A stretch of 64,000 nt of DNA, from positions 1,447,302 to 1,511,301 of the forward strand of contig CAWCDG010000004.1 in NCBI GenBank assembly GCA_963794325.1, read 5' to 3'. Position 1 is the stretch's first letter, and every line of letters begins with the position of its first letter. The DNA is from an uncultured delta proteobacterium. GTDB lineage: Bacteria; Desulfobacterota; Binatia; Binatales; Binataceae. The notes beneath the pieces were generated by a model. It made no database searches, was not told the DNA's origin, and was given only the letters and a program-made list of their open reading frames with translations. Of this stretch, positions 1 to 64,000 are shown piece after piece. Made by a program: the position numbers and the translations under genes.

Positions 1-1588
1 GCGCGGGACTCTTGACGCCAGGAATGCGCTTGTCCCACCATACCACCGGCACCGCAAACGTCAGCTCGCGATCGGAGTACTTAGTGTCTCGATCGCCGGC
101 CGCAGTCATTTGATCGAAATTGGCACCTATAAGACAAACTACCGCGTGTGTTCCACTCTTGTCTTCGAGCTGTCCGGCCACCTCGAATTTGAAGAAATCG
201 TTTTCCAGGTACCTATCGAGCATGTCTTGCAAACCACGCTTTTCAGCTTTGAGAGGCATCACTCGAAGTGTTATCTGCGGGAAGTGATAAGGGCCGCTCA
301 CCTCCTCGCCCGCGCCGCTTCCCAGGTTGAGATAGGCAATCTCTCTTCGCGGCATTTGTTTTGGAGTATCGCCGGTATTCCATTTGGTGGTATTCGTACG
401 CCAGCATTGCGAATCCGCCAGCCCATAACCGAGATCCATCTTTAGCCAGAAAGGCATCATAGGGCGCACCGTCGATGCAGGTTTGCCGCCAACGCTGGAA
501 TGTTCCGACGTCTCTATTCCTAACGTCCGCACGATAGGCTGAACCGCGGTGTCGCGAAGGTTGACGTAGATTCCGCCAGATGGGTCTCCCGAAATTGGAT
601 CGAACAGAGAGCCACCATCGATGGTTCTTTCGATTTGCATCTTCGATCCGACGATTGCCTGAAAACAGGCAGCCGACGAACTGTGCACACCACGGATTTG
701 CTTCATGGTGATGACGCTCATGGGAGCAATCAGAGAACCCTGAATCGAGGTCTGCTGCGATTGTACGTCTTCGGGCGGTGCACGAAACGAAGTAGGGGCC
801 ACCGACGTCGATAGTCCGTAAAAGCGCGACAACATCTCCTGCAGTGACTTTATGTCGCGATCGGAATAGCCGATTGGGAAGAAGCCCGCGGTCTCGAAAA
901 TGCTAATAGCCGCCGTTACTGAACTTGCTATTGCCCGCGGAATAGCGGTGAACAAATCGGTAACGGCGGAGCTGGCCGACATGAAGGGCCTGCGTTGAAA
1001 GATTTGCAGGAACTCCTCGGCGCCTGACTGTTCGCCATAGTTAGTGCCTGAGGTAACGAGGCTGATGCTGGCCAGGCGCCGTGCATTGCCAGCCTCGAAG
1101 ATTGCCGGACTAACATCGATCTTGATTCCGGACTTGGACCATCCGTAGATCTTGCGACCACCGGACATAGAGAGTGGGTTGTCCACGAAGATAAATGGAA
1201 ACACCATTGCCCAATCGGCGAATACCCAGTTCCTTTTCTCTTTCTTATAGCATCGAATCGGGACGCCAAATGCCAGCTCATGCTGCGAGAACCATCCTAC
1301 GTTCCTCGACGAAACAGCCATCTGCCCGTAGTCGACAACTTGCATCAAGACCCACGGCACGGCGGGCTTGAAGTAGAGAGGCAGCTCTTCGTCCAGGTTG
1401 AGATAGTTGTCACAAAATTCCTGGAGCCGATCCATGCTGGCCTTCAGAGGAAAAATCTGCGTCACTACATCGCTGTATTTCTGTTCGAGATGAGCCGGTA
1501 GAGCTAGAAACTCGCCGAGGGCATGATTGAATTTAGGTAGAGCCGCAGTTCTGCTTATTCGAGGCGGCTGAGTCTTCTTCTTGGCCAT
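1..1588 (-). CDS. Double acetoacetate-decarboxylase-like (ADC / beta-cone family) domain protein; 3' end lies outside the window
   Basis: Absent from the ORF track because it runs off the left edge. I translated the minus strand by hand from ATG 1588-1586 (MAKKKTQPPRISRTAALPKF...) and the frame stays open for all 529 codons to position 2. FIFVDNPLSMSGGRKIYGWSK resembles the GRExYGxPK region of ADC-family proteins. The last ~100 residues (RVMPLKAEKRGLQDMLDRYLEN...ELTFAVPVVWW) repeat the N-terminal pattern (IFPLKASMDRLQEFCDNYLNLD...ELAFGVPIRCY), suggesting two domains. Confidence 0.55.
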   Translation of the reverse strand, partial: MAKKKTQPPRISRTAALPKFNHALGEFLALPAHLEQKYSDVVTQIFPLKASMDRLQEFCDNYLNLDEELPLYFKPAVPWVLMQVVDYGQMAVSSRNVGWFSQHELAFGVPIRCYKKEKRNWVFADWAMVFPFIFVDNPLSMSGGRKIYGWSKSGIKIDVSPAIFEAGNARRLASISLVTSGTNYGEQSGAEEFLQIFQRRPFMSASSAVTDLFTAIPRAIASSVTAAISIFETAGFFPIGYSDRDIKSLQEMLSRFYGLSTSVAPTSFRAPPEDVQSQQTSIQGSLIAPMSVITMKQIRGVHSSSAACFQAIVGSKMQIERTIDGGSLFDPISGDPSGGIYVNLRDTAVQPIVRTLGIETSEHSSVGGKPASTVRPMMPFWLKMDLGYGLADSQCWRTNTTKWNTGDTPKQMPRREIAYLNLGSGAGEEVSGPYHFPQITLRVMPLKAEKRGLQDMLDRYLENDFFKFEVAGQLEDKSGTHAVVCLIGANFDQMTAAGDRDTKYSDRELTFAVPVVWWDKRIPGVKSPA

Positions 1589-1651
1589 GGACATTCCCCC
1601 GATTTTGTTGCACCTAAAGTCAGCAAAGCGTTGGTTGTTACCTGGGCCTTA

Positions 1652-2366
1652 CTAGTCCGCAATTCGAATACTCAGTGTTCCTCGAGTCTCGCCGGTCTCG
1701 CGATCTACGATTACGCCAGAGTAGGTACCCGGAGGTTGGCTCTCTGGTATTCGAAGACGCAGCTTAACGCGGCCTGCCACTTCGTCAGGTACCAAACTGA
1801 TATCTCTCAAAACCGGTTTCCGGGAATCAACGGCGCTTAGGCCCAGAGCTACAAGGGATTGAGATTCCGAATTCGGACGGAGTTCGACCGATACCTGGAC
1901 GGGTCGGAGCGAGGCTACTTCTATCGATACAGCCATCATTTCGGCGTCGTTTGCATGAGGTCGAGTTGCCGGGTCGGGTGCGTGGCCGTTTTGTGAGGGA
2001 TAAACTTTGACGAGTGTTGATAGTGTTTCGATCCAGAGCGGAAGCATCTCGGCCTGAAAGCGTAGCATCCGCTCGACAAGTACTTGCAGGTTGTCGCCTG
2101 GCGCGATGAGTTGTATAAGGCTGAGTGCTGAAGCCCTCGGCCGCTCGCCGCCCTTCGGCGATGTGCTTTTCGATCACGCTATACGCGAGTTCGACACCTT
2201 CGGCCAGTGGATTTTCACTCCTCGCGACACGACCTGTGTCGGGTGGGACTGGCTTTGCGGGACCGGATCCGTTGGCAGAATCGGATTTGCTATATAGCTT
2301 CGAGAAATTGCGGACCGGTGTAATCCTCGCCGGATCACCGCGATGGAGTCGTTTGCGATCGTTCAT
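1652..2366 (-). CDS. Small hypothetical protein with a beta-sandwich-like C-terminus, apparently split by a frameshift near 2110-2135
   Basis: The 138-aa ORF 1652..2068 looks protein-like (GTYSGVIVDRETGETRGTLSIRI). The 179-aa ORF 1827..2366 looks protein-like only for its first ~80 aa (to ...EKHIAEGRRAAEGFS), then becomes Arg-rich junk. The 138-aa frame stays open upstream to ~2150 (..ALSLIQLIAPGDNLQVLVERM) with no start codon there. It sits 15 nt downstream of the oxidoreductase stop. Confidence 0.45.
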
Positions 2367-2381
2367 GTTCCCCCGCAGCGT

Positions 2382-4643
2382 TCAAGGATGGTCGAAAGCC
2401 ACTATGTCTTCAAGTGCTGGTGAATGTGAAATTGCGTGCGCAGCGAGCCTGCCAGAAATCACGGCCGCTTCGACGCATCCCGCGTCAAGCCCGCAGGTCG
2501 TCCAATCACCCGCTATAGTCAGGTTGTCGTAGGTGTTATCCAATGGCGAGATGCGGTATTTCTGAGTGCCGGGCAGCGAAAGTACGTAACGTTCGGTCGG
2601 GTTCACATTCGCGGTCCAATGTTGAGAGTCAAAACGAGCGTGACTCCCGCGGGAAGATCGACGACCATGTTTTGTCTCTCCAGGAATCATCAGTAGGTCC
2701 CATCTGAATTTGCCGCGCCGACTTACAGCCTTCGGCCAAAGCTGTGCGATGTCATCGTTGAGATAATGAATCGCATTTTTCTGAACCTCATGGCGTCGCC
2801 GCTTCGGGTAGCTAATAGCTGACATCTCTCCAGGCGTTAACGGATCCTTCAGTGCGCTACAGAAGTAAGCTATAGCTTTCGGACTCACCTTCCAACTTTC
2901 TTCGCGGATCAGGTGACTCATATCTGCCCAGGTTTCGAAAGGCTGCACAAACGCCGACAACGCCAGCGGAGGATCCTGCCATCCTAATTGCTCCATATCT
3001 TCGCGAAGCCAGATCTGAAAGGCCTGTGTGTTTACGGTCTTCAGATGCGTTACCATATCGCGCCAGCGCTGATCTCGTTGAATAAGGTCCTGGCACACAT
3101 ACGGAACAGCTCCCAGGCCGACGCCCAGAACGACGAAATCAAAATCGTCGGTCACTCGCAAAGTCTTAGTCGCGGCTTTTGTGCGGTCCCAATGCGACTC
3201 GAAGTCTCGATCATCGCGCTTGAATTTGCTTCCGTCGACCAACTGCGAGTAGTCCGGCTTCGACGGCCAGCAGGGCAGTCCCCCAACATCGATCAATGGC
3301 GAGTATTCCTGGCGGTTCCTGACTTGCGCCTGCACGTCGAACTCGAGTGCTTTGACATAGGGGCGCTCCCCTTCCGCAAGCTCTGCAGGATCGGCCAATC
3401 TTACTTTTTCCAGGCGATGAAAAAATTTGAAAGTTACTCCGCGTTTTTTCAGTACTTCATACATGGGCGCGAAGACTGTATCCCCCATGCCGGCATGCAT
3501 TTTCCAAAAGATCGCGCCGCGCGAGCTGAACAGCATTCGTAGCGCCCCACGAAGTGCAACTCCAGCCCCGTGTCGCGGACGTTGATAGTCTCCGTCTTCG
3601 TAAGCGAAGACGAGATCGTAGGCGCCGCGGATGATAGGTGACTCGAGTGAACGCTCCGACGCACCATTGATTCGGAGCCACTCGCGAAAGTCGTAGTCGT
3701 TGATAGCGTCGAACCCTCGCGGATCCGAAATCAGGCCGAAGCGAAGAATTCCTCGCATCGATGCCATCGCCAAATCCACAGCCTGCCATAGAATCAACAG
3801 TTCAGGATCGTTCTCAACAATTGCTTCGAGTTGACGTCGAGCACTGGCGGCGATTAGTTCGAGGAGTTGCGCGATCCCGTTGTCCGGATAGATAGAACGC
3901 GGTGCAAAGGCCAGCTCGAGCGTTTCGACAGCTTCAATTAGAGCGGTTGTCGTCGCGATCCAGCCCAGCCCCAGAAGACGTGCTATGCGTTTAGGAGGTT
4001 CGTCTGACGGTTCGGCGGTCTTCGAGTTCGACTTATAGGAGTGTCGCGCCTCGGAAGCGTCGCTTTCTGTTCTAGACGAGCTGCGGCTGCTTCGACTCGC
4101 CTGCGCCGCAAGGAGCAGGGTCCGCAAAATGCTGGCCGTGCGGGCGAGATAAGAGGTGACTGTAAAAGGATCGTTCTCGGTGACGGGATCGCCGGGTAGG
4201 CCGTCGCCCGGCGGGAAGTACGACAAGAAATTCCAATAGGTGCCGTTGTTCGATCGCTGGGTCAGCCCGATAAAAGGGGCTGGGGAGAATGCGTCCCGCC
4301 AATCCGCGATTCTGCATTTGCGCCGATCGCGGTTCAATTCTGTGTAACACTCGCGAATCAGCCGAAATGCATTCTCGTAGGAACCCATCCAAAGATGAAG
4401 GCCGTGTTCTTCGATTCGGTTGGCGGGACCGCGGCCCGAAGCGCCCTTGCCGCCAAGACGCCAGCCGAGTTGATAAATTGTTACCTGGTATTTGCCTTTG
4501 TGCTCTGGACGACTCAGTTCGAAGGCGGCCGAAATCGCGGCGCATCCGCCTCCGATGACGGCGACTTTGATCGGCGTCTCTTTGGGCAATTCATTTGTTC
4601 GCACAATCGGATTTCTCGGCAATTGGGTAGCCGAACGAAACAT
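2382..4643 (-). CDS. Large FAD/NAD(P)-binding oxidoreductase (amine-oxidase / phytoene-desaturase superfamily, COG3349-like)
   Basis: 753-aa ORF. N-terminal Rossmann motif KVAVIGGGCAAISAAFEL. C-terminal flavin-binding signature LTIAGDWTTCGLDAGCVEAAVISGRLAA, typical of amine-oxidase-type flavoenzymes. A long Ser/Arg-rich insertion is present. Confidence 0.7.
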   Translation of the reverse strand: MFRSATQLPRNPIVRTNELPKETPIKVAVIGGGCAAISAAFELSRPEHKGKYQVTIYQLGWRLGGKGASGRGPANRIEEHGLHLWMGSYENAFRLIRECYTELNRDRRKCRIADWRDAFSPAPFIGLTQRSNNGTYWNFLSYFPPGDGLPGDPVTENDPFTVTSYLARTASILRTLLLAAQASRSSRSSSRTESDASEARHSYKSNSKTAEPSDEPPKRIARLLGLGWIATTTALIEAVETLELAFAPRSIYPDNGIAQLLELIAASARRQLEAIVENDPELLILWQAVDLAMASMRGILRFGLISDPRGFDAINDYDFREWLRINGASERSLESPIIRGAYDLVFAYEDGDYQRPRHGAGVALRGALRMLFSSRGAIFWKMHAGMGDTVFAPMYEVLKKRGVTFKFFHRLEKVRLADPAELAEGERPYVKALEFDVQAQVRNRQEYSPLIDVGGLPCWPSKPDYSQLVDGSKFKRDDRDFESHWDRTKAATKTLRVTDDFDFVVLGVGLGAVPYVCQDLIQRDQRWRDMVTHLKTVNTQAFQIWLREDMEQLGWQDPPLALSAFVQPFETWADMSHLIREESWKVSPKAIAYFCSALKDPLTPGEMSAISYPKRRRHEVQKNAIHYLNDDIAQLWPKAVSRRGKFRWDLLMIPGETKHGRRSSRGSHARFDSQHWTANVNPTERYVLSLPGTQKYRISPLDNTYDNLTIAGDWTTCGLDAGCVEAAVISGRLAAHAISHSPALEDIVAFDHP

Positions 4644-4677
4644 CCAACATAAGCGCGATTAGGTCAACCGCGGATTC

Positions 4678-4769
4678 TTACTCGCGAAATCCCAGCCGGC
4701 TCAGCCAGAGACCGAACACCAATCCGGTCGGGCCTGCGCCGACGATGAGAACGTCGGTATCGTGATTTG
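4678..4769 (-). pseudogene. Remnant of the N-terminus of an FAD-dependent monooxygenase
   Basis: The minus strand reads ..HAPNHDTDVLIVGAGPTGLVFGLWLSRLGFRE*, the classic DVLIVGAGPxGL dinucleotide-binding start of flavin monooxygenases. It ends after ~30 codons and has no in-frame ATG/GTG/TTG upstream. Confidence 0.5.
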
Positions 4770-4787
4770 GGGCGTGGAGAGAGAGGT

Positions 4788-4816
4788 GTAGTGGCGGACG
4801 ATTGGTCCGCCACTAC
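4788..4816 (-). terminator. Strong hairpin downstream of flp (12-bp perfect stem, 5-nt loop)
   Basis: GTAGTGGCGGAC-gattg-GTCCGCCACTAC, 19 nt after the flp stop codon. No clear T-tract follows, so terminator function is inferred. Confidence 0.45.
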
Positions 4817-4835
4817 GAGGTTTCAGCTGGGTTGC

Positions 4836-5006
4836 TTACAGCTTCCCGTCAACGCTGCTCAGCAGCGTGGTGATCGTCGTACCCATGGTCTGGTAGCCGG
4901 CGAAAACCACCACCGCGACCGCCGCCATGATCAGCGCATACTCGGCCATTGTCTGACCGCGCTGATACTCGCGCACCTTTACGTACGCCCTCGTGATTGT
5001 GCCCAT
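4836..5006 (-). CDS. flp: Flp/Fap family type IVb pilin (56 aa)
   Basis: Below the ORF-track size cut-off. Hand translation gives MGTITRAYVKVREYQRGQTMAEYALIMAAVAVVVFAGYQTMGTTITTLLSSVDGKL. It has the Flp prepilin motif G-x4-EY followed by a hydrophobic helix. A strong SD (AAGGAGGA) lies 7 nt upstream of the ATG, and a hairpin lies downstream. Confidence 0.8.
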   Translation of the reverse strand: MGTITRAYVKVREYQRGQTMAEYALIMAAVAVVVFAGYQTMGTTITTLLSSVDGKL

Positions 5007-5247
5007 TGCCCGTGTCCTCCTTCTTTTGTTGTCCGGCCTGAATTTGCCACCGTCCCTGTGGTAAGCCCAACAGACAGATTAATATACTCTTTGTAGGCTT
5101 GTGTAAAGCGGCGCGCAAACGACAAATTACCAGTAAATAAACGTTGCCGTGATTTTCTTTGCGAGGTGGCTTGAAAGACAAATGGGCGGGACCAGGGACG
5201 TGCAGCGGGTGAATCAGTCGTGCGAATGACGGAATAGCCGAGATGCG

Positions 5248-6282
5248 ATGACAACTGAAAACGGCTCAGGCATTGTCTCCACAATCTTGCGCGAATACGG
5301 CAGCCTGACGCGTGCCGCGCTGAAGGAGTACCTGCCCGAACGCGAACCGCGCCGCTATCTGTACGACCTCCTCAACGACTACCCGCAACGCGGCGGCAAG
5401 ATGATGCGCCCCGGCTTGTGCATTGCTACCGCGCGGATGTTCGGAGCGCCGATCGAGCAGACGATACGCACCGCGGTTGCGATTGAGCTGCTGCACAACG
5501 CATTGCTGATTCACGACGATATTGAGGACGGCAGCGAGCAGCGCAGGGGCGCTCCCACCCTTCACGTACTTCACGGTGTGCCGCTCGCGCTCAATGCCGG
5601 TGACATGCTCTCGTTGATGGCGTTCCAGCCGCTGCTCGACAATCGGTCCGTCGTCGGCGACGAGCTCTGTCTTCGAATCATCGAAGAAACCCAGCGGATG
5701 GCGCGTGAGTGTGCCGAAGGACAGTCGATGGAACTCGGCTGGCGCCAGTACAATGCGACCGAAATCGGCGACCGCGAATATCTGGAGATGGTGCTGAAGA
5801 AGACCTGCTGGCTGGCGACGATTTTCCCGATTCGAGTCGGCGCGATAATCGGCAGCCGCGGGACGGCCGACCTCGAAGCGTTTTTGCGATTCGGATTCTT
5901 CCTGGGCGCGGCCTTCCAGATTCAGGATGACCTGCTCAACCTTGTCGGCGACGAGCGCTACGGAAAAGAGCGCGACGGCGACCTCTGGGAAGGAAAACGG
6001 ACCTTGATGCTGATTCAAGTCTTCCGCGAATCGACTCCCGACGAGCGAGAGCGCCTTGGCGCGGCGCTGGCTGGCCCGCGGGCAACGCGTTCCCCATCGG
6101 AAGTCAAATGGATGCGTTCGTTGTTCAAAAAATACGACGCATCAGCTTACGCGCGGAGAATTGCTCAAGAGCTGGCGGGAGCCGCGCTTCACGAGTTTTC
6201 TCTGCTATCCGCCGGGCTTCCCGAATCGCGCGACAAAACTTTTCTCGAACAAATGGCGATCTGGGTTATCGAGCGAAACTGA
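5248..6282 (+). CDS. Polyprenyl (geranylgeranyl-type) diphosphate synthase
   Basis: 344 aa. First Asp-rich motif LLIHDDIEDGSEQRRG. Second motif FQIQDDLLNLVGDERYGKE, the DDLLx form seen in actinobacterial-type GGPP synthases. Confidence 0.85.
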   Translation: MTTENGSGIVSTILREYGSLTRAALKEYLPEREPRRYLYDLLNDYPQRGGKMMRPGLCIATARMFGAPIEQTIRTAVAIELLHNALLIHDDIEDGSEQRRGAPTLHVLHGVPLALNAGDMLSLMAFQPLLDNRSVVGDELCLRIIEETQRMARECAEGQSMELGWRQYNATEIGDREYLEMVLKKTCWLATIFPIRVGAIIGSRGTADLEAFLRFGFFLGAAFQIQDDLLNLVGDERYGKERDGDLWEGKRTLMLIQVFRESTPDERERLGAALAGPRATRSPSEVKWMRSLFKKYDASAYARRIAQELAGAALHEFSLLSAGLPESRDKTFLEQMAIWVIERN

Positions 6283-6338
6283 CTCGGTTGCGTCGGTTCG
6301 CTGCCGCGGACTATGAGTCAGCAAGGAGATAGTCCGGC

Positions 6339-7679
6339 ATGTCTTCGGAACCTTTCGATCCGCTCGCTTCGTCCGCGCCGCTCATCGTTTACGTAGACTA
6401 CAAGAGTCCGTACGCGTACCTCGCGATCGATCCGACGTGCGCGTTGGAAGACGAACTCGGCATCGAGATTGATTGGCGACCCTTCACCCTCGACATTCCG
6501 AGCTATCTCGGCTCTGCGCGACTCAGCCACGAGGGCAAGGTGGTCGAGAACGAGCGCACGCCGGGCCAATGGACCAAGGTGAAGTACGCGTATCACGACG
6601 TGAGACGCTACGGGTCTCTGCGCGGAATCGTCATCCGGGGCGCGACCAAGATGTGGGATTCGTCGCTCGCAGGGATCGGAATGCTATGGGCCAAGGATCA
6701 AGGCAGAGCGGTGCGCCGCGCATACTCGGGCCTGGTGTACGAGCGCTTTTGGAAGCGCGAGCTCAACCTCGAAGACGCCGGAGTTATCGAGCGCGTACTT
6801 CACGAGGCTGGCGCACGGACGGCGGGCTTCCATGATTACGCGTCGGGTGAGGGTCGCACGCTCCACGACAGAATCCAGCGCAGTGCATTCGACGCGGGGA
6901 TCTTCGGAGTACCGACGTACGTGGTTGACGGCGAAGTCTTCTTCGGCCGAGAGCATCTTCCGCGAATTCGATGGATGCTCACTGGGCGCTCTGGCGCGCC
7001 ACCCGACATTGCCTACCGCGATTTCCCGGCCGAACGCGCGGCGGTGCACGAAAACGTCAAAGGTCAAATCGCGGTCGTGATCGATTTCAAGAGTCCTCAA
7101 GCCTACCTGGCGATTGGGCCAACCTGCGCGCTCGCCGATGAGCTCGAGATGACTATCGACTGGCAACCGCTGATCGTCCCGCCGTCGAAAACGCCGGCAT
7201 CGCCAGCTGCGGGAGATGACCGCGGCGCGCGCCATCGTCGATTCCGTGCGGATTACCTGGAGCGCGATGTTCATCGCTACGCCAATGATCGCGGTCTTGT
7301 GATTGGCGGCCTTCATCGGCGCACGGATTCAACACTCGCCGCGATCGGACTGTTATGGGCCGGACGCCGGGGTCCGTCGCTCGCGCGGGCATACGTCGAG
7401 CGAGTTTTCGAACGCTATTGGCGAGAGACTCTCGACCTCGAAGACGAACGCTCGATACTAGCCGTGCTGACTGAGATTGAGGCGCCGATTTCCGGATTTG
7501 AAGCATTCGTAAAAGGCGATGGCCGCGCTGAGCTCGCGCGAATTCAAACAGAGCTGCGCGACAAGGAAGTCTTCGAGGTGCCAACCTATCTACTGAACGA
7601 CGATACTTTCCTAGGCCGCCAGCACCTGCCACTCATCCGGTCGATCCTTTCGGCCAGCAGTGCGCAATCACAACGCTGA
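6339..7679 (+). CDS. Tandem fusion of two 2-hydroxychromene-2-carboxylate isomerase / DsbA-like (GST-kappa) domains
   Basis: 446 aa with two homologous halves: IVYVDYKSPYAYLAIDPTCALEDELGIEIDWRPFTL and IAVVIDFKSPQAYLAIGPTCALADELEMTIDWQPLIV. Both halves end with a FGVPTY / FEVPTY ...F.GR.HLP motif. Confidence 0.7.
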   Translation: MSSEPFDPLASSAPLIVYVDYKSPYAYLAIDPTCALEDELGIEIDWRPFTLDIPSYLGSARLSHEGKVVENERTPGQWTKVKYAYHDVRRYGSLRGIVIRGATKMWDSSLAGIGMLWAKDQGRAVRRAYSGLVYERFWKRELNLEDAGVIERVLHEAGARTAGFHDYASGEGRTLHDRIQRSAFDAGIFGVPTYVVDGEVFFGREHLPRIRWMLTGRSGAPPDIAYRDFPAERAAVHENVKGQIAVVIDFKSPQAYLAIGPTCALADELEMTIDWQPLIVPPSKTPASPAAGDDRGARHRRFRADYLERDVHRYANDRGLVIGGLHRRTDSTLAAIGLLWAGRRGPSLARAYVERVFERYWRETLDLEDERSILAVLTEIEAPISGFEAFVKGDGRAELARIQTELRDKEVFEVPTYLLNDDTFLGRQHLPLIRSILSASSAQSQR

Positions 7680-7715
7680 AATGCGGAAGCACCCGGAGCG
7701 TCGATGCCCAAGACC

Positions 7716-7761
7716 TGGAGCCACCCGCGGCATTCGAACCGGCGACCTGCCGATTACGAAT
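7716..7761 (-). repeat. Decayed copy of the 3' half of tRNA-Thr (att-like direct repeat)
   Basis: 46 nt match positions 16689-16734 (anticodon loop to CCA end of the intact tRNA-Thr) in the same orientation, with 3 mismatches. Two mismatches break the T-stem. No 5' half is present. Confidence 0.7.
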
Positions 7762-7984
7762 GAGTCCGAAGGCAGGCTGCTATTGATCACCGCGTAACAA
7801 GATTCGCGTGAAATAAGGAGTTTGTTGGAATCGAGATCCGTGGCGTATCCCGGCAAACGCAGACACCGATCACAGAGCCCGACGATAGGTTCTTATCATC
7901 AAATCACAGAAGGTCGTTCAACTGACGCGGCTTGCTCGCATTCCCGCAGCGGGCGCAAGCGGCGCTACGGCCGGCCGATGATAA

Positions 7985-8617
7985 TCACCTCAATTTCTGG
8001 TCTTTCAGAAAGTTCATTTCTTCCTGCGTGGATTGTCTTCCGAGGGCATCGTTTCGACCTGGGAACCTTCCAAATCGCCGGAATACTTCCAGATGCTGCT
8101 CTGCGTGCTGGAGAATTTCGGTGCAATCGCGATTTTCCGAGACCAGCTCGGACGTGAGCCGCACCGACTCCAATTGATCATTCAGATTTTCGCTATGTTC
8201 GAGCGGAAGGTACAGAAACATTCGCATCATCGGGGACAACGCGCGGTCAAATCCAGCCGAGACAGCGTGGCGGGTCAGTTCGCGCGCCTTTGCGTCAGTT
8301 GCGAACGCTCGGGCGGTGCCGCGGAACATGTTGCGCGGAAATTGATCCAGCAGCAGAACCAGCGCGAGGCAACTTCGCGGATCGTTCTTCCAGTCCTCAA
8401 GCCGTCCGTGCGCGGCATCTTCGTAGCTGGCAAGGAACCGCGTCGTACAAAGCCGGTCGAATTCCGAAGTCGGGAAAAACCAGCGCGATTGAAACATGCT
8501 TTCCCTGGAACCCGGTTCGTCGGCAAACCAAAAGAGCAGAACCTTCTCAGCATCTAACCCAGCATTTTGACTGCCATCCCGAGCTCCACTCACGACGATA
8601 TACCTCGCTTCAATCAA
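7985..8617 (-). CDS. DUF924 family protein
   Basis: 210 aa. Carries the LLFWF and LLLDQFPRNMFRG motifs characteristic of DUF924. Its start codon abuts the stop of the upstream cyclase gene. Confidence 0.7.
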   Translation of the reverse strand: MIEARYIVVSGARDGSQNAGLDAEKVLLFWFADEPGSRESMFQSRWFFPTSEFDRLCTTRFLASYEDAAHGRLEDWKNDPRSCLALVLLLDQFPRNMFRGTARAFATDAKARELTRHAVSAGFDRALSPMMRMFLYLPLEHSENLNDQLESVRLTSELVSENRDCTEILQHAEQHLEVFRRFGRFPGRNDALGRQSTQEEMNFLKDQKLR

Positions 8618-11600
8618 CTACCCTCGTAACTCTTCCATCAGTGCCTTGGCGTCCTTCAGATCCGCTGTGTCGAAGCCCTCGGAGAACCAGTTGTAAATTT
8701 CTGCGAGCATCGATCGCGCGTTGTCGCGCCCGCCTTGCCTCGCCAGCAGGCGCGCGAGACTGGTCGTTGCGCGCAGTTCCCATGATTTGGCGTGCTGCTT
8801 GCGCGCAATTTCGATCGCGTCGCGGAAAGATTGATCCGCTTGCGAAGTGTTCGAAGCACTCTGAGCCAGCAACAATTCGCCCTTCAGGCGACGGAGCTCC
8901 GCTGCATAGTATTGTTGGCCGGTTCTCTCGATGAACTCGAATGACTCGTCGACGATGCGAAGAGCCTCATCGAAACGGCTCAGCCGTCCCAGGGCAGTGG
9001 CGACAAAGGTGAAATAGCGGTCGCTGATATATTCGGAGCCGGCGGCCTTCAACTCTGACATGTGGAGTCTCATGCGCGCGATGCCGCCATCCAGGTCGCC
9101 GGCCAGCGCATCTGCCCATCCTAAATAAATTTCGCTCAGGACGCGGCCTGTAAAATATCCCGATTCGTTCGCTAGTAGCAGCCTCGCAGCTGCCCTCGAT
9201 TTCATCTGTTCAGGTTCGCGACGGAGCTCGTAAATGTAGGTGGCGAATCCGTGGATGTCCGCAATCATTGTCTTTGGCCCGGAACCCGCGATTTCGGTCG
9301 CGATATTCATTCGCTCGAGTGCGCGGTCCGGGTAACCAAGGAACCACAGGTTCCATCCCGACAAGACGCGGTTGTTTTGCCGAGTCCCCGAACGCCACGC
9401 GAATGCCTGGCCTTCAGTCATTTGCTCGGGGCGCTGCGGTGTCAGACCGGTTGCCGGCTTCGCGTTGGAATCCAGCAGCGCCCACGCTCGATCGAGGCCA
9501 AGGGCTGCTTGCTCGAAGTCGCCCGAAACCATCTTCGCGTATGCCAACCAGTTCGCCGCTTCGGCAACAAGATCGGCTCTCCCGTATTCTTCGGCTCGCG
9601 CAACCAGCTCGGTTCCTATCGCTTCGGCCTGGCGCACATTGGGACGGAGTTGTTGAACGAAAAAGATTCCGAAGAGCGCCGCCCAGGTCTTTTGCCGGTT
9701 GATGCCCGACCGCTGGCAAAGCTCCAGCGCGCGCGCCTGCGACTGCTCGACATCGTGCGAGCTGAAACCTTTGCTATCACCCAGCGGCCCGCTGATTTCG
9801 ATCCTGAGGTCCAATTCCAGTTCGGCGCGCCGGTCGTCGTCGGGGAGCTTCTGCAGTTGTTCAAGTCCTTTCTCGAACTGGGCGACCGCTTCGGCATTAG
9901 AGCCCAGGTCGGCGCATTGACGGACCGCGCGCAGACAATATTTCACCGCCTTGGCCGGATTGCCGCTGCGCGCATAATGATGAGCCAGCTTGGCAATGTA
10001 GTCGTCGAGACTGTCGGCATAGGTTGATTCCAACGCCGCGCCGATTCGCTCGTGCAGCAAGCGGCGGCGTTCGTTAAGCACCGAGTGGTAGGCGACGTCA
10101 TGGGTCAGCGCATGCTTGAAGGTGTACTCGAGGTCGCCGACCGAGGGTTGCTCGTAGATGAACTCGGCGAGCTGGAGTTCGGATAGCATCGGTTCCAACT
10201 CCAGTTCCGGCGGCGCGGCTACTTTGCGGATCAGTGCGAATTTGAACTCGGTACCGATGACCGCGAGCGTCTGAAGCAGATCTTTGTGATCCGGCGCGAG
10301 CCGGTCGATGCGCGCTGCGAGAATAGCCTGCACGGTCGGCGGTATCTTCAGCTCGCCCAGCGACTTGGTGAGTTTTACCGTACCGTTGCGCACCAGCGCG
10401 CCCTCATCGAGCAACACCTGCACAGTCTCTTCCATGAAGAACGGGTTGCCCTCGGTTTTTTCAGTAATGAGTTTCTTAAGCGCTGCTAGTTGCGGGCTGT
10501 CACCGAGCAGCGCCGACAGCATCTCGTCGGCGCTTTCCATTCCGAGTGGGTCGAGCCGCAGCTGCGTGTAGTAAGTCTTGTTGCCCCACTCATGGCGGTA
10601 CTCGGGCCGATAGTTGAACAGCAGCAGGATGCGCGCGGTGCCGATTGAGTCGGCGAGTAGGTTCAGAAATCCCTGCGTCTCGCTGTCGATCCAGTGAAGG
10701 TCCTCGAAAATCACGACCAGCGGCTGGTTGAGGCTTTCGCGCAACAGGATGCGCTTGATCGCATCGAGCGAGCGGCGCTTGCGAGTCTGCGCCTCGACCT
10801 CGGCAGCCTGGTTGTTCTCGTCAGTCAAACCGAGCAGCCCATAGAGATACGGAAGTGCGTCCTCCAGCGAGCGATCGAGCGCGAGTACCCGCCCGGTTAC
10901 TTTCTCGCGTCGCGTGCGTTCGTCATCCTCGGGAGTGATCTTGAAATAGCTCCGCAGCAAATCGATCACAGGCAGAAATGCAGACGCCTTGCCGTGCGAG
11001 ACCGAGAACGCCTCCAGCACCATCCAGCCCGATTGCGAGACCGCTTTGAACTCGAAGAACAGGCGCGATTTGCCGACTCCCGCCTCGGCCATCGCCGCGA
11101 CAATCTGCCCGCGTCCAGCCCTGGCCTGATCCGCCGCACGCTTTAGCGATTCCATTTCTGCCTGCCGACCTACGAACTTCGACAAGCCGCGCCCCGCCGA
11201 GCGTTGCAGCCGGGTTCGCAGCGGCCCGAGTCCGATCACCTCGTAAACGTTGACCGGCTCGCTCAAGCCTTTGATTCGGGTCGGTCCAAGCGGCTTGAGC
11301 TGAAAGTACCCTTCGACCATTTTGCGCGTCTGCTCGCTGACCGCGACGGTCCCGGTTCGCGCAAGCGATTGCAGCCGCGAGGCGAGGTTAGTTGTGTGTC
11401 CGATCGGTGTGTACTCAACCTGACCGTCGCCGGTTGCGATCGAGCGGACCACGACTTCGCCGGTGTTTATGCCGACGCGAATCTCGATCGGTGCGCGCCC
11501 TTCGGATTGGAGCCGCGAACCATATCTCAGTAACTCCTCCTGCATCCGCAGCCCGGCATAGAGCGCGCGCTGCGGATGGTCCTCGTGGGCCAGCGGTGCG

Positions 11601-12031
11601 CCGAACATCGCAAAGATGCCGTCGCCGGTCGATTGCACGACGTGGCCATCGTAACGCTGGACCGCAGCGATCATCAGCTTGAGGGCGGGATCGACAATGG
11701 CGCGAGCTTCCTCGGGGTCGAGGTCCTGCTCCAATTCGGTCGAGCCCTTGATATCGGCAAACAACGCGGTGACGGTCTTGCGCTCACCGTCGATAGGCAG
11801 CGGTTCAGCGCTGTTGAGGGTTACGCCAATGATCGGGGGAGTTGAGCTTGACGTTGTCTTCGAAGGCTGCCCGGCTTGCCCGCTCAGAGAAGTCGCACAT
11901 TGCGTGCAGAATTTGGCTTCAGGCGGGTTGTCGAAAGCGCACTTTTGGCATCTGCGCTTGAAGGGAGTTGCACATTGAATGCAAAACTTCGCCCCCTGAG
12001 GATTTTCAGTGGAGCAACTGGCGCAGTGCAT
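8618..12031 (-). CDS. Zinc-ribbon / class III adenylate-guanylate cyclase / P-loop ATPase / TPR signalling protein
   Basis: N-terminal double zinc ribbon (CASCSTENPQGAKFCIQCATPFKRRCQKCAFDNPPEAKFCTQCAT). Cyclase core (TALFADIKGSTEL...QSTGDGIFAMFGAP...RVGINTGEVVV). P-loop AMAEAGVGKSRL. Long helical-repeat C-terminus. I start it at M36 (MHCASC, ATG 12031) because the longer ORF start overlaps the GST gene. Confidence 0.8.
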   Translation of the reverse strand: MHCASCSTENPQGAKFCIQCATPFKRRCQKCAFDNPPEAKFCTQCATSLSGQAGQPSKTTSSSTPPIIGVTLNSAEPLPIDGERKTVTALFADIKGSTELEQDLDPEEARAIVDPALKLMIAAVQRYDGHVVQSTGDGIFAMFGAPLAHEDHPQRALYAGLRMQEELLRYGSRLQSEGRAPIEIRVGINTGEVVVRSIATGDGQVEYTPIGHTTNLASRLQSLARTGTVAVSEQTRKMVEGYFQLKPLGPTRIKGLSEPVNVYEVIGLGPLRTRLQRSAGRGLSKFVGRQAEMESLKRAADQARAGRGQIVAAMAEAGVGKSRLFFEFKAVSQSGWMVLEAFSVSHGKASAFLPVIDLLRSYFKITPEDDERTRREKVTGRVLALDRSLEDALPYLYGLLGLTDENNQAAEVEAQTRKRRSLDAIKRILLRESLNQPLVVIFEDLHWIDSETQGFLNLLADSIGTARILLLFNYRPEYRHEWGNKTYYTQLRLDPLGMESADEMLSALLGDSPQLAALKKLITEKTEGNPFFMEETVQVLLDEGALVRNGTVKLTKSLGELKIPPTVQAILAARIDRLAPDHKDLLQTLAVIGTEFKFALIRKVAAPPELELEPMLSELQLAEFIYEQPSVGDLEYTFKHALTHDVAYHSVLNERRRLLHERIGAALESTYADSLDDYIAKLAHHYARSGNPAKAVKYCLRAVRQCADLGSNAEAVAQFEKGLEQLQKLPDDDRRAELELDLRIEISGPLGDSKGFSSHDVEQSQARALELCQRSGINRQKTWAALFGIFFVQQLRPNVRQAEAIGTELVARAEEYGRADLVAEAANWLAYAKMVSGDFEQAALGLDRAWALLDSNAKPATGLTPQRPEQMTEGQAFAWRSGTRQNNRVLSGWNLWFLGYPDRALERMNIATEIAGSGPKTMIADIHGFATYIYELRREPEQMKSRAAARLLLANESGYFTGRVLSEIYLGWADALAGDLDGGIARMRLHMSELKAAGSEYISDRYFTFVATALGRLSRFDEALRIVDESFEFIERTGQQYYAAELRRLKGELLLAQSASNTSQADQSFRDAIEIARKQHAKSWELRATTSLARLLARQGGRDNARSMLAEIYNWFSEGFDTADLKDAKALMEELRG

Positions 12032-12068
12032 ACTGGGTCGATCAGTTTTGGCGGTTGTTCGATAGCTG

Positions 12069-12770
12069 CTACGGCTTGACGACCTCGCCGCGATGATCCT
12101 TGTACATCCGGTCGCGCCAGGCGAACACCTCGGCAAACGTTGGATCGTCGCCGAGCTTGTCGAGGTAGACGAACCGCAGTTCCGGCGTAAGGACGAAAAA
12201 CTCCTGCGGAGCCGCCTTGAAAAGCATCAACATCGCCGCGGTGGTTATGTCGGCGCGAGTGAATGTATTACCGACCAGGTATTCGCGTCCGCTCAGGGTA
12301 TCCTTAAGACTCGTCAGGATCCTCGTGACCGTGAGCCTGCTCTGCTCTTCCTCGAATGGTGAGTATCCATACTTTTCCGCGAAGTACTTTCCGCTCTTTT
12401 GTGCTTCAGGGTCATCGATGCGGAGCAGGCGTCCGGTGATCATCACGCGGCCATGAGGCCCCAGCGCGTTAAGCGCGACCTCTTCCCATAGCGTCGCCGT
12501 CGCGCGATCTTTCGCGGATTTGGGCAACAGCGCCGGCTCCGGTCGCGTTCCTTCGAGCCAGTCCAAAATCGCGCTCGAATCCGGAATCACCTTACCGTCG
12601 GTGACCAACACCGGCACCATGGTTTGGCCGGTCAATTTTTTAATTTTTTCTTCATCGACTCCCGGTTCGTAGTTTTCCTTCTCGTACGCCAGGCCTTTGA
12701 ACTTCAACGCCCAACGGACGCGCTCGGACCAGGGCGACCCGTACATTGTGATTAGCTTCGGCGTGCTCAT
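12069..12770 (-). CDS. Glutathione S-transferase family protein
   Basis: MSTPKLITMYGSPWSERVRWALKFKGLAYEKE...VPVLVTDGKVIPDSSAILDWLE is a GST N-terminal thioredoxin-like domain. I chose the start at the internal ATG 12770; the extension to 12914 looks non-coding. Confidence 0.75.
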   Translation of the reverse strand: MSTPKLITMYGSPWSERVRWALKFKGLAYEKENYEPGVDEEKIKKLTGQTMVPVLVTDGKVIPDSSAILDWLEGTRPEPALLPKSAKDRATATLWEEVALNALGPHGRVMITGRLLRIDDPEAQKSGKYFAEKYGYSPFEEEQSRLTVTRILTSLKDTLSGREYLVGNTFTRADITTAAMLMLFKAAPQEFFVLTPELRFVYLDKLGDDPTFAEVFAWRDRMYKDHRGEVVKP

Positions 12771-12953
12771 GAGCAGTCCCCTTTGAGTTTGGTCAGCAAT
12801 GAAACTTTGACTTGCTGTTGGAGAGCATACCGCGTCGTGGACCGTGGCCCTAACAGGCGGAGCGATTTTAGCGCTTCGGAGCGGCTCTTCGGAAGCGCGG
12901 AAGATTGGGAGCATCCGCGAGCGTAGCGCTGCACGCAGATGCTCCCTGGCGAA

Positions 12954-13493
12954 TCACTTCACGTCTACTTCCATGCGCATCCAAGGATGGAGGCAGCACT
13001 GGAACAGATGTTTTCCCTTTGACAGGCCAGTGATATCGAGATGGCTGCCCTGAAGAATTCGGGTCTTGGCCACCGCGACGCTGCCAAAGCCGCCACTGCA
13101 TTCCGGAATGACGGTCGTCGCGGCGCCGGGGTTAAGCGGCGGCACGAATCCGTTACCGAATGCCTTCACCTCGGTAAAGGTGTGAACCTCACCGCCTTGG
13201 TTGACTACGGAAACGACGGTGCCCTTATTGATCGTTAGCGTATCGGGTTCGTAATCCCAGCCCGGATCGGGGGTTCCAGCCTCCGCCCCTGCAACTAGAT
13301 TGCCCAGCATGGTGCTGAATCCAGACGCAATGTTCTTGCATTCGTCAGCGCCCAGTGCAGCGTTGAACGTGGCCGGATCGCATTCGTCCAATGCCACAAC
13401 CTGGGCGAGCCCGGGCGGCTGCGCACTCGCGTGTCTCGCGCTGGCTAGAATCACGCACCCAGCCAGCAGACTTAGTATCGTTATCTTTTTCAT
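12954..13493 (-). CDS. Secreted cupredoxin (amicyanin/pseudoazurin-like type-1 copper protein) with an N-terminal Cys-containing extension
   Basis: Signal peptide MKKITILSLLAGCVILASARHASA. Candidate Cu ligands are His in GGEVHTFTE and C-x2-H-x2-M in FQCCLHPWMRMEV (compare amicyanin CTPHPFM). SD AAGGAGGAAG lies upstream. Confidence 0.7.
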   Translation of the reverse strand: MKKITILSLLAGCVILASARHASAQPPGLAQVVALDECDPATFNAALGADECKNIASGFSTMLGNLVAGAEAGTPDPGWDYEPDTLTINKGTVVSVVNQGGEVHTFTEVKAFGNGFVPPLNPGAATTVIPECSGGFGSVAVAKTRILQGSHLDITGLSKGKHLFQCCLHPWMRMEVDVK

Positions 13494-13576
13494 TCCTGCT
13501 TCCTCCTTTTGAAGCGAATCATTGGTTATCGGCGCCCATCTTCAGGCATCCTGAGTCGCTAGCCAATGGACCGAGG

Positions 13577-13605
13577 CTGAACTTCTCCTGAACTCTCGCT
13601 GAACT
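13577..13605. promoter_or_regulatory. Three CTGAACT direct repeats at exact 11-bp phasing (candidate winged-helix operator)
   Basis: CTGAACT at 13577, 13588 and 13599, in the 174-bp divergent region between the cupredoxin (start 13493) and the winged-helix regulator (start 13668). Confidence 0.55.
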
Positions 13606-13667
13606 CGCTGACACGTCGCGGCTATGCGCTTGCCCGCGAACGCGAGTAGAATCGGCGACCGGAACCA

Positions 13668-16577
13668 ATGCCCGAAGATCTCGTCCAGTTTGAGGATTTT
13701 GTACTGAACCGCGGCGCCTATGAGCTGCGCCGGGGTGATGTCGTCGTTCCGCTCCAACGGATTCCGCTCGAGCTGCTATGCCTGCTGGTCGAACGCCGCG
13801 GACAGCTGGTTACGCGCGAGGAAATTCTCGAGCGCGTCTGGGGCAAGGGCGTCTTCGTCGATAGCGAGAACAGCATCAACACCGCGGTACGGAAAGTCCG
13901 GCGGGCGTTGAGCGACGATCCCGACGCCCCGCGCTTCGTCGTTACGGTGCCAGCCCGGGGTTATCGATTCGTCGCGGAGCTTCGCGCACCGAAGATAAGT
14001 AGAGCCGATCAATTTCGAGCTCGGCCGCCCAGTACGATGGTGGGACGTGAGCGCGAGCTGTCTTCGTTGCTGAATAGGCTCGACGATGCGGCTGCCCGGC
14101 GGGGGCGCCTGGTCCTGATTTCGGGTGAACCCGGGGTCGGCAAGACACGGATGGCGGACGAGGTTGCGGCCGCGGCTGACGCAAAGCGAATGGCGATACT
14201 GGTCGGACATTGCTCCGAGCACGACGAAGCCGTCGCGTATCTGCCGTTCGTGGAAATCCTGGAAGACTTTATCGATCGCGAATCAAACCCGGATGTGCTT
14301 CGCGCTGCTCTTGGCGAGCAGGCACCGGAGCTGGCGCGCTTGATCCCAAAACTCAAGAACATCCTGCCCGAGCTTCCGCCGCCGCTCGATTTGCCGCCGA
14401 CTCAGGCGCGGCGCCATTTGTTCAATTGCTTTTTCGACTTCGTTGCCCGAATCGCTTCACAACGACCGACGTTGATGATCCTCGAAGACCTTCACTGGGC
14501 CGACGATTCGACGCTGTCGCTGCTCGACCATCTGACGCAGCGGCTGGCCGATCTGCCTCTGATTATCATCGGAACCTATCGCGACGCCGAGGTCAATGTC
14601 ACTCACGAGCTGGCAAAGACGCTGGAAGATCTACTCCGGGGGCGGTTTGCAACTCGCATCAGGCTCAAAGGCCTGCCACGCGATGCAGTGGCGGCGATGC
14701 TGAACAGTCTGAGCGGAAAATCGCCGCCCGCCTCCGTGGTTGGCGAGATTTTCGCCGAGACTGAAGGCAATCCTTTCTTCGTCGAGGAACTGTTCCGCCA
14801 TCTCGAGGAGGAGAATCGGCTGTACGATTCGGCGGGACGGTTTCGCTCCACGCTCGAGATTGGAGAACTGGACGCGCCGCCAACTGTGCGGCTGGTCGTC
14901 GGGCGGCGGCTGGCGCGGCTCAGCGACCTGACACAGAAGATGCTCGCGACGGCGGCGGTGATCGGACGCTTATTCAGTTTCGAAATTCTTCATGCTTCGA
15001 TCGAAGCCGATGCGGATTCGACGCTGAAGCGCGTCGAGGAAGCCGAAAAGGCCGGCCTGGTTTTCTCCTTCGCCGACAGTCCAAAGGCGCGGTTTGAGTT
15101 CTCCCACGAGCTTATTCGCCAATCCGTCCTCGCCGGCTTGTCGGCGGCGCGACGCCAGCGGCTGCATCTCGAGGTGGCCGAAGGGATCGAGCGAACCTGT
15201 GCCGCTGGGTCGGGATCCACATTTGCCGGCAGCCTCGACGACCACATCACTGAACTGGCGCATCACTACGCGCATAGCGCCAACACCTCGCAGGCGGTGA
15301 AATATCTCCATCTGGCGGGCGAGCTGGCGGCGGCGTGCGGCGCGATGGTCGAGGCGGAGCGTCACTACATGACCGCGCTCAAGCTGCTTGACGAATTGCC
15401 CGAAACGCCGGAACGGGATCGGCGCGAACTTGCCTTGCAGAGCCTGCTCGGTTCGGCCGTTGCAGCCGTTAAGGGAATTGGCGCGCATGAAAGAGAGCGC
15501 AGCCTCTTGCGGGCTCGCGATCTGTCACAACGCCTCGGAGAGCAGTCTCACGTGTTCCCAGTGCTCTGGCAGCTCTTCCATTTCCATGCACAGCGCGGTG
15601 AACTGCGAACCGCTCGGAAATACGCTGAACAAGCATTGGCAGTGGCCGAGAGTCAGTGCGACGTGGTGATGCTCGCGGGTGCCCGAACCGCCCTCGGCGT
15701 CTGTCTCTTTTACATCGGCGACTTTGCTGCCTGCCGAATGCAGTTCGAGCTCGCGCTCGCACAGGACATACCTTTGCAGAAACGCTGGTATCTCGACGAA
15801 CGCGGGTTCGACACGCTGGCAGGAGCGCTAAGCGCGCTCGCTGAGGGAATTCTGGGTTATCCGGACCGATGCTGCGTGGGACTTGGCGACGTTGTGAAGC
15901 GCGCGCGGACGCAGTCGAGCCTCCCTGACCTGGCGTTCGCGTTGGTAACTTGTGGCCGGGGGCATCTTCTGGCCGGTAGTCCAAGCAGCGCCCAATCTTT
16001 GGCGGAAGAAGCGATCACGCTGTCCGAGAGCCACGGGCTCGTCGAACGCGCTGCATTGGGTAAATATGTTCGAGGGGTCGCTCTCACCAGGCAAGGAGAG
16101 CTCAAGGAGGGTATCGCCTGCATTCTCCAGGGACTCTCGGACTATAGCGCGACCGGTGGCAGGCTCGGTCAGTCAGAGTTCTACAGCGCGCTTGCCGCAG
16201 CTTTCGGCAAGGCAGGTCGAACCCAAGAGGGTTTGGAAGCGGTGGACCTCGGACTGGCGATGGGCCGCGATGGTGGCGAGAGTTACTATCGAGGCGAACT
16301 CTATCGCATAAGAGGCGAACTGATTCAGCTCGATGATCCGGCCCATCCTGACGAGGTCGAGCGATTGTTTCGCACGGCGATCGATGATGCGTCCAGCCGG
16401 CAAGCCCGTTCATTTGAACTGCGCGCCACGACCAGCCTCGCGCGATTGCTCGCCAAGCAAGGTCATCGCGACAAAGCGCGCACGATGCTTGCCGAAATTT
16501 ACAACTGGGTCACCGAGGGCTTCGATACCCCCGATCTGAAGGATGCCAAGACCCTGCTCGACGAGCTTAGCGAATAG
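13668..16577 (+). CDS. OmpR/PhoB-type winged-helix DNA-binding domain / P-loop ATPase / TPR regulator (STAND/AfsR-like architecture)
   Basis: 969 aa. N-terminal trans_reg_C-like domain (FEDFVLNRGAYELRRGDVVVPLQRIPLELLCLLVERRGQLVTREEILERVWG...VPARGYRFV). P-loop ISGEPGVGKTRM. The C-terminus matches the cyclase protein (ELRATTSLARLLAKQG.RD.AR.MLAEIYNW..EGFDT.DLKDAK.L..EL). Confidence 0.8.
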   Translation: MPEDLVQFEDFVLNRGAYELRRGDVVVPLQRIPLELLCLLVERRGQLVTREEILERVWGKGVFVDSENSINTAVRKVRRALSDDPDAPRFVVTVPARGYRFVAELRAPKISRADQFRARPPSTMVGRERELSSLLNRLDDAAARRGRLVLISGEPGVGKTRMADEVAAAADAKRMAILVGHCSEHDEAVAYLPFVEILEDFIDRESNPDVLRAALGEQAPELARLIPKLKNILPELPPPLDLPPTQARRHLFNCFFDFVARIASQRPTLMILEDLHWADDSTLSLLDHLTQRLADLPLIIIGTYRDAEVNVTHELAKTLEDLLRGRFATRIRLKGLPRDAVAAMLNSLSGKSPPASVVGEIFAETEGNPFFVEELFRHLEEENRLYDSAGRFRSTLEIGELDAPPTVRLVVGRRLARLSDLTQKMLATAAVIGRLFSFEILHASIEADADSTLKRVEEAEKAGLVFSFADSPKARFEFSHELIRQSVLAGLSAARRQRLHLEVAEGIERTCAAGSGSTFAGSLDDHITELAHHYAHSANTSQAVKYLHLAGELAAACGAMVEAERHYMTALKLLDELPETPERDRRELALQSLLGSAVAAVKGIGAHERERSLLRARDLSQRLGEQSHVFPVLWQLFHFHAQRGELRTARKYAEQALAVAESQCDVVMLAGARTALGVCLFYIGDFAACRMQFELALAQDIPLQKRWYLDERGFDTLAGALSALAEGILGYPDRCCVGLGDVVKRARTQSSLPDLAFALVTCGRGHLLAGSPSSAQSLAEEAITLSESHGLVERAALGKYVRGVALTRQGELKEGIACILQGLSDYSATGGRLGQSEFYSALAAAFGKAGRTQEGLEAVDLGLAMGRDGGESYYRGELYRIRGELIQLDDPAHPDEVERLFRTAIDDASSRQARSFELRATTSLARLLAKQGHRDKARTMLAEIYNWVTEGFDTPDLKDAKTLLDELSE

Positions 16578-16688
16578 TGCCCTAGCTGCGCTGCGACGTA
16601 AACGAAATCGCGGCAACGCGCCAGGAGCGTGGAAACGTAACTGTGCCTCGCATCGTAAAGGGAAAACCTGTTGAGTCTGTTTGATTTC

Positions 16689-16764
16689 TGGAGCCACCCG
16701 CCGGATTCGAACCGGCGACCTGCTGATTACGAATCAGCTGCTCTACCAACTGAGCTAGGGTGGC
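16689..16764 (-). tRNA. tRNA-Thr: tRNA-Thr (anticodon CGU), CCA encoded
   Basis: Hand-folded cloverleaf: acceptor GCCACCC/GGGTGGC, D-arm GCTC-AGTTGGTA-GAGC, anticodon arm GCTGA-TTCGTAA-TCAGC, variable AGGTC, T-arm GCCGG-TTCGAAT-CCGGC, discriminator T, CCA. 76 nt. Confidence 0.9.
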
Positions 16765-17843
16765 TCTCCATCGGAAAACTTCATCGACGGGATTAGCAGA
16801 CTAGCGAAGCGGGCGCTGCCGAGAAAGACTCTCGTCGAGACTGGGTCGTTTCGCCGGCCGTCGATTCTGAACATGTGCGCGACACTCGCTAGCTCGAGTC
16901 GCACTGCGGGGATCACTTCTTCTGCGAAGCGCTGAACTTCGTCCGGATAGAACGGCCGCGGCAGCGTGAAGATGAAGTGCGTCACTCCCACCTTCATGTA
17001 GCGGTCGATCGTCTCGAGGCATTCCTCGCGAGAGCCGATCATCATCTGGCGACGCGCCTGTTCTGCCGTCGCGCCCGAGATTGCGATGGTACGGCTGAGC
17101 GCAGCCTGTTCGCGGTCTGCGGACGCCCGGTAAGTGAGCCCCATCATGATCGTTTTCTCGATCTGATCGGTGTCGCGGCCCACTGTATCGCCATGGCGCT
17201 CGATCACCTTCAACAAATCGGCATATCGCTCCGCGCTCGCATTCGGGACGTTCCACATGTCAGCGTGTTTCGCGACGATCTTCAGCAGCACTTTCTGGCC
17301 CTGGCCTCCGATCATTATCGGTGGATGCGGCTTCTGGAGCGGCTTGGGGTTACAGACCGCGTCGGTCACATTGTAATGACGGCCGTGCAGCGTCATTTTT
17401 TCCTGCTCGAACATCCCCTTGATGATCTGCAGTGATTCGTCGAGCGCCTGCAGTCGTCCTGGGATCGTCTTGAAGTCGATCCCGAAACTGCGATGCTCCA
17501 GCTCGAACCATCCGGCGCCGAGACCCAGGTTCAGCCGGCCGTCGCTGACGTGATCGAGCGTCGCGGCCATCTTCGCCGTGACGCACGGATTGCGATAGGT
17601 GTTGCCGTTCACCATCGCGCCGATGCGCGCGCGTTTGGTCTGCTGGCTGAGCGCGGTGAGCGTGGTCCATCCTTCGAGGCACGGGCCGGCCGGGTCTGGA
17701 ACGAAGATTGGATAGAAATGATCGAAGGTCCAGAGCGAGTCGAAGCCCCAATTGTCGGCGTTGCGCCACAGGTCTTTCAGCTCGTTCCATCCGACGAGTT
17801 GCTGGCCGGTTTGAAGTCCGAATCGAATTGGATGCTTGGGCAT
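16755..17843 (-). CDS. Luciferase-like (LLM class) F420-dependent oxidoreductase with an unusual ~47-aa C-terminal tail
   Basis: MPKHPIRFGLQTGQQ...WGFDSLWTFDHF...RLNLGLGAGW...KPHPPIMIGG is typical of the Rv1855c-type LLM family. The ORF stop (TAG 16757-16755) lies inside the tRNA-Thr gene. Confidence 0.8.
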   Translation of the reverse strand: MPKHPIRFGLQTGQQLVGWNELKDLWRNADNWGFDSLWTFDHFYPIFVPDPAGPCLEGWTTLTALSQQTKRARIGAMVNGNTYRNPCVTAKMAATLDHVSDGRLNLGLGAGWFELEHRSFGIDFKTIPGRLQALDESLQIIKGMFEQEKMTLHGRHYNVTDAVCNPKPLQKPHPPIMIGGQGQKVLLKIVAKHADMWNVPNASAERYADLLKVIERHGDTVGRDTDQIEKTIMMGLTYRASADREQAALSRTIAISGATAEQARRQMMIGSREECLETIDRYMKVGVTHFIFTLPRPFYPDEVQRFAEEVIPAVRLELASVAHMFRIDGRRNDPVSTRVFLGSARFASLLIPSMKFSDGEPP

Positions 17844-17861
17844 GGCGAGTCTCCTTGACGA

Positions 17862-19142
17862 TTACGGTGCGAAACGAGCGCAGGTCCAGTCGGTCAGGAC
17901 TTTCATCAGGCGCGGACGTGGATCGCCGAGATGCGCCTTGATGCCGCCGGCGCGCATGAAGTGATCCGCGCCTTCGATGAAGGCGAGAGTCTTGTCGCTC
18001 GCGCCCGACGCTTCGAATTCGCCGTGCACATCGGAAATGAAAATGTCCTGGTCGCCGTTCGCGCCTACCACCAAAGTCGGCACGCTGACCTTGGGGAGAT
18101 TCGACGCCATCTTGGCGAACGATGAGAGGCCGGACCAGGTCGATAGCCACGCGTCCGGGGTTACGATGCGGCCGAGGCCGAACGGCGTGTAGTTCGCGAA
18201 ATCGGGCCGCACTGAGATAATCGATCCGACCGCGCGTTCCGACGGATCGATCGACAGATCGAGATAGTTGAGGTTCGCCTGGGTGCGGTAAACGATCATG
18301 TACGCCGGCCCCATCGCGCGGCGCGCAGCATAGTTGCGATGGTCGGCGCTAGATGCGGCGAAGTCGGGCGCGCGCATCGCAGCGCGGCCGTGGATCGCCT
18401 CGGTAATATGACGCCGCGCGATCGCGTCGATCCGCGCACATCGCGCGACTTGCGCGGCGCGGTATCGCGGGACGAAATCCTTGAGGTAGCGGCTCTCGGC
18501 GGGCGGCGTCTTGAAGCCGTTGCGCTCGTCGTACATATCCAGCACGGGATCGCTCGCGAGCGGATCGGATTCATCGACCACCGCGGCATCGAGGCACGAC
18601 ATCAGCACCATCCCCTGTCCCGGATGTGCGGCAAGCGCGATATAGCCATCGGCAGCCGGGAGATCGAACTTGTTCAGATCCGGTGGACCGCCGCCGGGCG
18701 GTGCTGTCACGCGACTTCCGGCGGGCGTGCGCGCTTGCGAGTCATAGTAAGCGAACAGCGAGCCACCGCCGGAATTTCCGAGCATCACGATTTTCTCGAA
18801 GCCTTCCTCCTCGCGCAGGAATCGAATTCCCGCCGCGAGATCGAGCAGGAGATTTTCATGGAGCATCATCGCGTCGTTGTTCAGATAGCGCGTGTTGAAA
18901 CCGAACGCCGCGAAGCCTGCCTCGACCCAGAACGGAATCGAATAGTGTGTGCTGAAGTCGGCGCGCGGATGCGCCATGAACACGACGGTGCGCGGCTTGC
19001 CCGTGGCCGGCATATAGAGGATGCCGCGCGACTTGCCGAAGTCGGCAGCATAGAGCTGCACGGGTCGTTGGCGAATCGACGGGTCGATATCGCCGAAATC
19101 GATCGGATAGCGGGCTTGGTAATCGGCTGGCGCTTTGGGCAT
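17862..19142 (-). CDS. Alpha/beta hydrolase family protein
   Basis: 426 aa. Nucleophile elbow VMLGNSGGGSL, with a C-terminal His region (GADHFM). Confidence 0.6.
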   Translation of the reverse strand: MPKAPADYQARYPIDFGDIDPSIRQRPVQLYAADFGKSRGILYMPATGKPRTVVFMAHPRADFSTHYSIPFWVEAGFAAFGFNTRYLNNDAMMLHENLLLDLAAGIRFLREEEGFEKIVMLGNSGGGSLFAYYDSQARTPAGSRVTAPPGGGPPDLNKFDLPAADGYIALAAHPGQGMVLMSCLDAAVVDESDPLASDPVLDMYDERNGFKTPPAESRYLKDFVPRYRAAQVARCARIDAIARRHITEAIHGRAAMRAPDFAASSADHRNYAARRAMGPAYMIVYRTQANLNYLDLSIDPSERAVGSIISVRPDFANYTPFGLGRIVTPDAWLSTWSGLSSFAKMASNLPKVSVPTLVVGANGDQDIFISDVHGEFEASGASDKTLAFIEGADHFMRAGGIKAHLGDPRPRLMKVLTDWTCARFAP

Positions 19143-19558
19143 ATGTGGATCTCGCGCACTTATGCACGAACGTCAAGAATCACGCTCAAACTCTCGTAAT
19201 GTTCCGCGGCGTACCGTTTCTGTTGATAGAAATCAGCGCGAATGACTTCGCGTTTGTGATCTTTTCTACGTTTCAATTCGCCAATCCACGCTACAACAGG
19301 AATTCTTGTGTTTGATGATTTTTCTTTCACTCCTACAAAACGTCAGAAAATTTGACTTAGTCCGGATCGGGGGTGAGTGTTGGCTGCGAAGCGAATGATC
19401 GTTGCCGAGCATCGGCGAACGCTGACGTGAGCCGCGTCAGTAACTGACACTCAACGATCGTTCGCGACAGTACGCAGTGGTTTCGAAGATCGGTTGGCGC
19501 GACGAATCGCGCTGCCGATGCCGAAGTAAATGCTTGCCTTGGTTTTTGGGAGGGGATC

Positions 19559-22500
19559 ATGAGATTTCAATTCGCATCGCTGGCCAATGGGTTCCGGCAC
19601 CGCGCAGTCGTCTTCGCCGCAGTGCTGGTCATAGTTCCATCACTGTTGATGAGCGCATCGTTCTCGCAGGACGGCCCCGGAGCCGTAAAAGTAGCGAAGC
19701 ATATACCGAGCGACGCCACCGCGCTTGCCCGGATCATGAGCGCCCAACGCGCGTCAGGAGGTCCGATTCCTCCCGATGCCTATCAGAACGCAATGAAGGA
19801 GTGGGCCGCGATTTCGACCGGATCGCCGGTGACGACTCTCTCATCGACGAAATCGAAGGCGCTGGCGAGCAGCGTCACTGGACTGGTCTGGAAGCCGATC
19901 GGACCCAGTGGAATCACAGCAGGGACATCGACCTGGAATGGGCGCATCGACTCGATTGCGATCAATCCCAACAACCCGAACGTGATTTACATTGGTGCGA
20001 CTGACGGCGGCATTTGGAAAACGATCGACGCCGGCGTCAACTGGACACCGTTGACCGACCACCAGCCGATGCTCGCGATCGGCGAGCCGGGCGCGATCGC
20101 AATCGATCCGAACAACACCAATACTCTTTACGTTGGTACCTCTTCTTTCCTGAAGGTCACCGGCGCTCAGGGGACGCAACTCAACACGACGATAGGCGTT
20201 CTGAAGTCCACCGATGGCGGCGCAAGCTGGATCATCCTCGGCTCCGGATTTCCGGCCGGAAATAACGGTAACGCGAATCAATTCGTAAACCAGAGCATCT
20301 TTGGGATCGCGGTGGATCCCGCCGACAGCAACGACCTCTACCTTGCCGCGAGCACCGGCCTGTTTTTCTCGACCGATGCGGGACAGAACTGGACGCTCGG
20401 AACCGGCGGTGGCGGCGGCCAGGCCGACTCGTTGGGCTTCGATGCGTCCTCGCCGGTGGGCAATCGCACGCTCTTCGCCGGAATCAACGGCGTCGGCATC
20501 AAGCGATCGATCGACGGCGGAAATAACTGGATCCAGGTGCTCAACAGCACGACGCCTGCCGTCGCGGCGCAGTTGACGGCTCACAGCACGATTAGCAGCA
20601 ACGCGACGATCGGTAAGGTTGCGATTTCACTTGCTCCTTCAGTCGGCAACGCGGCCGGAGTGCAGGTGATCTACGCAACGATCGAGGGCCGGAACGGAGA
20701 CTTCGTACCCACCCCTTACACCGGCATCCTGGGAATTTTCGAGAGCCAGGATCAGGGAGTGACCTGGACCTTCCAGAGCGCCCCGGTCGCCCTCCAGTGC
20801 CAATGCTTCTACACCAACACGATCGCTGTTGATCCGGGATCGCCGGGCGACGGCGTCAACGACATCGTTTATTGGGGCGGCACTGACACTTTCAGGTCCG
20901 CCAACTCGGGGGTGAATTTCACCGACGTGACTCACGGTATCCACGCTGACAGTCATTCGTGGGGATTCGCGCCGGGCACGCCGACAATCGTTTACGCCGG
21001 CAACGACGGTGGCATCTGGAGGACCAAAGACTCGGGCGCGACCTGGACGGGGACCGGCGCCGGACCCGCAACGATCAACGCGGGCGGTCTGCAGACGGGC
21101 CTGCTCTATCACATGGATATCAAGCGCAACGCGACCGCCGATGTCACACTCGGCGCGTTCCAGGACAACGGCGACAACAAATGGACCGGCGCTCCCGGAT
21201 GGCTCAACACCCTGGGCGGTGATGGTCTCAACGTGATCTTCGACCAGCAAATGGTGGCAGACGCGTATGCGATCAACAACGGAGGGCCGAATATATCGAC
21301 TGATAGCGGCAGCACCTGGGCCGATATCACCAATAATATCCCGCACGCTGATCAACAGGTGCAGATTTTCCAGAATGCGATCAGCGTCGATCCCAACAAC
21401 GCCGGCTTCCTGTATTTCAGCGGCGCGGCGAATCCGCAAAACCCGGGTCCGGCCACCGTTCCCGGCCAGTTGTTCCAGAGCAAAAACTTTGGAGCTTCGT
21501 GGACAGCGATAACCACCTTCTCGGCGGTTACGAATGTCGGTCCTTCTGCGGTCGCGCCTGCTAATTCCAACAACCTGGCGGTCATCGACGGCAATACGCT
21601 CTACATCACGCCCAACGCATTGGCAGCGACACCTAGCTTCACGCAGATTCCGGGCACGCCTTCTCGAGGGATAACTCGGATGGCGTTCGATCCGAACGAT
21701 CCGACGGTTCTGTATTTCGTGACGTCGGGGTTTTCCGGATTCCCCGGCGGCCACGTATTCAAGGTCAAGTTTTCCGTCGTCGCCGGTCCGATGGTTCTGC
21801 CCGGCTCGGTTGTCGACGTGTCACCTCCGATCGACGTTCCGTTCGACGGACTCGCGCTTGACGGCGGCACCACCCCAACCACCATCTACGCCGGCAGCGA
21901 CCTCGGCGTATTGCGCTCGGTTGACGGCGGCGTGACCTGGACGACGCTCGACGCGCTGCACTTCCCCAACGCGATAGTCTCCGACCTGCAGATCAACCCA
22001 ACCGCCGGAGTGCTACGCGCCTCCACCTATGGACGCGGCGTTTTTGAATTTGCCCCCGCCACCGGACCGGTGATCGCGGTCAATCCTGAGAACAACCTGG
22101 AGTTCGGACCGACTTGCGCGGGAAGTACGGTCTCGTTGAACCTCGAGGTCTTCAACGTCGGCACCACCAACCTGATAATCAACAGTGTGATTCGGCTCGC
22201 GGGTTCCACCGACTTCACTGTGGCGCCGAATCCGATGACCCCGCTCACGATTAGTCCCGACGCTCATGTTGATTTCACGATTCAGTTCAAGCCGACGATC
22301 CTGGGACCGCAATCGGCGACGATCGCAATCAACAGCAACGATCCGGGATCGCCCCAGACTGTTCTGACTGCGACCGGCAGCGAAGGCAGCGGGACAGTCA
22401 CACTAACCGGCAGCGGCGCTTTCGGCAGTACCATATGTGCCGGCCCCAATCGGCCCACTCAAACCATCAAGGTGGACAACGTCGGTACGTGCGATCTGCA

Positions 22501-23419
22501 CCTGATTAATGCGTTCCCGACGTGTGCGGATTTCACGCTCGTCAATCCGCCCTCCTTCCCGGTGCCCATCAGCCCCGACTCGGGCATCGACCTGACGGTG
22601 CAGTTCACTCCGACTTCTGCCGGACTCAAGGCATGCACGCTGGAGGTAGTGACAGACGATCCGATCAATCCGTTCGAATTCCTGCCTCTCACCGCGACAA
22701 CGCCGACGGGACCCACGGAGCTGACCTTCCCCACCAGTCTCACGTTCCCGCCTACTGTAATCCAGTCGAGGGCGGCGTGTTCCGCGACGCTGGGCGTTCC
22801 GGTCGTCAATTCCGGTTCGTGCCCGGTCACGATCGACTCGGTGACGCTGAATAATCTATCGGCTACGCCGCCCGATTATACGCTGACCGGACTTCCGGGC
22901 CTGCCGCTGAATCTGGGAGCGGGCCAACAGCTTGGGGCTGGCGACCTTGACGTGGTCTTCGCACCGTTTACGTTGGCTCGCACGAGTACCGGCACAGTTG
23001 ACGTGGAATTCGAGAACGATCCGATTACTCACACCTTGACCACGGTCTCGGTGCCGTTCTGCGGCGAGGCAACTCATCGCGGCATACGCGTGCTGGTAAC
23101 GCGGGGCGGAGTGCCGGTGTCGAAGGTGAAAAGGATCTTTCTGCAGACCGCTGATGGGCCTGAGCAGCCCGGCGGAAGATTCCAACTGCCGAGAACGATC
23201 AAGAACGCGTCGTTGCAGACAGTAACCGGTACGCCGCCGTGCCCGTCGTTCCAATTCCACGGCGAATTTGGCGGCGAGAGCAATCCCTTCCAACTAAAGG
23301 ATGGGACGTACCGGATCGTGGTTCAGATTAAGGAGGGCAACAAGCTCAAAACGAGAATCGTCCGCGTCAATATCGACGACTGTACGTTCACCCAGAATGT
23401 CGTAGTAGCGTTCCCATGA
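19559..23419 (+). CDS. Large secreted Asp-box (BNR) beta-propeller protein with C-terminal Ig-like (choice-of-anchor-D / ASH-like) repeats
   Basis: 1286 aa with a signal peptide. Nine S/T-x-D-x-G-x-x-W boxes (TIDAGVNW, STDGGASW, STDAGQNW, SIDGGNNW, SQDQGVTW, TKDSGATW, STDSGSTW, SKNFGASW, SVDGGVTW). C-terminal repeats follow the pattern LEFGPTCAGSTVSLNLEVFNVGTTNLIINSV...FTIQFKPT. SD GGGAGGGG lies upstream. Confidence 0.8.
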   Translation: MRFQFASLANGFRHRAVVFAAVLVIVPSLLMSASFSQDGPGAVKVAKHIPSDATALARIMSAQRASGGPIPPDAYQNAMKEWAAISTGSPVTTLSSTKSKALASSVTGLVWKPIGPSGITAGTSTWNGRIDSIAINPNNPNVIYIGATDGGIWKTIDAGVNWTPLTDHQPMLAIGEPGAIAIDPNNTNTLYVGTSSFLKVTGAQGTQLNTTIGVLKSTDGGASWIILGSGFPAGNNGNANQFVNQSIFGIAVDPADSNDLYLAASTGLFFSTDAGQNWTLGTGGGGGQADSLGFDASSPVGNRTLFAGINGVGIKRSIDGGNNWIQVLNSTTPAVAAQLTAHSTISSNATIGKVAISLAPSVGNAAGVQVIYATIEGRNGDFVPTPYTGILGIFESQDQGVTWTFQSAPVALQCQCFYTNTIAVDPGSPGDGVNDIVYWGGTDTFRSANSGVNFTDVTHGIHADSHSWGFAPGTPTIVYAGNDGGIWRTKDSGATWTGTGAGPATINAGGLQTGLLYHMDIKRNATADVTLGAFQDNGDNKWTGAPGWLNTLGGDGLNVIFDQQMVADAYAINNGGPNISTDSGSTWADITNNIPHADQQVQIFQNAISVDPNNAGFLYFSGAANPQNPGPATVPGQLFQSKNFGASWTAITTFSAVTNVGPSAVAPANSNNLAVIDGNTLYITPNALAATPSFTQIPGTPSRGITRMAFDPNDPTVLYFVTSGFSGFPGGHVFKVKFSVVAGPMVLPGSVVDVSPPIDVPFDGLALDGGTTPTTIYAGSDLGVLRSVDGGVTWTTLDALHFPNAIVSDLQINPTAGVLRASTYGRGVFEFAPATGPVIAVNPENNLEFGPTCAGSTVSLNLEVFNVGTTNLIINSVIRLAGSTDFTVAPNPMTPLTISPDAHVDFTIQFKPTILGPQSATIAINSNDPGSPQTVLTATGSEGSGTVTLTGSGAFGSTICAGPNRPTQTIKVDNVGTCDLHLINAFPTCADFTLVNPPSFPVPISPDSGIDLTVQFTPTSAGLKACTLEVVTDDPINPFEFLPLTATTPTGPTELTFPTSLTFPPTVIQSRAACSATLGVPVVNSGSCPVTIDSVTLNNLSATPPDYTLTGLPGLPLNLGAGQQLGAGDLDVVFAPFTLARTSTGTVDVEFENDPITHTLTTVSVPFCGEATHRGIRVLVTRGGVPVSKVKRIFLQTADGPEQPGGRFQLPRTIKNASLQTVTGTPPCPSFQFHGEFGGESNPFQLKDGTYRIVVQIKEGNKLKTRIVRVNIDDCTFTQNVVVAFP

Positions 23420-23433
23420 TCGTGTAGATGACG

Positions 23434-23477
23434 GGGCGGTCGCGAGAATCATCTCGCGACCGCCCTTCATTCATCTT
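23434..23477 (+). terminator. Rho-independent terminator after the Asp-box gene
   Basis: GGGCGGTCGCGAGA-atca-TCTCGCGACCGCCC (14-bp stem) followed by T-rich TTCATTCATCTT, 15 nt after the stop codon. Confidence 0.75.
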
Positions 23478-23571
23478 CCCGCGCCCAACACCGCCGCCTT
23501 CACGCCGCGCATAGGGCTTACTCCTGCGCCGCGCGGTCGTGTAGAATCCCGTAGATCGAAGGTGGCGCAAT

Positions 23572-24615
23572 TTGAAGACTGGCATCATCGGCGCGCGCGG
23601 CGCCGGCAAATCAACTGTATTTCACGCTCTGACAGGACTCGCGCCGATTCCCGGCACCGCCGAGGGCCGCAATCGCGCGCGTCCGGGACAAATCAAGGTC
23701 GCCGATCCGCGGCTCGATTTGCTTGAAGAGGCGTACGGGTCGAAGAAAAAGATTCCGGTCGAGCTCACGATCCTCGACTTCGCGCCTAATCCGAAAGAGC
23801 AGAAAGAGGGCGCGGCGCTCGATCCGAGCCTGCTGCCGTTGGTGCGCGACATGGACGCGCTGCTGATCGTGATTCCGCAGTTCGGCGGAATGGAAAAAGA
23901 TTTGGTCGCGACGCTCGAGAGTATCGAAGGCGAGCTGGTGTTCGCCGACTTCGATCAGGCCGAGCGCCGGCTCGAGCGCCTCAAGAAAGAAAAGGGCAGC
24001 GACTTCGAGCGTGCGGCGCTCGAGAAAGTGATCGCATGGCTCGGCGAAGGCAAGCCGCTGAGACTGCTCGAATTGACGGCGCAGGAGATGCAAGCATTCT
24101 CGAGCTTTGGATTTCTCTCACGCAAGCCCGCGCTGGTCACCGTCAACTGCGAGATGGAACGAGCGTCCGCCGACGTCACCGAGGCGGAGCACGCGGCGGT
24201 GCGCGCGCATGGGCTCGAGGTCTTCAGGCTCTCGGCCGCATTCGAGTCCGAGTTGTGGGAACTCGACGAGAGCGGCCAGAAGGAAATGCTCAAGGACGCG
24301 GGCCTCGACGCGCCTGCGCGCGATCGATTGATCGGTGCGCTCTACAACCATCTCGGGCTGATCACTTTCTACACGGCCGGCGAGCCGGAAGCGCATGCAT
24401 GGTCGCTGCGCCGCGGCGAGTCGGCGCTCGACGCTGCCGGCGTGATTCACACCGACATCGCGCGCGGGTTCATCCGTGCCGAAGTCGTCAGCTACGACGA
24501 TTTTGCTGTCCACAAATCTGACGTGAAGGTCAAAGAGGCCGGCAAGCTCAGACTCGAAGGACGCGACTACGTGATGCGCGACGGCGATATGATCCACATC
24601 CGGTTTAAGGTGTGA
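23572..24615 (+). CDS. ychF: YchF-type ribosome-binding ATPase/GTPase (divergent)
   Basis: TTG start preceded by GAAGGTGG. P-loop GIIGARGAGKSTVFHALTG. C-terminal FYTAGEPEAHAWSLRRGESALDAAGVIHTDIARGFIRAEVVSYDDF matches the YchF C-terminal (DUF933/TGS-like) domain. Confidence 0.8.
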   Translation: MKTGIIGARGAGKSTVFHALTGLAPIPGTAEGRNRARPGQIKVADPRLDLLEEAYGSKKKIPVELTILDFAPNPKEQKEGAALDPSLLPLVRDMDALLIVIPQFGGMEKDLVATLESIEGELVFADFDQAERRLERLKKEKGSDFERAALEKVIAWLGEGKPLRLLELTAQEMQAFSSFGFLSRKPALVTVNCEMERASADVTEAEHAAVRAHGLEVFRLSAAFESELWELDESGQKEMLKDAGLDAPARDRLIGALYNHLGLITFYTAGEPEAHAWSLRRGESALDAAGVIHTDIARGFIRAEVVSYDDFAVHKSDVKVKEAGKLRLEGRDYVMRDGDMIHIRFKV

Positions 24616-24637
24616 TCGGCTACGCGCGAAGAAAAGA

Positions 24638-24737
24638 CGCCTGCGCGGCGTGCGGCAGGGGTGACCCCTGCAGCTCACAGTATTAAGAAAAGAAATCGCA
24701 AAATCGCGCGGACGCGCTTTTGCTCTGAGGGTCGGGG
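24638..24737 (+). repeat. Intergenic repeat family R1, copy A
   Basis: CGCCTGCGCGGCG..GGCAGGGGTGACCCCTGCA..AGTATTAAGAAAAGAAATC-GCAAAA..TTTTGC-TCTGAGGGTCGGGGG. Shares both ends and the core with copies at 42473 and 41456. Confidence 0.8.
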
Positions 24738-24788
24738 GAGACGTTGACAGGGCGGGTTCTCCTCCACCACAATCGTCGCGATTCAACC

Positions 24789-25926
24789 ATGGCTCTTTCC
24801 GGTTTCAAGATCATCGACGCGGACGGCCACGTCACCGAGCCTGCTTCGCTCTACTCGCGCCATATCGATCCGAAATTCCGCACTGCCGCAGACGCTATAC
24901 TGTCGCGGATCGGACCCGGCAACCTCGGAATCGTTCCCGCGATGTATCCGAAGTGGCGAACGGCGGAGCGTCCGCTCGGCGAGACGAACGAAGTGTCTTG
25001 GCCTTGGCAAATTGCCGTCGGGCCGCAACCATCCAATGGCCTCGCCTGCGGGCGGCTTCGATCCCGCCGAGCGTATCCACGACATGGACAAGGAGGGCAT
25101 CGACGTTGCTGTATGCTTCGCGACGGTCGCGACCTCAGTATGCGCCGCGACTGACCCTGCGATGGAAGCCGCGCTCGCGCGTGCCTACAACCGATGGGTC
25201 GGCGAGTACTGTGGCGCGTTCCCTTCGCGAATCAAGGCGGTCGGCATTGTTCCGCAGCGCGAGATGCACCGATGCGCCGAGGAGGTCGAGTATCTCGCGC
25301 GCGAGCCGTGGGCAGTCGGCATCATGACCTTCGGCAATCTCGATGGGATGCTACCGGACCATCCTTATTTCGATCTGCTGTATAGAGCCGCGCAGGAGGC
25401 CGACTTGCCGATCTGTTTTCATGGCGGCACGGATCGGCCGCCGTTCGCGCCTGGCCGCGAGGATGTCGGCAACAACATGTTCATGATGCATCTGACGGGC
25501 CACGTCTGGCATCAGATGCGGGTGATGGCGGCGGCGGTCGGCGGCGGACTATTCGAGCGATACCCGAAGCTCAGGATGGGATTTTTCGAAGGCGGAATCT
25601 CGTGGGTGCCGTGGTGGGCCGAGCGGATGGACGCGCACTACAAACACTTCGCGCGTCACACGCCGCATCTGACGCGCAAGCCGTCCGAGCACATGCGCGG
25701 CGATCGATGCTTCTTCACGTTCGATCCCGACGAAGCGATGCTGCCTGAGGCGATGCGCTTGCTTGGTGCGTCACGCCTGATGTGGGCGTCGGACTATCCG
25801 CATTTCGACGCCGAGTTCCCCGACGCTGCCGAAATCGTCGTGAACAACCCGCGGTTGTCGAACGATGAAAAGCGCGCAATCCTCGCCGACAACGCCCTCC
25901 GCTTTTTCACGCGCATCGCCACATAA
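24789..25926 (+). pseudogene. Amidohydrolase-2 (ACMSD-like metal-dependent hydrolase), apparent frameshift near 24995-25015
   Basis: The N-terminus MALSGFKIIDADGHVTEP is in one frame (ORF 24744..25154). The rest (GGFDPAERIHDMDKEGIDVAVCF...WASDYPHFD) is in the +1 frame (ORF 25012..25926). Together they make one typical amidohydrolase. Confidence 0.7.
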
Positions 25927-25970
25927 GCCAACTTTCCAGACTCATTGAAGTAGTCGCGCCTTTGCCCTCG

Positions 25971-26129
25971 CCTCCCCCGTTCGTGGGGGGAGGCCGACGC
26001 GCGTCTTCGCGCGGCGGGTGGGGACCTTAGCTTCTGAATTTTTCCATTGCCAGAGAGGATGGCGCCGCACCAGACAATCGCGCGCCAATTGTCCCCCACC
26101 CTAACCCTCCCCCACGAACGGGGGAGGGA
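25971..26129. repeat. R2-type element: two inverted G/C-rich hairpins flanking ~110 bp
   Basis: Left end CCTCCCCCGTTCGTGGGGGGAGG...GGGTGGGGAC. The reverse complement of the right end is CCTCCCCCGTTCGTGGGGGAGGGTTAGGGTGGGGGAC. Confidence 0.65.
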
Positions 26130-26130
26130 A

Positions 26131-26222
26131 TCAGAAAAAGCGCGTCTGCGCGAATTTGCGATTTCTTTTTCTTAATGTTGGGTGCAGAGCCTGTCCTGAG
26201 CCTTGCCGAAGGAGGTCACCCC
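26131..26222 (-). repeat. Intergenic repeat family R1, copy B (long-core variant)
   Basis: The reverse complement reads GGGGTGACCTCCTTCGGCAAGGCTCAGGACAGGCTCTGCACCCAACATTAAGAAAAAGAAATCGCAAATTCGCGCAGACGCGC. It has the same core insertion as copy C and the same tail as copy A. Confidence 0.7.
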
Positions 26223-26571
26223 CCGCGACGGTGTCGATGCCGCCCGCCGCGCAGGCGTCTGGAATTTGCGTTAATGCGATCGGGAGCGGCTTTGAATATG
26301 GCGGGGAAAAAGTGCCGGCGCAGAGCGACTCGTTGGACCTGCGAGGCGCATCCGCGCCGGCGACGGACACGGGACCTTTTGTCACGATCGCGGCAAGCCC
26401 GCGATACGGCGGCGACTATATTCCGCAACTCATAATAAGTAAAACGGTCGCGATGAGCACACTGTGGACAAACGGGGAATCAAAGGAAACACAGACGCGG
26501 AGCGCCACGGCTATCAGCCGTATCGCTCCGCGCCGCTTCACTAATCAATCAGACAGGTGATGCGGACGCGC

Positions 26572-27870
26572 TCAAGGAGCCGCCGCCACCATCGATTTCA
26601 CTGTGCAGAAATCCTTGTCGATGGCGCCCATGTTGATGTACCAGCATTCGCGCTCGGGCGTGTGCTGGCCGGGCAGATAACACATCGTCGAGAAATTTCC
26701 CTGCGTGTCGATCGACGCCGCACCGACTACGAACTCGCGTTTGAACGGATAGATCGCAACGCGCGCATCGGGCACCGGGCGGTCGCGAAAAGCCAGCCAG
26801 TAGATGTGCGTGCGCCACAGATGACCCTTCTGGTCGTAGGTGTCCACGTACGGCTCGAAACACAATTCGCTGTCGATATAGACGTTGGTCGATTTATCGA
26901 GCGCACCGCTTGCCTCGGAGAGATCGCGCCGCGGAGTCGCCTCGACGATGTACAGATGGCGCATCTCCCAAGCCTCGGGGCATGCGGTCGCACCGCCGTC
27001 GTAGGGGCAGGTATCTTCGGGCGAATGCTCGGCGTGCACGCTCCCAAGCATCTCCCTCTCACCCAGGAATCGGTAGTTGTACTGCTCGGTCTTGGGGTTG
27101 AAGCCTGCATAGTGGTCAGGATCGTAGCTCTGCGCGCCGGTCGCGGTGGAGAGAATCGCCTCGCTCAGACGGCGTACGCGACGGGTGCCGGGGGTCCAAT
27201 CCCAGCTGTCGTCGCCGCGCTTCGGATCAGCGTAGCGATAGCGGATGAGTCCGGTTCCGCGCGCCTCTTGCGGAGCGAGCACCGGGTACAAAGCAAATAC
27301 CCATAAGCGCCCCGACTGTTTGAAGTCGGGATCTACCGGCAGCGGTTCGACTTCGGTTCGTCCGAACAGGTTGTAACCGGCGTAGTGACCGATCTCGATG
27401 TCATCGATAATTTTCTGGTCCTGACCCGGACGAACGTACTCGCTCTGACAATCATAAAAGCGCAGATCGTAGTCGTCCGTGCTGATCGGGCGGAACACAT
27501 TGTTCCACATGATCTTGGTCGCAACATAAGGATCGTTCGGATCGATCAGCGGAAACGCCTGGCCGGCGACGTAGCCGACCATGCTGCGATGATCGTTGGT
27601 GAGCCGAACCTGTTGCGAATACTTTTCCGTCGCGTCCCGGTATGGCGGCGGCCAATCGACCCGCTCGGGCGCGATTATCTCCATCCGCATCCCATGTTGG
27701 ACCGCGTAGTACACGCCGGGCGAAACCAGATCTTTGACCAGTGCCGCGTTGCTGGGCGCAATTACGTCGCCGGCCTTCACGACTGCATTAGCTGAAGCTG
27801 CGACAAGACATAAGCAAATCGTCAGCGTCCCCACGCCGAGCATCGTCTTCCCCAAAACATGCTTGACCAT
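26572..27870 (-). CDS. DUF1329-like (LolA-like fold) periplasmic protein, paralogue 2
   Basis: 432 aa with a signal peptide. GYVAGQAFPLIDPNDPYVATKIMWNNVFRP matches my memory of the DUF1329 G.PFP...K.MWN motif. Highly similar along its length to the 28083..29387 product. It has its own SD (GGAGGGAGG). Confidence 0.55.
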   Translation of the reverse strand: MVKHVLGKTMLGVGTLTICLCLVAASANAVVKAGDVIAPSNAALVKDLVSPGVYYAVQHGMRMEIIAPERVDWPPPYRDATEKYSQQVRLTNDHRSMVGYVAGQAFPLIDPNDPYVATKIMWNNVFRPISTDDYDLRFYDCQSEYVRPGQDQKIIDDIEIGHYAGYNLFGRTEVEPLPVDPDFKQSGRLWVFALYPVLAPQEARGTGLIRYRYADPKRGDDSWDWTPGTRRVRRLSEAILSTATGAQSYDPDHYAGFNPKTEQYNYRFLGEREMLGSVHAEHSPEDTCPYDGGATACPEAWEMRHLYIVEATPRRDLSEASGALDKSTNVYIDSELCFEPYVDTYDQKGHLWRTHIYWLAFRDRPVPDARVAIYPFKREFVVGAASIDTQGNFSTMCYLPGQHTPERECWYINMGAIDKDFCTVKSMVAAAP

Positions 27871-27992
27871 CAGGCATCACCTCCCTCCGTGATTAGAGTC
27901 AATTCTGGGTCTCGAAATTTTACGGAGTCAAGTATCTACCACCTAATATCATCAAAATGTGCATTAATTCTACTAATTGGCTGATACTGGGG

Positions 27993-28037
27993 AAAAAAGA
28001 AGCGGGGCGATGTGGCCTGTTTGCCGCATCGCCCCGC
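27993..28037 (-). terminator. Rho-independent terminator between the two DUF1329-like genes
   Basis: On the minus strand: GCGGGGCGATG-(14 nt)-CATCGCCCCGC followed by CTTCTTTTTTCCCC, 46 nt after the stop of the upstream paralogue. Confidence 0.7.
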
Positions 28038-28082
28038 CGAGGTTACCGGGAGCTAAGCTCCTGATTTATCTAACGAATCAGC

Positions 28083-29387
28083 TTACGGAGCTGCTTTCAC
28101 CATCGACTGGGTGGTGAAGAAATCCTTGTCCACCGCGCCCATGTTGATGTACCAGCATTCGCGCTCCGGCGTATTCTGTCCCGGCAGATAGCACATTGTC
28201 GCAAAACCCGACTGCACGTCATAGCGGGCCGAACCCACGATGAACTCGCGCTTGAAGGGATAGATTGCGACCTTTGCGTCCGGCACCGGGCGATCGCGAT
28301 ACGCTGCCCAGAAGATATTGGTGCGCCACAGTGCGCCCTTCTGGTCGTATCCGTCGACGTACGGCTCGAACCATACTTCTGAGTCCATGTACACGACGGT
28401 GTCTTTGTCGAGCACATTGCCGGCCTCGCCGATGTCGCGGTTAGGCGTCGCCTCGACCACGTACATGTGACGCATCTCCCAATCCTCGGGGCATGCTGAC
28501 GCGCCGCCGTCGGTCGGGCAGGTCACTTCGGGCGAATGCTTCGCATGAACCACCGCGAGCATCTCTTTCTCACCCAGGAACTTGTAGTTGTATTCTTCGG
28601 TCTTTGGATTGAAGCCCGAGTAGTGATCGGGATCGAAGCTCTGGGCACCGGTCGCGGTGCTGTTGAGCGATTCGTTCAGGCGGCGCACGCGGCGGCTGCC
28701 CGGGTTCCACGACCAGGTGTCGTCACCCTGCTTGGGCGCTGCGTAGCGAAAACGAATCAGGCCCTGGCCGCGCGCTTCCTGCGGCGCGAGCAGGGGATAC
28801 AGGCCGAACAGCCACAGACGCCCGGTCTTCTTGAAATCGGGATCGACCGGCAGCGGCTCTACTTCCGTGCGGCCAACCAGATCGTAGCCGGCGTAGTGGC
28901 CGACCTGGATGTCGTTGACGATTCTCTGCTCATGGCCCGGATTGACGTACTCGATCTGGCAATCAAAGAAACGCAGATCGTAGTCGTCGGTGCTGATCGG
29001 GCGGAACACGTTGTTCCACATAATCTTGTTGCCGACTTGCGGGTCGTTGGTGTCGATGAGCGGGAAGGGCTGGCCCGCGACGTAGCCGATAAGCGATCGA
29101 TGGTCGTTGGTCAGGCGCACCTGCGAGGAGTATTTCTCGGTCGCGTCCTTGTACGGTGGCGGCCAATCGATGCGCTCAGACGGCACGATATCCATCTGCA
29201 TTCCGTGCGTCACCATGTAGTAGACGCCGGGCGACACCAGGTCTTTGACCTGCGTCGCGTTTTGGGGAGTGATGACGTCCCCGGGCTTAACTCCGGCCCG
29301 GGCGGTGGCGGCGAATAAACCGAGGCTCATTACGAGCGCGCCGACACCCGCTACTTTCCATGCGATGCGGGTAAAACGGGAAAACAT
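28083..29387 (-). CDS. DUF1329-like (LolA-like fold) periplasmic protein, paralogue 1
   Basis: I chose the start at ATG 29387 (MFSRFTRIAWKVAGVGALVMSLGLFAATARA), preceded by AGGAGG. The longer ORF start at 29477 lacks an RBS. GYVAGQPFPLIDTNDPQVGNKIMWNNVFRP. Confidence 0.55.
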   Translation of the reverse strand: MFSRFTRIAWKVAGVGALVMSLGLFAATARAGVKPGDVITPQNATQVKDLVSPGVYYMVTHGMQMDIVPSERIDWPPPYKDATEKYSSQVRLTNDHRSLIGYVAGQPFPLIDTNDPQVGNKIMWNNVFRPISTDDYDLRFFDCQIEYVNPGHEQRIVNDIQVGHYAGYDLVGRTEVEPLPVDPDFKKTGRLWLFGLYPLLAPQEARGQGLIRFRYAAPKQGDDTWSWNPGSRRVRRLNESLNSTATGAQSFDPDHYSGFNPKTEEYNYKFLGEKEMLAVVHAKHSPEVTCPTDGGASACPEDWEMRHMYVVEATPNRDIGEAGNVLDKDTVVYMDSEVWFEPYVDGYDQKGALWRTNIFWAAYRDRPVPDAKVAIYPFKREFIVGSARYDVQSGFATMCYLPGQNTPERECWYINMGAVDKDFFTTQSMVKAAP

Positions 29388-29622
29388 TCTTTGGGAAACC
29401 TCCTGGGCGGCTGCGAAAAGGCAGGCCATGACATAGTGATGAACAAGCACAGCATCACATCGGTTCCCGGGAGACAATAAGAAGAGATTACTTTGTCTTC
29501 ATGACGAGTCAGTAAACATAAGTAATGGTTATGCAAGGCACAACTTTGAATAATGAGCTAAATGGTTGATTTTACGGACTAAATGTCGGAAGAAAGGCGG
29601 GGGTGAAACCAGCCGGACTAAG

Positions 29623-31776
29623 CTATTCGTAGCGCAGGGCGTCGATCGGGTGGAGCAGACTCGCCTTGCGCGCCGGATAGTAGCCGAAGAACACTCCCAC
29701 TGCTGCTGAAAAGATAAAACCACCGATTACCGCAACCGGTGAGACCAGCGTCGGCCATTCGGCCAACGCGGAAATCAGCTTCGATACGAGGATCCCCAGT
29801 ACGATTCCCGCGAACCCGCCGGTCACCGACAGCAGCATCGCCTCGACCAGGAACTGCAGCATGATATGGATGCGGCGTGCGCCGATCGCCATACGGATTC
29901 CGATTTCGCGCGTGCGCTCGGTCACCGACACCAGCATGATGTTCATGATTCCGATGCCACCGACCAGCAACGAAATCGACGCGACTGACAAAAGCAGCAT
30001 CGTCATCACTTGCGTCGCGCTTTCGGAGGCCGCCGCTATTTCGCTGAGATTGCGGACGGTGAAATCGTCATCCTGTTTCGCCTGTATGTGATGGCGCTCA
30101 TGCAGGGTGCGCGTGATTTGCGCCAACGCGTTGTCGACCTGGTCTGAGCTGGTCGCCTTGACGAACATGGCGTTGACGACGCCGGTTATCTTCGGCGCGC
30201 CGCCGAATGCGCTCGAGGCTTCGGTGCTCGAGGAGTAAACCGAGTTGGTGGTCGGCACTGACGCGTAAGGATTGGTCGCGTTGGCGGTCGCCACTGCCGC
30301 GGGCGCGGCTTGCGCGATGGGCGCCGAGACGCCGAGCACTTTGCGCTCAGCGGTGTTGAACGGGACGATTACCACGTCGTCCTGATCCTGGCCGTAGCTC
30401 GATTGTCCCTTGACGGCGAGCACGCCGATTACTTTCATCGGGAAGTTCTTGACGCGGATGGTCGAGCCGATCGGATTCTGGCCTTCGCCGAAAAGATTGT
30501 TCACCACTGTCTGTCCGAGCAGGCATACCGCGGCGCCCGCTTTTTCTTCGGAGTCGGTGAAGATGCGTCCGAGCGACAGCGGCCAATCGCGGATCGCAAA
30601 ATAGTTCGAGGTGGTACCCTGGATATTCGTGCTCCAGTTGCGATTGCCCGAGACCACCTGCGCGAGCTGCCGATCCATATACGTCACCAGCGCGACTGGG
30701 CCGCCGCCGCGCGCTATAGCCTGCGCGTCGCCTACAGTCAGCGTCGAACTGCTGCCCAGCCCGCCGCGCGTGCCGTTGGCGGTGGTCGCACCCGGCACCA
30801 CAATCAGCAGGTTGGTGCCAAGGCTGTTGATTTGCGCCTCGACCGACGACTTCGCGCCGTCGCCGACCGCGACCATCGTGATCACCGCCGCGACGCCGAT
30901 AAAAATCCCGAGCATCGTGAGCGCCGCGCGCAGCTTGTTGCGCCTGATCGCGCGCGCCGCGGCGACCACCGCCATGCTCGTAAAGGTCCACGCGTCGTCC
31001 ACGGCTGACGCCGCCTGCTGCCGCGATGCTCCGGTCGCCGCCGCGATCGCATCCGCGGCTTTGACAGCAGCTTGTTCGCGCTCGGCGGCGCCGTCCTTGC
31101 GCGTATCGGAAATGATCACACCGTCGCGAAAGGTGACGACCCGGTCCGCGTAGGCGGCCACTTCGGGATCGTGCGTCACGACGATCACCGTGATGCCCTG
31201 CTGGCGATTGAGGTTGGTGAGCACGTCCATTATCTCGGCCGAGTTGGTCGAATCGAGATTTCCGGTCGGCTCGTCGGCCAGCAATATCGAGGGCCGATTC
31301 ACCAGCGCTCGCGCAATCGCGACGCGCTGCTGCTGTCCGCCGGAGAGCTGATTCGGATGGCTGTTCTCGCGGCCGGCCAGCCCGACCAGCTTCACCAGGT
31401 CGGCCGCGCGGCTCTCGCCGTCGGCGGTCCACGCCGAGTAGAACAGCGGCAGCTCGACGTTCTCGAGGGTCGAGGTTCGTGACAGCAGATTGAAGTTTTG
31501 AAAAACGAATCCGATTCGCTGGCTGCGGATCATCGCCAGCTCCGACTCGTTCAGTCGCGCGACGTCCTCGCCTTCCAGGATGTAACGGCCGCTGGTGGGC
31601 CGGTCCAGGCATCCGAGCATGTTCATCAGCGTCGATTTTCCCGAGCCCGACGCGCCCATCACCGCGATGAACTCGCCGCGCTCGATAGTCAGATCGACGC
31701 CGCGCAGTGCATGAACTTCGACCTCGCCCAGCACGTAGGTCTTGGTCATGCCAACGATTTGAATAACGGTATTCAT
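29623..31776 (-). CDS. macB: MacB-type ABC transporter (fused ATPase + FtsX-like permease with periplasmic domain)
   Basis: 717 aa. Walker A GASGSGKSTLMN, signature LSGGQQQRVAIARAL, Walker B ILLADEPTGNLD, then four TM segments and a MacB-type periplasmic core domain. Confidence 0.85.
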   Translation of the reverse strand: MNTVIQIVGMTKTYVLGEVEVHALRGVDLTIERGEFIAVMGASGSGKSTLMNMLGCLDRPTSGRYILEGEDVARLNESELAMIRSQRIGFVFQNFNLLSRTSTLENVELPLFYSAWTADGESRAADLVKLVGLAGRENSHPNQLSGGQQQRVAIARALVNRPSILLADEPTGNLDSTNSAEIMDVLTNLNRQQGITVIVVTHDPEVAAYADRVVTFRDGVIISDTRKDGAAEREQAAVKAADAIAAATGASRQQAASAVDDAWTFTSMAVVAAARAIRRNKLRAALTMLGIFIGVAAVITMVAVGDGAKSSVEAQINSLGTNLLIVVPGATTANGTRGGLGSSSTLTVGDAQAIARGGGPVALVTYMDRQLAQVVSGNRNWSTNIQGTTSNYFAIRDWPLSLGRIFTDSEEKAGAAVCLLGQTVVNNLFGEGQNPIGSTIRVKNFPMKVIGVLAVKGQSSYGQDQDDVVIVPFNTAERKVLGVSAPIAQAAPAAVATANATNPYASVPTTNSVYSSSTEASSAFGGAPKITGVVNAMFVKATSSDQVDNALAQITRTLHERHHIQAKQDDDFTVRNLSEIAAASESATQVMTMLLLSVASISLLVGGIGIMNIMLVSVTERTREIGIRMAIGARRIHIMLQFLVEAMLLSVTGGFAGIVLGILVSKLISALAEWPTLVSPVAVIGGFIFSAAVGVFFGYYPARKASLLHPIDALRYE

Positions 31777-31797
31777 TCCGATCGGCGCCCGCGGATG

Positions 31798-33012
31798 CTA
31801 GTGCGGCAGATGCGGCATCCCGCCGCCGCCCGTGCCGCTGTGCGAGCCGCTCGAAGAATGCGCCGCTGGGTTGCGCACTTCGTCGGTCACCACGCGATCG
31901 CCGGCCTGCACGTCCCCTTCGGCGACTTCGACCCAGGTTCCGTCGCTGAGGCCGGTGGTGATCGTGACCGGCGTGACCTTGCGACTCGCAAGAACCCAGA
32001 CCCGGGTCTGGCGGCCCGGCGTACCGTCAACCGCGGCGGAATCCGCGGGCGGCTGCCCGGCTGGGGCAAAACGCAACGCGTCGATCGGCACCCGCACGAC
32101 GTTGCCCTTCGACGCGGTGACGATGTTCACATTGGCAGTCATGCCGGGCTTCAGCAGCAGCTCCGGATTCTCGACGCTCACGACGACGTCGTAGGTCACG
32201 ACGTTCTGCACGGTGATCGGCGCCTGGCGAACCTGCGTCACCGAGCCCTCGAAATCGCGATCCGGAAACGCGTCGACGCGAAACGTTGCTTTCTGGCCGG
32301 CCTTGACGTAGCCGATATCCGACTCGCTGACGTTCGAATCAACCTGCATCTTGGTCAGGTCCTGCGCGATCAGAAACAGCGTCGGAGTCTGAAAGCTCGC
32401 AGCCACGGTTTGGCCGACGTCGACGTTGCGCGAGACGACGGTGCCGTCAACCGGCGAGACGATATTGGTGTAGTTCAGATTGACTTCGGCGGCCGCGACG
32501 TTGGCGGTCTGCTGCTGAATATTGGCTTGATCGAGCTTGACCTGCGCGACGTCCATCTGCCACGCGCTGTATGCGGAATCGACCACGTCCTTGGACACGG
32601 CGTCGGCCTTGAAGAGCTCGAGGTTGCGCTGGTAGGTCACCTTCTTATAGTTGAGGTCGGCGGTGTCCTTGCCGAGTTGCGCTTTCGAGTTGGCCAGCGT
32701 CGCATGGGCGATATCGACGGTGACCTGGTACGGGCGCGGGTCGATTTTCGCAATCGATTGGCCCTTCTTCACCGGCGCGTTGTAGTCCGCATAGATCGCA
32801 GTGATCGGTCCCGAGACGTAAGTGCCGACCTGCACCGTGATGACCGGATTCACTGTTCCAGTCGCCGTGACCGAACGGACTATCGGCCCCTCAGTAACCT
32901 TGGCGGTAACGATTTTCGGCGCGGTGGTGCTGTCGGTAAGAAAATACCAGCTCGCTGCGATCGCGACGAAGCCAATCGCGAGCATCCAGGCGCTATTCTT
33001 CGAGAGTTTCAT
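31798..33012 (-). CDS. macA: HlyD/MacA-type periplasmic adaptor (membrane fusion protein)
   Basis: 404 aa. N-terminal TM anchor, lipoyl/barrel-sandwich motifs (VGTYVSGPITAIYADYNAPVKKGQSIAKIDPRPY), a coiled-coil region, and a His-rich tail. 21 nt upstream of macB. Confidence 0.75.
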   Translation of the reverse strand: MKLSKNSAWMLAIGFVAIAASWYFLTDSTTAPKIVTAKVTEGPIVRSVTATGTVNPVITVQVGTYVSGPITAIYADYNAPVKKGQSIAKIDPRPYQVTVDIAHATLANSKAQLGKDTADLNYKKVTYQRNLELFKADAVSKDVVDSAYSAWQMDVAQVKLDQANIQQQTANVAAAEVNLNYTNIVSPVDGTVVSRNVDVGQTVAASFQTPTLFLIAQDLTKMQVDSNVSESDIGYVKAGQKATFRVDAFPDRDFEGSVTQVRQAPITVQNVVTYDVVVSVENPELLLKPGMTANVNIVTASKGNVVRVPIDALRFAPAGQPPADSAAVDGTPGRQTRVWVLASRKVTPVTITTGLSDGTWVEVAEGDVQAGDRVVTDEVRNPAAHSSSGSHSGTGGGGMPHLPH

Positions 33013-33120
33013 GGACGGTGCTCAATTATCATCCGGTCATTCATCGGTTTCCAGTAACCACCACCTGATAGACGTACCTCTGCCGTCGGGGTTTCGCGGC
33101 AGGAAGGGGGGAGAATTCCT

Positions 33121-34476
33121 TTACAATCGCGGAAGGATTGGGGGCCGGCGGGAGTCGGGCTTGGTCAGCAGCATCTGCACGTCGCCGATGTAGCGCTCGC
33201 GGAAGCCGGCCTCGCTGTAGCGGAGGTAGAACTCCCACATCCGGATGAATTCCTCGGGATAGCCGAGCGCGCGCACGCGATCGATGTTGTTGAACATCCG
33301 CAGGCGCCAGTGCTTGAGGGTCTCGGCGTAGTTCGGCGTGAGGTCTTCGAGATGGAACAGCCGCAGATCGCTCGAGCGCGTTAGCGAATCGCACAGCGCC
33401 GTGACCGACGGCAGAAAGCTGCCCGGGAAAATGTATTTCTTGATGAAATCGACGCGCTTGATTGCGGCCTCGTACTCGCGGTCCGTGATCGTGATCGCCT
33501 GCAGCAGCATCATGCCGTCGGGCTTCAGCAGTTCGCCGCATTTGCGGAAATATGAATCCAGAAACTGATGCCCGACCGCTTCGATCATCTCGATCGAGAC
33601 CGCCTTGTCGAACTGGCCGGTCAGGTCGCGGTAGTCTTTGAACAGCACCGTGATGCGCTCCGAGAGCCCCTCGGCGGCGATTCGTTTGACGGCGTGGTCG
33701 TGCTGCGCACGCGAGATCGTGGTGGTCGTCACGCGGCATCCGTAGTTTTTCGCCGCATGAATCGCGAACCCGCCCCATCCCGTGCCGATCTCGACGAGAT
33801 GATCGTGCGCACGCAGATCGAGCTTGCGGCAGATGCGATCGACCTTGGCCGTCGCGGCGTCCTCGAGGGTGGCGTCGGGGCGCTCGAAGATCGCGCACGA
33901 GTACATCATCAGATCGCGATCGAGAATCAGCTCGAAGAAATCGTTGCCGAGATCGTAGTGTGCCGCGATGTTGCGCTCGCTGCCGGTCCTGGTGTTGCGA
34001 TTGAGGTAGTGAATGAAGCGGCGGACCGGGTTGGCCAGGCGTGCGAGGCCGCTGTCGAGTCCTTCGGTCACGGCGCGGTTGCGAATCATGATTTGGACGA
34101 GTGCGGTTAAATCGTCGGTCGTCCACGAGCCGGCCATGTACGCCTCGCCGGCGCCCATGCTGCCCGCCGCTGCGAGGTCGGAATAAAAGCGGCGGTCGTG
34201 GACGTGGATGGTCGCGCGCAAGTGGGTGTCGGACAAATCCTGGCCAAACGGGATCCGCTCGCCGCCGTCTTCGACCACCAGCCTGCCGCTTTTGATTCCC
34301 GCCAGACGGCTTAGAACAGCGCCGCGCGCGAAACGATCGAGGAATGCCGGGCGCCGCGCGCGGGCCGCATCGACGCCGGACGCGACAATGGAATCAGACT
34401 TGGGCATCGAGAGAGTCCACCATGTGACCCGTCCCCGATGGGACAGCACCGCATCGAATACACGTGGTCGCATCAT
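33121..34476 (-). CDS. cfa: Cyclopropane-fatty-acyl-phospholipid synthase family SAM-dependent methyltransferase
   Basis: AHYDLGNDFFELILDRDLMMYSCAIFE and the SAM motif HLVEIGTGWGGFAIHAAKNYGCRVTTTTIS. The start is uncertain; the internal ATG at 34407 is also possible. Confidence 0.8.
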   Translation of the reverse strand: MMRPRVFDAVLSHRGRVTWWTLSMPKSDSIVASGVDAARARRPAFLDRFARGAVLSRLAGIKSGRLVVEDGGERIPFGQDLSDTHLRATIHVHDRRFYSDLAAAGSMGAGEAYMAGSWTTDDLTALVQIMIRNRAVTEGLDSGLARLANPVRRFIHYLNRNTRTGSERNIAAHYDLGNDFFELILDRDLMMYSCAIFERPDATLEDAATAKVDRICRKLDLRAHDHLVEIGTGWGGFAIHAAKNYGCRVTTTTISRAQHDHAVKRIAAEGLSERITVLFKDYRDLTGQFDKAVSIEMIEAVGHQFLDSYFRKCGELLKPDGMMLLQAITITDREYEAAIKRVDFIKKYIFPGSFLPSVTALCDSLTRSSDLRLFHLEDLTPNYAETLKHWRLRMFNNIDRVRALGYPEEFIRMWEFYLRYSEAGFRERYIGDVQMLLTKPDSRRPPILPRL

Positions 34477-34514
34477 GGTGCAAGTGCGGAAGGAGGGGAG
34501 TGGGAGAAGAACTA

Positions 34515-34640
34515 ATTAAATGTGAAACCCTTCGCGGGTTTCACGCTTCCGCGGCAGGGGTGACCTCCTTCGGCAAGGCTCAGGACAGGCTCTGCACCCA
34601 GTATTAAGAAAAGATGCGGGACTTCGTCCCTGTTAGAACT
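34515..34640 (+). repeat. Intergenic repeat family R1, copy C (with AATGTGAAACCC..GGGTTTCAC module and long core)
   Basis: ATTAAATGTGAAACCCTTCGCGGGTTTCACGCTTCCGCGGCAGGGGTGACC[TCCTTCGGCAAGGCTCAGGACAGGCT]CTGCACCCAGTATTAAGAAAAGATGCGGGACTTCGTCCCTGTTAGAAC. Confidence 0.8.
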
Positions 34641-34661
34641 TTTTGGGGCGGAGGGATTCTA

Positions 34662-34880
34662 CCTCCCCTTGTCCGAGGGGAGGTCGGCGCGCGCCGAAGG
34701 AGTGCGACGGGAGGGGTGCAGCGCCAAGCCCTCGCAACAATGCCCGTTGTGCTGCTGTCGAGCGGCGAACTGGTTTCTCAGCTTCGAGGTTAAACGAGTC
34801 GAAGTTGGTGGGGTGTCGCACGTTGCACCACACCCGCGCTCACCTTCGGCTCGCGCGACCTCTCCTCGGACAAGGAGAGG
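34662..34880. repeat. R2-type MITE-like element bounded by inverted hairpins
   Basis: Left CCTCCCCTTGTCCGAGGGGAGGTCGGCGCGCGCCGAAGG. The reverse complement of the right end is CCTCTCCTTGTCCGAGGAGAGGTCGCGCGAGCCGAAGG. About 219 bp, with no credible ORF inside. Confidence 0.65.
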
Positions 34881-34900
34881 TTAGGATCGGTCGGAACGAA

Positions 34901-35992
34901 CTAGGGCGTGGGCGTGGGCTCCGGTTCGGTGACTCCTGCGCTATGCGGTGCCAGGTCCGGGAGCGACGGGATTATTCGGCGGCTGGCTTCGATGCTCTCT
35001 CGCGCGTATGCGATTGCAGGGGTGGCCGAAATCGCGCGGGGCTTTGCCGCAACCAGGTCTTCCTCGAGTAGTTCGGGCGGGACCTGGCGGAGGTCCCATA
35101 TTATCCCGCAGGCCTCGAGCAGTTTGAGGGTGTAATACGTGATGTCGATTTCCCACCAGAAAAATCCGTTGCGCGCGGCTGCCGGGTAGTGATGGTGATT
35201 GTTGTGCCATCCTTCGCCGAGCGTGACCATCGCGAGTGTGAAACTGTTGCGGCTGTCGTCGTTGGTCTCATAGCGGCGGCGGCCGAAGACGTGCGCGAGC
35301 GAGTTGATCGTGAAGGTACCGTGCGCGAGGACGACGGTCGAAATGAAAAATCCCCAGATAAGCATCTGCGCGCCGGTCGTGTGCAGGCCTGGTGCGTGAC
35401 GCTGGAGGAACGAACCCAGCCCGAACATCGCGAAGCCGAGAATCGTCGGGACCAGAATGTCGAAGCGATCGAGAAAAATCAGCTCGGGAAACTTCGCGAG
35501 ATCGCGGACCACGCGCAGCTCCGAGCGAAAGTTGGCCTCGGACGTGATCCATCCGATGTGACTCCAGATGAAACCCTGCTGACCCGGCGAATGAACATCG
35601 GTCGGCTCGTCGGAACGTTGATGATGCAGCCGATGATGCGACGCCCACCATAGCGCGCCGCGCTGCACCGCAGTCGCGCCGATCGCGGCGAAGATGAATT
35701 GGCCGATGCGCGAAGTCTTGAACGAGCGATGAGAAAAATAGCGATGGTAGAATCCGGTGATCGCAAACATTCGGATGAAATACATCGCGATGGCGACACC
35801 GACTGCGATCGGACTCCATCCGACCCAGATCACGCCGAGGCACATTAGATGAACGACGACGAACGGGATGCATCGAAACCAATCGGTCTTCTGCGGTGCG
35901 TCGGGATCGGGAGGGCCGCCGGCCGAAGTATCAAACCATCGCGCGATCGCAATTAGAAACCTGCGGGATTTTCCCGCCGTCGCTGACGTCAT
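34901..35992 (-). CDS. Membrane fatty-acid (acyl-CoA/acyl-lipid delta-9 type) desaturase
   Basis: Three His boxes: HRYFSHRS, HHRLHHQRSD, HNNHHHYP. Multiple TM helices. Confidence 0.85.
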   Translation of the reverse strand: MTSATAGKSRRFLIAIARWFDTSAGGPPDPDAPQKTDWFRCIPFVVVHLMCLGVIWVGWSPIAVGVAIAMYFIRMFAITGFYHRYFSHRSFKTSRIGQFIFAAIGATAVQRGALWWASHHRLHHQRSDEPTDVHSPGQQGFIWSHIGWITSEANFRSELRVVRDLAKFPELIFLDRFDILVPTILGFAMFGLGSFLQRHAPGLHTTGAQMLIWGFFISTVVLAHGTFTINSLAHVFGRRRYETNDDSRNSFTLAMVTLGEGWHNNHHHYPAAARNGFFWWEIDITYYTLKLLEACGIIWDLRQVPPELLEEDLVAAKPRAISATPAIAYARESIEASRRIIPSLPDLAPHSAGVTEPEPTPTP

Positions 35993-36085
35993 TCTATCTC
36001 CCCACCCATGCGCGGTAAGCCCAGCCGCATGGCGTAGTCATAATGCCCAGATTTGCGTTTGTATGTTAACAGGCACCAGAACGCG

Positions 36086-36958
36086 TCACTTGGCGGGCGT
36101 AAGCATCTCGATCTCGTCGAACCGCGCGTAGTCGACGCTTCGGCTGCCGTCGGGGTGGAGCACCAGCACGTCCGCAAAGCGTGCGCCCCAGACGATCTCG
36201 TCAAGTTCGTAGGTATGTCGGGCGTGGACAGTCTGTGAGAACGTCTCGTCGAGTCCAATGATAGACACGATGATCTCGGCTGCGCAATTGGCGAGAGATT
36301 CGTGGGTCTGGCCGAACAGCGGCGTGCCCTCGACGATCTGATGGACCGCGGTCCACGACAACGCGAACATCGCGCTGCGGCCGCGCGTCATCGGAAGATC
36401 GTACAGGCGCCGAATCGTGTCGCCTTCGGCGGTGACTTCCTGGCGCGCGAGCACGACGTGAATATCGGCCTCGACGATCCGGTTCGCGCGCAAGTTGGCG
36501 GCACGGATCATCAGGCTGTTAACGCCGTCGCGCGGACTGATCACCACGCAGCGGGTGAATCTCACTCGGGCGGTCGGCCGCGAGAACTTCGAGAAAACCA
36601 GTCCGGTCATGAGCGCGAGCGCGAGCAGTCCGGTGAGCGCCTCGACTGAGACCAGGATGTTCGAGAAGATCGTGACCGGCTCCATCTTGCCGTATCCGAT
36701 CGTCGCCATGGTCTGGACGCTGAAAAAAAACATGTCGGCGAACGAGCCGGAACGCGCGTTCTCGATTCCCTGATCGAGGTAATAGCCGAGGGCAAAGAGC
36801 AGGTTGGCGATGGTGAAGGCGGCGGCGATCAAACCAATCAGCGCGGGCCACGAAGACGTCACGAGGAAGTGATAGAGATCCTCGAAGACGCTGGTGGGTG
36901 CGCCGCGAATCACGCGGTCGCCCTTGAGGCTGCCAATCTGCACTGTTCGCTTCGCCAT
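36086..36958 (-). CDS. Inward-rectifier-type potassium channel (KirBac family)
   Basis: Two TM helices flanking the pore helix and selectivity filter SVQTMATIGYGKM. C-terminal cytoplasmic IRK-type beta domain. Confidence 0.8.
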   Translation of the reverse strand: MAKRTVQIGSLKGDRVIRGAPTSVFEDLYHFLVTSSWPALIGLIAAAFTIANLLFALGYYLDQGIENARSGSFADMFFFSVQTMATIGYGKMEPVTIFSNILVSVEALTGLLALALMTGLVFSKFSRPTARVRFTRCVVISPRDGVNSLMIRAANLRANRIVEADIHVVLARQEVTAEGDTIRRLYDLPMTRGRSAMFALSWTAVHQIVEGTPLFGQTHESLANCAAEIIVSIIGLDETFSQTVHARHTYELDEIVWGARFADVLVLHPDGSRSVDYARFDEIEMLTPAK

Positions 36959-37169
36959 CGCGGTGGAATATAGCGGAGCACGCGTCGCGCAGTCAGCAGG
37001 GGGAAGCCTGCGATTCGCGGCGGCGGGTCGCGAAGTGCTACCTTGCGTGCGGAAGATGGCGGGACCTGGTTTCAGTGGGGCGGGCCGCCGCGCCCGCCAT
37101 CTCTCCTCGAGGTTGCGGTCACGCGCTGCGATACTCTGTAGTGCGGCAGGCGTCTGCGGTAGAAGTAAA

Positions 37170-38550
37170 ATGAGTCACTCATCGGTAGGCGTGGGCGCGG
37201 ACGCCCGCGCGTCGACGGCGGGCACGGCGGCCCGCCCCACTATAAAAGTCAGGCTTCAGATAATTTTGTTCTTGTTCTCGCTGGCGGTGTTCCTGGCGGC
37301 GCCAGTCGTCGAGGTTTCCGATTCCCGATACACGGCTCTCCTGAGCGAGAGCTTGTTGCACCATCGGACGCCCAACCTGGACGAGCACTACAGGGTGCCG
37401 GTGCCGTGGATCACTGGAGACACTGCTGATCCTAAAGACGCGAACGAATACCAACTGGTCAAGGCGCGCGGCCACGTGACGTATTTCTTCGGGCACGGCA
37501 GCTCGATGCTGTCGATGCCGCTGGTAGCGGCGATGAACGCGGTCGGGATCTCGGCGGCGACGCAGGACGGACGCTTGAACCTGGCCGGTGAGATTCGAAT
37601 CCAGCGCGTGATCGCATCAGTCCTGATGGCGGCGCTGACCTGCGTTTTTTTCGCGATGGCGCAGATGATGCTGCCGCTGACCTGGAGTGCGGTGGTCGCG
37701 CTCGGCGCGTCGCTGGGATCGCAGATCTTGAGCACTGCGAGCTCGCGGCCTGTGGGCGCATACCTGGGAGATCTTCCTGGTCGGGTTGATAGCGCATTCG
37801 ATACTCAGCAGCGAGCATCGCGCCGCGCGACTCCGACCCGTGTGGCTGGCGACCCTGGTGGCATGGACCTACTACGTGCGGCCGACGGGAGCGATACCGA
37901 TAGTGCTCGTCAGCATTTACGTATTTTGGGTTCATCGCGAGGACTTGGTCGTGTCCGGCTGCGTACTCGCAGGATGGTTGGCGGCGTTTGTCGGATACTC
38001 GTGGACGATATTCGGCACGATCATTCCACCTTACTACTCAGCCTCGCGGCTGAAATTGTATGACCTGATAGTGCCGCTGGCCGGCAACCTGATTAGTCCA
38101 TCGCGAGGACTGCTGGTATATGTGCCGACCACGATCTTCGCGGTGTACCTGGCAGTGCGCTATCGCAAGGGTCTGGCGTACAAGCCGCTCGCAGTTCTGG
38201 CATTCGCCGAGATCATCGCGCTCGAGATCGTAATGTGCACTAACAAGGACTGGACGGGGGGATTTTGTTACGGGCCGCGATTTTTCACCGATGCAATCCC
38301 TTGGTTCGTGCTGCTTGCGATTCTCGGCCTGGATGCGATGCGCCGCGCGCCCGGCAGGTTGGGTCATCGGAGGGAAATTGTGGCGGCGATTTTCCTGCTG
38401 CTGGTGAGCGTCGCGATGAACGCGCGTGGTGCCTGGTCTTATGAAGCCCTCGATTGGAGTCTAGGCCCCTTCCATGCGCGTTCCCCCAGCATCTTCGACT
38501 GGCGCTATCCGCAATTCATGGCGGGACTGATCGAGCCGCCGAAGAACTGA
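37170..38550 (+). pseudogene. Polytopic membrane protein (possibly GT-C-like glycosyltransferase), apparent frameshift near 37732-37755
   Basis: ORF 36894..38063 is protein-like from MSHSSVG (ATG 37170) to ..GASLGSQILS, then degenerates. ORF 37786..38550 is hydrophobic and protein-like, and its frame is open from 37732 (ALRARGLWAHTWEIFLVGLIAHSIL). The function call is weak. Confidence 0.5.
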
Positions 38551-38559
38551 CCTCGGCGG

Positions 38560-39504
38560 TTACCGCGCGAAGGCTACCCTCAATGCGTCGGCGGCCTGGC
38601 GCTGGCCTTCTTTGCCTTTGTCGAGACCGTCGGCGAAGCTGACGAAGCCGTGGGTGACGCCTTCATAGCGGGTGCAGGTGGTTTTGACGCCGGCGGCTAT
38701 CAGGCGCTCGGCGAATCGCTCGCCCTCGTCGCGCAGCGGATCGTGGCTGGCGGTCAGCACGAGCGCGGGCGGCAGGTTCTTCAGATCCTTTGCGCGAAAC
38801 GGGCATGCGTAAGGATTATTTTTTTCAGCGCTCGTATCGCAATAATTTTTCCAGAACCATTCCATGTCGGCGCGTGACAGGACGTAACCGTCGGCGGCGA
38901 ATTCCTTTTGCGAAGGAGTGTCGAGCGCGCAATCGGTGACCGGATACATGAGCAACTGAAAGTTGATACCGGGACCGCCTCGATCGCGCGCCATCATCGA
39001 GACTACCGCCGCCAGGTTTCCACCGGCACTGTCGCCGCCGACTGCGAGGCGCGAGCCGTCCGCGCCGAGCGAGGCCGCATTTTCGGCAACCCACTTGGTC
39101 GCGGCGTAGCAATCTTCGGCGCCGGCCGGAAAAACGTGCTCCGGCGCGAGCCGGTAGTCGACCGACACGATGACGCATCCCGCCTGATTCGCAAGCGCGC
39201 GGCATACCCGGTCGTGGCTTTCGAGATCGCCGAGCACCCATCCGCCGCCGTGGAAATAAACCAGCACGCCCATCGGCGGATTTCCCTCGGGCGTATAAAC
39301 TCGCGCGGCGATATTACCGTCGGCACCCGTGATGTGCCGATCCTCGACGCGATAGATGGCAGGCGGCGGAATCGGATTCGCTTCGAGCAGCGCGCGCATC
39401 TTGGCCCGCGCCTGCTCGGCGGTCTCCGCGCGCAGGAACATCGGGCCCGCGGCATTGAACACATCGAGCATTATCTTCATCTGGGGATCGAGGTCTTTAG
39501 GCAT
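38560..39504 (-). CDS. Alpha/beta-fold esterase/lipase, hormone-sensitive-lipase (Aes-like) family
   Basis: Oxyanion motif YFHGGGWVLGD, nucleophile motif GGDSAGGNLA, C-terminal HGF. Confidence 0.85.
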   Translation of the reverse strand: MPKDLDPQMKIMLDVFNAAGPMFLRAETAEQARAKMRALLEANPIPPPAIYRVEDRHITGADGNIAARVYTPEGNPPMGVLVYFHGGGWVLGDLESHDRVCRALANQAGCVIVSVDYRLAPEHVFPAGAEDCYAATKWVAENAASLGADGSRLAVGGDSAGGNLAAVVSMMARDRGGPGINFQLLMYPVTDCALDTPSQKEFAADGYVLSRADMEWFWKNYCDTSAEKNNPYACPFRAKDLKNLPPALVLTASHDPLRDEGERFAERLIAAGVKTTCTRYEGVTHGFVSFADGLDKGKEGQRQAADALRVAFAR

Positions 39505-39570
39505 GCGAGATCATTAGGTGAGGAGAGTCGAAGAGGCAAGCGGTAACGCGGCGCGGGAATCGAATGCGAG

Positions 39571-39816
39571 GCTGCGCGCCCCGCGCCCGCGGCAGGGGTG
39601 ACCCCTGCACCCAGTATTCGGAAACGAAAGATGCGGGACTTCGTCCCTGTTAGAACTATTTCGGGAAGAACGATCGAGGTGCATCTGCGCCGCTGGACAC
39701 GAGCACGCTTCGCGTCCTCGCGCCCAAAACCTCCTAACAGGGCGTCAGCCCGCATCTTTTTCTTTCTTAATACTGGGTGCAGGGGTCACCCCTGCCGCGG
39801 GTGCGGGGCGCGCAGC
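39571..39816. mobile_element. MITE-like structure: two R1 copies in inverted orientation (about 86-nt imperfect arms, 74-nt centre)
   Basis: Left arm 39571-39656 is GCTGCGCGCCCCGCGCCCGCGGCAGGGGTGACCCCTGCACCCAGTATTCGGAAACGAAAGATGCGGGACTTCGTCCCTGTTAGAAC. The reverse complement of right arm 39731-39816 is GCTGCGCGCCCCGCACCCGCGGCAGGGGTGACCCCTGCACCCAGTATTAAGAAAGAAAAAGATGCGGGCTGACGCCCTGTTAGGAG. No ORF or transposase. Confidence 0.7.
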
Positions 39817-39824
39817 CCCGCATT

Positions 39825-40589
39825 TCAATTCTCGAATTTGTGGAAGTCGGCGCGCCAGTGGGCGCGGAACCAGGGATCGCCGTCGCGCGAGCCGAATACG
39901 TCGGCGCTCACCAGCATGTCATTGCCGGCGATACGACAGTCGAGATTGGTGATCTCGTCAACCGCAAAGGTCGGCGAGAAACCATCCATACGCGTTTTGT
40001 ACTCGTTGAAGTCCAACCGCGAGCGCATCGTGGCGTAGCCGCGCCCGTCGGTCGAGATTGGCACGACCTGGCCGCGCGGATTGATAATCTTGTCGCTCGG
40101 CTCGACGCCGGTTTCTGTGAACGTGAGCTTGAACGGTTGATTGCCAACGCGCTGGTAGCAGAGACGATAAGTCTTTGGCGTCCAGAAACCGATTTTATGT
40201 GCGCCCGGCTCGCTCCTGATCCAATCGAGCTGACTAACCTCTCCCTGCCAGCATCCGCGGAACACTGCGGGCAGGGCCGGCGCTGCCTGCGCCGTCATCG
40301 GCGCGACGTTCACCGGCGGCGGTGGCGGTGCCGCGGGTTGAGGTTGCGCCGGCGCGGGCTTGTTCCAATTCGGCAGCAGTTGAATCGTGTTGCCGCCATC
40401 ACCGTTCGACGGCGCCAACCTGATTAGCGGCGGCTGACTCGGTGGAATATACGGTTGATTCTGATTCGAAGGTGCCGGAACCTCCATCGTGCTTTGCGCG
40501 CGAACGGATCGCGTAGCAATCGAAGCCAGTCCGCATAGAAGGGTGCACAATATAAGGATACGGGTTCGCATCGAGCGGCTCAGTTCCAT
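39825..40589 (-). CDS. Secreted hypothetical protein with a Pro-rich linker
   Basis: Signal peptide MRTRILILCTLLCGLASIATRSVRA, then a Pro/Gln-rich segment and a ~150-aa globular C-terminus. No family recognised. Confidence 0.55.
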   Translation of the reverse strand: MELSRSMRTRILILCTLLCGLASIATRSVRAQSTMEVPAPSNQNQPYIPPSQPPLIRLAPSNGDGGNTIQLLPNWNKPAPAQPQPAAPPPPPVNVAPMTAQAAPALPAVFRGCWQGEVSQLDWIRSEPGAHKIGFWTPKTYRLCYQRVGNQPFKLTFTETGVEPSDKIINPRGQVVPISTDGRGYATMRSRLDFNEYKTRMDGFSPTFAVDEITNLDCRIAGNDMLVSADVFGSRDGDPWFRAHWRADFHKFEN

Positions 40590-40741
40590 TCTATTATATA
40601 CGAAGCATATTCAGTGCCGCTTCATTCGGCAGATCGATGCGTAGATTGACCCCGTCGCGACGGCTACGATCAGAAAAAGATCCAACGGAGCGCGGCAATA
40701 TTGCTCAAAAAATCCGCGCGCGACAACGGAGCGCGGCCTGA

Positions 40742-41449
40742 ATGCTTGAAAAGAATCAAACCATAGATTTCGAAGCGGCGTGGGCTGTCAGCCAAGCGCC
40801 CGCGACCGGACGGCGCGCCCAGGCGCATCGATTGGCCAACGCGATGCGGCGGGTTATCGACCATCTGGTGCAAGTTGCGGCGCCAGAAGAAGATCTGTCG
40901 GCTGCGGCCGACGCCCTCGAGCGCTACGCGAAACGGTTGTCGAAGTATCCGATTTCGCGCAGTTACGAGGGGTTTGCCGAAAGCGCCAACGCCGGCGATC
41001 CGCATGCGTTTTTCGATCACAGCCCGCTGATTGGAATCTCGAATCCGCTCGCGCCGCCGATTCGGCTCGCGGTGATCGGCGACAAGGTCGAAGGGCGCGG
41101 TACGTTCGGCGTCGCGTATGAAGGCCCGCCGGGACATGTGCACGGCGGGTTTCTCGCCGCCGCGTTCGACGAAGTGCTCGGGATGGCGCAGTCGCTGACC
41201 GGCAATCCCGGGATGACCGGGACGCTGACGATTCGCTACCGGCGCCCGACCCCGCTGCTGACCGAGCTGGTCTTCGAGGCATACGTCGATCGCGTCGAGG
41301 GCCGGAAGATCTTCACGCACGGAACATTGTCGGCCAACGGCGTGTTGACGGCGGAAGCCGAGGGACTGTTCATCGCAGTCGGGCAGGAGCGTTTCGCCGC
41401 GATGGCCGCGATGGTGACGGAGCGCGCGAACCCGCCGCCAAAAAAATAA
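40742..41449 (+). CDS. PaaI/hotdog-fold thioesterase family protein
   Basis: GPPGHVHGGFLAAAFDEVLGMA...GTLTIRYRRPTP...EAEGLFI is a typical hotdog thioesterase core. Confidence 0.7.
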   Translation: MLEKNQTIDFEAAWAVSQAPATGRRAQAHRLANAMRRVIDHLVQVAAPEEDLSAAADALERYAKRLSKYPISRSYEGFAESANAGDPHAFFDHSPLIGISNPLAPPIRLAVIGDKVEGRGTFGVAYEGPPGHVHGGFLAAAFDEVLGMAQSLTGNPGMTGTLTIRYRRPTPLLTELVFEAYVDRVEGRKIFTHGTLSANGVLTAEAEGLFIAVGQERFAAMAAMVTERANPPPKK

Positions 41450-41455
41450 GACCTT

Positions 41456-41588
41456 CTGCGCGGCAATACACTTTATTTAATGTGAAACCCGCGGTGGGTT
41501 TCACGTTTTTCACGTTCCTTCGGCAGGGGTGACCCCTGCACCCGGTGTAGTCGCGAAACGTTGAGGACAACCTTTCGCTCTGATGGTC
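41456..41588 (+). repeat. Intergenic repeat family R1, copy E (with AATGTGAAACCC..GGGTTTCAC module)
   Basis: CTGCGCGGCA-ATACACTTTATTTAATGTGAAACCCGCGGTGGGTTTCACG..TTCCTTCGGCAGGGGTGACCCCTGCACCCGGTGTAGTC-GCGAAA-CGTTGAGGACAACC-TTTCGC-TCTGATGGTC. Confidence 0.8.
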
Positions 41589-41942
41589 AGCTGTCTGCCT
41601 AAAAACCGTCCTGTTACAGTGTAAGTTATCAGGCCTTCGATTCGGGTAGTTCTTACGCGCGAAATCTGACGTGTTATCAGGCTTATTCCCGGACCACCCG
41701 GCGAGTCTGAACATTCTTCCAATCGATAGGGTTCCAGATTCGCGGTGGTCCGATTCGAAACCCGCTGAATCCAAGTACTTTTCATTTTCATTGTGGCAGC
41801 GCTCTTGCTGCATCACAGTCGCGCTTTCCACTTTGGCGATCGGTAGAGATCGCTAATCCTGCTGAGTGAACGCGTCGGCGATATCAGAGGCCCATTTTAT
41901 CGCCGTGATTTCATTTATTGGGTCAAAATGTGAGGTAACGAT

Positions 41943-42389
41943 ATGACTCTAACCCGCAAAGTATTGGCTGCAGGAGCCGTCGCGGCCTTCGTCGCGTTCC
42001 CGATTTCCGGGGCCTTCGCTCAGAGCTCGGGCTCGATGAACGACAGCGGATCAGCGGCCTCGGCGCCGCCATCGGAGGGCGCTCCCGCGGCTGAGAATGC
42101 TCAGCCGGCTCCGGCTGCTGCCCAGGTAGATGATGCGACCCTGCAGAAGGCGGCCAAGGCCTACGTGAAGGTCAAACAGATTGTGCATCAAACGAAGCAG
42201 GCGGAGTCGGCCAGCAATGGTGCTACACCTGATCAGTCGGCTGCGCAGTCAGAGAAAATTGCGGCGGTGAAGAATGAAGGCCTGGATCCTCAGCAGTACG
42301 ATCAGGTCATCCAGATGGTTCAGAACGATCCCGGGCTTCAGCAGAAATTCGCGAACTACGTGAATCAGAACGGCGGCGACACCGACTAA
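41943..42389 (+). CDS. Secreted DUF4168-like protein
   Basis: Signal peptide. VDDATLQKAAKAYVKVKQI...NEGLDPQQYDQVIQMVQNDPGLQQKF resembles the two-helix-repeat pattern of DUF4168. SD GAGGT lies upstream. Confidence 0.5.
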   Translation: MTLTRKVLAAGAVAAFVAFPISGAFAQSSGSMNDSGSAASAPPSEGAPAAENAQPAPAAAQVDDATLQKAAKAYVKVKQIVHQTKQAESASNGATPDQSAAQSEKIAAVKNEGLDPQQYDQVIQMVQNDPGLQQKFANYVNQNGGDTD

Positions 42390-42417
42390 AGTCGGAGCGC
42401 CGACCGCCCTCGCAGAC

Positions 42418-42449
42418 GACCTCTCCCGCAGGATCCTGCGGGAGAGGTC
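42418..42449. terminator. Perfect 32-nt palindrome 29 nt after the DUF4168 stop
   Basis: GACCTCTCCCGCAGGATCCTGCGGGAGAGGTC. Belongs to the CCTCTCCC..GGGAGAGG hairpin class. No T-tract, so the terminator role is inferred. Confidence 0.4.
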
Positions 42450-42472
42450 GAAGGCGGAACTATAAGAATAAT

Positions 42473-42560
42473 CGCCTGCGCGGCGAGCGGCAGGGGTGAC
42501 CCCTGCACCCAGTGTGAATCGCGAAATGTTGAGGACAACCTTTCGCTCTCAGGGTCGAGG
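42473..42560 (+). repeat. Intergenic repeat family R1, copy F
   Basis: CGCCTGCGCGGCGAGCGGCAGGGGTGACCCCTGCACCCAGTGTGAATC-GCGAAA-TGTTGAGGACAACC-TTTCGC-TCTCAGGGTCGAGG. Confidence 0.8.
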
Positions 42561-42823
42561 TGAGGAGGGCGAACATAAAGCTGTGATGTTCGGCTTTCAT
42601 CCATCAGGGTGCGCAGCGGATGATCAACTAACCCTTCGCACGCGAAGAGACCTTTGCATAACTGGTCGCCGCCTCTTCCCCTCTCCCATCGGGAGAGGAT
42701 TAAGCTGAGGGACCTTATACAGCGCGCTTTTTTGAGCGCGATTCAAGATTCTGTTGCTCCTCTAATTCTATCGACCGAGGTTACGCGAAGGTCTCAAGGG
42801 AAAGGAGAACCGGATCTTTCTCA

Positions 42824-44512
42824 TTAGTCAGGACGCACCAGTCCGGATAGACCGGCGAACAGGAGGGGCGTGATCGTCCAGCCGGCCAAAATGTGTAGCC
42901 ATAGGTAGTATCTTAACAGGCGGCTGGGGAGGGAGCTGGCGTCGGGGGACTGGTCGGTGCGGGTTACTCGGCCGGATACGACGTGGCGCGGGTTGGGGCG
43001 CCAGTATTTGTCCTGGTGCAATTCGACTACCGGCAGGAAATTTTCCAGGGAATAGATCAGCGGATGGAAGACCGGATAATGCGGCGGCGCTTCTCCGGTC
43101 GCGACGAACTCGCGATAGGCGGCCTCCTCGGTCGGCGTGATGACGCGCATCCGATAGCCCCATCCGAATAGAATCGTGCCGAGGCCGACGAAACCGCCAA
43201 TCCACCAGAGCGCGCGCAACGGCACGTAGCCGAAGCCGATCGTCGATTGCATCACCAGGCTCCACGCCCGCCGCGCGAGGCTCTCATGGCCGAGGCGGCG
43301 CTGCGCGATTTCCTTGGCGATACGCACCTGGATCGCGCCGTCGTCGCGGCCCATCTCGCTTAAGACTTTTGCCAGTTGGCGATATGGCTGCGGATGGTAT
43401 TCCGCCGGTTGCAACCCGAGCCATCGCAAGCGCGAGTCGCCGTCGCTGGGACCGCCGGCGATGTCGTTGTACACGAAACCGTTGACGATCAGATTGCCGG
43501 GTGCAGGCCAGCTCTCCTCGTCATCCCAAATTGCGCCGGCGTGCGCGTCCTCGAGGTCGAGCACGGTCTTGGGTGTATGCTTCACCTCAACCCAATAGAA
43601 CGTGCCGTCGATAGTCGCGCGCTCGGCATCGAGTTGTCCGTCGCCCTTGAACTCGACGCCGTGAAAGCTGAGGTCGTGGCCGATCTTTGCCAGCCGCGCG
43701 TACACTATGCCGTCGGTGGTGAAGCCGTCGTGAAACAGCACGTCGCCGCCGACGTTGGTTTCGATCAGGTCAACGGCGTCGTAGCCGGGATTGGAGATTC
43801 GGGCGCCGGACAAGTCCAGGGTCCCGTCGATTCGCGCGCGCATGAAGCTAACGGGCCCGAACTCGCCCATCAAAAACGACGCGTCGCCGTGGATGTTCGC
43901 GAGGTTGCCGAAGATCGCGCCGGTGCGCGAGCGCCGCACGGTTATGTCCTGCAGATGGGCGGATAGCAGGTTGATTCCGTCGGGGAGGTAGCATCGGATG
44001 AGCGTCAGTGGCTTGTCGACGGTGGCGTAGGAGAGATCGAGATTGCCGGCAATTCGCGCGCCCGCCAGAGCCAGTCCGCTGGGATGAACGAATCGCGACG
44101 CATTGGGATCGCTGAGCAGCCAAACGACCACTTCGGCGCGGACGGTGCGATCGATTCCCCAAGTCTCGCCGTGCGCGGTATCGTTGGTGGCGTTATCGGT
44201 ATCGTCGCTGGGGCCGAACCACGGCACGTCGCGCAACGGCGCCGCATGCAGAAGTTTTCGTTCTGCCGCGCTAATCGAAGCGCCGAATTTCTGCTGCGCC
44301 ATCGCATTCAGCGCGACTTCCGAACTATTTCCACTTGAATCGGCCACGCCGGCCGCGGCCGCGAAGGACGCCGATGCTGTGACGGTCAGTAATGCGATCA
44401 CGATCGCCGCTGCGGATACTTTTCGACTTATGAATATCAGTGGACGCAAAGCTTTGATGCCGCGCAAGCGCGGTCGGTCGCATCGGGGAATATCAGCGGC
44501 GAGCCGAAGCAT
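42824..44512 (-). CDS. Membrane protein with a beta-helix-like repeat ectodomain and C-terminal TM helices
   Basis: Repetitive L.L.GA.I.G.L.L segments (LAGARIAGNLDLSYATV, RIDGTLDLSGARISN, ATIDGTFYWVEV), the conserved LIVNGFVYNDI, and C-terminal TM helices. I chose the start at ATG 44512 because the ORF start at 44746 overlaps the upstream gene. Confidence 0.5.
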   Translation of the reverse strand: MLRLAADIPRCDRPRLRGIKALRPLIFISRKVSAAAIVIALLTVTASASFAAAAGVADSSGNSSEVALNAMAQQKFGASISAAERKLLHAAPLRDVPWFGPSDDTDNATNDTAHGETWGIDRTVRAEVVVWLLSDPNASRFVHPSGLALAGARIAGNLDLSYATVDKPLTLIRCYLPDGINLLSAHLQDITVRRSRTGAIFGNLANIHGDASFLMGEFGPVSFMRARIDGTLDLSGARISNPGYDAVDLIETNVGGDVLFHDGFTTDGIVYARLAKIGHDLSFHGVEFKGDGQLDAERATIDGTFYWVEVKHTPKTVLDLEDAHAGAIWDDEESWPAPGNLIVNGFVYNDIAGGPSDGDSRLRWLGLQPAEYHPQPYRQLAKVLSEMGRDDGAIQVRIAKEIAQRRLGHESLARRAWSLVMQSTIGFGYVPLRALWWIGGFVGLGTILFGWGYRMRVITPTEEAAYREFVATGEAPPHYPVFHPLIYSLENFLPVVELHQDKYWRPNPRHVVSGRVTRTDQSPDASSLPSRLLRYYLWLHILAGWTITPLLFAGLSGLVRPD

Positions 44513-44687
44513 GCAAGCAAAGGAGCGCTGCGCGATTTCAAAACCGGAACCGGCTCCGCTATGGCGAAGCTGTCCGAGATCCTTCCTGCCGCTCGCGTTG
44601 CTCGCTCTGTCAGGATGACAAACAAAGCGAAAAAAAGCCGCGCCGGGATTAACCGGCGCGGCCTTCGATTGTGATTGATCGGATTGT

Positions 44688-45356
44688 TTAACCCCTGCGT
44701 TTGCGATGGTGAAGGGGCGTAGGCTTCGGCGGTATCGGGGCACCAATTATCGCGTTATCGATGTCGAAGCAGAACAGCCCTTCGAACGGCCCGGAGTGGT
44801 CCTCATCGCCTATCCAGATCGACATGGGATTCTGCGTGATCGAGGACAGGTCGAGCCCGGTCGCCTCGACGTTCATGGTCCAGGCACCGCAACCCTCGCC
44901 TACGGGAGGCGTCAAGATCCGGACGATTCGCGCAGATACGGTTTCCGGCCCATTAAGCCCGAAGAACGTTCCGTAGTTGGACCCGTTGACGGTATGAGAA
45001 ACGAATGGCTCGATATCGTAGTCGAACGGGAAGATCGGGAGAAGAGGGGTATACACGCAAGTTCCGGGAAGGTCGCAGGGGCAACTCTGCTGGGCGAGGG
45101 CGACTTCGACGCCCGACGCGATCGGATCATCCTTGCCATCGTCGCAATCATAGTCGGGATAGTCACCGTTGTTGGTGAAGGTGATATTGAAATTCGTGAA
45201 GTCAGCGTTACCTCCAACATGGACAATCTGCACTCGCTCGGGCCCCAGAGTAATTTCCCCGTTTGGAGCCGGTTGTGCCGATGCCGCGCGCGGCAACAGA
45301 CATAGGGCCACTGCACCCAAAGAACCGATTATCAGACCTTGCAAAGAGAATTTCAT
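44688..45356 (-). CDS. Secreted Cys-rich hypothetical protein
   Basis: Start at ATG 45356, preceded by GGGAGGG. Signal peptide MKFSLQGLIIGSLGAVALCLLPRAASA. Basic C-terminal tail HHRKRRG. No family recognised. Confidence 0.5.
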   Translation of the reverse strand: MKFSLQGLIIGSLGAVALCLLPRAASAQPAPNGEITLGPERVQIVHVGGNADFTNFNITFTNNGDYPDYDCDDGKDDPIASGVEVALAQQSCPCDLPGTCVYTPLLPIFPFDYDIEPFVSHTVNGSNYGTFFGLNGPETVSARIVRILTPPVGEGCGAWTMNVEATGLDLSSITQNPMSIWIGDEDHSGPFEGLFCFDIDNAIIGAPIPPKPTPLHHRKRRG

Positions 45357-45620
45357 CGTCGACCCTCCCGGTTTGGGCTTGCCCTGCCCCTGATTGCGTA
45401 CGAGATACGGAGCCCCCGCCCCATTCGAGAGCCTCATATACCACGTTGCGTCGTCAAAGGGTAATTGCTCGACTCACATGCCGCTTTGTGAAGTTTGAAC
45501 GATCCTTGTCCATTTCGCAGACAATCCTGCGCACAACCTGTTCGTACGCGGGATGTTGAAACGCTCGAAATCGAAGACGACAATCATCCGAGTTTTTCAA
45601 CCTCCTGCCAGGAGCGTTCC

Positions 45621-46064
45621 GTGGAAGATTCACAGAGAGAGAGGCTGGCTGCGTTGCTGGCTGAGGTTCAGGTTGCGATTCTGGTAACGCAAGGTGAGCA
45701 GTGGCCGACGGCGACGATGCAGGCGTTCGCCGAGACGCCGGAGTTCGATTTGTTGTTCATCATGAACGACGCGACCGAGAAGTTTCAGAATCTGATCAAG
45801 CATCCGTACGTGACGGTGTTCCTCGATGCGCGAGATAAGGGGAAGGTCGAGACGTTCGAGATCTCGCGGGCGCTGATCCAGGGGATAGCCAGCGAAATCG
45901 CGCGCGACGGCGCCGAGTGGGAGTCGATGAAGGAGGTGTTCCTGAAGAAGAGTCCCTTCGAAGCGCCGTTCTTCAAGTATCCGACGCTACGCATGCTGCG
46001 CGTGCGCCCATCGCGGCTGTCGTACGCCGGTGCGGACCGAGTCACGTTCAAAGCGGAGTTCTGA
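45621..46064 (+). CDS. Pyridoxamine 5'-phosphate oxidase-like FMN-binding split-barrel protein
   Basis: ERLAALLAEVQVAILVTQGEQWPTATMQAFAETPEFDLLFIM...YVTVFLD...RMLRVRPSRLSYAG. GTG 45621 is preceded by AGGAG. The ORF-track start at 45495 adds an implausible leader. Confidence 0.55.
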   Translation: MEDSQRERLAALLAEVQVAILVTQGEQWPTATMQAFAETPEFDLLFIMNDATEKFQNLIKHPYVTVFLDARDKGKVETFEISRALIQGIASEIARDGAEWESMKEVFLKKSPFEAPFFKYPTLRMLRVRPSRLSYAGADRVTFKAEF

Positions 46065-46124
46065 GGAGAGACTGGTGCGACGACAGCGCGTCGCCGCACC
46101 TTTATCTGTTGGTCGCCTTGCGGG

Positions 46125-46676
46125 CTACTTCACGTCAACTTCCATGCGCATCCAGGGATGGATGCAGCACTGGAATAGATGCTTGCCCTTCGACAGGCCA
46201 GCGATATTGAGCGTGCTGCCTTGCAGGATCCGGGTCCTGGCCACTGCGACGTTGCCAAAGCCGCCACTGCATTCAGGAATAACGCTGGTAGCGCTGCCGG
46301 GGTTGAGCGGCGGCAGGAATCCGTTACCGAAGGCTTTCACCTCCGTAAAGGTGTGGGGCTCGCCGCCTTGGTCGACCACGGAAACGACGGTCCCCTCCTT
46401 GATCGCGAGTGTGTCCGGTTCGAAGTCCCAACCAGGATCGGGCATTCCAGCCTCCGCCCCTGCAAGTAGATTGGCCAGCATGGTGCTATATCCAAGCGTG
46501 ATGTTCTTGCAAAAGTCAGGGCCCAGTGCAGCATTGAACGTGGTCGGATCGCATTCGTCCAATGCCACAACTTGGGCGATGTCTGCCGAGTTTCCATTTC
46601 CTTGCGCCCTCACGCGAGGCGCGCCGGCCAGGATCACCCACCCAGCCAGAAGAATCAGCGTTGCTGCCTTTTTCAT
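46125..46676 (-). CDS. Secreted cupredoxin, paralogue of 12954..13493
   Basis: 183 aa, collinear with the first copy and with the same ligand motifs (GGEPHTFTE; FQCCIHPWMRMEVDVK). The last 20 residues differ at one position. Confidence 0.7.
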   Translation of the reverse strand: MKKAATLILLAGWVILAGAPRVRAQGNGNSADIAQVVALDECDPTTFNAALGPDFCKNITLGYSTMLANLLAGAEAGMPDPGWDFEPDTLAIKEGTVVSVVDQGGEPHTFTEVKAFGNGFLPPLNPGSATSVIPECSGGFGNVAVARTRILQGSTLNIAGLSKGKHLFQCCIHPWMRMEVDVK

Positions 46677-46760
46677 TACTCGTTCCTCCTTTTGAAGCGA
46701 ACCATTCGTTTATCGCCGCCCGTGTTCAGGCAGCCTGAGTCGCTAGCCAATGGACCGAGG

Positions 46761-46798
46761 CTGAACTTCTCTTGAACTCTGTCTGAACTCGTTGAACT
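46761..46798. promoter_or_regulatory. Four (C/T)TGAACT direct repeats upstream of cupredoxin-2
   Basis: CTGAACT 46761, TTGAACT 46772, CTGAACT 46783, TTGAACT 46792 (spacings 11, 11, 9). Preceded by a 38-nt block (46734-46771) identical to 13550-13587. Confidence 0.55.
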
Positions 46799-46897
46799 GA
46801 GTCGTTCCTGACACTGAGGCGTGACGGATCAGGGCACGACGTGCCGTTATCGGGCACGAATCAGGGGGCGGCGCGAATTGGCGCGCGAGAGAGGAAT

Positions 46898-48799
46898 CTA
46901 CAACTGCCAGGAGACTGGATGCGTGGGGTCGGGATCGTAGGCGCAAAAGTTACCGGTCTTGATGGAAGCGGCGAGATAGCGGCCCAGCGAAGCGTCGCCG
47001 GTGCGGATCCTGATGATCGCTGCCTTGATCGCCTTAGTCACCATCAGCCGCGCCCGCTCGCTGTGAGAAGCGGCCTTCCGGACTCGTCCGCCCAACCCTA
47101 CCGCGGCGCCAATCTGATCGCGAAGCGCCTCCAGCTCGGAGCGGAGGTGCGATGCCCGCGATGCGTCGTTGAGCTCCGCAGCTTCCGCCAGTTCCGCGCG
47201 CAGCTCGCCGATGCGGGCGCGGTATTGCCCGCAGGCCTTGGCATCGAGCAACGCGCCGGCGTCGCCGAGGTTTGCGGCGGTGCCGACCCCATCTATCGAT
47301 GCGCGTCGTTTACCGTTTGGTGTCGCAGCGGCGGCAAGTTCGTAGGCCAGAACCTGACGGCCGGGATTCGCCAACAGGTAGGCGATGTAGTGAAAGCCCT
47401 TAGCGTGCTTGAGGCGGATCACCTTGCCTCGCGATGAAACCGTCCAATATTCGCCTTCTCGCCGGAATACCGCTCGGGTCGAGGCGGTAACTTGCTGAGA
47501 TCCGTTCCTTGCTCCCCCTGCACTATTGCCGCCGTTGGCGCGGACGAGGTCGCCTTCCACACCGTCAATCCAACTCTGGTCCGCACCGTGTCCGCGATAG
47601 ATCTCGATTGCCTTGTCGAGCTTTTCGATCGCCGCCCGACGATTGGCGCCTGCCAGCAGCGCGTGGCCCCAACTCTGGAATGTCCGCGCCTCCTGCCACA
47701 CCATCCCATGGCGTCGAAAGGTTTCGGCTGCCTTAACGAATTGTGCTTCGGACTCGCTCCACGATCCTCGTGACGCAGCGACCACTGCTTCAGCCCGCGC
47801 GACCAGCCCGGCCAGCCCTTCCTCGCCGGAAGCGAGAATCTCGCGGCATCTTTCGAGTTCCGCGATAGCGTCGTCCGCACTTGCCGATTCGTCGCCGGCC
47901 ATATCGCCGGAGACGGCGTCGGCCAGAGTTTGTTCGGGCCGTGGGCTATGAGGCTCCCCGGTTATGAATTCCTCGGTCTGGTCGAGAAGGAAGTCCAGCA
48001 GGTCCCGATCCAGAGCTTGAAGCGCGTGGTCGTCGCCAGGCAGCTCGACATATTTGGCTCCCGGGATATTACTGGCCAGGTACCGTCCGTTTTCGACCCG
48101 AACAGTCGCATCGCCCACGCGATGCAAGATAAGGGTCGGGACCCGTATCGACGGCAGAAGATCGCCGACGTCTATCTCATAGTTCGCCCGCATCAAGGCG
48201 AGGATCGCGCTCGGACTGGCAACGGCTCGCTCGAGCCGGCCCATCATCTGGAGATACGCTCTATCTTGCGCGCGGCTCGGCGCATTGACGCCGACCAGGA
48301 TGCCTTCACCCCAATGGTCTTCGAGCATCTTAAGGAATTTTTCATAGTCCTCGCGACTGATGGGCTTCGGGGGCGACTTTATCGACGCATAGGTACCGTA
48401 CAGGACAAGGCTCGAGACGCGCTCGGGATACATAGCGGCGAACTTGAGACACATCTGGCCGCCTTCCGACCAGCCATAAACCGTCGCGCGCTTCGACCCG
48501 ACCGCATCCATCACCGCCTGCATGTCGCTGACGCGCTCTTCCAGTGTCTGGCTGGCGTCCCGATCCGAGAGTCCCTGGCCACGCTTGTCGAAGATGATTA
48601 CCCGCGCGAAGGAGGCCAGTCGTCTCAGCATGTACCCGTAAGCAGGCATCTCCCAGAAGAGCTCGACGTGCGAGACGGTGCCCGGCACAAGTATGATGTC
48701 GCGCGGGCCGTCGCCGAAGACGCGGTACGCGAGGTGAACGTCGCCGTTTTTGGCGTACCTGGTTTCAGCTTCCATGAGAACCGAGCCTCCGCCAGGCAT
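46898..48799 (-). CDS. Alpha/beta hydrolase domain fused to a helical-repeat region and a conserved C-terminal domain of unknown (possibly regulatory) function
   Basis: N-terminus: YAKNGDVHLAYRVFGDGPRDIILVPG...IIFDKRGQGLSD...YGWSEGGQM (GxSxG). C-terminus: FRREGEYWTVSSRGKVIRLKHAKGFHYIAYLLANPGRQVLAYEL...SERARLMVTKAIKAAI. Confidence 0.6.
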   Translation of the reverse strand: MPGGGSVLMEAETRYAKNGDVHLAYRVFGDGPRDIILVPGTVSHVELFWEMPAYGYMLRRLASFARVIIFDKRGQGLSDRDASQTLEERVSDMQAVMDAVGSKRATVYGWSEGGQMCLKFAAMYPERVSSLVLYGTYASIKSPPKPISREDYEKFLKMLEDHWGEGILVGVNAPSRAQDRAYLQMMGRLERAVASPSAILALMRANYEIDVGDLLPSIRVPTLILHRVGDATVRVENGRYLASNIPGAKYVELPGDDHALQALDRDLLDFLLDQTEEFITGEPHSPRPEQTLADAVSGDMAGDESASADDAIAELERCREILASGEEGLAGLVARAEAVVAASRGSWSESEAQFVKAAETFRRHGMVWQEARTFQSWGHALLAGANRRAAIEKLDKAIEIYRGHGADQSWIDGVEGDLVRANGGNSAGGARNGSQQVTASTRAVFRREGEYWTVSSRGKVIRLKHAKGFHYIAYLLANPGRQVLAYELAAAATPNGKRRASIDGVGTAANLGDAGALLDAKACGQYRARIGELRAELAEAAELNDASRASHLRSELEALRDQIGAAVGLGGRVRKAASHSERARLMVTKAIKAAIIRIRTGDASLGRYLAASIKTGNFCAYDPDPTHPVSWQL

Positions 48800-48900
48800 C
48801 AGCCAATCCGGCTATGCTGTTTTCGAAACCTCATCGCGCGGGATTATATCAAGGCGCATCCTAGTAACAACTTGCGCGACAGGACCGGCACAGCGCCTCG

Positions 48901-50430
48901 TCAGAGCGTACCGAGAAAAGCTACCAGGTCCGATTTCTCCTGATCTGTGAAGCCGATTCCGAAGCGCTGATCATAGAAATTCACGACGTCGCCCAGCGTA
49001 ACGGCTGAACCGTTGTGGAAGTACGGCGCGCGCGACGCCAATGCGTGCAGGATCGGTCCCTTTACTTTCCCAACATCCGTGCAGACTCCACTGATAAGAG
49101 CCTTGCCGAGATCGGTCACCTCGAATTTCTGCCCGATGAGCGGACCCGCGGTGCATTTCACCTCGAACATGGGCAATCCGGAAACGTCGAGCGCCGGCGG
49201 GGACGCGTCCGCAATTCCGATATTGATAGCCAGCTTCTTCGAATGGTTCCCGACGTTGGGCGAGTCGTGGCAGGTGCCGCAGGTCCCGACGATCGTGTTC
49301 GCGCCCAGCGGATCACTCGCGAACAAGTTGAGGCCGTTTACCCCGCTAATCGTGATGGGCTTGCTGTTGAACACGATCTCGCCGCGTGCGACAGCCGCAC
49401 GGGGGTCATTGAGGCCTGCCGCCGGGGCGTTCTCCCATGGAAGGTAGAGGGTGAAAATTTCCGAGGTGAATCCCGGCGACAGCGCGTCGTTGATCCCGAT
49501 ATAAAATTCCTGCTGCGACAGCGCCGCCGGCCCGCCAGTAGCCTGACGTGCATGCAGGTTGCCCGCCTCGTTGTCGAACTCCTGCGCGTCGAAGATAGCG
49601 CTTTCAAAGTTCACGATCTGTGCGATCTCGGGGCCGGTCGGAGGGTTGACCGCCTGCGCGTGGCCGAGCGTCGCGTCGATCGACTGGCTCTCCAGCGACG
49701 GCTCTCTGCCGTCCCACATGATCGATAGCGGCGCGCAGGTGGTCTGATTCGGCGGGCATTCGGTCAAGAAGCGCAGGTTGGCCGACGGCAGCGGACGCCG
49801 ATAGACGGAGATCACCGGCGAGCTGGAAAGCAAATCTGTGCACCCGTAAGGATCGCTAATCACAGAGACTTCATAGTCTCTGGGCACTGCTGGATTGGAC
49901 CCCAGCTGAGTCGCAGGCAATGGCAGGAAGATCCGGATCAGACCCTTGGCAAGCAACAGCTTGTAGGCCTCGCGCTTCGCTGCGAGCGTGCTGACGTCGT
50001 CGCTCGGACAGGTCGCGCCGTCGACCAGTCGGAAGATCGGATCGGTGCCATTGCTCTGGTCGAAGCGATCCTGAATCGAAGCCGTGCTGACTCCCCATCC
50101 GCTGCGCGGCTCGTGGCAAGTCGCGCACGCGCGACCGTTGGTGCCCAAACTCTGAAAGAAAGGATTGGTGGCAGTGTGGGTAGGAGCAGCGAGATTGTAA
50201 GTCTCGACGACGCCGTCTGGATCCGGGTTTTGGAGAATATGCTCTATCACCGGCGGAAAGACTCCGGTGGAGGAGCTCGCGGGCCCGGTATCGTGAACCT
50301 TTAGTGCCAGACCGTGAACCACGGCGGCCCAATGCGGAATCGCTTGATGGTCAGATTGGGTGGCCGCGTTCCCCGACACGGCCAGGAAGAGAATCATCGC
50401 GATACAGCCAACGGTTCGGTTCAGACGCAT
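48901..50430 (-). CDS. Di-haem cytochrome c peroxidase (CCP/MauG family)
   Basis: Signal peptide. Two haem-binding motifs, CATCHEPRSGW and CGTCHDSPNVGNH. C-terminal APYFHNGS motif typical of CCPs. Confidence 0.8.
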   Translation of the reverse strand: MRLNRTVGCIAMILFLAVSGNAATQSDHQAIPHWAAVVHGLALKVHDTGPASSSTGVFPPVIEHILQNPDPDGVVETYNLAAPTHTATNPFFQSLGTNGRACATCHEPRSGWGVSTASIQDRFDQSNGTDPIFRLVDGATCPSDDVSTLAAKREAYKLLLAKGLIRIFLPLPATQLGSNPAVPRDYEVSVISDPYGCTDLLSSSPVISVYRRPLPSANLRFLTECPPNQTTCAPLSIMWDGREPSLESQSIDATLGHAQAVNPPTGPEIAQIVNFESAIFDAQEFDNEAGNLHARQATGGPAALSQQEFYIGINDALSPGFTSEIFTLYLPWENAPAAGLNDPRAAVARGEIVFNSKPITISGVNGLNLFASDPLGANTIVGTCGTCHDSPNVGNHSKKLAINIGIADASPPALDVSGLPMFEVKCTAGPLIGQKFEVTDLGKALISGVCTDVGKVKGPILHALASRAPYFHNGSAVTLGDVVNFYDQRFGIGFTDQEKSDLVAFLGTL

Positions 50431-50594
50431 ACGCCAAACCTCCCTAATAATGGCCTAATCATTCAGAATGGAACTTGCTGTAGCAGAATGCGTCTCATAG
50501 GGCTACACGTGCATGGAGTCCGATCGCGGGCTGGCGATCGCGTGCAATAAGTGGAATTCTGAGAAGGTCGAGAAACTATTCGGGGGGCAATCCT

Positions 50595-50849
50595 ATGACG
50601 GAGAGAAAATTGTTCGGGGTGGTTGTTCGGGCGTTCGGCCTTTGGTCCATCGTTCTCGGTGTCTCTGCGATCCATGGAGTCATACAGATCTTCGGCGTTC
50701 GAACCGTAAGTAACTATGATTGGCAACCCGCAGTAGCTTTTGCGGCCTTCTATATGGTTGCGGGTATTGGGCTATTGCGTAAATCAGAACCGATCGTGGA
50801 ATTCGCGTACGCTTCGCGCGACTCAAAATCGACCGACAACTCAATTTAG
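50595..50849 (+). CDS. Small two-TM membrane protein (hypothetical)
   Basis: 84 aa with two hydrophobic helices (FGVVVRAFGLWSIVLGVSAI; AVAFAAFYMVAGIGLL). No homology recognised. Confidence 0.35.
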   Translation: MTERKLFGVVVRAFGLWSIVLGVSAIHGVIQIFGVRTVSNYDWQPAVAFAAFYMVAGIGLLRKSEPIVEFAYASRDSKSTDNSI

Positions 50850-50917
50850 CGCGCTGCCTATAAGAATTGCGGGTTTCAACCGCGTGCTATAAGAAGAGCT
50901 ATGCCGAGGATCTATAA

Positions 50918-51808
50918 GTGACGACTCTCGCCGATAAAATCGCGCCGTATGCGGCTCAGTTCCGGCGTGACGGGTTCGTCATGGTGCCCGATTTGCTCAG
51001 TCTGGACGAACTCGAGCGGTACGGCGCGGCGGTCGATGAAGCGGTGGCGCGGCGCAAGCGCTTCGACAATCGCAAGCTCGGCGAGAAGACGCCATACGAG
51101 CAGTCGTTCATCCAGTGCATCAACCTGTGGGAGGACGCGCCCGCGGTTCGACCGCTCACGTTTCATCCGATTGTATGCGAGGCGGCGGCGCGCCTGATCG
51201 GCGTCGAGCGGCTGCGGCTATGGCACGATCAGGCGCTGTACAAGGAAGCTGGCGGGCGGCTGACCGATCCGCATCAGGATCAACCGTACTGGCCGATGGT
51301 CGAGACCGACACGATCACGGCGTGGATTCCGTTCGACGGATCGTCGCACACCACCGGATGCATGGGCTATGTGCCGGGATCGCACGCGGTAGGCCTGCGG
51401 GAGTTCGTGAACATCTTCAAGCCCGAGGACGCGCTCGAAATTCTGAAGATGCCGCAGATCAAGGACACGCCACCGGTGTGGGTCGAGGTGCCGCGCGGCG
51501 GAGTCGCGTTCCATCACGGCCTGACGGTGCATATGGCGAAGCCGAATCTCGGATCGCGGACGCGTCGCGTGCATACGATGATTTTTTTTCGCGACGGATC
51601 GACCCGCAAGAATAATTTCCCGCATGATTCCGTCGAGCGCTATCACGTCGAGATCGGCGCGCCGATCGACAGCCCGGTGACTCCGATTGCGTGGCCGCGC
51701 GCGGCAGGAGACCTGCCCGAACCGCCTGACGCGCCAATCTCGGCGATATTCGCAAAGGCGGTCGAGCTCGGTTCGTTTCCCGACAAAACCGGCCGCGCCG
51801 ACCGCTAG
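50918..51808 (+). CDS. Phytanoyl-CoA dioxygenase (PhyH) family Fe(II)/2-oxoglutarate oxygenase
   Basis: GTG start preceded by GAGGA. FRRDGFVMVPDLLSLDELE, HQDQPYWP (the HxD facial triad) and a distal His in GVAFHHGLTVH. Confidence 0.7.
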   Translation: MTTLADKIAPYAAQFRRDGFVMVPDLLSLDELERYGAAVDEAVARRKRFDNRKLGEKTPYEQSFIQCINLWEDAPAVRPLTFHPIVCEAAARLIGVERLRLWHDQALYKEAGGRLTDPHQDQPYWPMVETDTITAWIPFDGSSHTTGCMGYVPGSHAVGLREFVNIFKPEDALEILKMPQIKDTPPVWVEVPRGGVAFHHGLTVHMAKPNLGSRTRRVHTMIFFRDGSTRKNNFPHDSVERYHVEIGAPIDSPVTPIAWPRAAGDLPEPPDAPISAIFAKAVELGSFPDKTGRADR

Positions 51809-51840
51809 CTATCAGCAGTCGCACGCGGCCAGCAAGGCGC

Positions 51841-53061
51841 CTACATCAATCCGGGCGGCAAGCCGTAAGGTCCCATGCCTCCGCCGCCACCGCTGTGAGA
51901 TTTCTTGGTGGTGACGTCGAACTTGCCGAAGATTCCCTCGCTCTCCATGTGCGGGCCCGCGGTGAAATACAGCGAAGTAATTGCCGCATTGTTCGAGCCG
52001 TTGCCGAAGACCAGCGCCCACAGTCCGTCCACATTCAACGGCTTGCCTTTGTTGTTTTTGGGCTGGCCGACCTGAGTGCCTACGCCGGTGGCTGCATTGA
52101 TGGTATACGCGTTGATGTTTCCGTCGCCGAAGTTTCCGATCCAGAAGTCGCCGCCCAGCGGACCGAAGGTCGACGGCGTCAGCACCATCCCCCACGGCGC
52201 GTTGAGGTTGCCGCCGGTCGCGAAACGAGCCTCGAATACGCCGTCGGTGCTGAAGATATCGATATAACCGGCGCCCACCTGATGCACCGGGTCGTGTTTG
52301 GCAGCGTCCTGCAGCGCGTAGCTGACCCACAAATTGCTGGTGCCGAACAGTGTGATTCCGAAGGGCGCATAGCCGGCCAGCGGGTTCGGGTCGGTGAAGG
52401 ACCCGCTTAGCGAGGTTACCGGGTTGTAGGAGCTATCGAAGACGTCGACGTTACCCGATCGGAAATTGGTCGCGTAAAGAAACTGACGTCCGTTCAGCGT
52501 GGCGACGGCGAGGCCTTTGTAAACCGCGCCGTTGCCGGAAGAGGGCACCGAAGAGTTATCCACGTGGAGCACGGCTCCGGTGCCATCGGACTGTTGCCAT
52601 CCTGAAATCGTGCCATCCTCGGTGGCAAATATAAAAAGGTCGCCGCCAAAATCTCCCGAGACACCGTTGAATACGATCCCATCCGGCGTTGCTTGCGCGT
52701 TGCTGCCGTTAGGCGGTGGAATCGTCACGACGAAAGGCACCTTCTTGTTGCCGACCTGGACCGTAAAAGGCTTTCCGTTGCCGTCGTAGAGAGTAGATAC
52801 TCCCGCGTTGTTGTCCGAAATCCAGAACGGCGTCGGACCCTGCACCAAGCCCCAGGCATTGAGCAGATTCTTGTCGCGGATCTTGCCCTTCAAAGGCTTC
52901 CCCGACGTGACGAGGTTGCTTTGCGAGTAAGATGCCGTCTTGGTCTTGGTGTTGTTGTCCGGCGTCGACGGCATCTGGGCGAATGCGCTCGCGGTCGCGG
53001 CGAGCATGATAACGCACGCGCTCAACGCTGTTAGTGATTTGCGGTTCATCGTTTCCTCCAT
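51841..53061 (-). CDS. TIGR03118-like secreted beta-propeller protein
   Basis: Signal peptide. NLLNAWGLVQGPTPFWISDNNAGVSTLYDGNG matches my recollection of the TIGR03118 N-terminal signature. Gly-rich C-terminal tail. Confidence 0.55.
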   Translation of the reverse strand: MEETMNRKSLTALSACVIMLAATASAFAQMPSTPDNNTKTKTASYSQSNLVTSGKPLKGKIRDKNLLNAWGLVQGPTPFWISDNNAGVSTLYDGNGKPFTVQVGNKKVPFVVTIPPPNGSNAQATPDGIVFNGVSGDFGGDLFIFATEDGTISGWQQSDGTGAVLHVDNSSVPSSGNGAVYKGLAVATLNGRQFLYATNFRSGNVDVFDSSYNPVTSLSGSFTDPNPLAGYAPFGITLFGTSNLWVSYALQDAAKHDPVHQVGAGYIDIFSTDGVFEARFATGGNLNAPWGMVLTPSTFGPLGGDFWIGNFGDGNINAYTINAATGVGTQVGQPKNNKGKPLNVDGLWALVFGNGSNNAAITSLYFTAGPHMESEGIFGKFDVTTKKSHSGGGGGMGPYGLPPGLM

Positions 53062-53288
53062 ATGAAAAGCCAGCGAGACAAATTGTCTGGCTTACGGGTC
53101 TAAACCGGCGATGAACTCCGATGGTTCCCGCACGCGCGCGGGAAATTGGGCAGGGCTTGAAAAATTCTTTATTGACTCTCGCGAGCCACTAACCGAACGT
53201 CACTCGTCGGCGGGAGGGACCTGTCTTCCCGCGTGACAACGGAGCGCGTCTTAAACACTGCGCCGCCGTCGCCACGGCTGCTGACTGG

Positions 53289-53720
53289 CTATTTACAGTT
53301 CACGCTCTTGATTACGTTGGCGCCGCCGAGGAAACGCTCGTTGTGATTGAGCACGACGTCGCATCGGCTGACGCTCTCTGGCAATCGCCGTGAGATCTGC
53401 GCAGTTGTGTTCGCATAGTTGCACTGAATCCAGTAGCCGCGATCGCTCTTCTGCAATTGCCAGACCTGGATAATATTGTCGCCGCTGGTCTTCTCGCTGT
53501 CGGGCACCAGCGACGCCTGCTGCGCCGGCGGTCCGTCGAAAATAGTGACGCCCGCAACCGCTGTCTCGTAGCCGGAGTATGAAACCGCCCAATCGGGCGC
53601 GGGTGCGGACGCTCTCTGTTCGACTGCCACAGTTGCCGGGCAAGCGGACTCGGCCTGCGCGAAATACGCGGGCGCAATCGCGCACGCGAACACGATCAAA
53701 ATAAATGTCTGTCGCTTCAT
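53289..53720 (-). CDS. Secreted hypothetical protein (143 aa)
   Basis: Start at ATG 53720, preceded by GAGGAGGAA. Signal peptide MKRQTFILIVFACAIAPAYFAQA. Four Cys residues. Confidence 0.5.
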   Translation of the reverse strand: MKRQTFILIVFACAIAPAYFAQAESACPATVAVEQRASAPAPDWAVSYSGYETAVAGVTIFDGPPAQQASLVPDSEKTSGDNIIQVWQLQKSDRGYWIQCNYANTTAQISRRLPESVSRCDVVLNHNERFLGGANVIKSVNCK

Positions 53721-53763
53721 CTCGTTCCTCCTCACAACCGGTGCGAGTCTAGAATGCTTCGCG

Positions 53764-53816
53764 GGGAAAAACGAGCGCGGGGCGGAGTCGCGATTCATTT
53801 CGCGCTTCCGCCCCGC
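53764..53816 (-). terminator. Rho-independent terminator (minus strand)
   Basis: CGCGGGGCGGA-(20 nt with an inner GCGA..TCGC stem)-TCCGCCCCGCG, followed on the minus strand by TCGTTTTTCCCC. Confidence 0.65.
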
Positions 53817-54208
53817 GTATCGGCGATATGCTTCGGCGGCGTTGCTGCCGCGGGCGTGGGTCGATCGGGTTACCGCTCGACGCTCGGTCTTTTGGAATAT
53901 GGTCTCGCGGGCCGCGCGATTATCACAACCGCGATAGCCAGTCCTGCCAACAATGATAAAACTTCCATCTTACTAACTCACTTGCGCGTGCGGACCCTTT
54001 CGATCGATTTCCAACAGCGCGCGATTTTAAGGTCGATTGTCCTTTTTCACCGGCTCATCGAACCGCACTTGCCAGCCGCCGTGCGTTCGTGCCGCGACGC
54101 GCGCATCTGTCTGTGAAGTGACTGAGGAACGCTGCGGGAAGCCGATACGAAGTCGATGTGAATCGTTTCGAACCGGTTTCTTCCCGTGCGTGGTATGCGA
54201 CGCGTTGC

Positions 54209-54382
54209 TTACAGGCTCACGAACGAGAGAACGATGTACGCCAGGGTCAGGAATGCGAACGCGACACCGGGCAATTCGCTGAGCAAACTGTTCTGCGCGA
54301 TACGGTCCGCGGCGACAGTCTCGGTCTGCTCCTTCACCTGCTGAAAGCCTGCGAGGGTTTGATTAATCGTGGTAGCAGCCAT
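54209..54382 (-). CDS. Small tail-anchored membrane protein (57 aa)
   Basis: Internal ATG 54382, preceded by GGGAGGTAACGAAA. MAATTINQTLAGFQQVKEQTETVAADRIAQNSLLSELPGVAFAFLTLAYIVLSFVSL. The longer 125-aa ORF start lacks support. Confidence 0.45.
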   Translation of the reverse strand: MAATTINQTLAGFQQVKEQTETVAADRIAQNSLLSELPGVAFAFLTLAYIVLSFVSL

Positions 54383-54619
54383 TTTCGTTACCTCCCGTTC
54401 CAGATCGTTGACAGGGGTAGAGCAAGGCCGATGCCAATGACCGAATGCTTTGTTTTGTTCAACTATTTTCGATAGGCGCAGTCTGCTCGTTTGCGTTTCG
54501 CAAAAGATCGGCCTTTTGTCGCGAAAACTCCGCGATTTGCGCAGAGTCACTCGAAGCAGCCGAGCGACTGCATGCAGCAGATTCATGCCGTCGCGCTCGA
54601 GCGGATTGTTGCGCGTGCG

Positions 54620-56110
54620 TTACGGACGTCGCGGCATCTCGATGGCTCCCACGGCATACGCGACGGCCGCCGACGAGGTCAGCAAGTCGGCGCGGCTCTG
54701 GACGATCGTGTAGCGCGCGTTGGCGAGATCGCGATCGGCGGTCAGCAACTCGACGATGGTGCTGAGGCCCTGGCGGTAGGTGTCGAGGTTGGCGTCGTAG
54801 CTCTCCTGTGATGCGGCCAGCAGAGCCTTGGCATAGGTGTAGCGGCTGAGCGCGGTCTGGAACTCATAGTATGCGCGCCACACCGAGCTGATCGCGTCGA
54901 CCTCGAGCGAACGGAGCTGCGCGCTGGCAGCGTCGCGATCGGCCTCGGCCTGGCGGACGTCGTTGAGGCGTTTGAAACCGGTGAAGATGTCCCAGTTTAT
55001 CGACAGCAACGCGGCGTATTGCGGCTGGTTGTCGGTGACGGTGTGCGTGCCGTCAATCCGGTAGTTCCAGGACTGCTCGCCGTAGCTGCCCATCACGCCG
55101 ATGATGGGATAGAAAGCGTCCTTCCTTTGTTCGACTAAGGCGCGGCGCGCATCGAGAGTCGCGACCTGCGCTGCGAGATCGGGACGGCTGCGCACCGCGG
55201 TTTCGATCAATTGATCAACCTCGCTGCCCAAGCCGGCGGGAATCGGGATGCTGTCGAGGGTCGGCACGTCGAGCGCGGTGTTGGCGGCGACGCCCAACGC
55301 GACGGCCATGCTCGCCTGCGCTTCGCGCACCAGCAGGCGCGCGCTCGCGAGATCGTACTGCGACTGCGCGACGCGCTGGCGCGAGAGCAGCAACTCGGGC
55401 TGAGTTGCTAATCCGAGATCGACACGCCGGCTGACCGCCTCGTCATCGGTCTTCGCGAGTTCGACGTTCTGTTCCGCGGCCTGCACGGCGGCCTTCGCGG
55501 CGCCGATCGAATAGAACGAGCGCTGCGTCGCGAAGACGACGTCCTGCAACTTGCGATTGAACGAGAAGTTCGCGGCAGCCAACTGGTCGCGCGCGGCGGC
55601 GGCTCCGGCGCTGCGGCGGCCGAAGTCGATCAGCGTGTAAGTGAACTCTAGCGTCGGGGTTATCTGCCATTGCTTGAGCACCGCATTCTGGCCGGGCAAC
55701 TCGTACAGTTCGCGCTCGTAGCCACCTGGAACTTTCGCGTCCACGACCGGATAGAACGGCGCGCGCGAGGCTCCGTACGACGCAGCCGCGGCGCGAGCTT
55801 GCTCCCACGTCTGGCGGGTGTCGGGATTGTTGCTCAGCGCGATGTCGATCAGCGCGGACAGGTCGTACTGATTCCCGGCCGCGGTGGCGTGCGGCTCAGG
55901 CAGCGTGCTCGCCGGCCGCGCCTGCATCGGTATCGCATATTCGCTCGACTTGGGAATCCACGCGCGATCGGATTCCGCCGGCGCGAATTTGTCGGGATAC
56001 ACTTCGGGCTGCTCGGCAAAGTAGGAGCAACCGCCCGCGCACACCGCGAGGCCGAGTGTCGCTACGATAACCTGCCGTCGCGCGCGACTTATTTCGAAAT
56101 TCTTCTTCAT
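54620..56110 (-). CDS. Outer-membrane efflux lipoprotein (NodT/OprM-type OMF, MdtP-like)
   Basis: Start at ATG 56110 (MKKNFEISRARRQVIVATLGLAVCAGGCS, with a lipobox). Two OEP repeats with typical coiled-coil segments. Confidence 0.8.
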   Translation of the reverse strand: MKKNFEISRARRQVIVATLGLAVCAGGCSYFAEQPEVYPDKFAPAESDRAWIPKSSEYAIPMQARPASTLPEPHATAAGNQYDLSALIDIALSNNPDTRQTWEQARAAAASYGASRAPFYPVVDAKVPGGYERELYELPGQNAVLKQWQITPTLEFTYTLIDFGRRSAGAAAARDQLAAANFSFNRKLQDVVFATQRSFYSIGAAKAAVQAAEQNVELAKTDDEAVSRRVDLGLATQPELLLSRQRVAQSQYDLASARLLVREAQASMAVALGVAANTALDVPTLDSIPIPAGLGSEVDQLIETAVRSRPDLAAQVATLDARRALVEQRKDAFYPIIGVMGSYGEQSWNYRIDGTHTVTDNQPQYAALLSINWDIFTGFKRLNDVRQAEADRDAASAQLRSLEVDAISSVWRAYYEFQTALSRYTYAKALLAASQESYDANLDTYRQGLSTIVELLTADRDLANARYTIVQSRADLLTSSAAVAYAVGAIEMPRRP

Positions 56111-56203
56111 ATAGAATTCCCCACTGCTGCCGTTGAATCCGCTCCGCGCCATTGAATCCTGCAACGTGCTTTTGCACAATCCGGCGCGTACAATCTTCGA
56201 CGC

Positions 56204-56479
56204 ATGCAATCCAGCTCAACGCCCGGAATCAGACTCTCGCTACCACTAGCCGCCGCAGTCTCGATCGCCGGATGCGATCCCGTCGTCAATATCGCGGGCG
56301 CCAATTTCCCGAGTTGGCTGTTCTGCGCAATCTGCGGCGCGATCCTGATGATCGCGATTCGCCCGATCTTTGTGGTCACTCGCGTCGAGGCCTACCTGTG
56401 GCCGCTGCCGGTCGTGTATCTCAGCCTCGCGATCCTCATGGGATGCATCGTGTGGCTTGTCTTCTTCAATAGAATCTGA
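56204..56479 (+). CDS. ytcA: YtcA-family small lipoprotein (DUF1656-related)
   Basis: 91 aa. Lipobox SIAGC. GANFPSWLFCAICGAILMIAIRPI parallels E. coli YtcA GAYYPSWFFCAI. The stop overlaps the next ATG (TGATG). Confidence 0.65.
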   Translation: MQSSSTPGIRLSLPLAAAVSIAGCDPVVNIAGANFPSWLFCAICGAILMIAIRPIFVVTRVEAYLWPLPVVYLSLAILMGCIVWLVFFNRI

Positions 56480-57546
56480 TGAACACCGCGACCAGGATCG
56501 AGACCGAATCATCGATGCCACTGCGCTTCGCCGGCCGCGTGCTGAGCGCCGCGATCATAATCGCCACCATCGTCGTCGGGCTCTACGTCGCACGCCTCTA
56601 CTACCTGTATCCGCGCACCGACGACGCTTACGTTCGCGCCAACTCGGTCGGAATCGCGCCTCACGTGAGCGGGCCGATTACCGAACTGCCGATCGTCGAT
56701 AATCAGTACGTCAAGCAGGGCGAGTTGCTCTTCATCGTCGATCCGCGCCCCTATCAATCGGTGCTGGACGCTGCGGTCGCCAAGCTGCAATTGACCGAGC
56801 TCAATATCAAGGCGCTCGACGATGCGATCCGGACCGCGAAGGCGGATCAAGTACGGCTCGAAGCTGATGCGGCTTATGCCAAGCAGTACCTCGATCGAAT
56901 CCAGCCGCTGCTCGCCAAACATTTCGTCACTGCCAACGACGTCTTCAACGCGCGCTCACGGGTTAGCGCTGCCGAGGCCGCGGTGCAGGCGGCGCGCTCC
57001 AGCGTCGGTAAGGCGCAGAACGAACTGGGCCAGTACAAAGATATCAACGCGCTGCGCAAAGCCGCGGAGGCCGCCGTTTATGACGCGAAACTCAACGTCG
57101 GTTATTGCTACGTGCGCGCGCCGTACAACGGATGGGTCACGAATCTGAACATCGCAGAGGGCCAATACGCCAACGAAGGCCGCGAAGTCGTCAGCCTGAT
57201 CGACGATCGCAAGTGGTACGTCATCGCGAATTTCCGCGAGACGTTTCTCTCCCACATCCAGCCCGGGATGACTGCCGAGGTCTTCATCCTCGCCTATCCC
57301 AACAAGCGCTTTCGCGGACGCGTGCAAGGCGTCGGATGGGCGCTCTATCAGGAAAACGGCGCGACCGTCCAAGGCCTGCCGCAAGTCGAGACGACGCTCA
57401 ATTGGGTGCGCCTCTCGCAGCGCTTCCCCGTACGCATTGTACTCGAGGATCGCGACCCGAAGTTCCCGTTCAGGATGGGCAACACCGCCGTCGTAACAAT
57501 CCAGGGCTATCGCGATCAGGATGATCGCCAGCAACCTAACCCCTAA
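56479..57546 (+). CDS. HlyD-family membrane fusion protein (MdtN/AaeA/EmrA-like)
   Basis: 355 aa. N-terminal TM anchor, VRANSVGIAPHVSGPITELPIVDNQYVKQGELLFIVDPRPYQ, a coiled coil and a beta-barrel domain. The last 5 codons and the stop lie inside a 41-nt repeat. Confidence 0.8.
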   Translation: MNTATRIETESSMPLRFAGRVLSAAIIIATIVVGLYVARLYYLYPRTDDAYVRANSVGIAPHVSGPITELPIVDNQYVKQGELLFIVDPRPYQSVLDAAVAKLQLTELNIKALDDAIRTAKADQVRLEADAAYAKQYLDRIQPLLAKHFVTANDVFNARSRVSAAEAAVQAARSSVGKAQNELGQYKDINALRKAAEAAVYDAKLNVGYCYVRAPYNGWVTNLNIAEGQYANEGREVVSLIDDRKWYVIANFRETFLSHIQPGMTAEVFILAYPNKRFRGRVQGVGWALYQENGATVQGLPQVETTLNWVRLSQRFPVRIVLEDRDPKFPFRMGNTAVVTIQGYRDQDDRQQPNP

Positions 57547-57571
57547 CCGCTTCCCTCGAGGGAAGGGGAAC
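57531..57571. repeat. 41-nt repeat with a CTTCCCTCGAGGGAAG hairpin (copy 1)
   Basis: GCAACCTAACCCCTAACCGCTTCCCTCGAGGGAAGGGGAAC. It differs at one position from 62316-62356. Confidence 0.8.
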
Positions 57572-57646
57572 CGGATTTGAGGCAACATTGCGCCCCGTCC
57601 TATCCCCCTCACCCCCTTTCCCGCGGGAAAGGGTGAACAGAAAGAA

Positions 57647-57759
57647 CTTGAGAGCGAAATGTCGTCTTCGCCGTTTCGCGATTTCTTTCACTGGGTGCAG
57701 GGGTCACCCCTGCCGAAGGAAGCGTGAAACCCGCGGAGGGTTTCACATTCAATAAAGTG
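57647..57759 (-). repeat. Intergenic repeat family R1, copy G
   Basis: The reverse complement reads CACTTTATTGAATGTGAAACCCTCCGCGGGTTTCACGCTTCCTTCGGCAGGGGTGACCCCTGCACCCAGTGAAAGAAATC-GCGAAA-CGGCGAAGACGACA-TTTCGC-TCTCAAG. Confidence 0.8.
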
Positions 57760-57808
57760 GATTGAATTCCATTTGACCGCGCCGCACTACTCGGCCTTTA
57801 ATGCCCTC

Positions 57809-59219
57809 ATGGCTGGAATTGTTTCTTACGGTTCATACGTTCCTTATCGACGACTCAAGCGCTCGGCGATCGCAGCCGTTCTCGGCACTCCTGCCGGCAA
57901 GGGCGAGCGCGCAATCGCCAGCTTCGACGAAGACAGCGTCTCGATGGCGGTCGAGGCGGTGCGCGATGCGCTGAAATCCGCGCCGCCCGGTGAGATACAG
58001 ACGCTCATCTTCGCGACCACAACGCCGCCGTATGCAGAGAAGCTCAGCGCCGCGGTGATCGGCGCGGCCGCCCAGCTTCCGGCGGAGATTCGCGCGTCGG
58101 ATATGACAGGGCTCGGTGCGCGCCGGCATGTCGGCGATTCTGCAAGGCGCCGACGCGGTCAGCGGCGGGGCGAAGCGCGCGCTCGTCGCGATTGGCGATT
58201 GCCGCCTCGCGGCGCCAGAGGGCAAGGCCGAGCAGACCACCGGCGACGGCGCGGTCGCGTTTGTGCTCGGTGCGGACAATGTGATCGCCGAAATCGTGGC
58301 AAGCGCGTCGCTCACGCGCGAGTTCCTTGATACGTGGCGCGCGAATGGCGAGCGCTTTGCGCATTCGTGGGAAGAGCGCTTCACCCTGACGCAGGCGCAT
58401 TCTCCGCTGCTCGGCACCGTAATCAAGAACGTGCTCGAGAAGGCGAAAGTCGCGCCGGGCGATCTGTCGAAGGTGATCCTCGACGCGCCCAACGCCCGCG
58501 CCGCCGACGAGATCGCGCGCGCACTCAAGATCGATCCCGCTAAATTCTCCGATTCGTTTGCGTTGACCGTCGGGCAGACCGGCGCCGCGCATGCGGGCCT
58601 GATGCTGGCGGCCGCGCTGCCGTCCGCCAAGCCCGGTGATCTAATCCTGGTCGCGACGGTCGCCGATGGCGCCGACGCCATTTTAGTGAAAGTGACTCCA
58701 GCGAACGCCGCCTTCAAGCCGGTGCATTCCGTCGGCCGCATGATCGAATCCAAGGGCGACGTGTCCTACGCCAACTATCTCAAGTGGCGCGAGATTCTGC
58801 CGACCGAGCCGCCGCGCCGCCCCGACCCCGACCGGCCAGCGGGACCGCCGATGATGCGCTCGGAGAAGTGGAAGTTCGGATTCATCGGATCGCGATGCAC
58901 CAACTGCGGGACGCCGCAACTTCCGCCGCAGCTGGTATGCGTGAAATGCCACAAGCGCGGTTTCATGGAGCCGTATCAGTTCGCCGATCGCACCGCGAAA
59001 ATCGCGACCTACGCCATCGATCGCCTCGCCTATTCTCTTAACCCGCCGACTGTTAACGTCGTGGCAGACTTCGAGGGCGGCGGCCGTTTCCTGTGCGAGA
59101 TGACCGATTGCGAGCCCGACAAGGTCGCGATTGGCGACGAAGTCGAAATGACGTTTCGCCGGCTCTTTACCGCCGACGGCGTTAACAACTATTTCTGGAA
59201 AGCGCGCCCCAGGCGTTAG
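57809..59219 (+). pseudogene. HMG-CoA-synthase-like (thiolase-fold) domain fused to a DUF35 Zn-ribbon/OB-fold domain; apparent frameshift at ~58106-58112
   Basis: MAGIVSYGSYVPYRRL...FDEDSVSMAVEAVRDAL is in frame 1, up to ..IRASDMTG. Frame 2 opens at 58107 (QGSVRAGMSAILQGADAV...). The C-terminus has CTNCGTPQLPPQLVCVKC plus the OB-fold region (DUF35). The shift coincides with a GGG run. Confidence 0.65.
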
Positions 59220-59236
59220 CAGCCGAGGAGAAAATC

Positions 59237-60421
59237 ATGGCCAGCAGAGGAATCAAGGACCGCGTCGCGATCATCGGGATGGGATGCACCAAGTTCGGCG
59301 AGCATTGGGACAAGGGGCCCGATGATCTGCTGGTCGATGCGGCCTACCAGGCCTACGAATCGGCCGGCGTCGAGCCCAACGACGTCGACGCGTACTGGCT
59401 CGGCACGATGGGCTCGGGAATCTCGGGGCTGACGCTCAGCGAGCCGCTCAAGATTCAGTACAAGCCCGTCACTCGCGTCGAGAACATGTGCGCGACAGGA
59501 TCCGAAGCACTGCGGCAGGCATGCTACGCGGTCGCGTCGGGCGCATTCGACATGGCGATGGCTATCGGCGTCGAGAAGCTCAAGGACTCGGGCTACTCGG
59601 GGCTCGTCATGAATGCGCCGCCGAACGACGGCACCGAGGGCAGCATGACGGCGCCCGCGTCGTTCTCGCTGCTGGCGCCCGCGTACTTCAAGAAGTACGG
59701 ACTCGACCCGGACAAGGGCAAGGACGTCCTCACGCGAATCGCGTGGAAGAATCACAAGAACGGCGCCAAGAATCCCAAGGCGCAATTCCAGAAGGAAGTG
59801 TCGCTCGAGACGATCAAGAACTCGCCCAAGATTGCCGACCCGCTCGGAATCATGGATTGCTCGGGCGTCTCGGACGGATCGGCGGCGGCGATCGTCGTTC
59901 GCGCCGAGGACGCGCACAAGTACTGTAAGAATCCCATCTACATAAAGGCGCTGTCGTTCATCGCGGGACCGGCGGAAGGACCGCTGTCGCAGGACTACGA
60001 CTTCACGACGTTCCGCGAAGTCGTCGCGACTGCCAAAGACGCCTACGCGCAGGCGGGCATCACCGATCCTCGCAAGCAGATCAGCATGGCCGAGGTTCAC
60101 GATTGCTTCACGCCGACCGAGCTCGTGCTCTACGAGGACCTCGGCTTCAGCCCGCGCGGCACCGCATGGCAGGACGTGATGGACGGGTTTTTCGACCTCG
60201 AAGGCACGCTGCCGGTAAATCCCGACGGCGGCCTCAAGTCGTTCGGTCATCCGATTGGCGCGTCAGGCCTGCGCATGATGTACGAGATGTGGCTGCAGAT
60301 GCGCGGTGAAGCGGGTCCGCGCCAAATCAAGAATCCGAAAGTAGGCCTCACGCACAACCTGGGCGGCGCCCCCGGCCGATGCGTCAGCTTCGTATCGGTA
60401 GTAGGCAGCCAGGTAGGCTAG
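59237..60421 (+). CDS. Thiolase (SCP-x / archaeal-type acetyl-CoA acetyltransferase family)
   Basis: 394 aa. VAIIGMGCTKFGE, active-site region VENMCATGSEALRQA, C-terminal HPIGASGLRM and NLGGAPG. Confidence 0.85.
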   Translation: MASRGIKDRVAIIGMGCTKFGEHWDKGPDDLLVDAAYQAYESAGVEPNDVDAYWLGTMGSGISGLTLSEPLKIQYKPVTRVENMCATGSEALRQACYAVASGAFDMAMAIGVEKLKDSGYSGLVMNAPPNDGTEGSMTAPASFSLLAPAYFKKYGLDPDKGKDVLTRIAWKNHKNGAKNPKAQFQKEVSLETIKNSPKIADPLGIMDCSGVSDGSAAAIVVRAEDAHKYCKNPIYIKALSFIAGPAEGPLSQDYDFTTFREVVATAKDAYAQAGITDPRKQISMAEVHDCFTPTELVLYEDLGFSPRGTAWQDVMDGFFDLEGTLPVNPDGGLKSFGHPIGASGLRMMYEMWLQMRGEAGPRQIKNPKVGLTHNLGGAPGRCVSFVSVVGSQVG

Positions 60422-60484
60422 CTCTTCTCTTGTGTCATTCTAGAGCGAAGCGAAGAATCCCGGTTCTTCGCTAGACTGATCACA

Positions 60485-60517
60485 ACGGCCGGCATCATAA
60501 GAATGCCGGCCGTTTTC
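60485..60517 (+). terminator. Rho-independent terminator after the thiolase gene
   Basis: ACGGCCGGCAT-cataaga-ATGCCGGCCGT followed by TTT. A second, smaller hairpin, GCGAAGAA-tcccgg-TTCTTCGC, lies just upstream. Confidence 0.75.
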
Positions 60518-60534
60518 CATTTGCGTGACTGACA

Positions 60535-60816
60535 ATGCAGACCCTATCTCCATTACTCAGCCGATTAGCCACTCTGCTAGTCGCCGTAGCTATCGTCCTA
60601 TACATCGGCGACTACCTCGTCATGAGACTAAGAAGCAATCCAACGGGAACCTGTCAAATCACCAAGCTCTACTCGGTGCCTCAAAAGGACGGTAAGACTG
60701 AATACGAAGCAGGCGAGCCAGAAACCCAAACTTGCGCAAATTCAATCTTCCCGCATATGGGTTACAGCTCCTGCTGGTATGTAGAGCGTCACAAAACCCA
60801 GCAGGTAAATCTGTGA
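60535..60816 (+). CDS. Small membrane-anchored hypothetical protein (93 aa) in the AT-richer islet
   Basis: One N-terminal TM helix (LATLLVAVAIVLYIGDYLV) and four Cys residues in the C-terminal part. Confidence 0.4.
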   Translation: MQTLSPLLSRLATLLVAVAIVLYIGDYLVMRLRSNPTGTCQITKLYSVPQKDGKTEYEAGEPETQTCANSIFPHMGYSSCWYVERHKTQQVNL

Positions 60817-60901
60817 CCCCCCGCGGCACTAACCACTCTGCAGAGTGTTGTGATAGAATCGTTCACTGAGAGTTAGCGGCCCTCGGGCCGTTTAGGCTCA
60901 G

Positions 60902-61684
60902 ATGACTTATAAATTCTGCGCAGCCTTCCTTTCTTCCGTTCTACTGATCGCAACCACGCTTCTCGGTGCAGCTTACTCCCGGAGCGCGTCCGCTTCAGAC
61001 TCGAACGATACTGATAACGCCGTCGCTGAATATCTGGATGGCGCGACAGAAAATACGCGTGGACAAGATCATCGCCAGGTACTGAAGCAAGCCTTGAACG
61101 ACATGCTCAATTTGCCAGTCAAGAAACTCTGCGACAAGTACTACCCGGACTACGAGATGCATCCGGACGCTTGGTCGATAACCGTGATCCTCGATCGTTA
61201 CATTGTCCCCAAGCGTCAGGATTTGACGATCGGCGACGACGAGTTTTTCGACGATATGAGGAAACCGGAGGCGCGACGAGCGATCCGTGCGTGGTTAGTG
61301 AAACTGAACGCCGAAGACGTAAATGGCCCCGGGTCAACGCGCCCTCGCAACACCGTGGAAGACTACCTCAATGGCGCGGAAGAACAGTCCGAAACCGATG
61401 ATCAGAAGGCCGTAATCAAGCAGGCCTTCGTTGATATGCTGAATGAACCGATCGAGAGTCTTCGCAAGAAACGTTATCCCGACTACCAGTTGCACCCTCA
61501 CCAGTGGCCGGCCACTGAAGTCTTATACCGTTATATCGTACCAGATCCACTAATCTCGTTCGACGACGACGAGCTATTTCGCGACGTGAAGAAGCCCCAA
61601 GCTCGAGAAATGATTCAAGAGTGGCTCAACTACCTGGATAATCCTGACGGCAAGCTCGGTCCGGCACGAAGACAATGGCCGTAA
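60902..61684 (+). CDS. Secreted hypothetical protein made of two ~110-aa tandem repeats
   Basis: Signal peptide. Repeat 1: AVAEYLDGATE..QVLKQALNDMLNLPVKKLCDKYYPDYEMHPDAWSITVILDRYIVP...DDEFFDDMRKPEARRAIRAWL. Repeat 2: TVEDYLNGAEE..AVIKQAFVDMLNEPIESLRKKRYPDYQLHPHQWPATEVLYRYIVP...DDELFRDVKKPQAREMIQEWL. Confidence 0.55.
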   Translation: MTYKFCAAFLSSVLLIATTLLGAAYSRSASASDSNDTDNAVAEYLDGATENTRGQDHRQVLKQALNDMLNLPVKKLCDKYYPDYEMHPDAWSITVILDRYIVPKRQDLTIGDDEFFDDMRKPEARRAIRAWLVKLNAEDVNGPGSTRPRNTVEDYLNGAEEQSETDDQKAVIKQAFVDMLNEPIESLRKKRYPDYQLHPHQWPATEVLYRYIVPDPLISFDDDELFRDVKKPQAREMIQEWLNYLDNPDGKLGPARRQWP

Positions 61685-61717
61685 CCAAACCGCCCGCCGT
61701 GAGGTTCCTATGCCACG

Positions 61718-62209
61718 ATGCCATCTTCATCAGGCCGAGAAGCGGTCTTCGAATACAATCGAGTTCAATACTGCGCTAAGTGTAAGTCGGGAATACTCTC
61801 TGCCGTAGGGAATGTGCGCCGCGACGTCGAGCCTAAAGTTTGTTTCATCTGGTACCAGGGCAATGACGATTGGGAGCCGATCCCGGGAACCGGGTGCGCC
61901 CACTGGGTGGCGCATGAGAAAGACATTCAATCGGGTCGAGCCCTCGATAGATGTCTGTTCGGATTCACCTATTGAGTCCCCGTGCTCATTGAGAGATGCG
62001 GAGAGGTGGAGTTGGAAAATGTTCGAAGCGGTGACATTTGGGTCAATGACGCCGAGAATCACGCAGGTCTGGTCATTCGAGTCATGCCAAACCTTTACCC
62101 TGATGAAATGCCTGAAATTACCATCTGCCACGATTCAAGCGGACAGCATGGCCTCGCCATCAACGACTTTGAGCGCTACTTTCACGGACGGGGTTCGTTC
62201 TGGCGCTGA
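61718..62209 (+). pseudogene. Small papain-like (NlpC/P60 / CHAP / amidase-effector-like) protein interrupted by an in-frame TGA at 61973-61975
   Basis: ORFs 61718..61975 and 61982..62209 are in the same frame and are separated only by TGA plus two codons. The combined 163 aa has a Cys motif (GTGCAHWVAHE) followed by RSGDIWVNDAENHAGLVIRV, the usual Cys-then-His order of NlpC/P60-type peptidases. The family call is tentative. Confidence 0.35.
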
Positions 62210-62315
62210 AGAATTTATGGAGATTCTTTCCCAGCCTCTTGATCAGCTCACGGACGCCGGACGGCTCGGGTGGGGTCCGACTTGCCCGAATTCCTGGTCC
62301 GTTTCGCTCCGCCCG

Positions 62316-62356
62316 GCAACCTAACCCCTAACCCCTTCCCTCGAGGGAAGGGGAAC
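62316..62356. repeat. 41-nt repeat with a CTTCCCTCGAGGGAAG hairpin (copy 2)
   Basis: GCAACCTAACCCCTAACCCCTTCCCTCGAGGGAAGGGGAAC, marking the right edge of the AT-richer islet. Confidence 0.8.
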
Positions 62357-62384
62357 AATCGCGTGGAGAGGAGTAGCGCGAGTT

Positions 62385-63545
62385 CTACTTCCTACTTTCC
62401 AATCCCATCCTACGCGCGATGATCACCTTCATGATTTCATTCGTGCCTGCGTAGATCGATTGCACCGCGGCGTCCGCGTAGTCCGTTGACACCGGGTACT
62501 CCATCATGAAGCCGTAGCCGCCGTGTAGCTGAAGGCATTGGCTCGCGATCTTCTTCTGTAGGTCGGTGGTCCACCATTTTGCCATGCTTACTTCGGCTAC
62601 TATCTCGTCGCCGCGGACGTGGGCTTGCAGGAGCTTGTCAACGAAGGCTTGTCCTACTTCTACTTCCGTCATCATCTCGGCGAGCTTGAACTGGGTGTTT
62701 TGAAACTCCGCGATCGGCTGTCCGAATGCTTTGCGATTCTTGCAATAGGCGATGGTGTCCTCGAGCGTGCGCCAGCAACTAGCTATCGAGGCGACTCCTA
62801 TACATAGCCGCTCCTGCTGGAGTTTCTCCATCAGCATCTTGAAACCCGTGCCCTCCTTACCGAGCAGGTTGCCGGCCGGGACGCGGCAGTCTTCGAAGAA
62901 CAACTCGCTGGTATCCTGGCCGCGCAGCCCGAGCTTGTCGAGCTTGCGGCCGCGAACGAAGCCGGGTGCGCTCGCATCGACCAGCATCAGGCTGACGCCC
63001 TTATGCGGCGGGTTAGCCTTCGGATCGGTCTTGCACGCGACAATTACGAGGTCGGCAATCTGCCCATTGGAAATGAAAATCTTCGAGCCGTTGATCACGT
63101 AATGGTCGCCGTCGCGGCGCGCTGTCGTCTGCACGGCGGCAAGATCGGACCCGGTGCCCGGCTCGGTCATCGCGATCGCGAGGATTATCTCGCCGGCGAT
63201 CGCACCGGGCAGGTAGCGGCGCTTCTGCTCCTGGTTGCCGAAGCTCGCGATGTAAGGCATGCAGATGTCCGAATGCAGCGACATCATGAGGCCATGCGCG
63301 CGCACGCGCGACAGCTCTTCCATCACGATGGCGTCGTAGATGAAATCCACGCCGCCACCGCCGTATTCCGCGGGCGCGTTCGCGCCAAGGAATCCAGCCT
63401 CACCCATCTTGCGCCAGCTCGCGCGATCGCTCATCCCAACGCGATTCCATTCGGGCACCTTCGGCTCGATCTCGGAATCGACAAACCGCCGCACCTGCGA
63501 GCGAAACATCTCGTGCTCTTCAGTAAAAATATCTCGTCGCATCAT
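62385..63545 (-). CDS. Acyl-CoA dehydrogenase
   Basis: Start at ATG 63545 (MMRRDIFTEEHEMFRSQVRRFVDSEIEPKVPEWN), preceded by AGGTGA. AMTEPGTGSDLAA, the C-terminal QLHGGYGFM motif and IYAGTNEI. Confidence 0.85.
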   Translation of the reverse strand: MMRRDIFTEEHEMFRSQVRRFVDSEIEPKVPEWNRVGMSDRASWRKMGEAGFLGANAPAEYGGGGVDFIYDAIVMEELSRVRAHGLMMSLHSDICMPYIASFGNQEQKRRYLPGAIAGEIILAIAMTEPGTGSDLAAVQTTARRDGDHYVINGSKIFISNGQIADLVIVACKTDPKANPPHKGVSLMLVDASAPGFVRGRKLDKLGLRGQDTSELFFEDCRVPAGNLLGKEGTGFKMLMEKLQQERLCIGVASIASCWRTLEDTIAYCKNRKAFGQPIAEFQNTQFKLAEMMTEVEVGQAFVDKLLQAHVRGDEIVAEVSMAKWWTTDLQKKIASQCLQLHGGYGFMMEYPVSTDYADAAVQSIYAGTNEIMKVIIARRMGLESRK

Positions 63546-63556
63546 TGTGAGATCAC

Positions 63557-63844
63557 CTACGCAGCCTTGAACGACCGCACCCGGATTCGATTCGCGCGGC
63601 TGCGCGCCTGCCAAAGATCGTAGGCCATCTGCATCCCGAGCCACGTCTCCGGACTGGAGCCGAACGCCTTCGAGAGCCGAATCGCCATCTCGACCGACAC
63701 CGCCGCTCTTTGATTCACCACGTCCGAAAGCGCCTGCCGGGTGACGCCCAAAGCCTTAGCGGCTTCGGTTACCGAGAGGCCCAAAGGTTCGAGGCACTGG
63801 CGTCGTACGATGCCGCCCGGATGAGGAGGATTGTGCATAGCCAT
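63557..63844 (-). CDS. higA: HigA-family antitoxin (XRE-type HTH)
   Basis: Start at ATG 63844. MAMHNPPHPGGIVRRQCLEPLGLSVTEAAKALGVTRQALSDVVNQRAAVSVEMAIRLSKAFGSSPETWLGMQ is typical HigA/VapI. AGGAG lies 8 nt upstream. Confidence 0.85.
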   Translation of the reverse strand: MAMHNPPHPGGIVRRQCLEPLGLSVTEAAKALGVTRQALSDVVNQRAAVSVEMAIRLSKAFGSSPETWLGMQMAYDLWQARSRANRIRVRSFKAA

Positions 63845-63855
63845 AAGGTTCGCTC

Positions 63856-64000
63856 CTAATGATAGTCGATGTAGTCCAGATCTACGACGTGCCCCTCCTC
63901 GAAACGGAAGATGACCCGCCAATTTCCGGACACCGAAACTGCATAGTGCCCTTTCAAGACTCCTTTCAATGCGTGGAGCCGAAAGCCGGGGACATTCGCA
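63856..64000 (-). CDS. higB: HigB/RelE-type toxin (plasmid maintenance system killer), 5' end outside the window
   Basis: Hand translation of the minus strand gives ..ANVPGFRLHALKGVLKGHYAVSVSGNWRVIFRFEEGHVVDLDYIDYH*, the C-terminal signature of HigB. The stop TAG is at 63858-63856. Confidence 0.8.
   Translation of the reverse strand, partial: ANVPGFRLHALKGVLKGHYAVSVSGNWRVIFRFEEGHVVDLDYIDYH

What the first reader, a model, noticed from the sequence alone, without database searches (positions are those of the whole stretch)
24638..57759. Modular intergenic repeat family (R1, at least 8 copies) whose hairpins keep pairing through compensatory substitutions
Seen: copies lie at 24638-24737(+), 26131-26222(-), 34515-34640(+), 39571-39656(+), 39731-39816(-), 41456-41588(+), 42473-42560(+) and 57647-57759(-). 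All are intergenic.

Modules:
- The shared core is GGCAGGGGTGACCCCTGCACCCAGT, a 7-bp hairpin. Two copies carry a 26-nt insertion inside it.
- An optional 5' module is AATGTGAAACCC-loop-GGGTTTCAC.
- The 3' module is a hairpin that differs in sequence but keeps pairing: GCGAAA..TTTCGC (copies E, F, G) versus GCAAAA..TTTTGC (copy A), and GGGAC-TTC-GTCCC versus GGGC-TGAC-GCCC in the two arms at 39.6 kb.

Inference: structure, not sequence, is under selection. That fits a REP/BIME-like or MITE-like element, or a family of small structured RNAs or terminators. I do not recognise it as a named family.
Basis: partly seen in the sequence, partly recalled or inferred. Interest (0 to 1): 0.65.

Follow-up and report, generated by a model that had tools for sequence, protein, structure and literature searches.

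The report
Three-hairpin mosaic repeat docked at gene ends
An uncultured soil bacterium (Candidatus Binatus) carries about 190 copies of a 90-130-base DNA element made of three exchangeable hairpins, usually starting right at the stop codon of a gene; it resembles the REP/BIME repeats of E. coli but shows no link to the transposase that moves those, so it is a new family of a familiar kind of bacterial repeat.

Summary
**Observation.** The eight window copies belong to a family of about 190 copies in this 4.45-Mb Candidatus Binatus genome. 29 of 33 genomes of the genus carry 49-217 copies. Other genera of the family carry only traces.

**Anatomy.** Each element reads: A/T-rich leader, hairpin H1 (three alternative forms), an almost invariant middle hairpin GCAGGGG-TGA-CCCCTGC with tail ACCCAGT, an A-rich spacer, then hairpin H3 (two alternative forms).

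**Covariation.** It is real: 98.8% of cells are paired against 93.6% in shuffles, and 66 cells show double changes against 20 expected. It is strictly Watson-Crick with no G·U excess, so it does not show that the structure is selected as RNA.

**Placement.**
- 169 of 173 canonical-core copies are intergenic.
- 73 of 113 copies that follow a gene start within 15 nt of its stop codon (13.9 expected).
- In many copies the stop codon lies inside the element's leader.

**Turnover.** Orthologous gaps show both old shared copies and lineage-specific insertions, and modules are swapped between species.

**What it is not.** It is not an Rfam family, an IS end, a canonical terminator or a classic MITE. 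It is not linked to a RAYT transposase, although two other hairpin families in the same genome are.

**Verdict.** A new REP/BIME-like mosaic repeat family whose mobilising factor is unknown. Interest is moderate.

The parts
24629..24740 (+). Copy A. Order: A-rich leader, 5' module M2 (CGCCTGCGCGGCG), core hairpin with a variant tail (GCAGCTCACAGT), 3' module T1 (GCAAAATCGCG-CGGA-CGCGCTTTTGC). M2 starts 23 nt after the stop of the YchF-like gene 23572-24615.
26131..26258 (-). Copy B. Order: M2, a ~17-nt insert (GCATCGACACCGTCGCG), core with a ~25-nt insertion, degenerate T1.
34503..34641 (+). Copy C. Order: 5' module M1 (GTGAAACCC-TTCGC-GGGTTTCAC), core with a ~25-nt insertion, 3' module T2 (GGGAC-TTC-GTCCC). 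M1+core is orthologous in six relatives, but their 3' modules differ.
39560..39657 (+). Copy D. Order: 5' module M3 (GCGAGGC-TGCGC-GCCCCGC), core, T2. It is the left half of a tail-to-tail pair that is absent from six relatives.
   Evidence: (I3)
39731..39827 (-). Copy E. Order: M3, core, T2 variant (GGGC-TGAC-GCCC). Its leader now supplies the TGA stop of gene 39825-40418 (- strand); five relatives have TAG there and no element.
41462..41588 (+). Copy F. Order: M1 (with a small internal duplication), core (tail CCCGGT), T1 (GCGAAACGTTG-AGGA-CAACCTTTCGC). The leader starts about 20 nt after the stop of the thioesterase gene 40742-41449. RNA fold z = -3.65.
42464..42557 (+). Copy G. Order: M2, core, T1. 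Together with F it brackets the DUF4168 gene 41943-42389, which has no orthologue at this position in seven relatives.
57644..57763 (-). Copy H. Order: M1, core, T1. M1+core is orthologous in G059, G049, G061, G021 and G022. G022 has a compensatory GCG/CGC change in H1. G018 keeps only a core remnant.

Best explanation
**What it is.** R1 is a lineage-specific, non-autonomous, composite extragenic repeat. It is a mosaic of three hairpin modules (H1, invariant H2, H3) in a fixed order and orientation. It is comparable in kind to the REP/BIME elements of enterobacteria, but it is unrelated in sequence and does not depend on a RAYT (REP-associated Y1) transposase.

**Shown**
- It has been inserted repeatedly at A/T-rich gene boundaries, above all directly at or after stop codons. 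Its A/T-rich leader often supplies the stop.
- Copies then persist across speciation.
- Modules are gained, lost or swapped.
- Stem complementarity in H1 and H3 is kept by compensatory change.
- H2, its loop and its ACCCAGT tail are held constant in sequence.

**Inferred**
- The invariant H2 plus tail is the recognition site of an unidentified trans-acting protein, either a mobilising or a binding factor. That factor differs between sub-lineages, because core-free genomes have 'dialects' with the same H1 but another middle hairpin.
- H1 and H3 need only to fold.
- Whether the fold matters as single-stranded DNA during mobilisation or as RNA in the 3' UTR is not resolved.
For: - **Abundance and range.** About 190 copies per genome. 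29 of 33 genus genomes hold 49-217 copies. There are only traces in the other 29 genera of the family and none in 16 other genera of the class.
- **One composite element.** The 5' and 3' modules are found almost only next to a core.
- **Covariation.** 98.8% of cells are paired against 93.6 ± 0.3 in shuffles. 66 cells have double changes against 20.3 ± 3.2. Slid-partner controls give 0-3. Core variants GG/CC, GC/GC and GT/AC are all paired. H1 shows a compensatory change at an orthologous locus.
- **Insertion and turnover.** The same gap is empty, filled in one orientation or filled in the other in different species. Pair D/E is absent from six relatives. Copy C is shared by six relatives but has different 3' modules. 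G061 has a 107-nt T2+X3 block that G059 lacks.
- **Docking at gene ends.** 169 of 173 copies are intergenic. 73 of 113 start within 15 nt of the stop against 13.9 ± 3.1 expected. Stop codons lie inside the leader. One copy starts 2 nt after a tRNA-Leu.
- **No RAYT link.** Only 13 of 47 genomes have any Y1 transposase hit. None of the 19 Y1 loci carries R1. G005, with 217 copies, has no Y1 hit. The CACAGGCT hairpin family does track its RAYT.
- **Dialects.**
Against: - No mobilising enzyme, no defined termini and no target duplication were found, so 'mobile' rests on comparative presence/absence only.
- A 99.3%-identical strain shows no polymorphism in five copies.
- About a third of copies (60 of 173) do not follow a gene in sense orientation. 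Some lie next to promoters instead, for example copies C and H.
- Gene calls came from my own rough caller.
- RAYT absence rests on six-frame Pfam PF01797 detection in MAGs that are partly incomplete.
- Copies within one genome are related, so the shuffle statistics overstate the number of independent compensatory events (roughly 7-10).
Confidence: 0.55

Rival explanations
1. R1 is a REP/REPIN population of the usual kind. Its cognate RAYT is either too divergent for Pfam PF01797, lies in unassembled parts of the MAGs, or has been lost recently in most lineages.
For: - It has REP-like features: a short GC-rich hairpin, high copy number and an extragenic position.
- 13 tail-to-tail pairs resemble REPINs.
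- Two real REP/RAYT systems live in the same genome, so the machinery exists in the lineage.
- G000 is only 85% complete.
Against: - None of the 19 Y1 loci in the genus has an R1 core within 1.5 kb, while 15 are flanked by their own hairpin family.
- 34 of 47 genomes have no Y1 hit. These include 94-98% complete genomes with 166-217 R1 copies.
- Loss of the RAYT is reported to be followed by decay of the REPIN population (10.1101/2022.05.22.493013). Yet 109 of 173 R1 cores are identical 25-mers.
- Only 14% of copies are in inverted pairs.
- There is no replication-strand bias.
Confidence: 0.15
2. R1 is kept mainly because it works as RNA in the 3' untranslated region. Possible roles are a stack of hairpins that protects the mRNA 3' end from exonucleases, stops or pauses transcription, or modulates translation termination when it lies within a ribosome footprint of the stop codon. 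E. coli REPs close to stop codons have been reported to do the last; that is my recollection of Liang, Rudd and Deutscher 2015, and I did not retrieve the paper.
For: - The position immediately after stop codons is far beyond chance.
- In co-directional gaps orientation is biased 65 sense to 37 antisense.
- Orthologous copies stay conserved while the surrounding spacer diverges.
- R1 sequence is present in soil metatranscriptome contigs.
- Full M1-type copies fold better than shuffles, z = -2.9 and -3.65.
Against: - No G·U excess over A·C (26 versus 23).
- No U-tract follows any hairpin on the sense strand.
- A third of copies are antisense to, or upstream of, the neighbouring genes.
- In the metatranscriptomes the R1-to-gene depth ratio is like that in DNA runs, and contigs carry no strand information.
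- An RNA role does not explain the sequence invariance of the H2 loop and tail.
Confidence: 0.2
3. R1 cores are chromosomal binding or uptake sites, either for a nucleoid or topoisomerase protein (as BIMEs are for IHF and gyrase) or as a DNA-uptake signal. On this view they spread by recombination between strains rather than by transposition.
For: - The exact 25-mer is conserved across species whose orthologous genes are only 80-85% identical in DNA.
- Sub-lineages have dialects.
- Cores occur on both strands around the chromosome with no replication bias.
Against: - About 1 copy per 23 kb is far sparser than known uptake sequences (from my knowledge of Neisseria DUS and Haemophilus USS).
- Cores are never found inside genes.
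- A 110-nt three-hairpin composite with fixed order is not needed for a binding site.
- New insertions of whole units at fresh sites need more than recombination.
Confidence: 0.07

Closest known systems
BIMEs (bacterial interspersed mosaic elements) built from REP/PU hairpins in Escherichia coli and relatives (from established knowledge: Gilson, Bachellier, Hofnung and co-workers)
   Same: - Extragenic, a few hundred copies per genome.
- A mosaic of a conserved hairpin with other short conserved motifs in set orders.
- Mostly sits after genes.
- Persists over long times.
   Different: - No sequence similarity.
- R1 strings three different hairpins in one orientation, rather than alternating inverted copies of one REP.
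- No RAYT link.
- The 5' end docks on the stop codon.
REPIN/RAYT systems (PMC3116915, PMC3337134, 10.1101/2022.05.22.493013)
   Same: - A short GC-rich hairpin repeat population.
- Vertically inherited within a lineage.
- Some inverted doublets.
- The same genome holds two genuine examples, the CACAGGCT and GGGCGGGC hairpin families next to Y1 transposase genes.
   Different: - R1 is not next to any Y1 gene.
- It is abundant in genomes without one.
- 86% of copies are singletons.
- It has a three-module build.
MITE-like elements co-transcribed with genes, e.g. Neisseria Correia elements and enterobacterial ERIC/IRU (from established knowledge)
   Same: - About 100-150 nt, non-coding and structured.
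- Dispersed in intergenic DNA.
- Presence or absence varies between relatives.
- Can alter gene ends.
   Different: - Single R1 units have no terminal inverted repeats.
- No detectable target duplication.
- No parent IS.
IS200/IS605-derived non-autonomous elements (PATEs), which have sub-terminal hairpins, no inverted ends and no target duplication (from established knowledge)
   Same: - Hairpins near both ends.
- No TIR and no long TSD.
- The 5' end lies next to a short A/T-rich sequence.
   Different: - They need a Y1 TnpA, which most Binatus genomes lack by Pfam search.
- R1 shows no strand bias relative to replication.
MIRUs of Mycobacterium tuberculosis (from established knowledge: Supply et al. 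1997)
   Same: - Intergenic repeats with a set orientation relative to the flanking genes.
- Their ends overlap the stop or start codons of neighbouring genes.
   Different: - MIRUs are tandem direct repeats carrying small ORFs in operons, not hairpin mosaics.
- R1 also lies in convergent gaps and after a tRNA gene.

Membership tests
REP/REPIN-RAYT | Short imperfect palindrome, extragenic, tens to hundreds of copies | tested here: met
   7-bp core hairpin. 173 canonical copies, 169 of them intergenic.
REP/REPIN-RAYT | A single-copy RAYT (Y1 transposase) gene flanked by the same REP, with the population tracking the RAYT | tested here: not met
   None of 19 PF01797 loci in 47 genomes has an R1 core within 1.5 kb. 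34 of 47 genomes have no hit, yet most are rich in R1. The CACAGGCT family, used as a positive control, does track its RAYT.
REP/REPIN-RAYT | The replicating unit is an inverted doublet (REPIN) | tested here: not met
   13 tail-to-tail pairs, that is 26 of 187 copies. The rest are singletons.
BIME | Mosaic of a repeated hairpin with other conserved motifs in a few fixed arrangements | tested here: met
   Three 5' modules by one core by two 3' modules in a fixed order. Modules rarely occur without a core.
BIME | Alternating inverted copies of the same REP (Y/Z types); homology to enterobacterial REP | tested here: not met
   Three different hairpins lie in one orientation. No match in plasmid records; E. 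coli genomes were not searched.
MITE | Terminal inverted repeats | tested here: not met
   The ends CACTTTATTGAATG... and ...GCTCTCAGGTTC / ...TGTTAGAAC are not inverted repeats. Only whole tail-to-tail pairs give long inverted arms (I3).
MITE | Target-site duplication | tested here: inconclusive
   Same-copy flanks share no more direct-repeat length than cross-copy controls, and duplications of 2-4 nt cannot be seen this way. There is one 23-nt duplication at a tRNA-Leu end in G015 and 'GAT' at both junctions of a module gain in G061.
MITE | A related autonomous IS with the same ends | tested here: not met
   The only IS-like long repeats (pairs of 1040 and 1386 bp) carry no R1 at or near their ends.
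IS200/IS605-derived element (PATE) | Y1 TnpA available in trans; strand-biased insertion relative to replication | tested here: not met
   A Y1 hit in only 13 of 47 genomes. Orientation is 25+/17- left and 35+/26- right of the GC-skew minimum of C4.
Known structured RNA families (Rfam 15) | Match to a covariance model | tested here: not met
   At gathering thresholds the window yields only a tRNA. At E<=5 over 39400-42700 there is nothing on copies D-G.
Intrinsic (Rho-independent) terminator | GC-rich hairpin directly followed by a T-run on the transcribed strand | tested here: not met
   No R1 hairpin is flagged on its own strand. H1, M2 and T2 are flagged only on the opposite strand, because of the A-rich leaders.

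The most novel reading that the evidence does not exclude
R1 may be a RAYT-independent class of mobile hairpin cassette that homes to the 3' ends of genes: protein stop codons and at least one tRNA end. On this reading it is recognised through its invariant middle hairpin by a still-unknown factor that co-evolves with it, which would explain the lineage 'dialects' that keep H1 but carry another middle hairpin. By bringing its own stop codons it would rewrite C-termini and 3' UTRs across a whole genus.
Probability: 0.2. Interest if true: 0.7.

Novelty: new variant of a known kind. Interest (0 to 1): 0.45.

Why it matters
**A natural contrast.** Binatota are abundant, uncultured soil bacteria, and I found no paper that describes repeats in them. 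This genome holds two textbook REPIN/RAYT systems and, beside them, a larger hairpin-repeat family that behaves differently. That family has no transposase link, a three-module build and precise docking at stop codons. Having both in one genome makes it easier to ask how RAYT-independent extragenic repeats spread and persist.

**Practical consequences**
- The family explains much of the unusually long intergenic DNA in these genomes.
- It breaks short-read assemblies: contigs end at R1.
- It changes annotated gene ends, because stop codons are supplied by the repeat.
- It gives a genus-specific marker sequence.

Tried and rejected
- **Small ORF in the element.** ATG-TGA in the leader, an 18-codon frame in M3 copies and a 14-codon frame in GCGGAACCC copies were considered. 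Frames and starts are not consistent between module types, so I rejected it from the sequences.
- **Element closes all three reading frames.** True for only 69 of 140 copies against 54.7 ± 5.5 in shuffles. I dropped it as a defining trait. The leader does close at least one frame in 99% of copies.
- **Long-range helix between leader (TCACT) and tail (AGTGA).** Within-copy complementarity is 4.70 against 4.51 ± 0.06 cross-copy, which equals the maximum of 300 shuffles. RNAalifold does not predict it. Left as inconclusive.
- **Empty sites from close strains.** The only exact-protein contig (99.3% identical) has all the same copies. Short-read metagenome contigs break at the repeats and give no clean joints.
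- **Transcription.** Metatranscriptome contigs contain R1, but at a depth ratio like DNA and without strand information. Unresolved.
- **Gene between copies A and B as a mobilising enzyme.** It is an ordinary amidohydrolase.
- **Inversion of that gene by recombination between A and B.** The gene is inverted in G049 and G021, but the repeat arrangement does not fit a simple inversion. Not resolved.
- **Integron attC sites, CRISPR, uptake sequences.** Rejected on dispersal on both strands behind housekeeping genes, on copy density and on absence from coding DNA.
- **Horizontal vectors.** 2 of 2.9 million viral contigs and no plasmid record carry it.
Full report
**1. Observation**

All eight copies are in the window as written, and nhmmer profiles of every module find no ninth copy. 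The window is C4:1447302-1511301 of a 4.45-Mb, 60% G+C assembly. Record titles of orthologous loci place it in Candidatus Binatus (Binataceae, Binatota), an uncultured soil lineage.

The 25-nt core occurs 109 times exactly and 173 times with up to 3 mismatches in the genome. A pattern that allows the inner stem pairs and loop to vary finds 187 oriented copies. The reversed pattern gives zero in every genome searched, so the repeat is not a chance or composition effect.

**2. Anatomy**

Reading all copies in register gives one composite element, in this order:

- **Leader.** An A/T-rich leader, typically (GGGAAGGGGAAAT)CACTTTATTGAATG.
- **H1.** It comes in three alternative forms:
  - M1: GTGAAACCC-loop-GGGTTTCAC, about 125-140 copies.
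  - M2: CGCCTGCGCGGCG, about 26-30 copies.
  - M3: GCGGGGC-loop-GCCCCGC, about 14 copies.
- **Linker.** GCTTCC(GC/TTC).
- **H2 (the core).** GCAGGGG-TGA-CCCCTGC with tail ACCCAGT.
- **Spacer.** An A-rich spacer.
- **H3.** It comes in two forms:
  - T1: GCRAAAnnnnn-AGGA-nnnnnTTTYGC followed by TCTCAGGTTC.
  - T2: GCGGGRC-TTC-GYCCC followed by TGTTAGAAC.

M1 and M3 share the same flanks (ATTGAATG ... C.C..CC.C) but have wholly different stems.

The 5' and 3' modules almost never occur without a core:

| Module | Copies next to a canonical core |
|---|---|
| T1 | 78 of 89 |
| T2 | 47 of 59 |
| M2 | 27 of 32 |
| M3 | 13 of 14 |

The listed remaining T1, T2, M2 and M3 copies sit next to variant or insert-bearing cores, apart from one stray T2 hit. 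R1 is therefore one element with exchangeable parts, not a chance pile-up of free modules.

Some copies carry extra hairpin-forming inserts inside a loop. Window copies B and C have them in the core. A T2 variant has one elsewhere in the genome and in G061.

**3. Structure**

RNAalifold on 52 distinct M1-core-T1 copies gives three separate hairpins and no enclosing helix. 7 of 25 pairs show changes on both sides. Counting on that structure gives:

| Measure | Observed | Control |
|---|---|---|
| Cells paired | 98.8% | 93.6 ± 0.3% in shuffles (0 of 500 reach it) |
| Cells with a double change | 66 | 20.3 ± 3.2 in shuffles (0 of 500 reach it) |
| Double-change cells with slid partners | - | 0-3 |

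- The core also covaries. GG-TGA-CC occurs 162 times, GC-TAA-GC 12, GG-TAA-CC 6 and GT-TAA-AC 6, and all are paired.
- At the orthologous locus of copy H, G022 has GCGAAACCC...GGGTTTCGC where its relatives have GTG...CAC.

Two cautions apply:

- Copies within one genome are related, so the number of independent events is perhaps 7-10 rather than 66.
- Pairing is strictly Watson-Crick. Over all hairpins, G·T mismatches (26) do not exceed A·C mismatches (23). Nothing therefore indicates that the fold is selected in one RNA strand rather than as palindromic DNA.

Folding energies beat shuffles clearly only for full M1-type copies, with z = -3.65 for F and -2.9 for H.

H2's loop and tail are conserved in sequence, and they change together in the TAA/ACCTTAG sub-family. 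That points to sequence-specific recognition there.

**4. Where it sits**

My own codon-usage gene caller places 169 of 173 canonical cores between genes.

| Gap type | Share of copies | Share of intergenic DNA |
|---|---|---|
| Convergent | 28% | 17% |
| Divergent | 12% | 24% |

- In co-directional gaps, 65 copies are in sense and 37 in antisense.
- When the gene on the element's 5' side points toward it (113 copies), the stop codon lies a median 57 nt before the core for M1 copies, whose module is about 46 nt. For M2 copies it lies 29 nt before the core, and that module is about 22 nt.
- 73 of 113 elements start within 15 nt of the stop. Uniform placement within the same gaps predicts 13.9 ± 3.1, with a maximum of 27 in 5000 simulations.
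- Free space is 11 nt on the 5' side against 168 nt on the 3' side.
- Often the reading frame runs into the leader and ends at one of its own stops: GGGTAAATCAC, CTTGATT, ATTGAAT or ATGTGA (a loose heuristic).
- The clean case is copy E. Five relatives end the gene ...GAGAAT TAG with no element. The window reads ...GAGAAT TGA AATGCGGGGC..., so the stop lies inside the leader.
- In G015 an H1+core unit starts 2 nt after tRNA-Leu(GAG) and is followed by a 23-nt repeat of the tRNA end. In G000, one of 39 tRNAs, also a tRNA-Leu, is followed by R1.
- About a third of copies instead face a gene start. In copy H the leader ends 12 nt from a TTGACC -35-like hexamer.

The simplest reading is a preference for short A/T-rich sequence. 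In a 60% G+C genome such sequence is concentrated at gene boundaries. I could not test this directly.

**5. Movement and age**

- **Independent insertions in one gap.** Downstream of the orthologue of gene 42824-44746, different species differ:
  - L025 and L011 have an empty gap.
  - L021 has only another repeat family.
  - L031, L005 and L006 have M1-core-T1 on the gene's strand.
  - L008, L024 and L029 have M2 forms.
  - The window has M2-core-T1 on the other strand.
- **Lineage-specific insertions.** In 36 kb of conserved synteny with seven relatives:
  - The D/E pair is absent from all six comparable gaps. Five of them measure 53-100 nt (G059's is 742 nt of other sequence) against 320 nt in the window.
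  - F and G, with the DUF4168 gene between them, are window-specific at this position.
- **Old shared copies.** Copies C and H are shared at the same place and orientation by most relatives, so copies can outlive speciation.
- **Module exchange.** At copy C the 3' module differs between species. The window and G018 have T2, G049 and G021 have T1, and G059 and G009 have none. G061 has a T2-with-insert plus another repeat as a 107-nt block, relative to the nearly identical flanks of G059. Modules are therefore added or exchanged separately.
- **Decay.** G018 keeps only a core remnant at locus H.
- **Stability at strain level.** A 99.3%-identical strain has all five copies in the compared stretch unchanged.
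- **Termini.** Flanks show no long target duplication.

**6. What it is not**

- **A known RNA family.** Rfam gives nothing at gathering thresholds or at E<=5.
- **An IS end.** The few IS-like long repeats do not carry R1.
- **An intrinsic terminator.** No hairpin is followed by a T-run on the element's strand.
- **A RAYT-linked REP.**
  - The genome has two Y1 transposase genes. One is nested among GTGGCACAGGCTTnAGCCTGTGA hairpins and the other among GGGCGGGC...GCCCGCCC hairpins.
  - Across the genus, 15 of 19 Y1 loci are flanked by one of these two families and none by R1.
  - Only 13 of 47 genomes have a Y1 hit, and genomes with 166-217 R1 copies have none.
  - The CACAGGCT family behaves as a REPIN population should. 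It is patchy, it is highest where its RAYT is, and it occurs mostly as ~52-nt inverted doublets.
  - The literature reports that REPINs need a RAYT and decay after its loss (10.1101/2022.05.22.493013; PMC3116915).
- **Strand-biased relative to replication.** Orientation does not flip at the GC-skew minimum.
- **Carried by a mobilising gene or a vector.** Neighbouring genes are ordinary. Viral contigs and plasmids do not carry it.

**7. Range and dialects**

- 29 of 33 genus genomes carry 49-217 copies. G020 has 6, and G010, G017 and G019 have none.
- The other 29 genera of the family have at most 16 copies. 16 genera from other families of the class have none.
- The core-free genomes are among the most divergent in the genus, at 70-74% DNA identity in a shared gene.
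- They still carry the H1 hairpin with compensatory outer pairs (GC..GC, CT..AG, TT..AA) and the GCTTCCC linker, and G017 also has T2. A different middle hairpin takes the place of the core.
- The family is therefore broader than its canonical core. The middle hairpin is the lineage-specific part.

**8. Mechanism**

- **Shown.** Repeated insertion at gene boundaries, long persistence, module exchange, maintenance of stem complementarity and sequence invariance of H2.
- **Inferred.** An unidentified trans factor reads H2 plus its tail, and H1 and H3 only need to fold. Placement follows from a preference for A/T-rich targets combined with tolerance at gene 3' ends, helped by the leader's stop codons.
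- **Not resolved.** Whether the RNA has a role in the 3' UTR. Metatranscriptome contigs contain R1 but are uninformative.

**9. Verdict**

This is a real, abundant, genus-wide repeat family and a new variant of the REP/BIME/MITE kind. It is distinguished by a three-hairpin modular build, independence from RAYT and docking at stop codons. Interest is moderate.

Noticed in passing
window 37070-37098 and 37189-37246; G000 C4:486313-486816: There is a second hairpin repeat family, GGGCGGGC-loop-GCCCGCCCCACT, with about 56 pattern hits in the genome. It flanks a RAYT-like Y1 transposase ORF here and in 9 loci of other Binatus genomes, so it is probably a genuine REP/RAYT system.
   Followed up: partly
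G000 C4:286748-287293 and flanks (outside the window): A RAYT-like ORF of 181 aa is nested among many GTGGCACAGGCTTnAGCCTGTGA hairpins. That family has 80 hits in G000, is patchy across the genus and occurs mostly as ~52-nt inverted doublets. It often lies just 3' of R1 copies. It is a textbook REPIN/RAYT system in Binatota.
   Followed up: yes
window 57529-57579 and 62314-62363: Another family, GAACCTAACCCCTAACCCCTTCCC-loop-GGGAAGGGGAAC, has about 286 pattern hits in the genome. It also sits on gene ends: the TAA stops of ORFs 56479-57546 and 61812-62324 lie inside the repeat. Docking at stop codons is therefore not unique to R1 in this genome.
   Followed up: partly
window 44494-44640 (- strand): A ~105-nt element (TGTGTCATCCTGAC..GAGCAACGCGAGCGGCAGGAAGGATCTCGGACAGCTTCGCG..CGCGAAGCCGGTTCCGGTTTCTGAAATCGCGCAGCGCTCC) lies upstream of the real start of gene 42824-44401. 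It has about 25 full or partial copies in G000 and many in every genus genome at ~90% identity. It is another modular intergenic repeat, not a gene-specific leader.
   Followed up: partly
window 24638-26260 (gene 25036-25926): The amidohydrolase gene bracketed by inverted R1 copies A and B lies in the opposite orientation in G049 and G021. The repeat arrangement there differs and does not fit a simple inversion between A and B.
   Followed up: partly
window 41943-42389: The DUF4168 gene between direct R1 copies F and G has no orthologue at this position in seven syntenic relatives, whose gaps include three of only 72-97 nt. It is present downstream of the same neighbour in other species (L005, L011, L021, L025, L031).
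   Followed up: partly
L069 (G015:C69) 1413-1580: An H1+core unit starts 2 nt after tRNA-Leu(GAG) and is followed by a 23-nt direct repeat of the tRNA 3' end (CAAGTCCCGCTCCGCGCACCAAC). This is the only long flanking duplication seen. Two bases of the core read N in the record.
   Followed up: partly
G041:C9:5441-5654: Three canonical cores lie at exact 96-nt spacing on one strand, so R1 can also occur as a short tandem array in a relative.
   Followed up: no
window 57775-57835: A sigma-70-like promoter (TTGACC, 18 nt, TTTAAT) lies 8 nt before an ATG and is conserved in seven relatives. The real start of the gene called at 58116 is therefore probably near 57830, perhaps on a leaderless or short-leader mRNA. 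The 5' end of R1 copy H lies 12 nt upstream of the -35 hexamer.
   Followed up: no

What the first reader, a model, noticed from the sequence alone, without database searches (positions are those of the whole stretch)
46125..46800. Second cupredoxin copy retains the same leader and repeat array 33 kb away: a possible mini-regulon
Seen:
- The 183-aa paralogue is collinear with the first copy.
- The upstream ~125 nt are also conserved, including a 38-nt identical block (46734-46771 = 13550-13587) and four (C/T)TGAACT repeats (spacing 11, 11, 9).
- Here the upstream neighbour is not a wHTH gene but the 3' end of a hydrolase-TPR gene.

Inference: the duplication included the cis-regulatory region, so one regulator (13668..16577) may control both loci. 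The non-coding conservation also hints at a functional 5' leader.
Basis: partly seen in the sequence, partly recalled or inferred. Interest (0 to 1): 0.65.

Follow-up and report, generated by a model that had tools for sequence, protein, structure and literature searches.

The report
Shared activator-site promoter on two cupredoxin genes
Two copper-protein genes 33 kb apart in an uncultured soil bacterium (Candidatus Binatus) carry the same promoter with three or four evenly spaced 7-bp repeats, most likely docking sites for the single winged-helix/ATPase regulator encoded beside the first copy; this is an ordinary kind of gene switch in an unstudied regulator family.

Summary
The two cupredoxin genes are 78% identical in protein. 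Synonymous divergence is substantial (dS about 0.47; 67% identity at fourfold sites). The roughly 118 nt upstream are 88% identical, with a 38-nt perfect block and AGTTCAR heptamers spaced 11, 11 and 9 bp.

The conserved stretch is mostly promoter DNA, not an RNA leader:
- The heptamers are centred near -49, -60, -71 and -80.
- A TTGGCT -35 box lies exactly 10 nt after the proximal heptamer.
- A 17-nt spacer and a -10-like hexamer follow. This geometry recurs in 62 distinct related promoters.
- The inferred 5' UTR is only about 38 nt. It has no Rfam match and no unusual fold.

The triple array occurs only at these two sites in the genome, which encodes one regulator of this DNA-binding type. 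Across Binatus genomes and soil metagenomes the array lies 63 nt from the divergent regulator gene in nearly all loci. Most positional orthologues of locus 2 lack it. One distant contig has the same hydrolase-array-cupredoxin junction.

A two-promoter regulon is therefore well supported by comparison but unproven. Copy 2 alone carries a T-to-C change at the key -10 position. This is a new member of a known kind, of modest interest.

The parts
46125..46676 (-). Cupredoxin paralogue 2 (183 aa, signal peptide, predicted type-1 copper site H108 / C170 / H173 / M176)
   Evidence: ORF. 78% aa identity to copy 1, dN 0.13, dS 0.47. The ligand residues are invariant in 28 homologues. Weak profile hits to plastocyanin and to the C-terminal cupredoxin domain of a Cu-nitrite reductase that shares C-x-x-H-P-W-M. 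Public names are 'cupredoxin domain-containing protein' and 'plastocyanin'.
46677..46715 (-). Inferred short 5' UTR of copy 2 (about 39 nt), with Shine-Dalgarno AGGAGG at 46685-46690
   Evidence: Position inferred from the -10 hexamer. No Rfam match. Fold z-score -1.65. The GAATGRTTCGCTTCAAAAGGAGG segment also precedes cupredoxin genes that lack the array.
46722..46727 (-). -10-like hexamer GAACAC of copy 2 (deviant: C at position 6)
   Evidence: Lies exactly 17 nt after TTGGCT. In 62 distinct array promoters this hexamer has A2 in 57, A5 in 54 and T6 in 53; copy 2 is the only one with C6. The base is confirmed by independent contigs.
46745..46750 (-). -35-like hexamer TTGGCT of copy 2
   Evidence: TTGGCN lies at a fixed 10 nt after the proximal heptamer in 51 of 62 promoters, and TTGGNN in 60. 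Information content 1.42 bits/position.
46761..46798 (-). Heptamer array of copy 2: AGTTCAG, AGTTCAA, AGTTCAG, AGTTCAA, starting at 46761, 46772, 46783 and 46792 (spacing 11, 11, 9). Inferred centres are -49, -60, -71 and -80.
   Evidence: Heptamers carry 1.74-1.83 bits/position, against 0.95 between them and 0.52 in the flanks, in 20 homology-anchored loci.
46799..46807 (-). Distal edge of the transplanted module. Similarity to regulator-type loci stops here, and similarity to hydrolase-type loci (L027, L019, L066) starts at about 46808.
   Evidence: Sliding-window identities and three-way alignment.
13494..13531 (-). Inferred 5' UTR of copy 1 (about 38 nt), with Shine-Dalgarno at 13502-13507
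13538..13566 (-). Core promoter of copy 1: -10 GAAGAT (13538-13543), 17-nt spacer, -35 TTGGCT (13561-13566)
13577..13614 (-). Heptamer array of copy 1: AGTTCAG x3 (starting at 13577, 13588, 13599) plus a degenerate GTGTCAG (13608)
12954..13493 (-). Cupredoxin paralogue 1 (179 aa)
13668..16577 (+). Candidate regulator: OmpR-type winged helix (aa 27-101), AAA_16/STAND ATPase (aa 124-301, Walker A GEPGVGKT) and TPR. Transcribed divergently from copy 1. A conserved TAGAAT lies at 13647-13652.
   Evidence: Pfam Trans_reg_C 1.4e-17, AAA_16 2.3e-30, TPR_12 4e-9. Only one such wHTH in the genome; the next best are 40% and 32% identical.
46898..48799 (-). Alpha/beta-hydrolase gene upstream of copy 2 (context only, not part of the module)
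   Evidence: Hydrolase-cupredoxin adjacency is conserved in L014, L018, L019, L027 and L066.

Best explanation
Both cupredoxin genes are driven by the same activator-dependent, sigma-70-type promoter module.

- **Module layout.** Three well-conserved AGTTCAG heptamers lie one helical turn (11 bp) apart, with a weaker fourth. They end 10 nt upstream of a TTGGCT -35 box, followed by a 17-nt spacer and a weak -10 (GAAGAT in copy 1, GAACAC in copy 2).
- **Proposed binding (inferred).** The heptamers are the tandem binding sites of the OmpR-type winged-helix domain of the 969-aa wHTH-STAND ATPase-TPR protein at 13668-16577.
- **Proposed activation (inferred).** When its TPR/ATPase part senses an unknown signal and oligomerises, several protomers line up head-to-tail on one face of the DNA from about -46 to -83. 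They recruit RNA polymerase in a class-I-like manner, as OmpR/PhoB do.
- **Regulon (inferred).** The genome has one such regulator and exactly two such arrays. The regulon therefore consists of cupredoxin 1 (probably with the downstream GST-like and cyclase-ATPase-TPR genes) and cupredoxin 2.

**Shown:** the sequence anatomy, its uniqueness in the genome, its evolutionary conservation, and its linkage to the regulator family.

**Inferred:** binding, the direction of regulation, the transcription start site and the signal.
For: 1. **Selective conservation.** In 20 loci found by protein homology, heptamers carry 1.74-1.83 bits/position. The linkers carry 0.95, the 17-nt promoter spacer 0.62 and the flanks 0.52. 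Between the window's two loci the module is 88% identical, against 67% at fourfold sites.
2. **Fixed geometry in 62 distinct promoters.** TTGGNN lies 10 nt after the proximal heptamer. Exactly 17 nt later comes a hexamer with A2 in 57/62, A5 in 54/62 and T6 in 53/62, although the spacer sequence varies freely.
3. **Linkage to the regulator.** Of 44 metagenome contigs with the array, 38 have the divergent regulator gene about 63 nt away, 5 are cut at the contig end, and 1 is hydrolase-type. The same holds in 13 genome contigs and in relatives. All 11 array-positive relatives (strict pattern) have the regulator, and none of the 42 genomes without the regulator has the array.
4. **Matched variation.** Paralogous regulators with 58-74% wHTH identity sit beside their own heptamers in the same 3 x 11-bp geometry: CTTCAG (L056), NNNTCAG (L057), CTACA/ATGCA (L012, L013, L061). 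The start of the recognition helix differs accordingly, SE(N/T)S versus (T/I)DNA.
5. **One regulator, two arrays.** In the own genome there are exactly two arrays and one regulator of this type.
6. **Orphan arrays are retained.** L066 has hydrolase-array-cupredoxin with the same junction as the window, although its hydrolase is only 62% identical. G007 keeps an array beside a 33-aa regulator remnant while an intact regulator with its own array lies 190 kb away.
7. **Both genes look functional.** They are under purifying selection (dN/dS about 0.28). Relatives are transcribed in soil metatranscriptomes, seen over coding regions only.
Against: - No binding, transcription-start or expression data exist for this organism. 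The metatranscriptome contigs do not reach the promoter.
- The promoter hexamers are weak. TTGGCT/GAAGAT match 7 of 12 consensus positions, and the generic promoter scan reports nothing.
- Copy 2 has GAACAC, the only one of 62 promoters with C at the critical last position. It also has G-to-A changes in two heptamers. It could be weaker or decaying.
- Array and regulator are physically adjacent almost everywhere, so their co-occurrence is partly simple linkage.
- The assembly is only 85% complete, so further arrays or regulators may be unseen.
- Gene conversion between the paralogues could inflate the similarity within this genome. The coding tree mixes locus types and the coding sequence is a mosaic.
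Confidence: 0.65

Rival explanations
1. The similarity is a historical by-product. A recombination or gene-conversion event copied a roughly 100-nt promoter piece from a regulator-type locus into locus 2. There it is non-functional or decaying, and copy 2 is expressed from the older hydrolase-side promoter region.
For: - Four positional orthologues (L027, L019, L018, L014) have no module.
- The coding tree mixes locus types and the coding sequence is a mosaic, so recombination between paralogues is frequent.
- Copy 2 has a unique T-to-C at the -10 and two G-to-A heptamer changes.
- A conserved hydrolase-side element (46832-46857) remains upstream.
Against: - The differences between the two modules lie mainly in the linkers and the promoter spacer, not in the GTTCA cores or the -35 block.
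- A distant contig (L066; hydrolase 62% identical, cupredoxin about 65%) keeps intact heptamers, TTGGCT, the 17-nt spacing and GAAGAT at the same junction, while the linkers have diverged.
- Module identity exceeds neutral (fourfold-site) identity (p = 3e-4).
Confidence: 0.17
2. The array is an operator, but the regulator represses rather than activates, or acts mainly on its own divergent promoter. The cupredoxin promoters would then be constitutive unless occupied.
For: - In locus 1 the distal heptamer ends about 10 nt from the position expected for the -35 of the regulator's own promoter (conserved TAGAAT at 13647-13652).
- Nothing in the sequence fixes the sign of regulation.
Against: - The sites lie wholly upstream of the -35 (-46 to -83), and both hexamers are weak. 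This is the usual layout of activator-dependent promoters of OmpR/PhoB-type proteins (established knowledge; geometry).
- Locus 2 and L066 keep the array where there is no divergent regulator gene to autoregulate.
Confidence: 0.1
3. The conserved non-coding stretch acts as an RNA leader (riboswitch, attenuator or sRNA target).
For: - About 118 nt of non-coding conservation.
- A small hairpin can pair GCUUC with the Shine-Dalgarno region in both copies.
Against: - No Rfam family at gathering threshold over the whole window, nor at E<=1 over the copy-2 region 46640-46900.
- Fold z-scores are -1.04 and +0.98 for the full stretch, and -1.65 and -1.17 for the UTR.
- Across orthologues the part downstream of the -10 varies in length and sequence. 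Conservation peaks in 11-bp-phased heptamers and in two hexamers at 17-bp spacing, which is a DNA signature, not an RNA one.
Confidence: 0.04

Closest known systems
OmpR/PhoB-family operators (pho boxes; OmpR F1-F3/C1-C3 sites)
   Same: - OmpR-type winged-helix DNA-binding domain (Pfam Trans_reg_C; NCBIfam PhoB, OmpR and MtrA hits over aa 3-104).
- Tandem direct repeats with a conserved 7-bp core in an 11-bp unit, lying on one DNA face at or just upstream of a weak -35.
   Different: - No receiver domain, so the protein is not a two-component response regulator.
- The output domain is N-terminal and fused to a STAND ATPase and TPR.
- There are three to four units rather than two, ending 10 nt upstream of the -35 rather than replacing it.
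Large SARP regulators such as Streptomyces AfsR (SARP + NOD/NB-ARC + TPR)
   Same: - N-terminal OmpR-type DNA-binding domain followed by a STAND-type ATPase and TPR.
- 11-bp-phased direct repeats at weak promoters (PMC10936776).
- A weak NCBIfam AfsR hit over the TPR part.
   Different: - No BTAD domain was detected.
- SARP boxes overlap the -35 and spacer, with the 3' repeat 8 bp from the -10 (PMC10936776). Here the best-supported reading puts the repeats upstream of a recognisable -35.
- The phylum (Binatota) and the targets (secreted proteins, not antibiotic clusters) differ.
MalT / other STAND transcription activators
   Same: - Signal-dependent, ATP-dependent oligomerisation of a STAND-plus-repeat sensor is the expected way to load several DNA-binding domains on repeated sites. 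This rests on established knowledge and was not tested here.
   Different: - MalT carries a C-terminal LuxR-type HTH and irregularly spaced MalT boxes.
- No sequence relationship was shown beyond the AAA_16 class.
Amicyanin/plastocyanin-type cupredoxins (the regulated genes)
   Same: - Signal peptide.
- His...Cys-x2-His-x2-Met ligand pattern with C-x-x-H-P-x-M.
- Weak profile matches to plastocyanin and to a Cu-NiR cupredoxin domain.
   Different: - An extra N-terminal region of about 60 aa with conserved cysteines (DECDP...C).
- Below Pfam's threshold: Cupredoxin_1 at 16.5 bits against a cut-off of 27, for copy 1 only.
- No mau genes lie beside either copy within the stretches examined.

Membership tests
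OmpR/PhoB-type winged-helix DNA-binding domain (Pfam Trans_reg_C) | Significant match to the Trans_reg_C profile | tested here: met
   Regulator aa 27-101, E 1.4e-17, 64 bits against a cut-off of 26.2.
Two-component response regulator (OmpR/PhoB family proper) | N-terminal receiver (Response_reg) domain with a phospho-acceptor Asp | tested here: not met
   No receiver domain among the Pfam hits. The wHTH is at the extreme N-terminus and is followed by AAA_16 and TPR.
SARP (Streptomyces antibiotic regulatory protein) | Bacterial transcriptional activation domain (BTAD) directly after the wHTH | tested here: not met
   No BTAD hit at E<=0.01. The AfsR model matches only aa 743-884, at 43.9 bits against a cut-off of 1430.
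SARP (Streptomyces antibiotic regulatory protein) | Direct repeats at 11/22-bp phasing, with the 3' repeat 8 bp from the -10 | tested here: inconclusive
   The 11-bp phasing is met. CATTGG does begin 8 bp after the proximal heptamer. However, the better-supported promoter reading makes TTGGCT the -35, with a -10 17 nt further on. No start site has been mapped.
STAND / AAA_16 signal-transducing ATPase | P-loop NTPase domain with Walker A and B, followed by a repeat sensor domain | tested here: met
   AAA_16 2.3e-30 over aa 124-301. GEPGVGKT and ILEDLHWAD are read directly in the sequence. TPR_12 4e-9.
Transcription-factor operator (direct-repeat array) | Sequence-specific binding by the cognate factor | not testable with these tools
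   Only comparative evidence is available: conservation, phasing, linkage and matched variation.
Sigma-70-type promoter | -35 and -10 hexamers 16-18 bp apart, upstream of a mapped start site | tested here: inconclusive
   The 17-bp spacing and the A2/A5/T6 pattern are conserved in 62 promoters. The hexamers nevertheless fail the generic consensus scan, and no start site is mapped.
Cupredoxin (type-1 copper protein) | Cupredoxin fold with His, Cys, His, Met ligands | tested here: inconclusive
   The ligand pattern is invariant in 28 homologues. Profile hits to plastocyanin and Cu-NiR cupredoxin are weak, at E 0.02-0.09. Pfam is below threshold. The AF2 model is too poor to search (pLDDT 47).
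Known RNA leader / riboswitch (Rfam) | Match to any Rfam covariance model | tested here: not met
   No hit at gathering threshold in the window, nor at E<=1 in 46640-46900.

The most novel reading that the evidence does not exclude
The unit 'heptamer array + promoter + short UTR (+ first ~19 codons of a signal peptide)' may behave as a portable regulatory cassette in Binatus. The slot just downstream of this promoter is filled in different genomes by a cupredoxin, an unknown 195-aa secreted protein, a coiled-coil/Gly-Ser-rich secreted protein followed by a cupredoxin, a carboxylesterase carrying the very same signal peptide, or directly by the GST-cyclase operon. The cassette has also been planted at a second chromosomal site, downstream of the hydrolase gene. 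The STAND sensor's regulon would then be rewired lineage by lineage through homologous recombination within the cassette, recruiting new secreted proteins to one signal.
Probability: 0.3. Interest if true: 0.5.

Novelty: new member of a known kind. Interest (0 to 1): 0.33.

Why it matters
- It provides a concrete, testable operator, promoter and two-gene regulon for a large but uncharacterised regulator architecture (OmpR-type winged helix fused to a STAND ATPase and TPR, without the SARP BTAD domain). The host is an uncultured soil phylum (Binatota).
- The heptamer consensus, its geometry and the matched operator variants of paralogous regulators could guide DAP-seq or EMSA work and regulon prediction in metagenomes.
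- It does not change any general concept of bacterial gene regulation.

Tried and rejected
- **RNA-leader reading: rejected.** No Rfam hit and no fold signal. The conservation pattern is that of DNA sites.
- **Sigma-54 promoter in TTGGCTAGCGACT, or in the hydrolase-side TGGCAC-like palindrome:** considered by eye and rejected, because the GG-to-GC spacing is wrong.
- **SARP-style reading (proximal repeat 8 bp from a CATTGG -10):** considered. It is less well supported than TTGGCN-17-nAnnAT, because the latter's spacing and A2/T6 pattern persist while the intervening sequence changes.
- **Mapping the start site from metatranscriptomes:** the contigs of eight RNA runs cover only coding parts of relatives and stop at or before the start codon. 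Nothing was learned about the start site.
- **Generic promoter/terminator scan:** nothing at either locus.
- **AlphaFold2 model of copy 2 from 28 close homologues:** pLDDT 47, unusable, so no fold search was run.
- **Deciding from a coding-sequence tree whether the whole gene or only the promoter was transplanted into locus 2:** unresolved. L010 joins the copy-1 clade with only 90/86 support, locus types are intermixed and the coding sequence is a mosaic.
- **More arrays or a second regulator in the genome:** none found, but the assembly is only 85% complete.
Full report
**1. The observation**

The window encodes two collinear secreted proteins on the minus strand: 12954-13493 (179 aa) and 46125-46676 (183 aa).
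- They share 142 of 183 aligned residues.
- Nei-Gojobori dN is 0.13 and dS is 0.47. Third-position identity is 72%, and identity at 81 fourfold-degenerate sites is 67%.
- Both are under purifying selection (dN/dS about 0.28).

A pairwise DNA alignment shows that similarity continues for about 118-125 nt upstream of the start codons at 88% identity. It ends abruptly beyond the fourth repeat and right after the stop codons.

The 38-nt block 46734-46771 = 13550-13587 is exactly identical and cannot be extended.

The repeats, read on the gene strand, are as follows:
- Copy 2: AGTTCAG, AGTTCAA, AGTTCAG, AGTTCAA, starting at 46761, 46772, 46783 and 46792 (spacing 11, 11, 9).
- Copy 1: AGTTCAG x3, starting at 13577, 13588 and 13599, then GTGTCAG at 13608.

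Independent short-read contigs reproduce the copy-2 promoter and its junction with the upstream flank without a single difference. They collapse the 38-nt block into a double-depth unitig.

The upstream gene of copy 2 is an alpha/beta hydrolase. I could not confirm a TPR part.

**2. Is it more than chance, and more than recency?**

GTTCAR-N5-GTTCAR-N5-GTTCAR occurs only at these two sites in the 4.45-Mb assembly. Four of the five two-unit matches in the genome also lie in these two loci. A reversed control pattern has no hit in 61 genomes.

The module is more conserved than synonymous sites: 104/118 against 54/81, Fisher p = 3e-4. Recombination complicates this pairwise argument (section 5). 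The stronger evidence is comparative.

**3. Organism and family context**

Homologues and contig titles place the window in Candidatus Binatus (Binatota), an uncultured soil lineage. Its phylum is known from genomics only (PMC8262859).

The protein family is large: 2,618 hits, named 'cupredoxin domain-containing protein' or 'plastocyanin' by their sources. His108, Cys170, His173 and Met176 are invariant. The C-x-x-H-P-W-M loop aligns with the cupredoxin domain of a copper nitrite reductase and, more weakly, with plastocyanin. Pfam is below threshold and the AF2 model was poor. 'Cupredoxin' is therefore likely but not proven by fold.

**4. What the conserved stretch is**

I collected related loci in four ways:
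- by protein homology to the cupredoxin;
- by homology to the regulator's winged helix;
- by the DNA pattern in species genomes;
- by the DNA pattern in metagenomes.

Sixty-two distinct promoters share one geometry:
- three heptamers, one per 11 bp;
- then 10 nt;
- then TTGGNN in 60 of 62 (TTGGCN in 51);
- then exactly 17 nt of freely varying sequence;
- then a hexamer with A at position 2 (57/62), A at position 5 (54/62) and T at position 6 (53/62). Typical forms are GAACAT, AATGAT, GAAGAT, TACGAT and TAACAT.

In 20 loci anchored by protein homology, information content is as follows:

| Segment | Bits per position |
|---|---|
| Heptamers | 1.74-1.83 |
| -35 hexamer | 1.42 |
| Linkers between heptamers | 0.95 |
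| -10 hexamer | 0.83 |
| 17-nt promoter spacer | 0.62 |
| Flanks | 0.52 |

This is the signature of protein-binding DNA: activator sites centred near -49, -60, -71 (and -80), followed by a weak sigma-70-type promoter.

The inferred 5' UTR is only about 38-39 nt and carries an AGGAGG Shine-Dalgarno. There is no Rfam match over the window or the copy-2 stretch and no unusual folding energy at either locus. Across orthologues, the part downstream of the -10 varies in length and sequence. The 'functional leader' idea is therefore not supported.

A SARP-like reading remains possible until a start site is mapped, but fits the conservation pattern less well. In it, the proximal repeat would lie 8 bp from a CATTGG -10 (the rule cited in PMC10936776).

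**5. Who binds it**

The gene divergent from copy 1 (13668-16577) encodes an N-terminal OmpR-type winged helix, an AAA_16/STAND ATPase with intact Walker motifs, and TPR repeats. It has no receiver domain and no BTAD.

Evidence linking this protein to the array:
- Its winged helix has no close paralogue in the genome; the next best are 40% and 32% identical.
- In 38 of 44 metagenome contigs the array lies about 63 nt from the start of such a regulator gene. Five contigs are cut at the edge, and one has the hydrolase instead.
- The same adjacency holds in the species genomes.
- Among 61 relatives, all 11 genomes with a strict array match have the regulator, and none of the 42 genomes without the regulator has the array.
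- Regulators whose strict array match failed still have recognisable AGTTCAG arrays (L045-L051).

More divergent paralogous regulators (58-74% identity in the wHTH) sit beside their own heptamers in the same 3 x 11-bp, 10-nt, 17-nt geometry:
- CTTCAG in L056;
- NNNTCAG in L057;
- CTACA/ATGCA in L012, L013 and L061.

The first residues of the recognition helix change in step, SE(N/T)S versus (T/I)DNA. This matched variation is the best available argument that the adjacent protein reads the heptamers. It remains inference.

**6. History of locus 2**

The ancestral arrangement seems to be regulator <array> GST-like gene, cyclase-ATPase-TPR gene. Many genomes have exactly that (L045, L047-L051, L054-L056). 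In the window, the cupredoxin sits between the array and the GST gene.

Other genomes have different genes in the slot just after the promoter:
- an unknown 195-aa secreted protein (L035, L041, L046, L073, L085);
- a 348-aa coiled-coil/Gly-Ser-rich secreted protein followed by the cupredoxin (L036, L040, L064, L105);
- a carboxylesterase that shares the array, promoter, UTR and first 19 codons with the window's copy 2 at about 92% nucleotide identity (L042).

Hydrolase-cupredoxin loci in other genomes (L027, L019, L018, L014) lack the roughly 100-nt module. Downstream of the hydrolase stop, L010, L027 and L019 share a conserved GTGCCCGATAACGGCACGTCGTGCCC element. In L027 and L019 the sequence then joins directly to the short UTR.

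The window's locus 2 matches L027 at 80-95% on both outer sides. It matches regulator-type loci at 88-98% only from about -119 to -40.

One metagenome contig (L066) has the module at the same junction, although its hydrolase is only 62% identical. There the GTTCAG cores, CTCGGTCCATTGGCTA, the 17-nt spacing and GAAGAT are intact while the linkers have diverged. The orphan array has therefore been kept in two distant lineages, which argues for function in trans.

A third case is genome G007. An array with a 33-aa regulator remnant lies 190 kb from an intact regulator that has its own array.

Whether the coding sequence of copy 2 came along with the module is unresolved, because the coding tree and sliding windows show a mosaic.

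**7. Caveats specific to copy 2**

- Its -10 hexamer GAACAC is the only one of 62 with C at the last position, normally the most critical T. Two of its heptamers end in A rather than G. The base call is confirmed. Copy 2 may be a weaker or decaying target.
- No binding, start-site or expression data exist. Soil metatranscriptome contigs only show that relatives of the coding regions are transcribed.
- The assembly is 85% complete.

**8. Verdict**

The mini-regulon interpretation is well supported by comparative evidence but not demonstrated. The leader interpretation should be replaced by 'activator sites plus core promoter'.

The system works like an OmpR/PhoB-type tandem-repeat activator site. 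In domain logic it resembles large SARPs such as AfsR. It is a member of neither family, because it lacks both the receiver domain and the BTAD.

I re-derived it independently and extended it to locus 2.

It is a new member of a known kind of regulatory arrangement in an unstudied regulator family, and of modest interest.

Noticed in passing
L042 (JBAWCX010000141.1) 3073-3245, against window 46620-46798: A secreted type-B carboxylesterase in another Binatus MAG shares the array, promoter, UTR and first 19 codons (signal peptide MKKAVTLILLAGWVILAGA) with the window's cupredoxin copy 2 at about 92% nucleotide identity. It then diverges abruptly. This looks like a promoter/signal-peptide cassette swap.
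   Followed up: partly
window 46832-46857 (minus strand GTGCCCGATAACGGCACGTCGTGCCC): A partly palindromic non-coding element just downstream of the hydrolase stop. It is conserved in hydrolase-cupredoxin loci of other genomes (L027, L019, L066) whose hydrolases are only 62-85% identical. It could be the native promoter or operator of the array-less cupredoxin, or the hydrolase terminator.
   Followed up: no
window 13620-13652 (+ strand), and all regulator-type loci: Two conserved blocks lie in the regulator's own upstream region: GCGGCTATRCGCTC, and AGTAGAATC with a perfect TAGAAT only 15 nt before the ATG. This suggests a nearly leaderless regulator mRNA and possible autoregulation from the distal heptamer.
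   Followed up: no
window 8618-12914 (minus strand), and L045-L056: In many Binatus genomes the array drives the GST-like gene and the Zn-ribbon/class III cyclase-ATPase-TPR gene directly. In the window the cupredoxin is inserted between the promoter and the GST gene (183-nt gap 12771-12953, taking the GST start at Met49). The array's primary, ancestral target may therefore be the GST-cyclase operon.
   Followed up: partly
L012 (G007:C1 about 717901-721449), L013, L061: A sister regulator subtype (69% wHTH identity) has heptamers of the CTACA/ATGCA type in the same 11-bp geometry. It shares a near-identical TCTCCATTGTTGGC-17 nt-GAAGAT core promoter.
   Followed up: partly
L026/L013 (G026:C13 10711-18130) and L040: Tandem duplications of the whole regulator-array-cupredoxin unit. 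In G026 one of the two regulator copies appears frameshifted.
   Followed up: no
L035, L041, L046, L073, L085: An unannotated secreted protein of about 195 aa (MKKIGRF..., with conserved Cys) occupies the slot behind the same array in several genomes. A proline-iminopeptidase-like hydrolase gene follows it in the three loci examined (L035, L041, L046).
   Followed up: no
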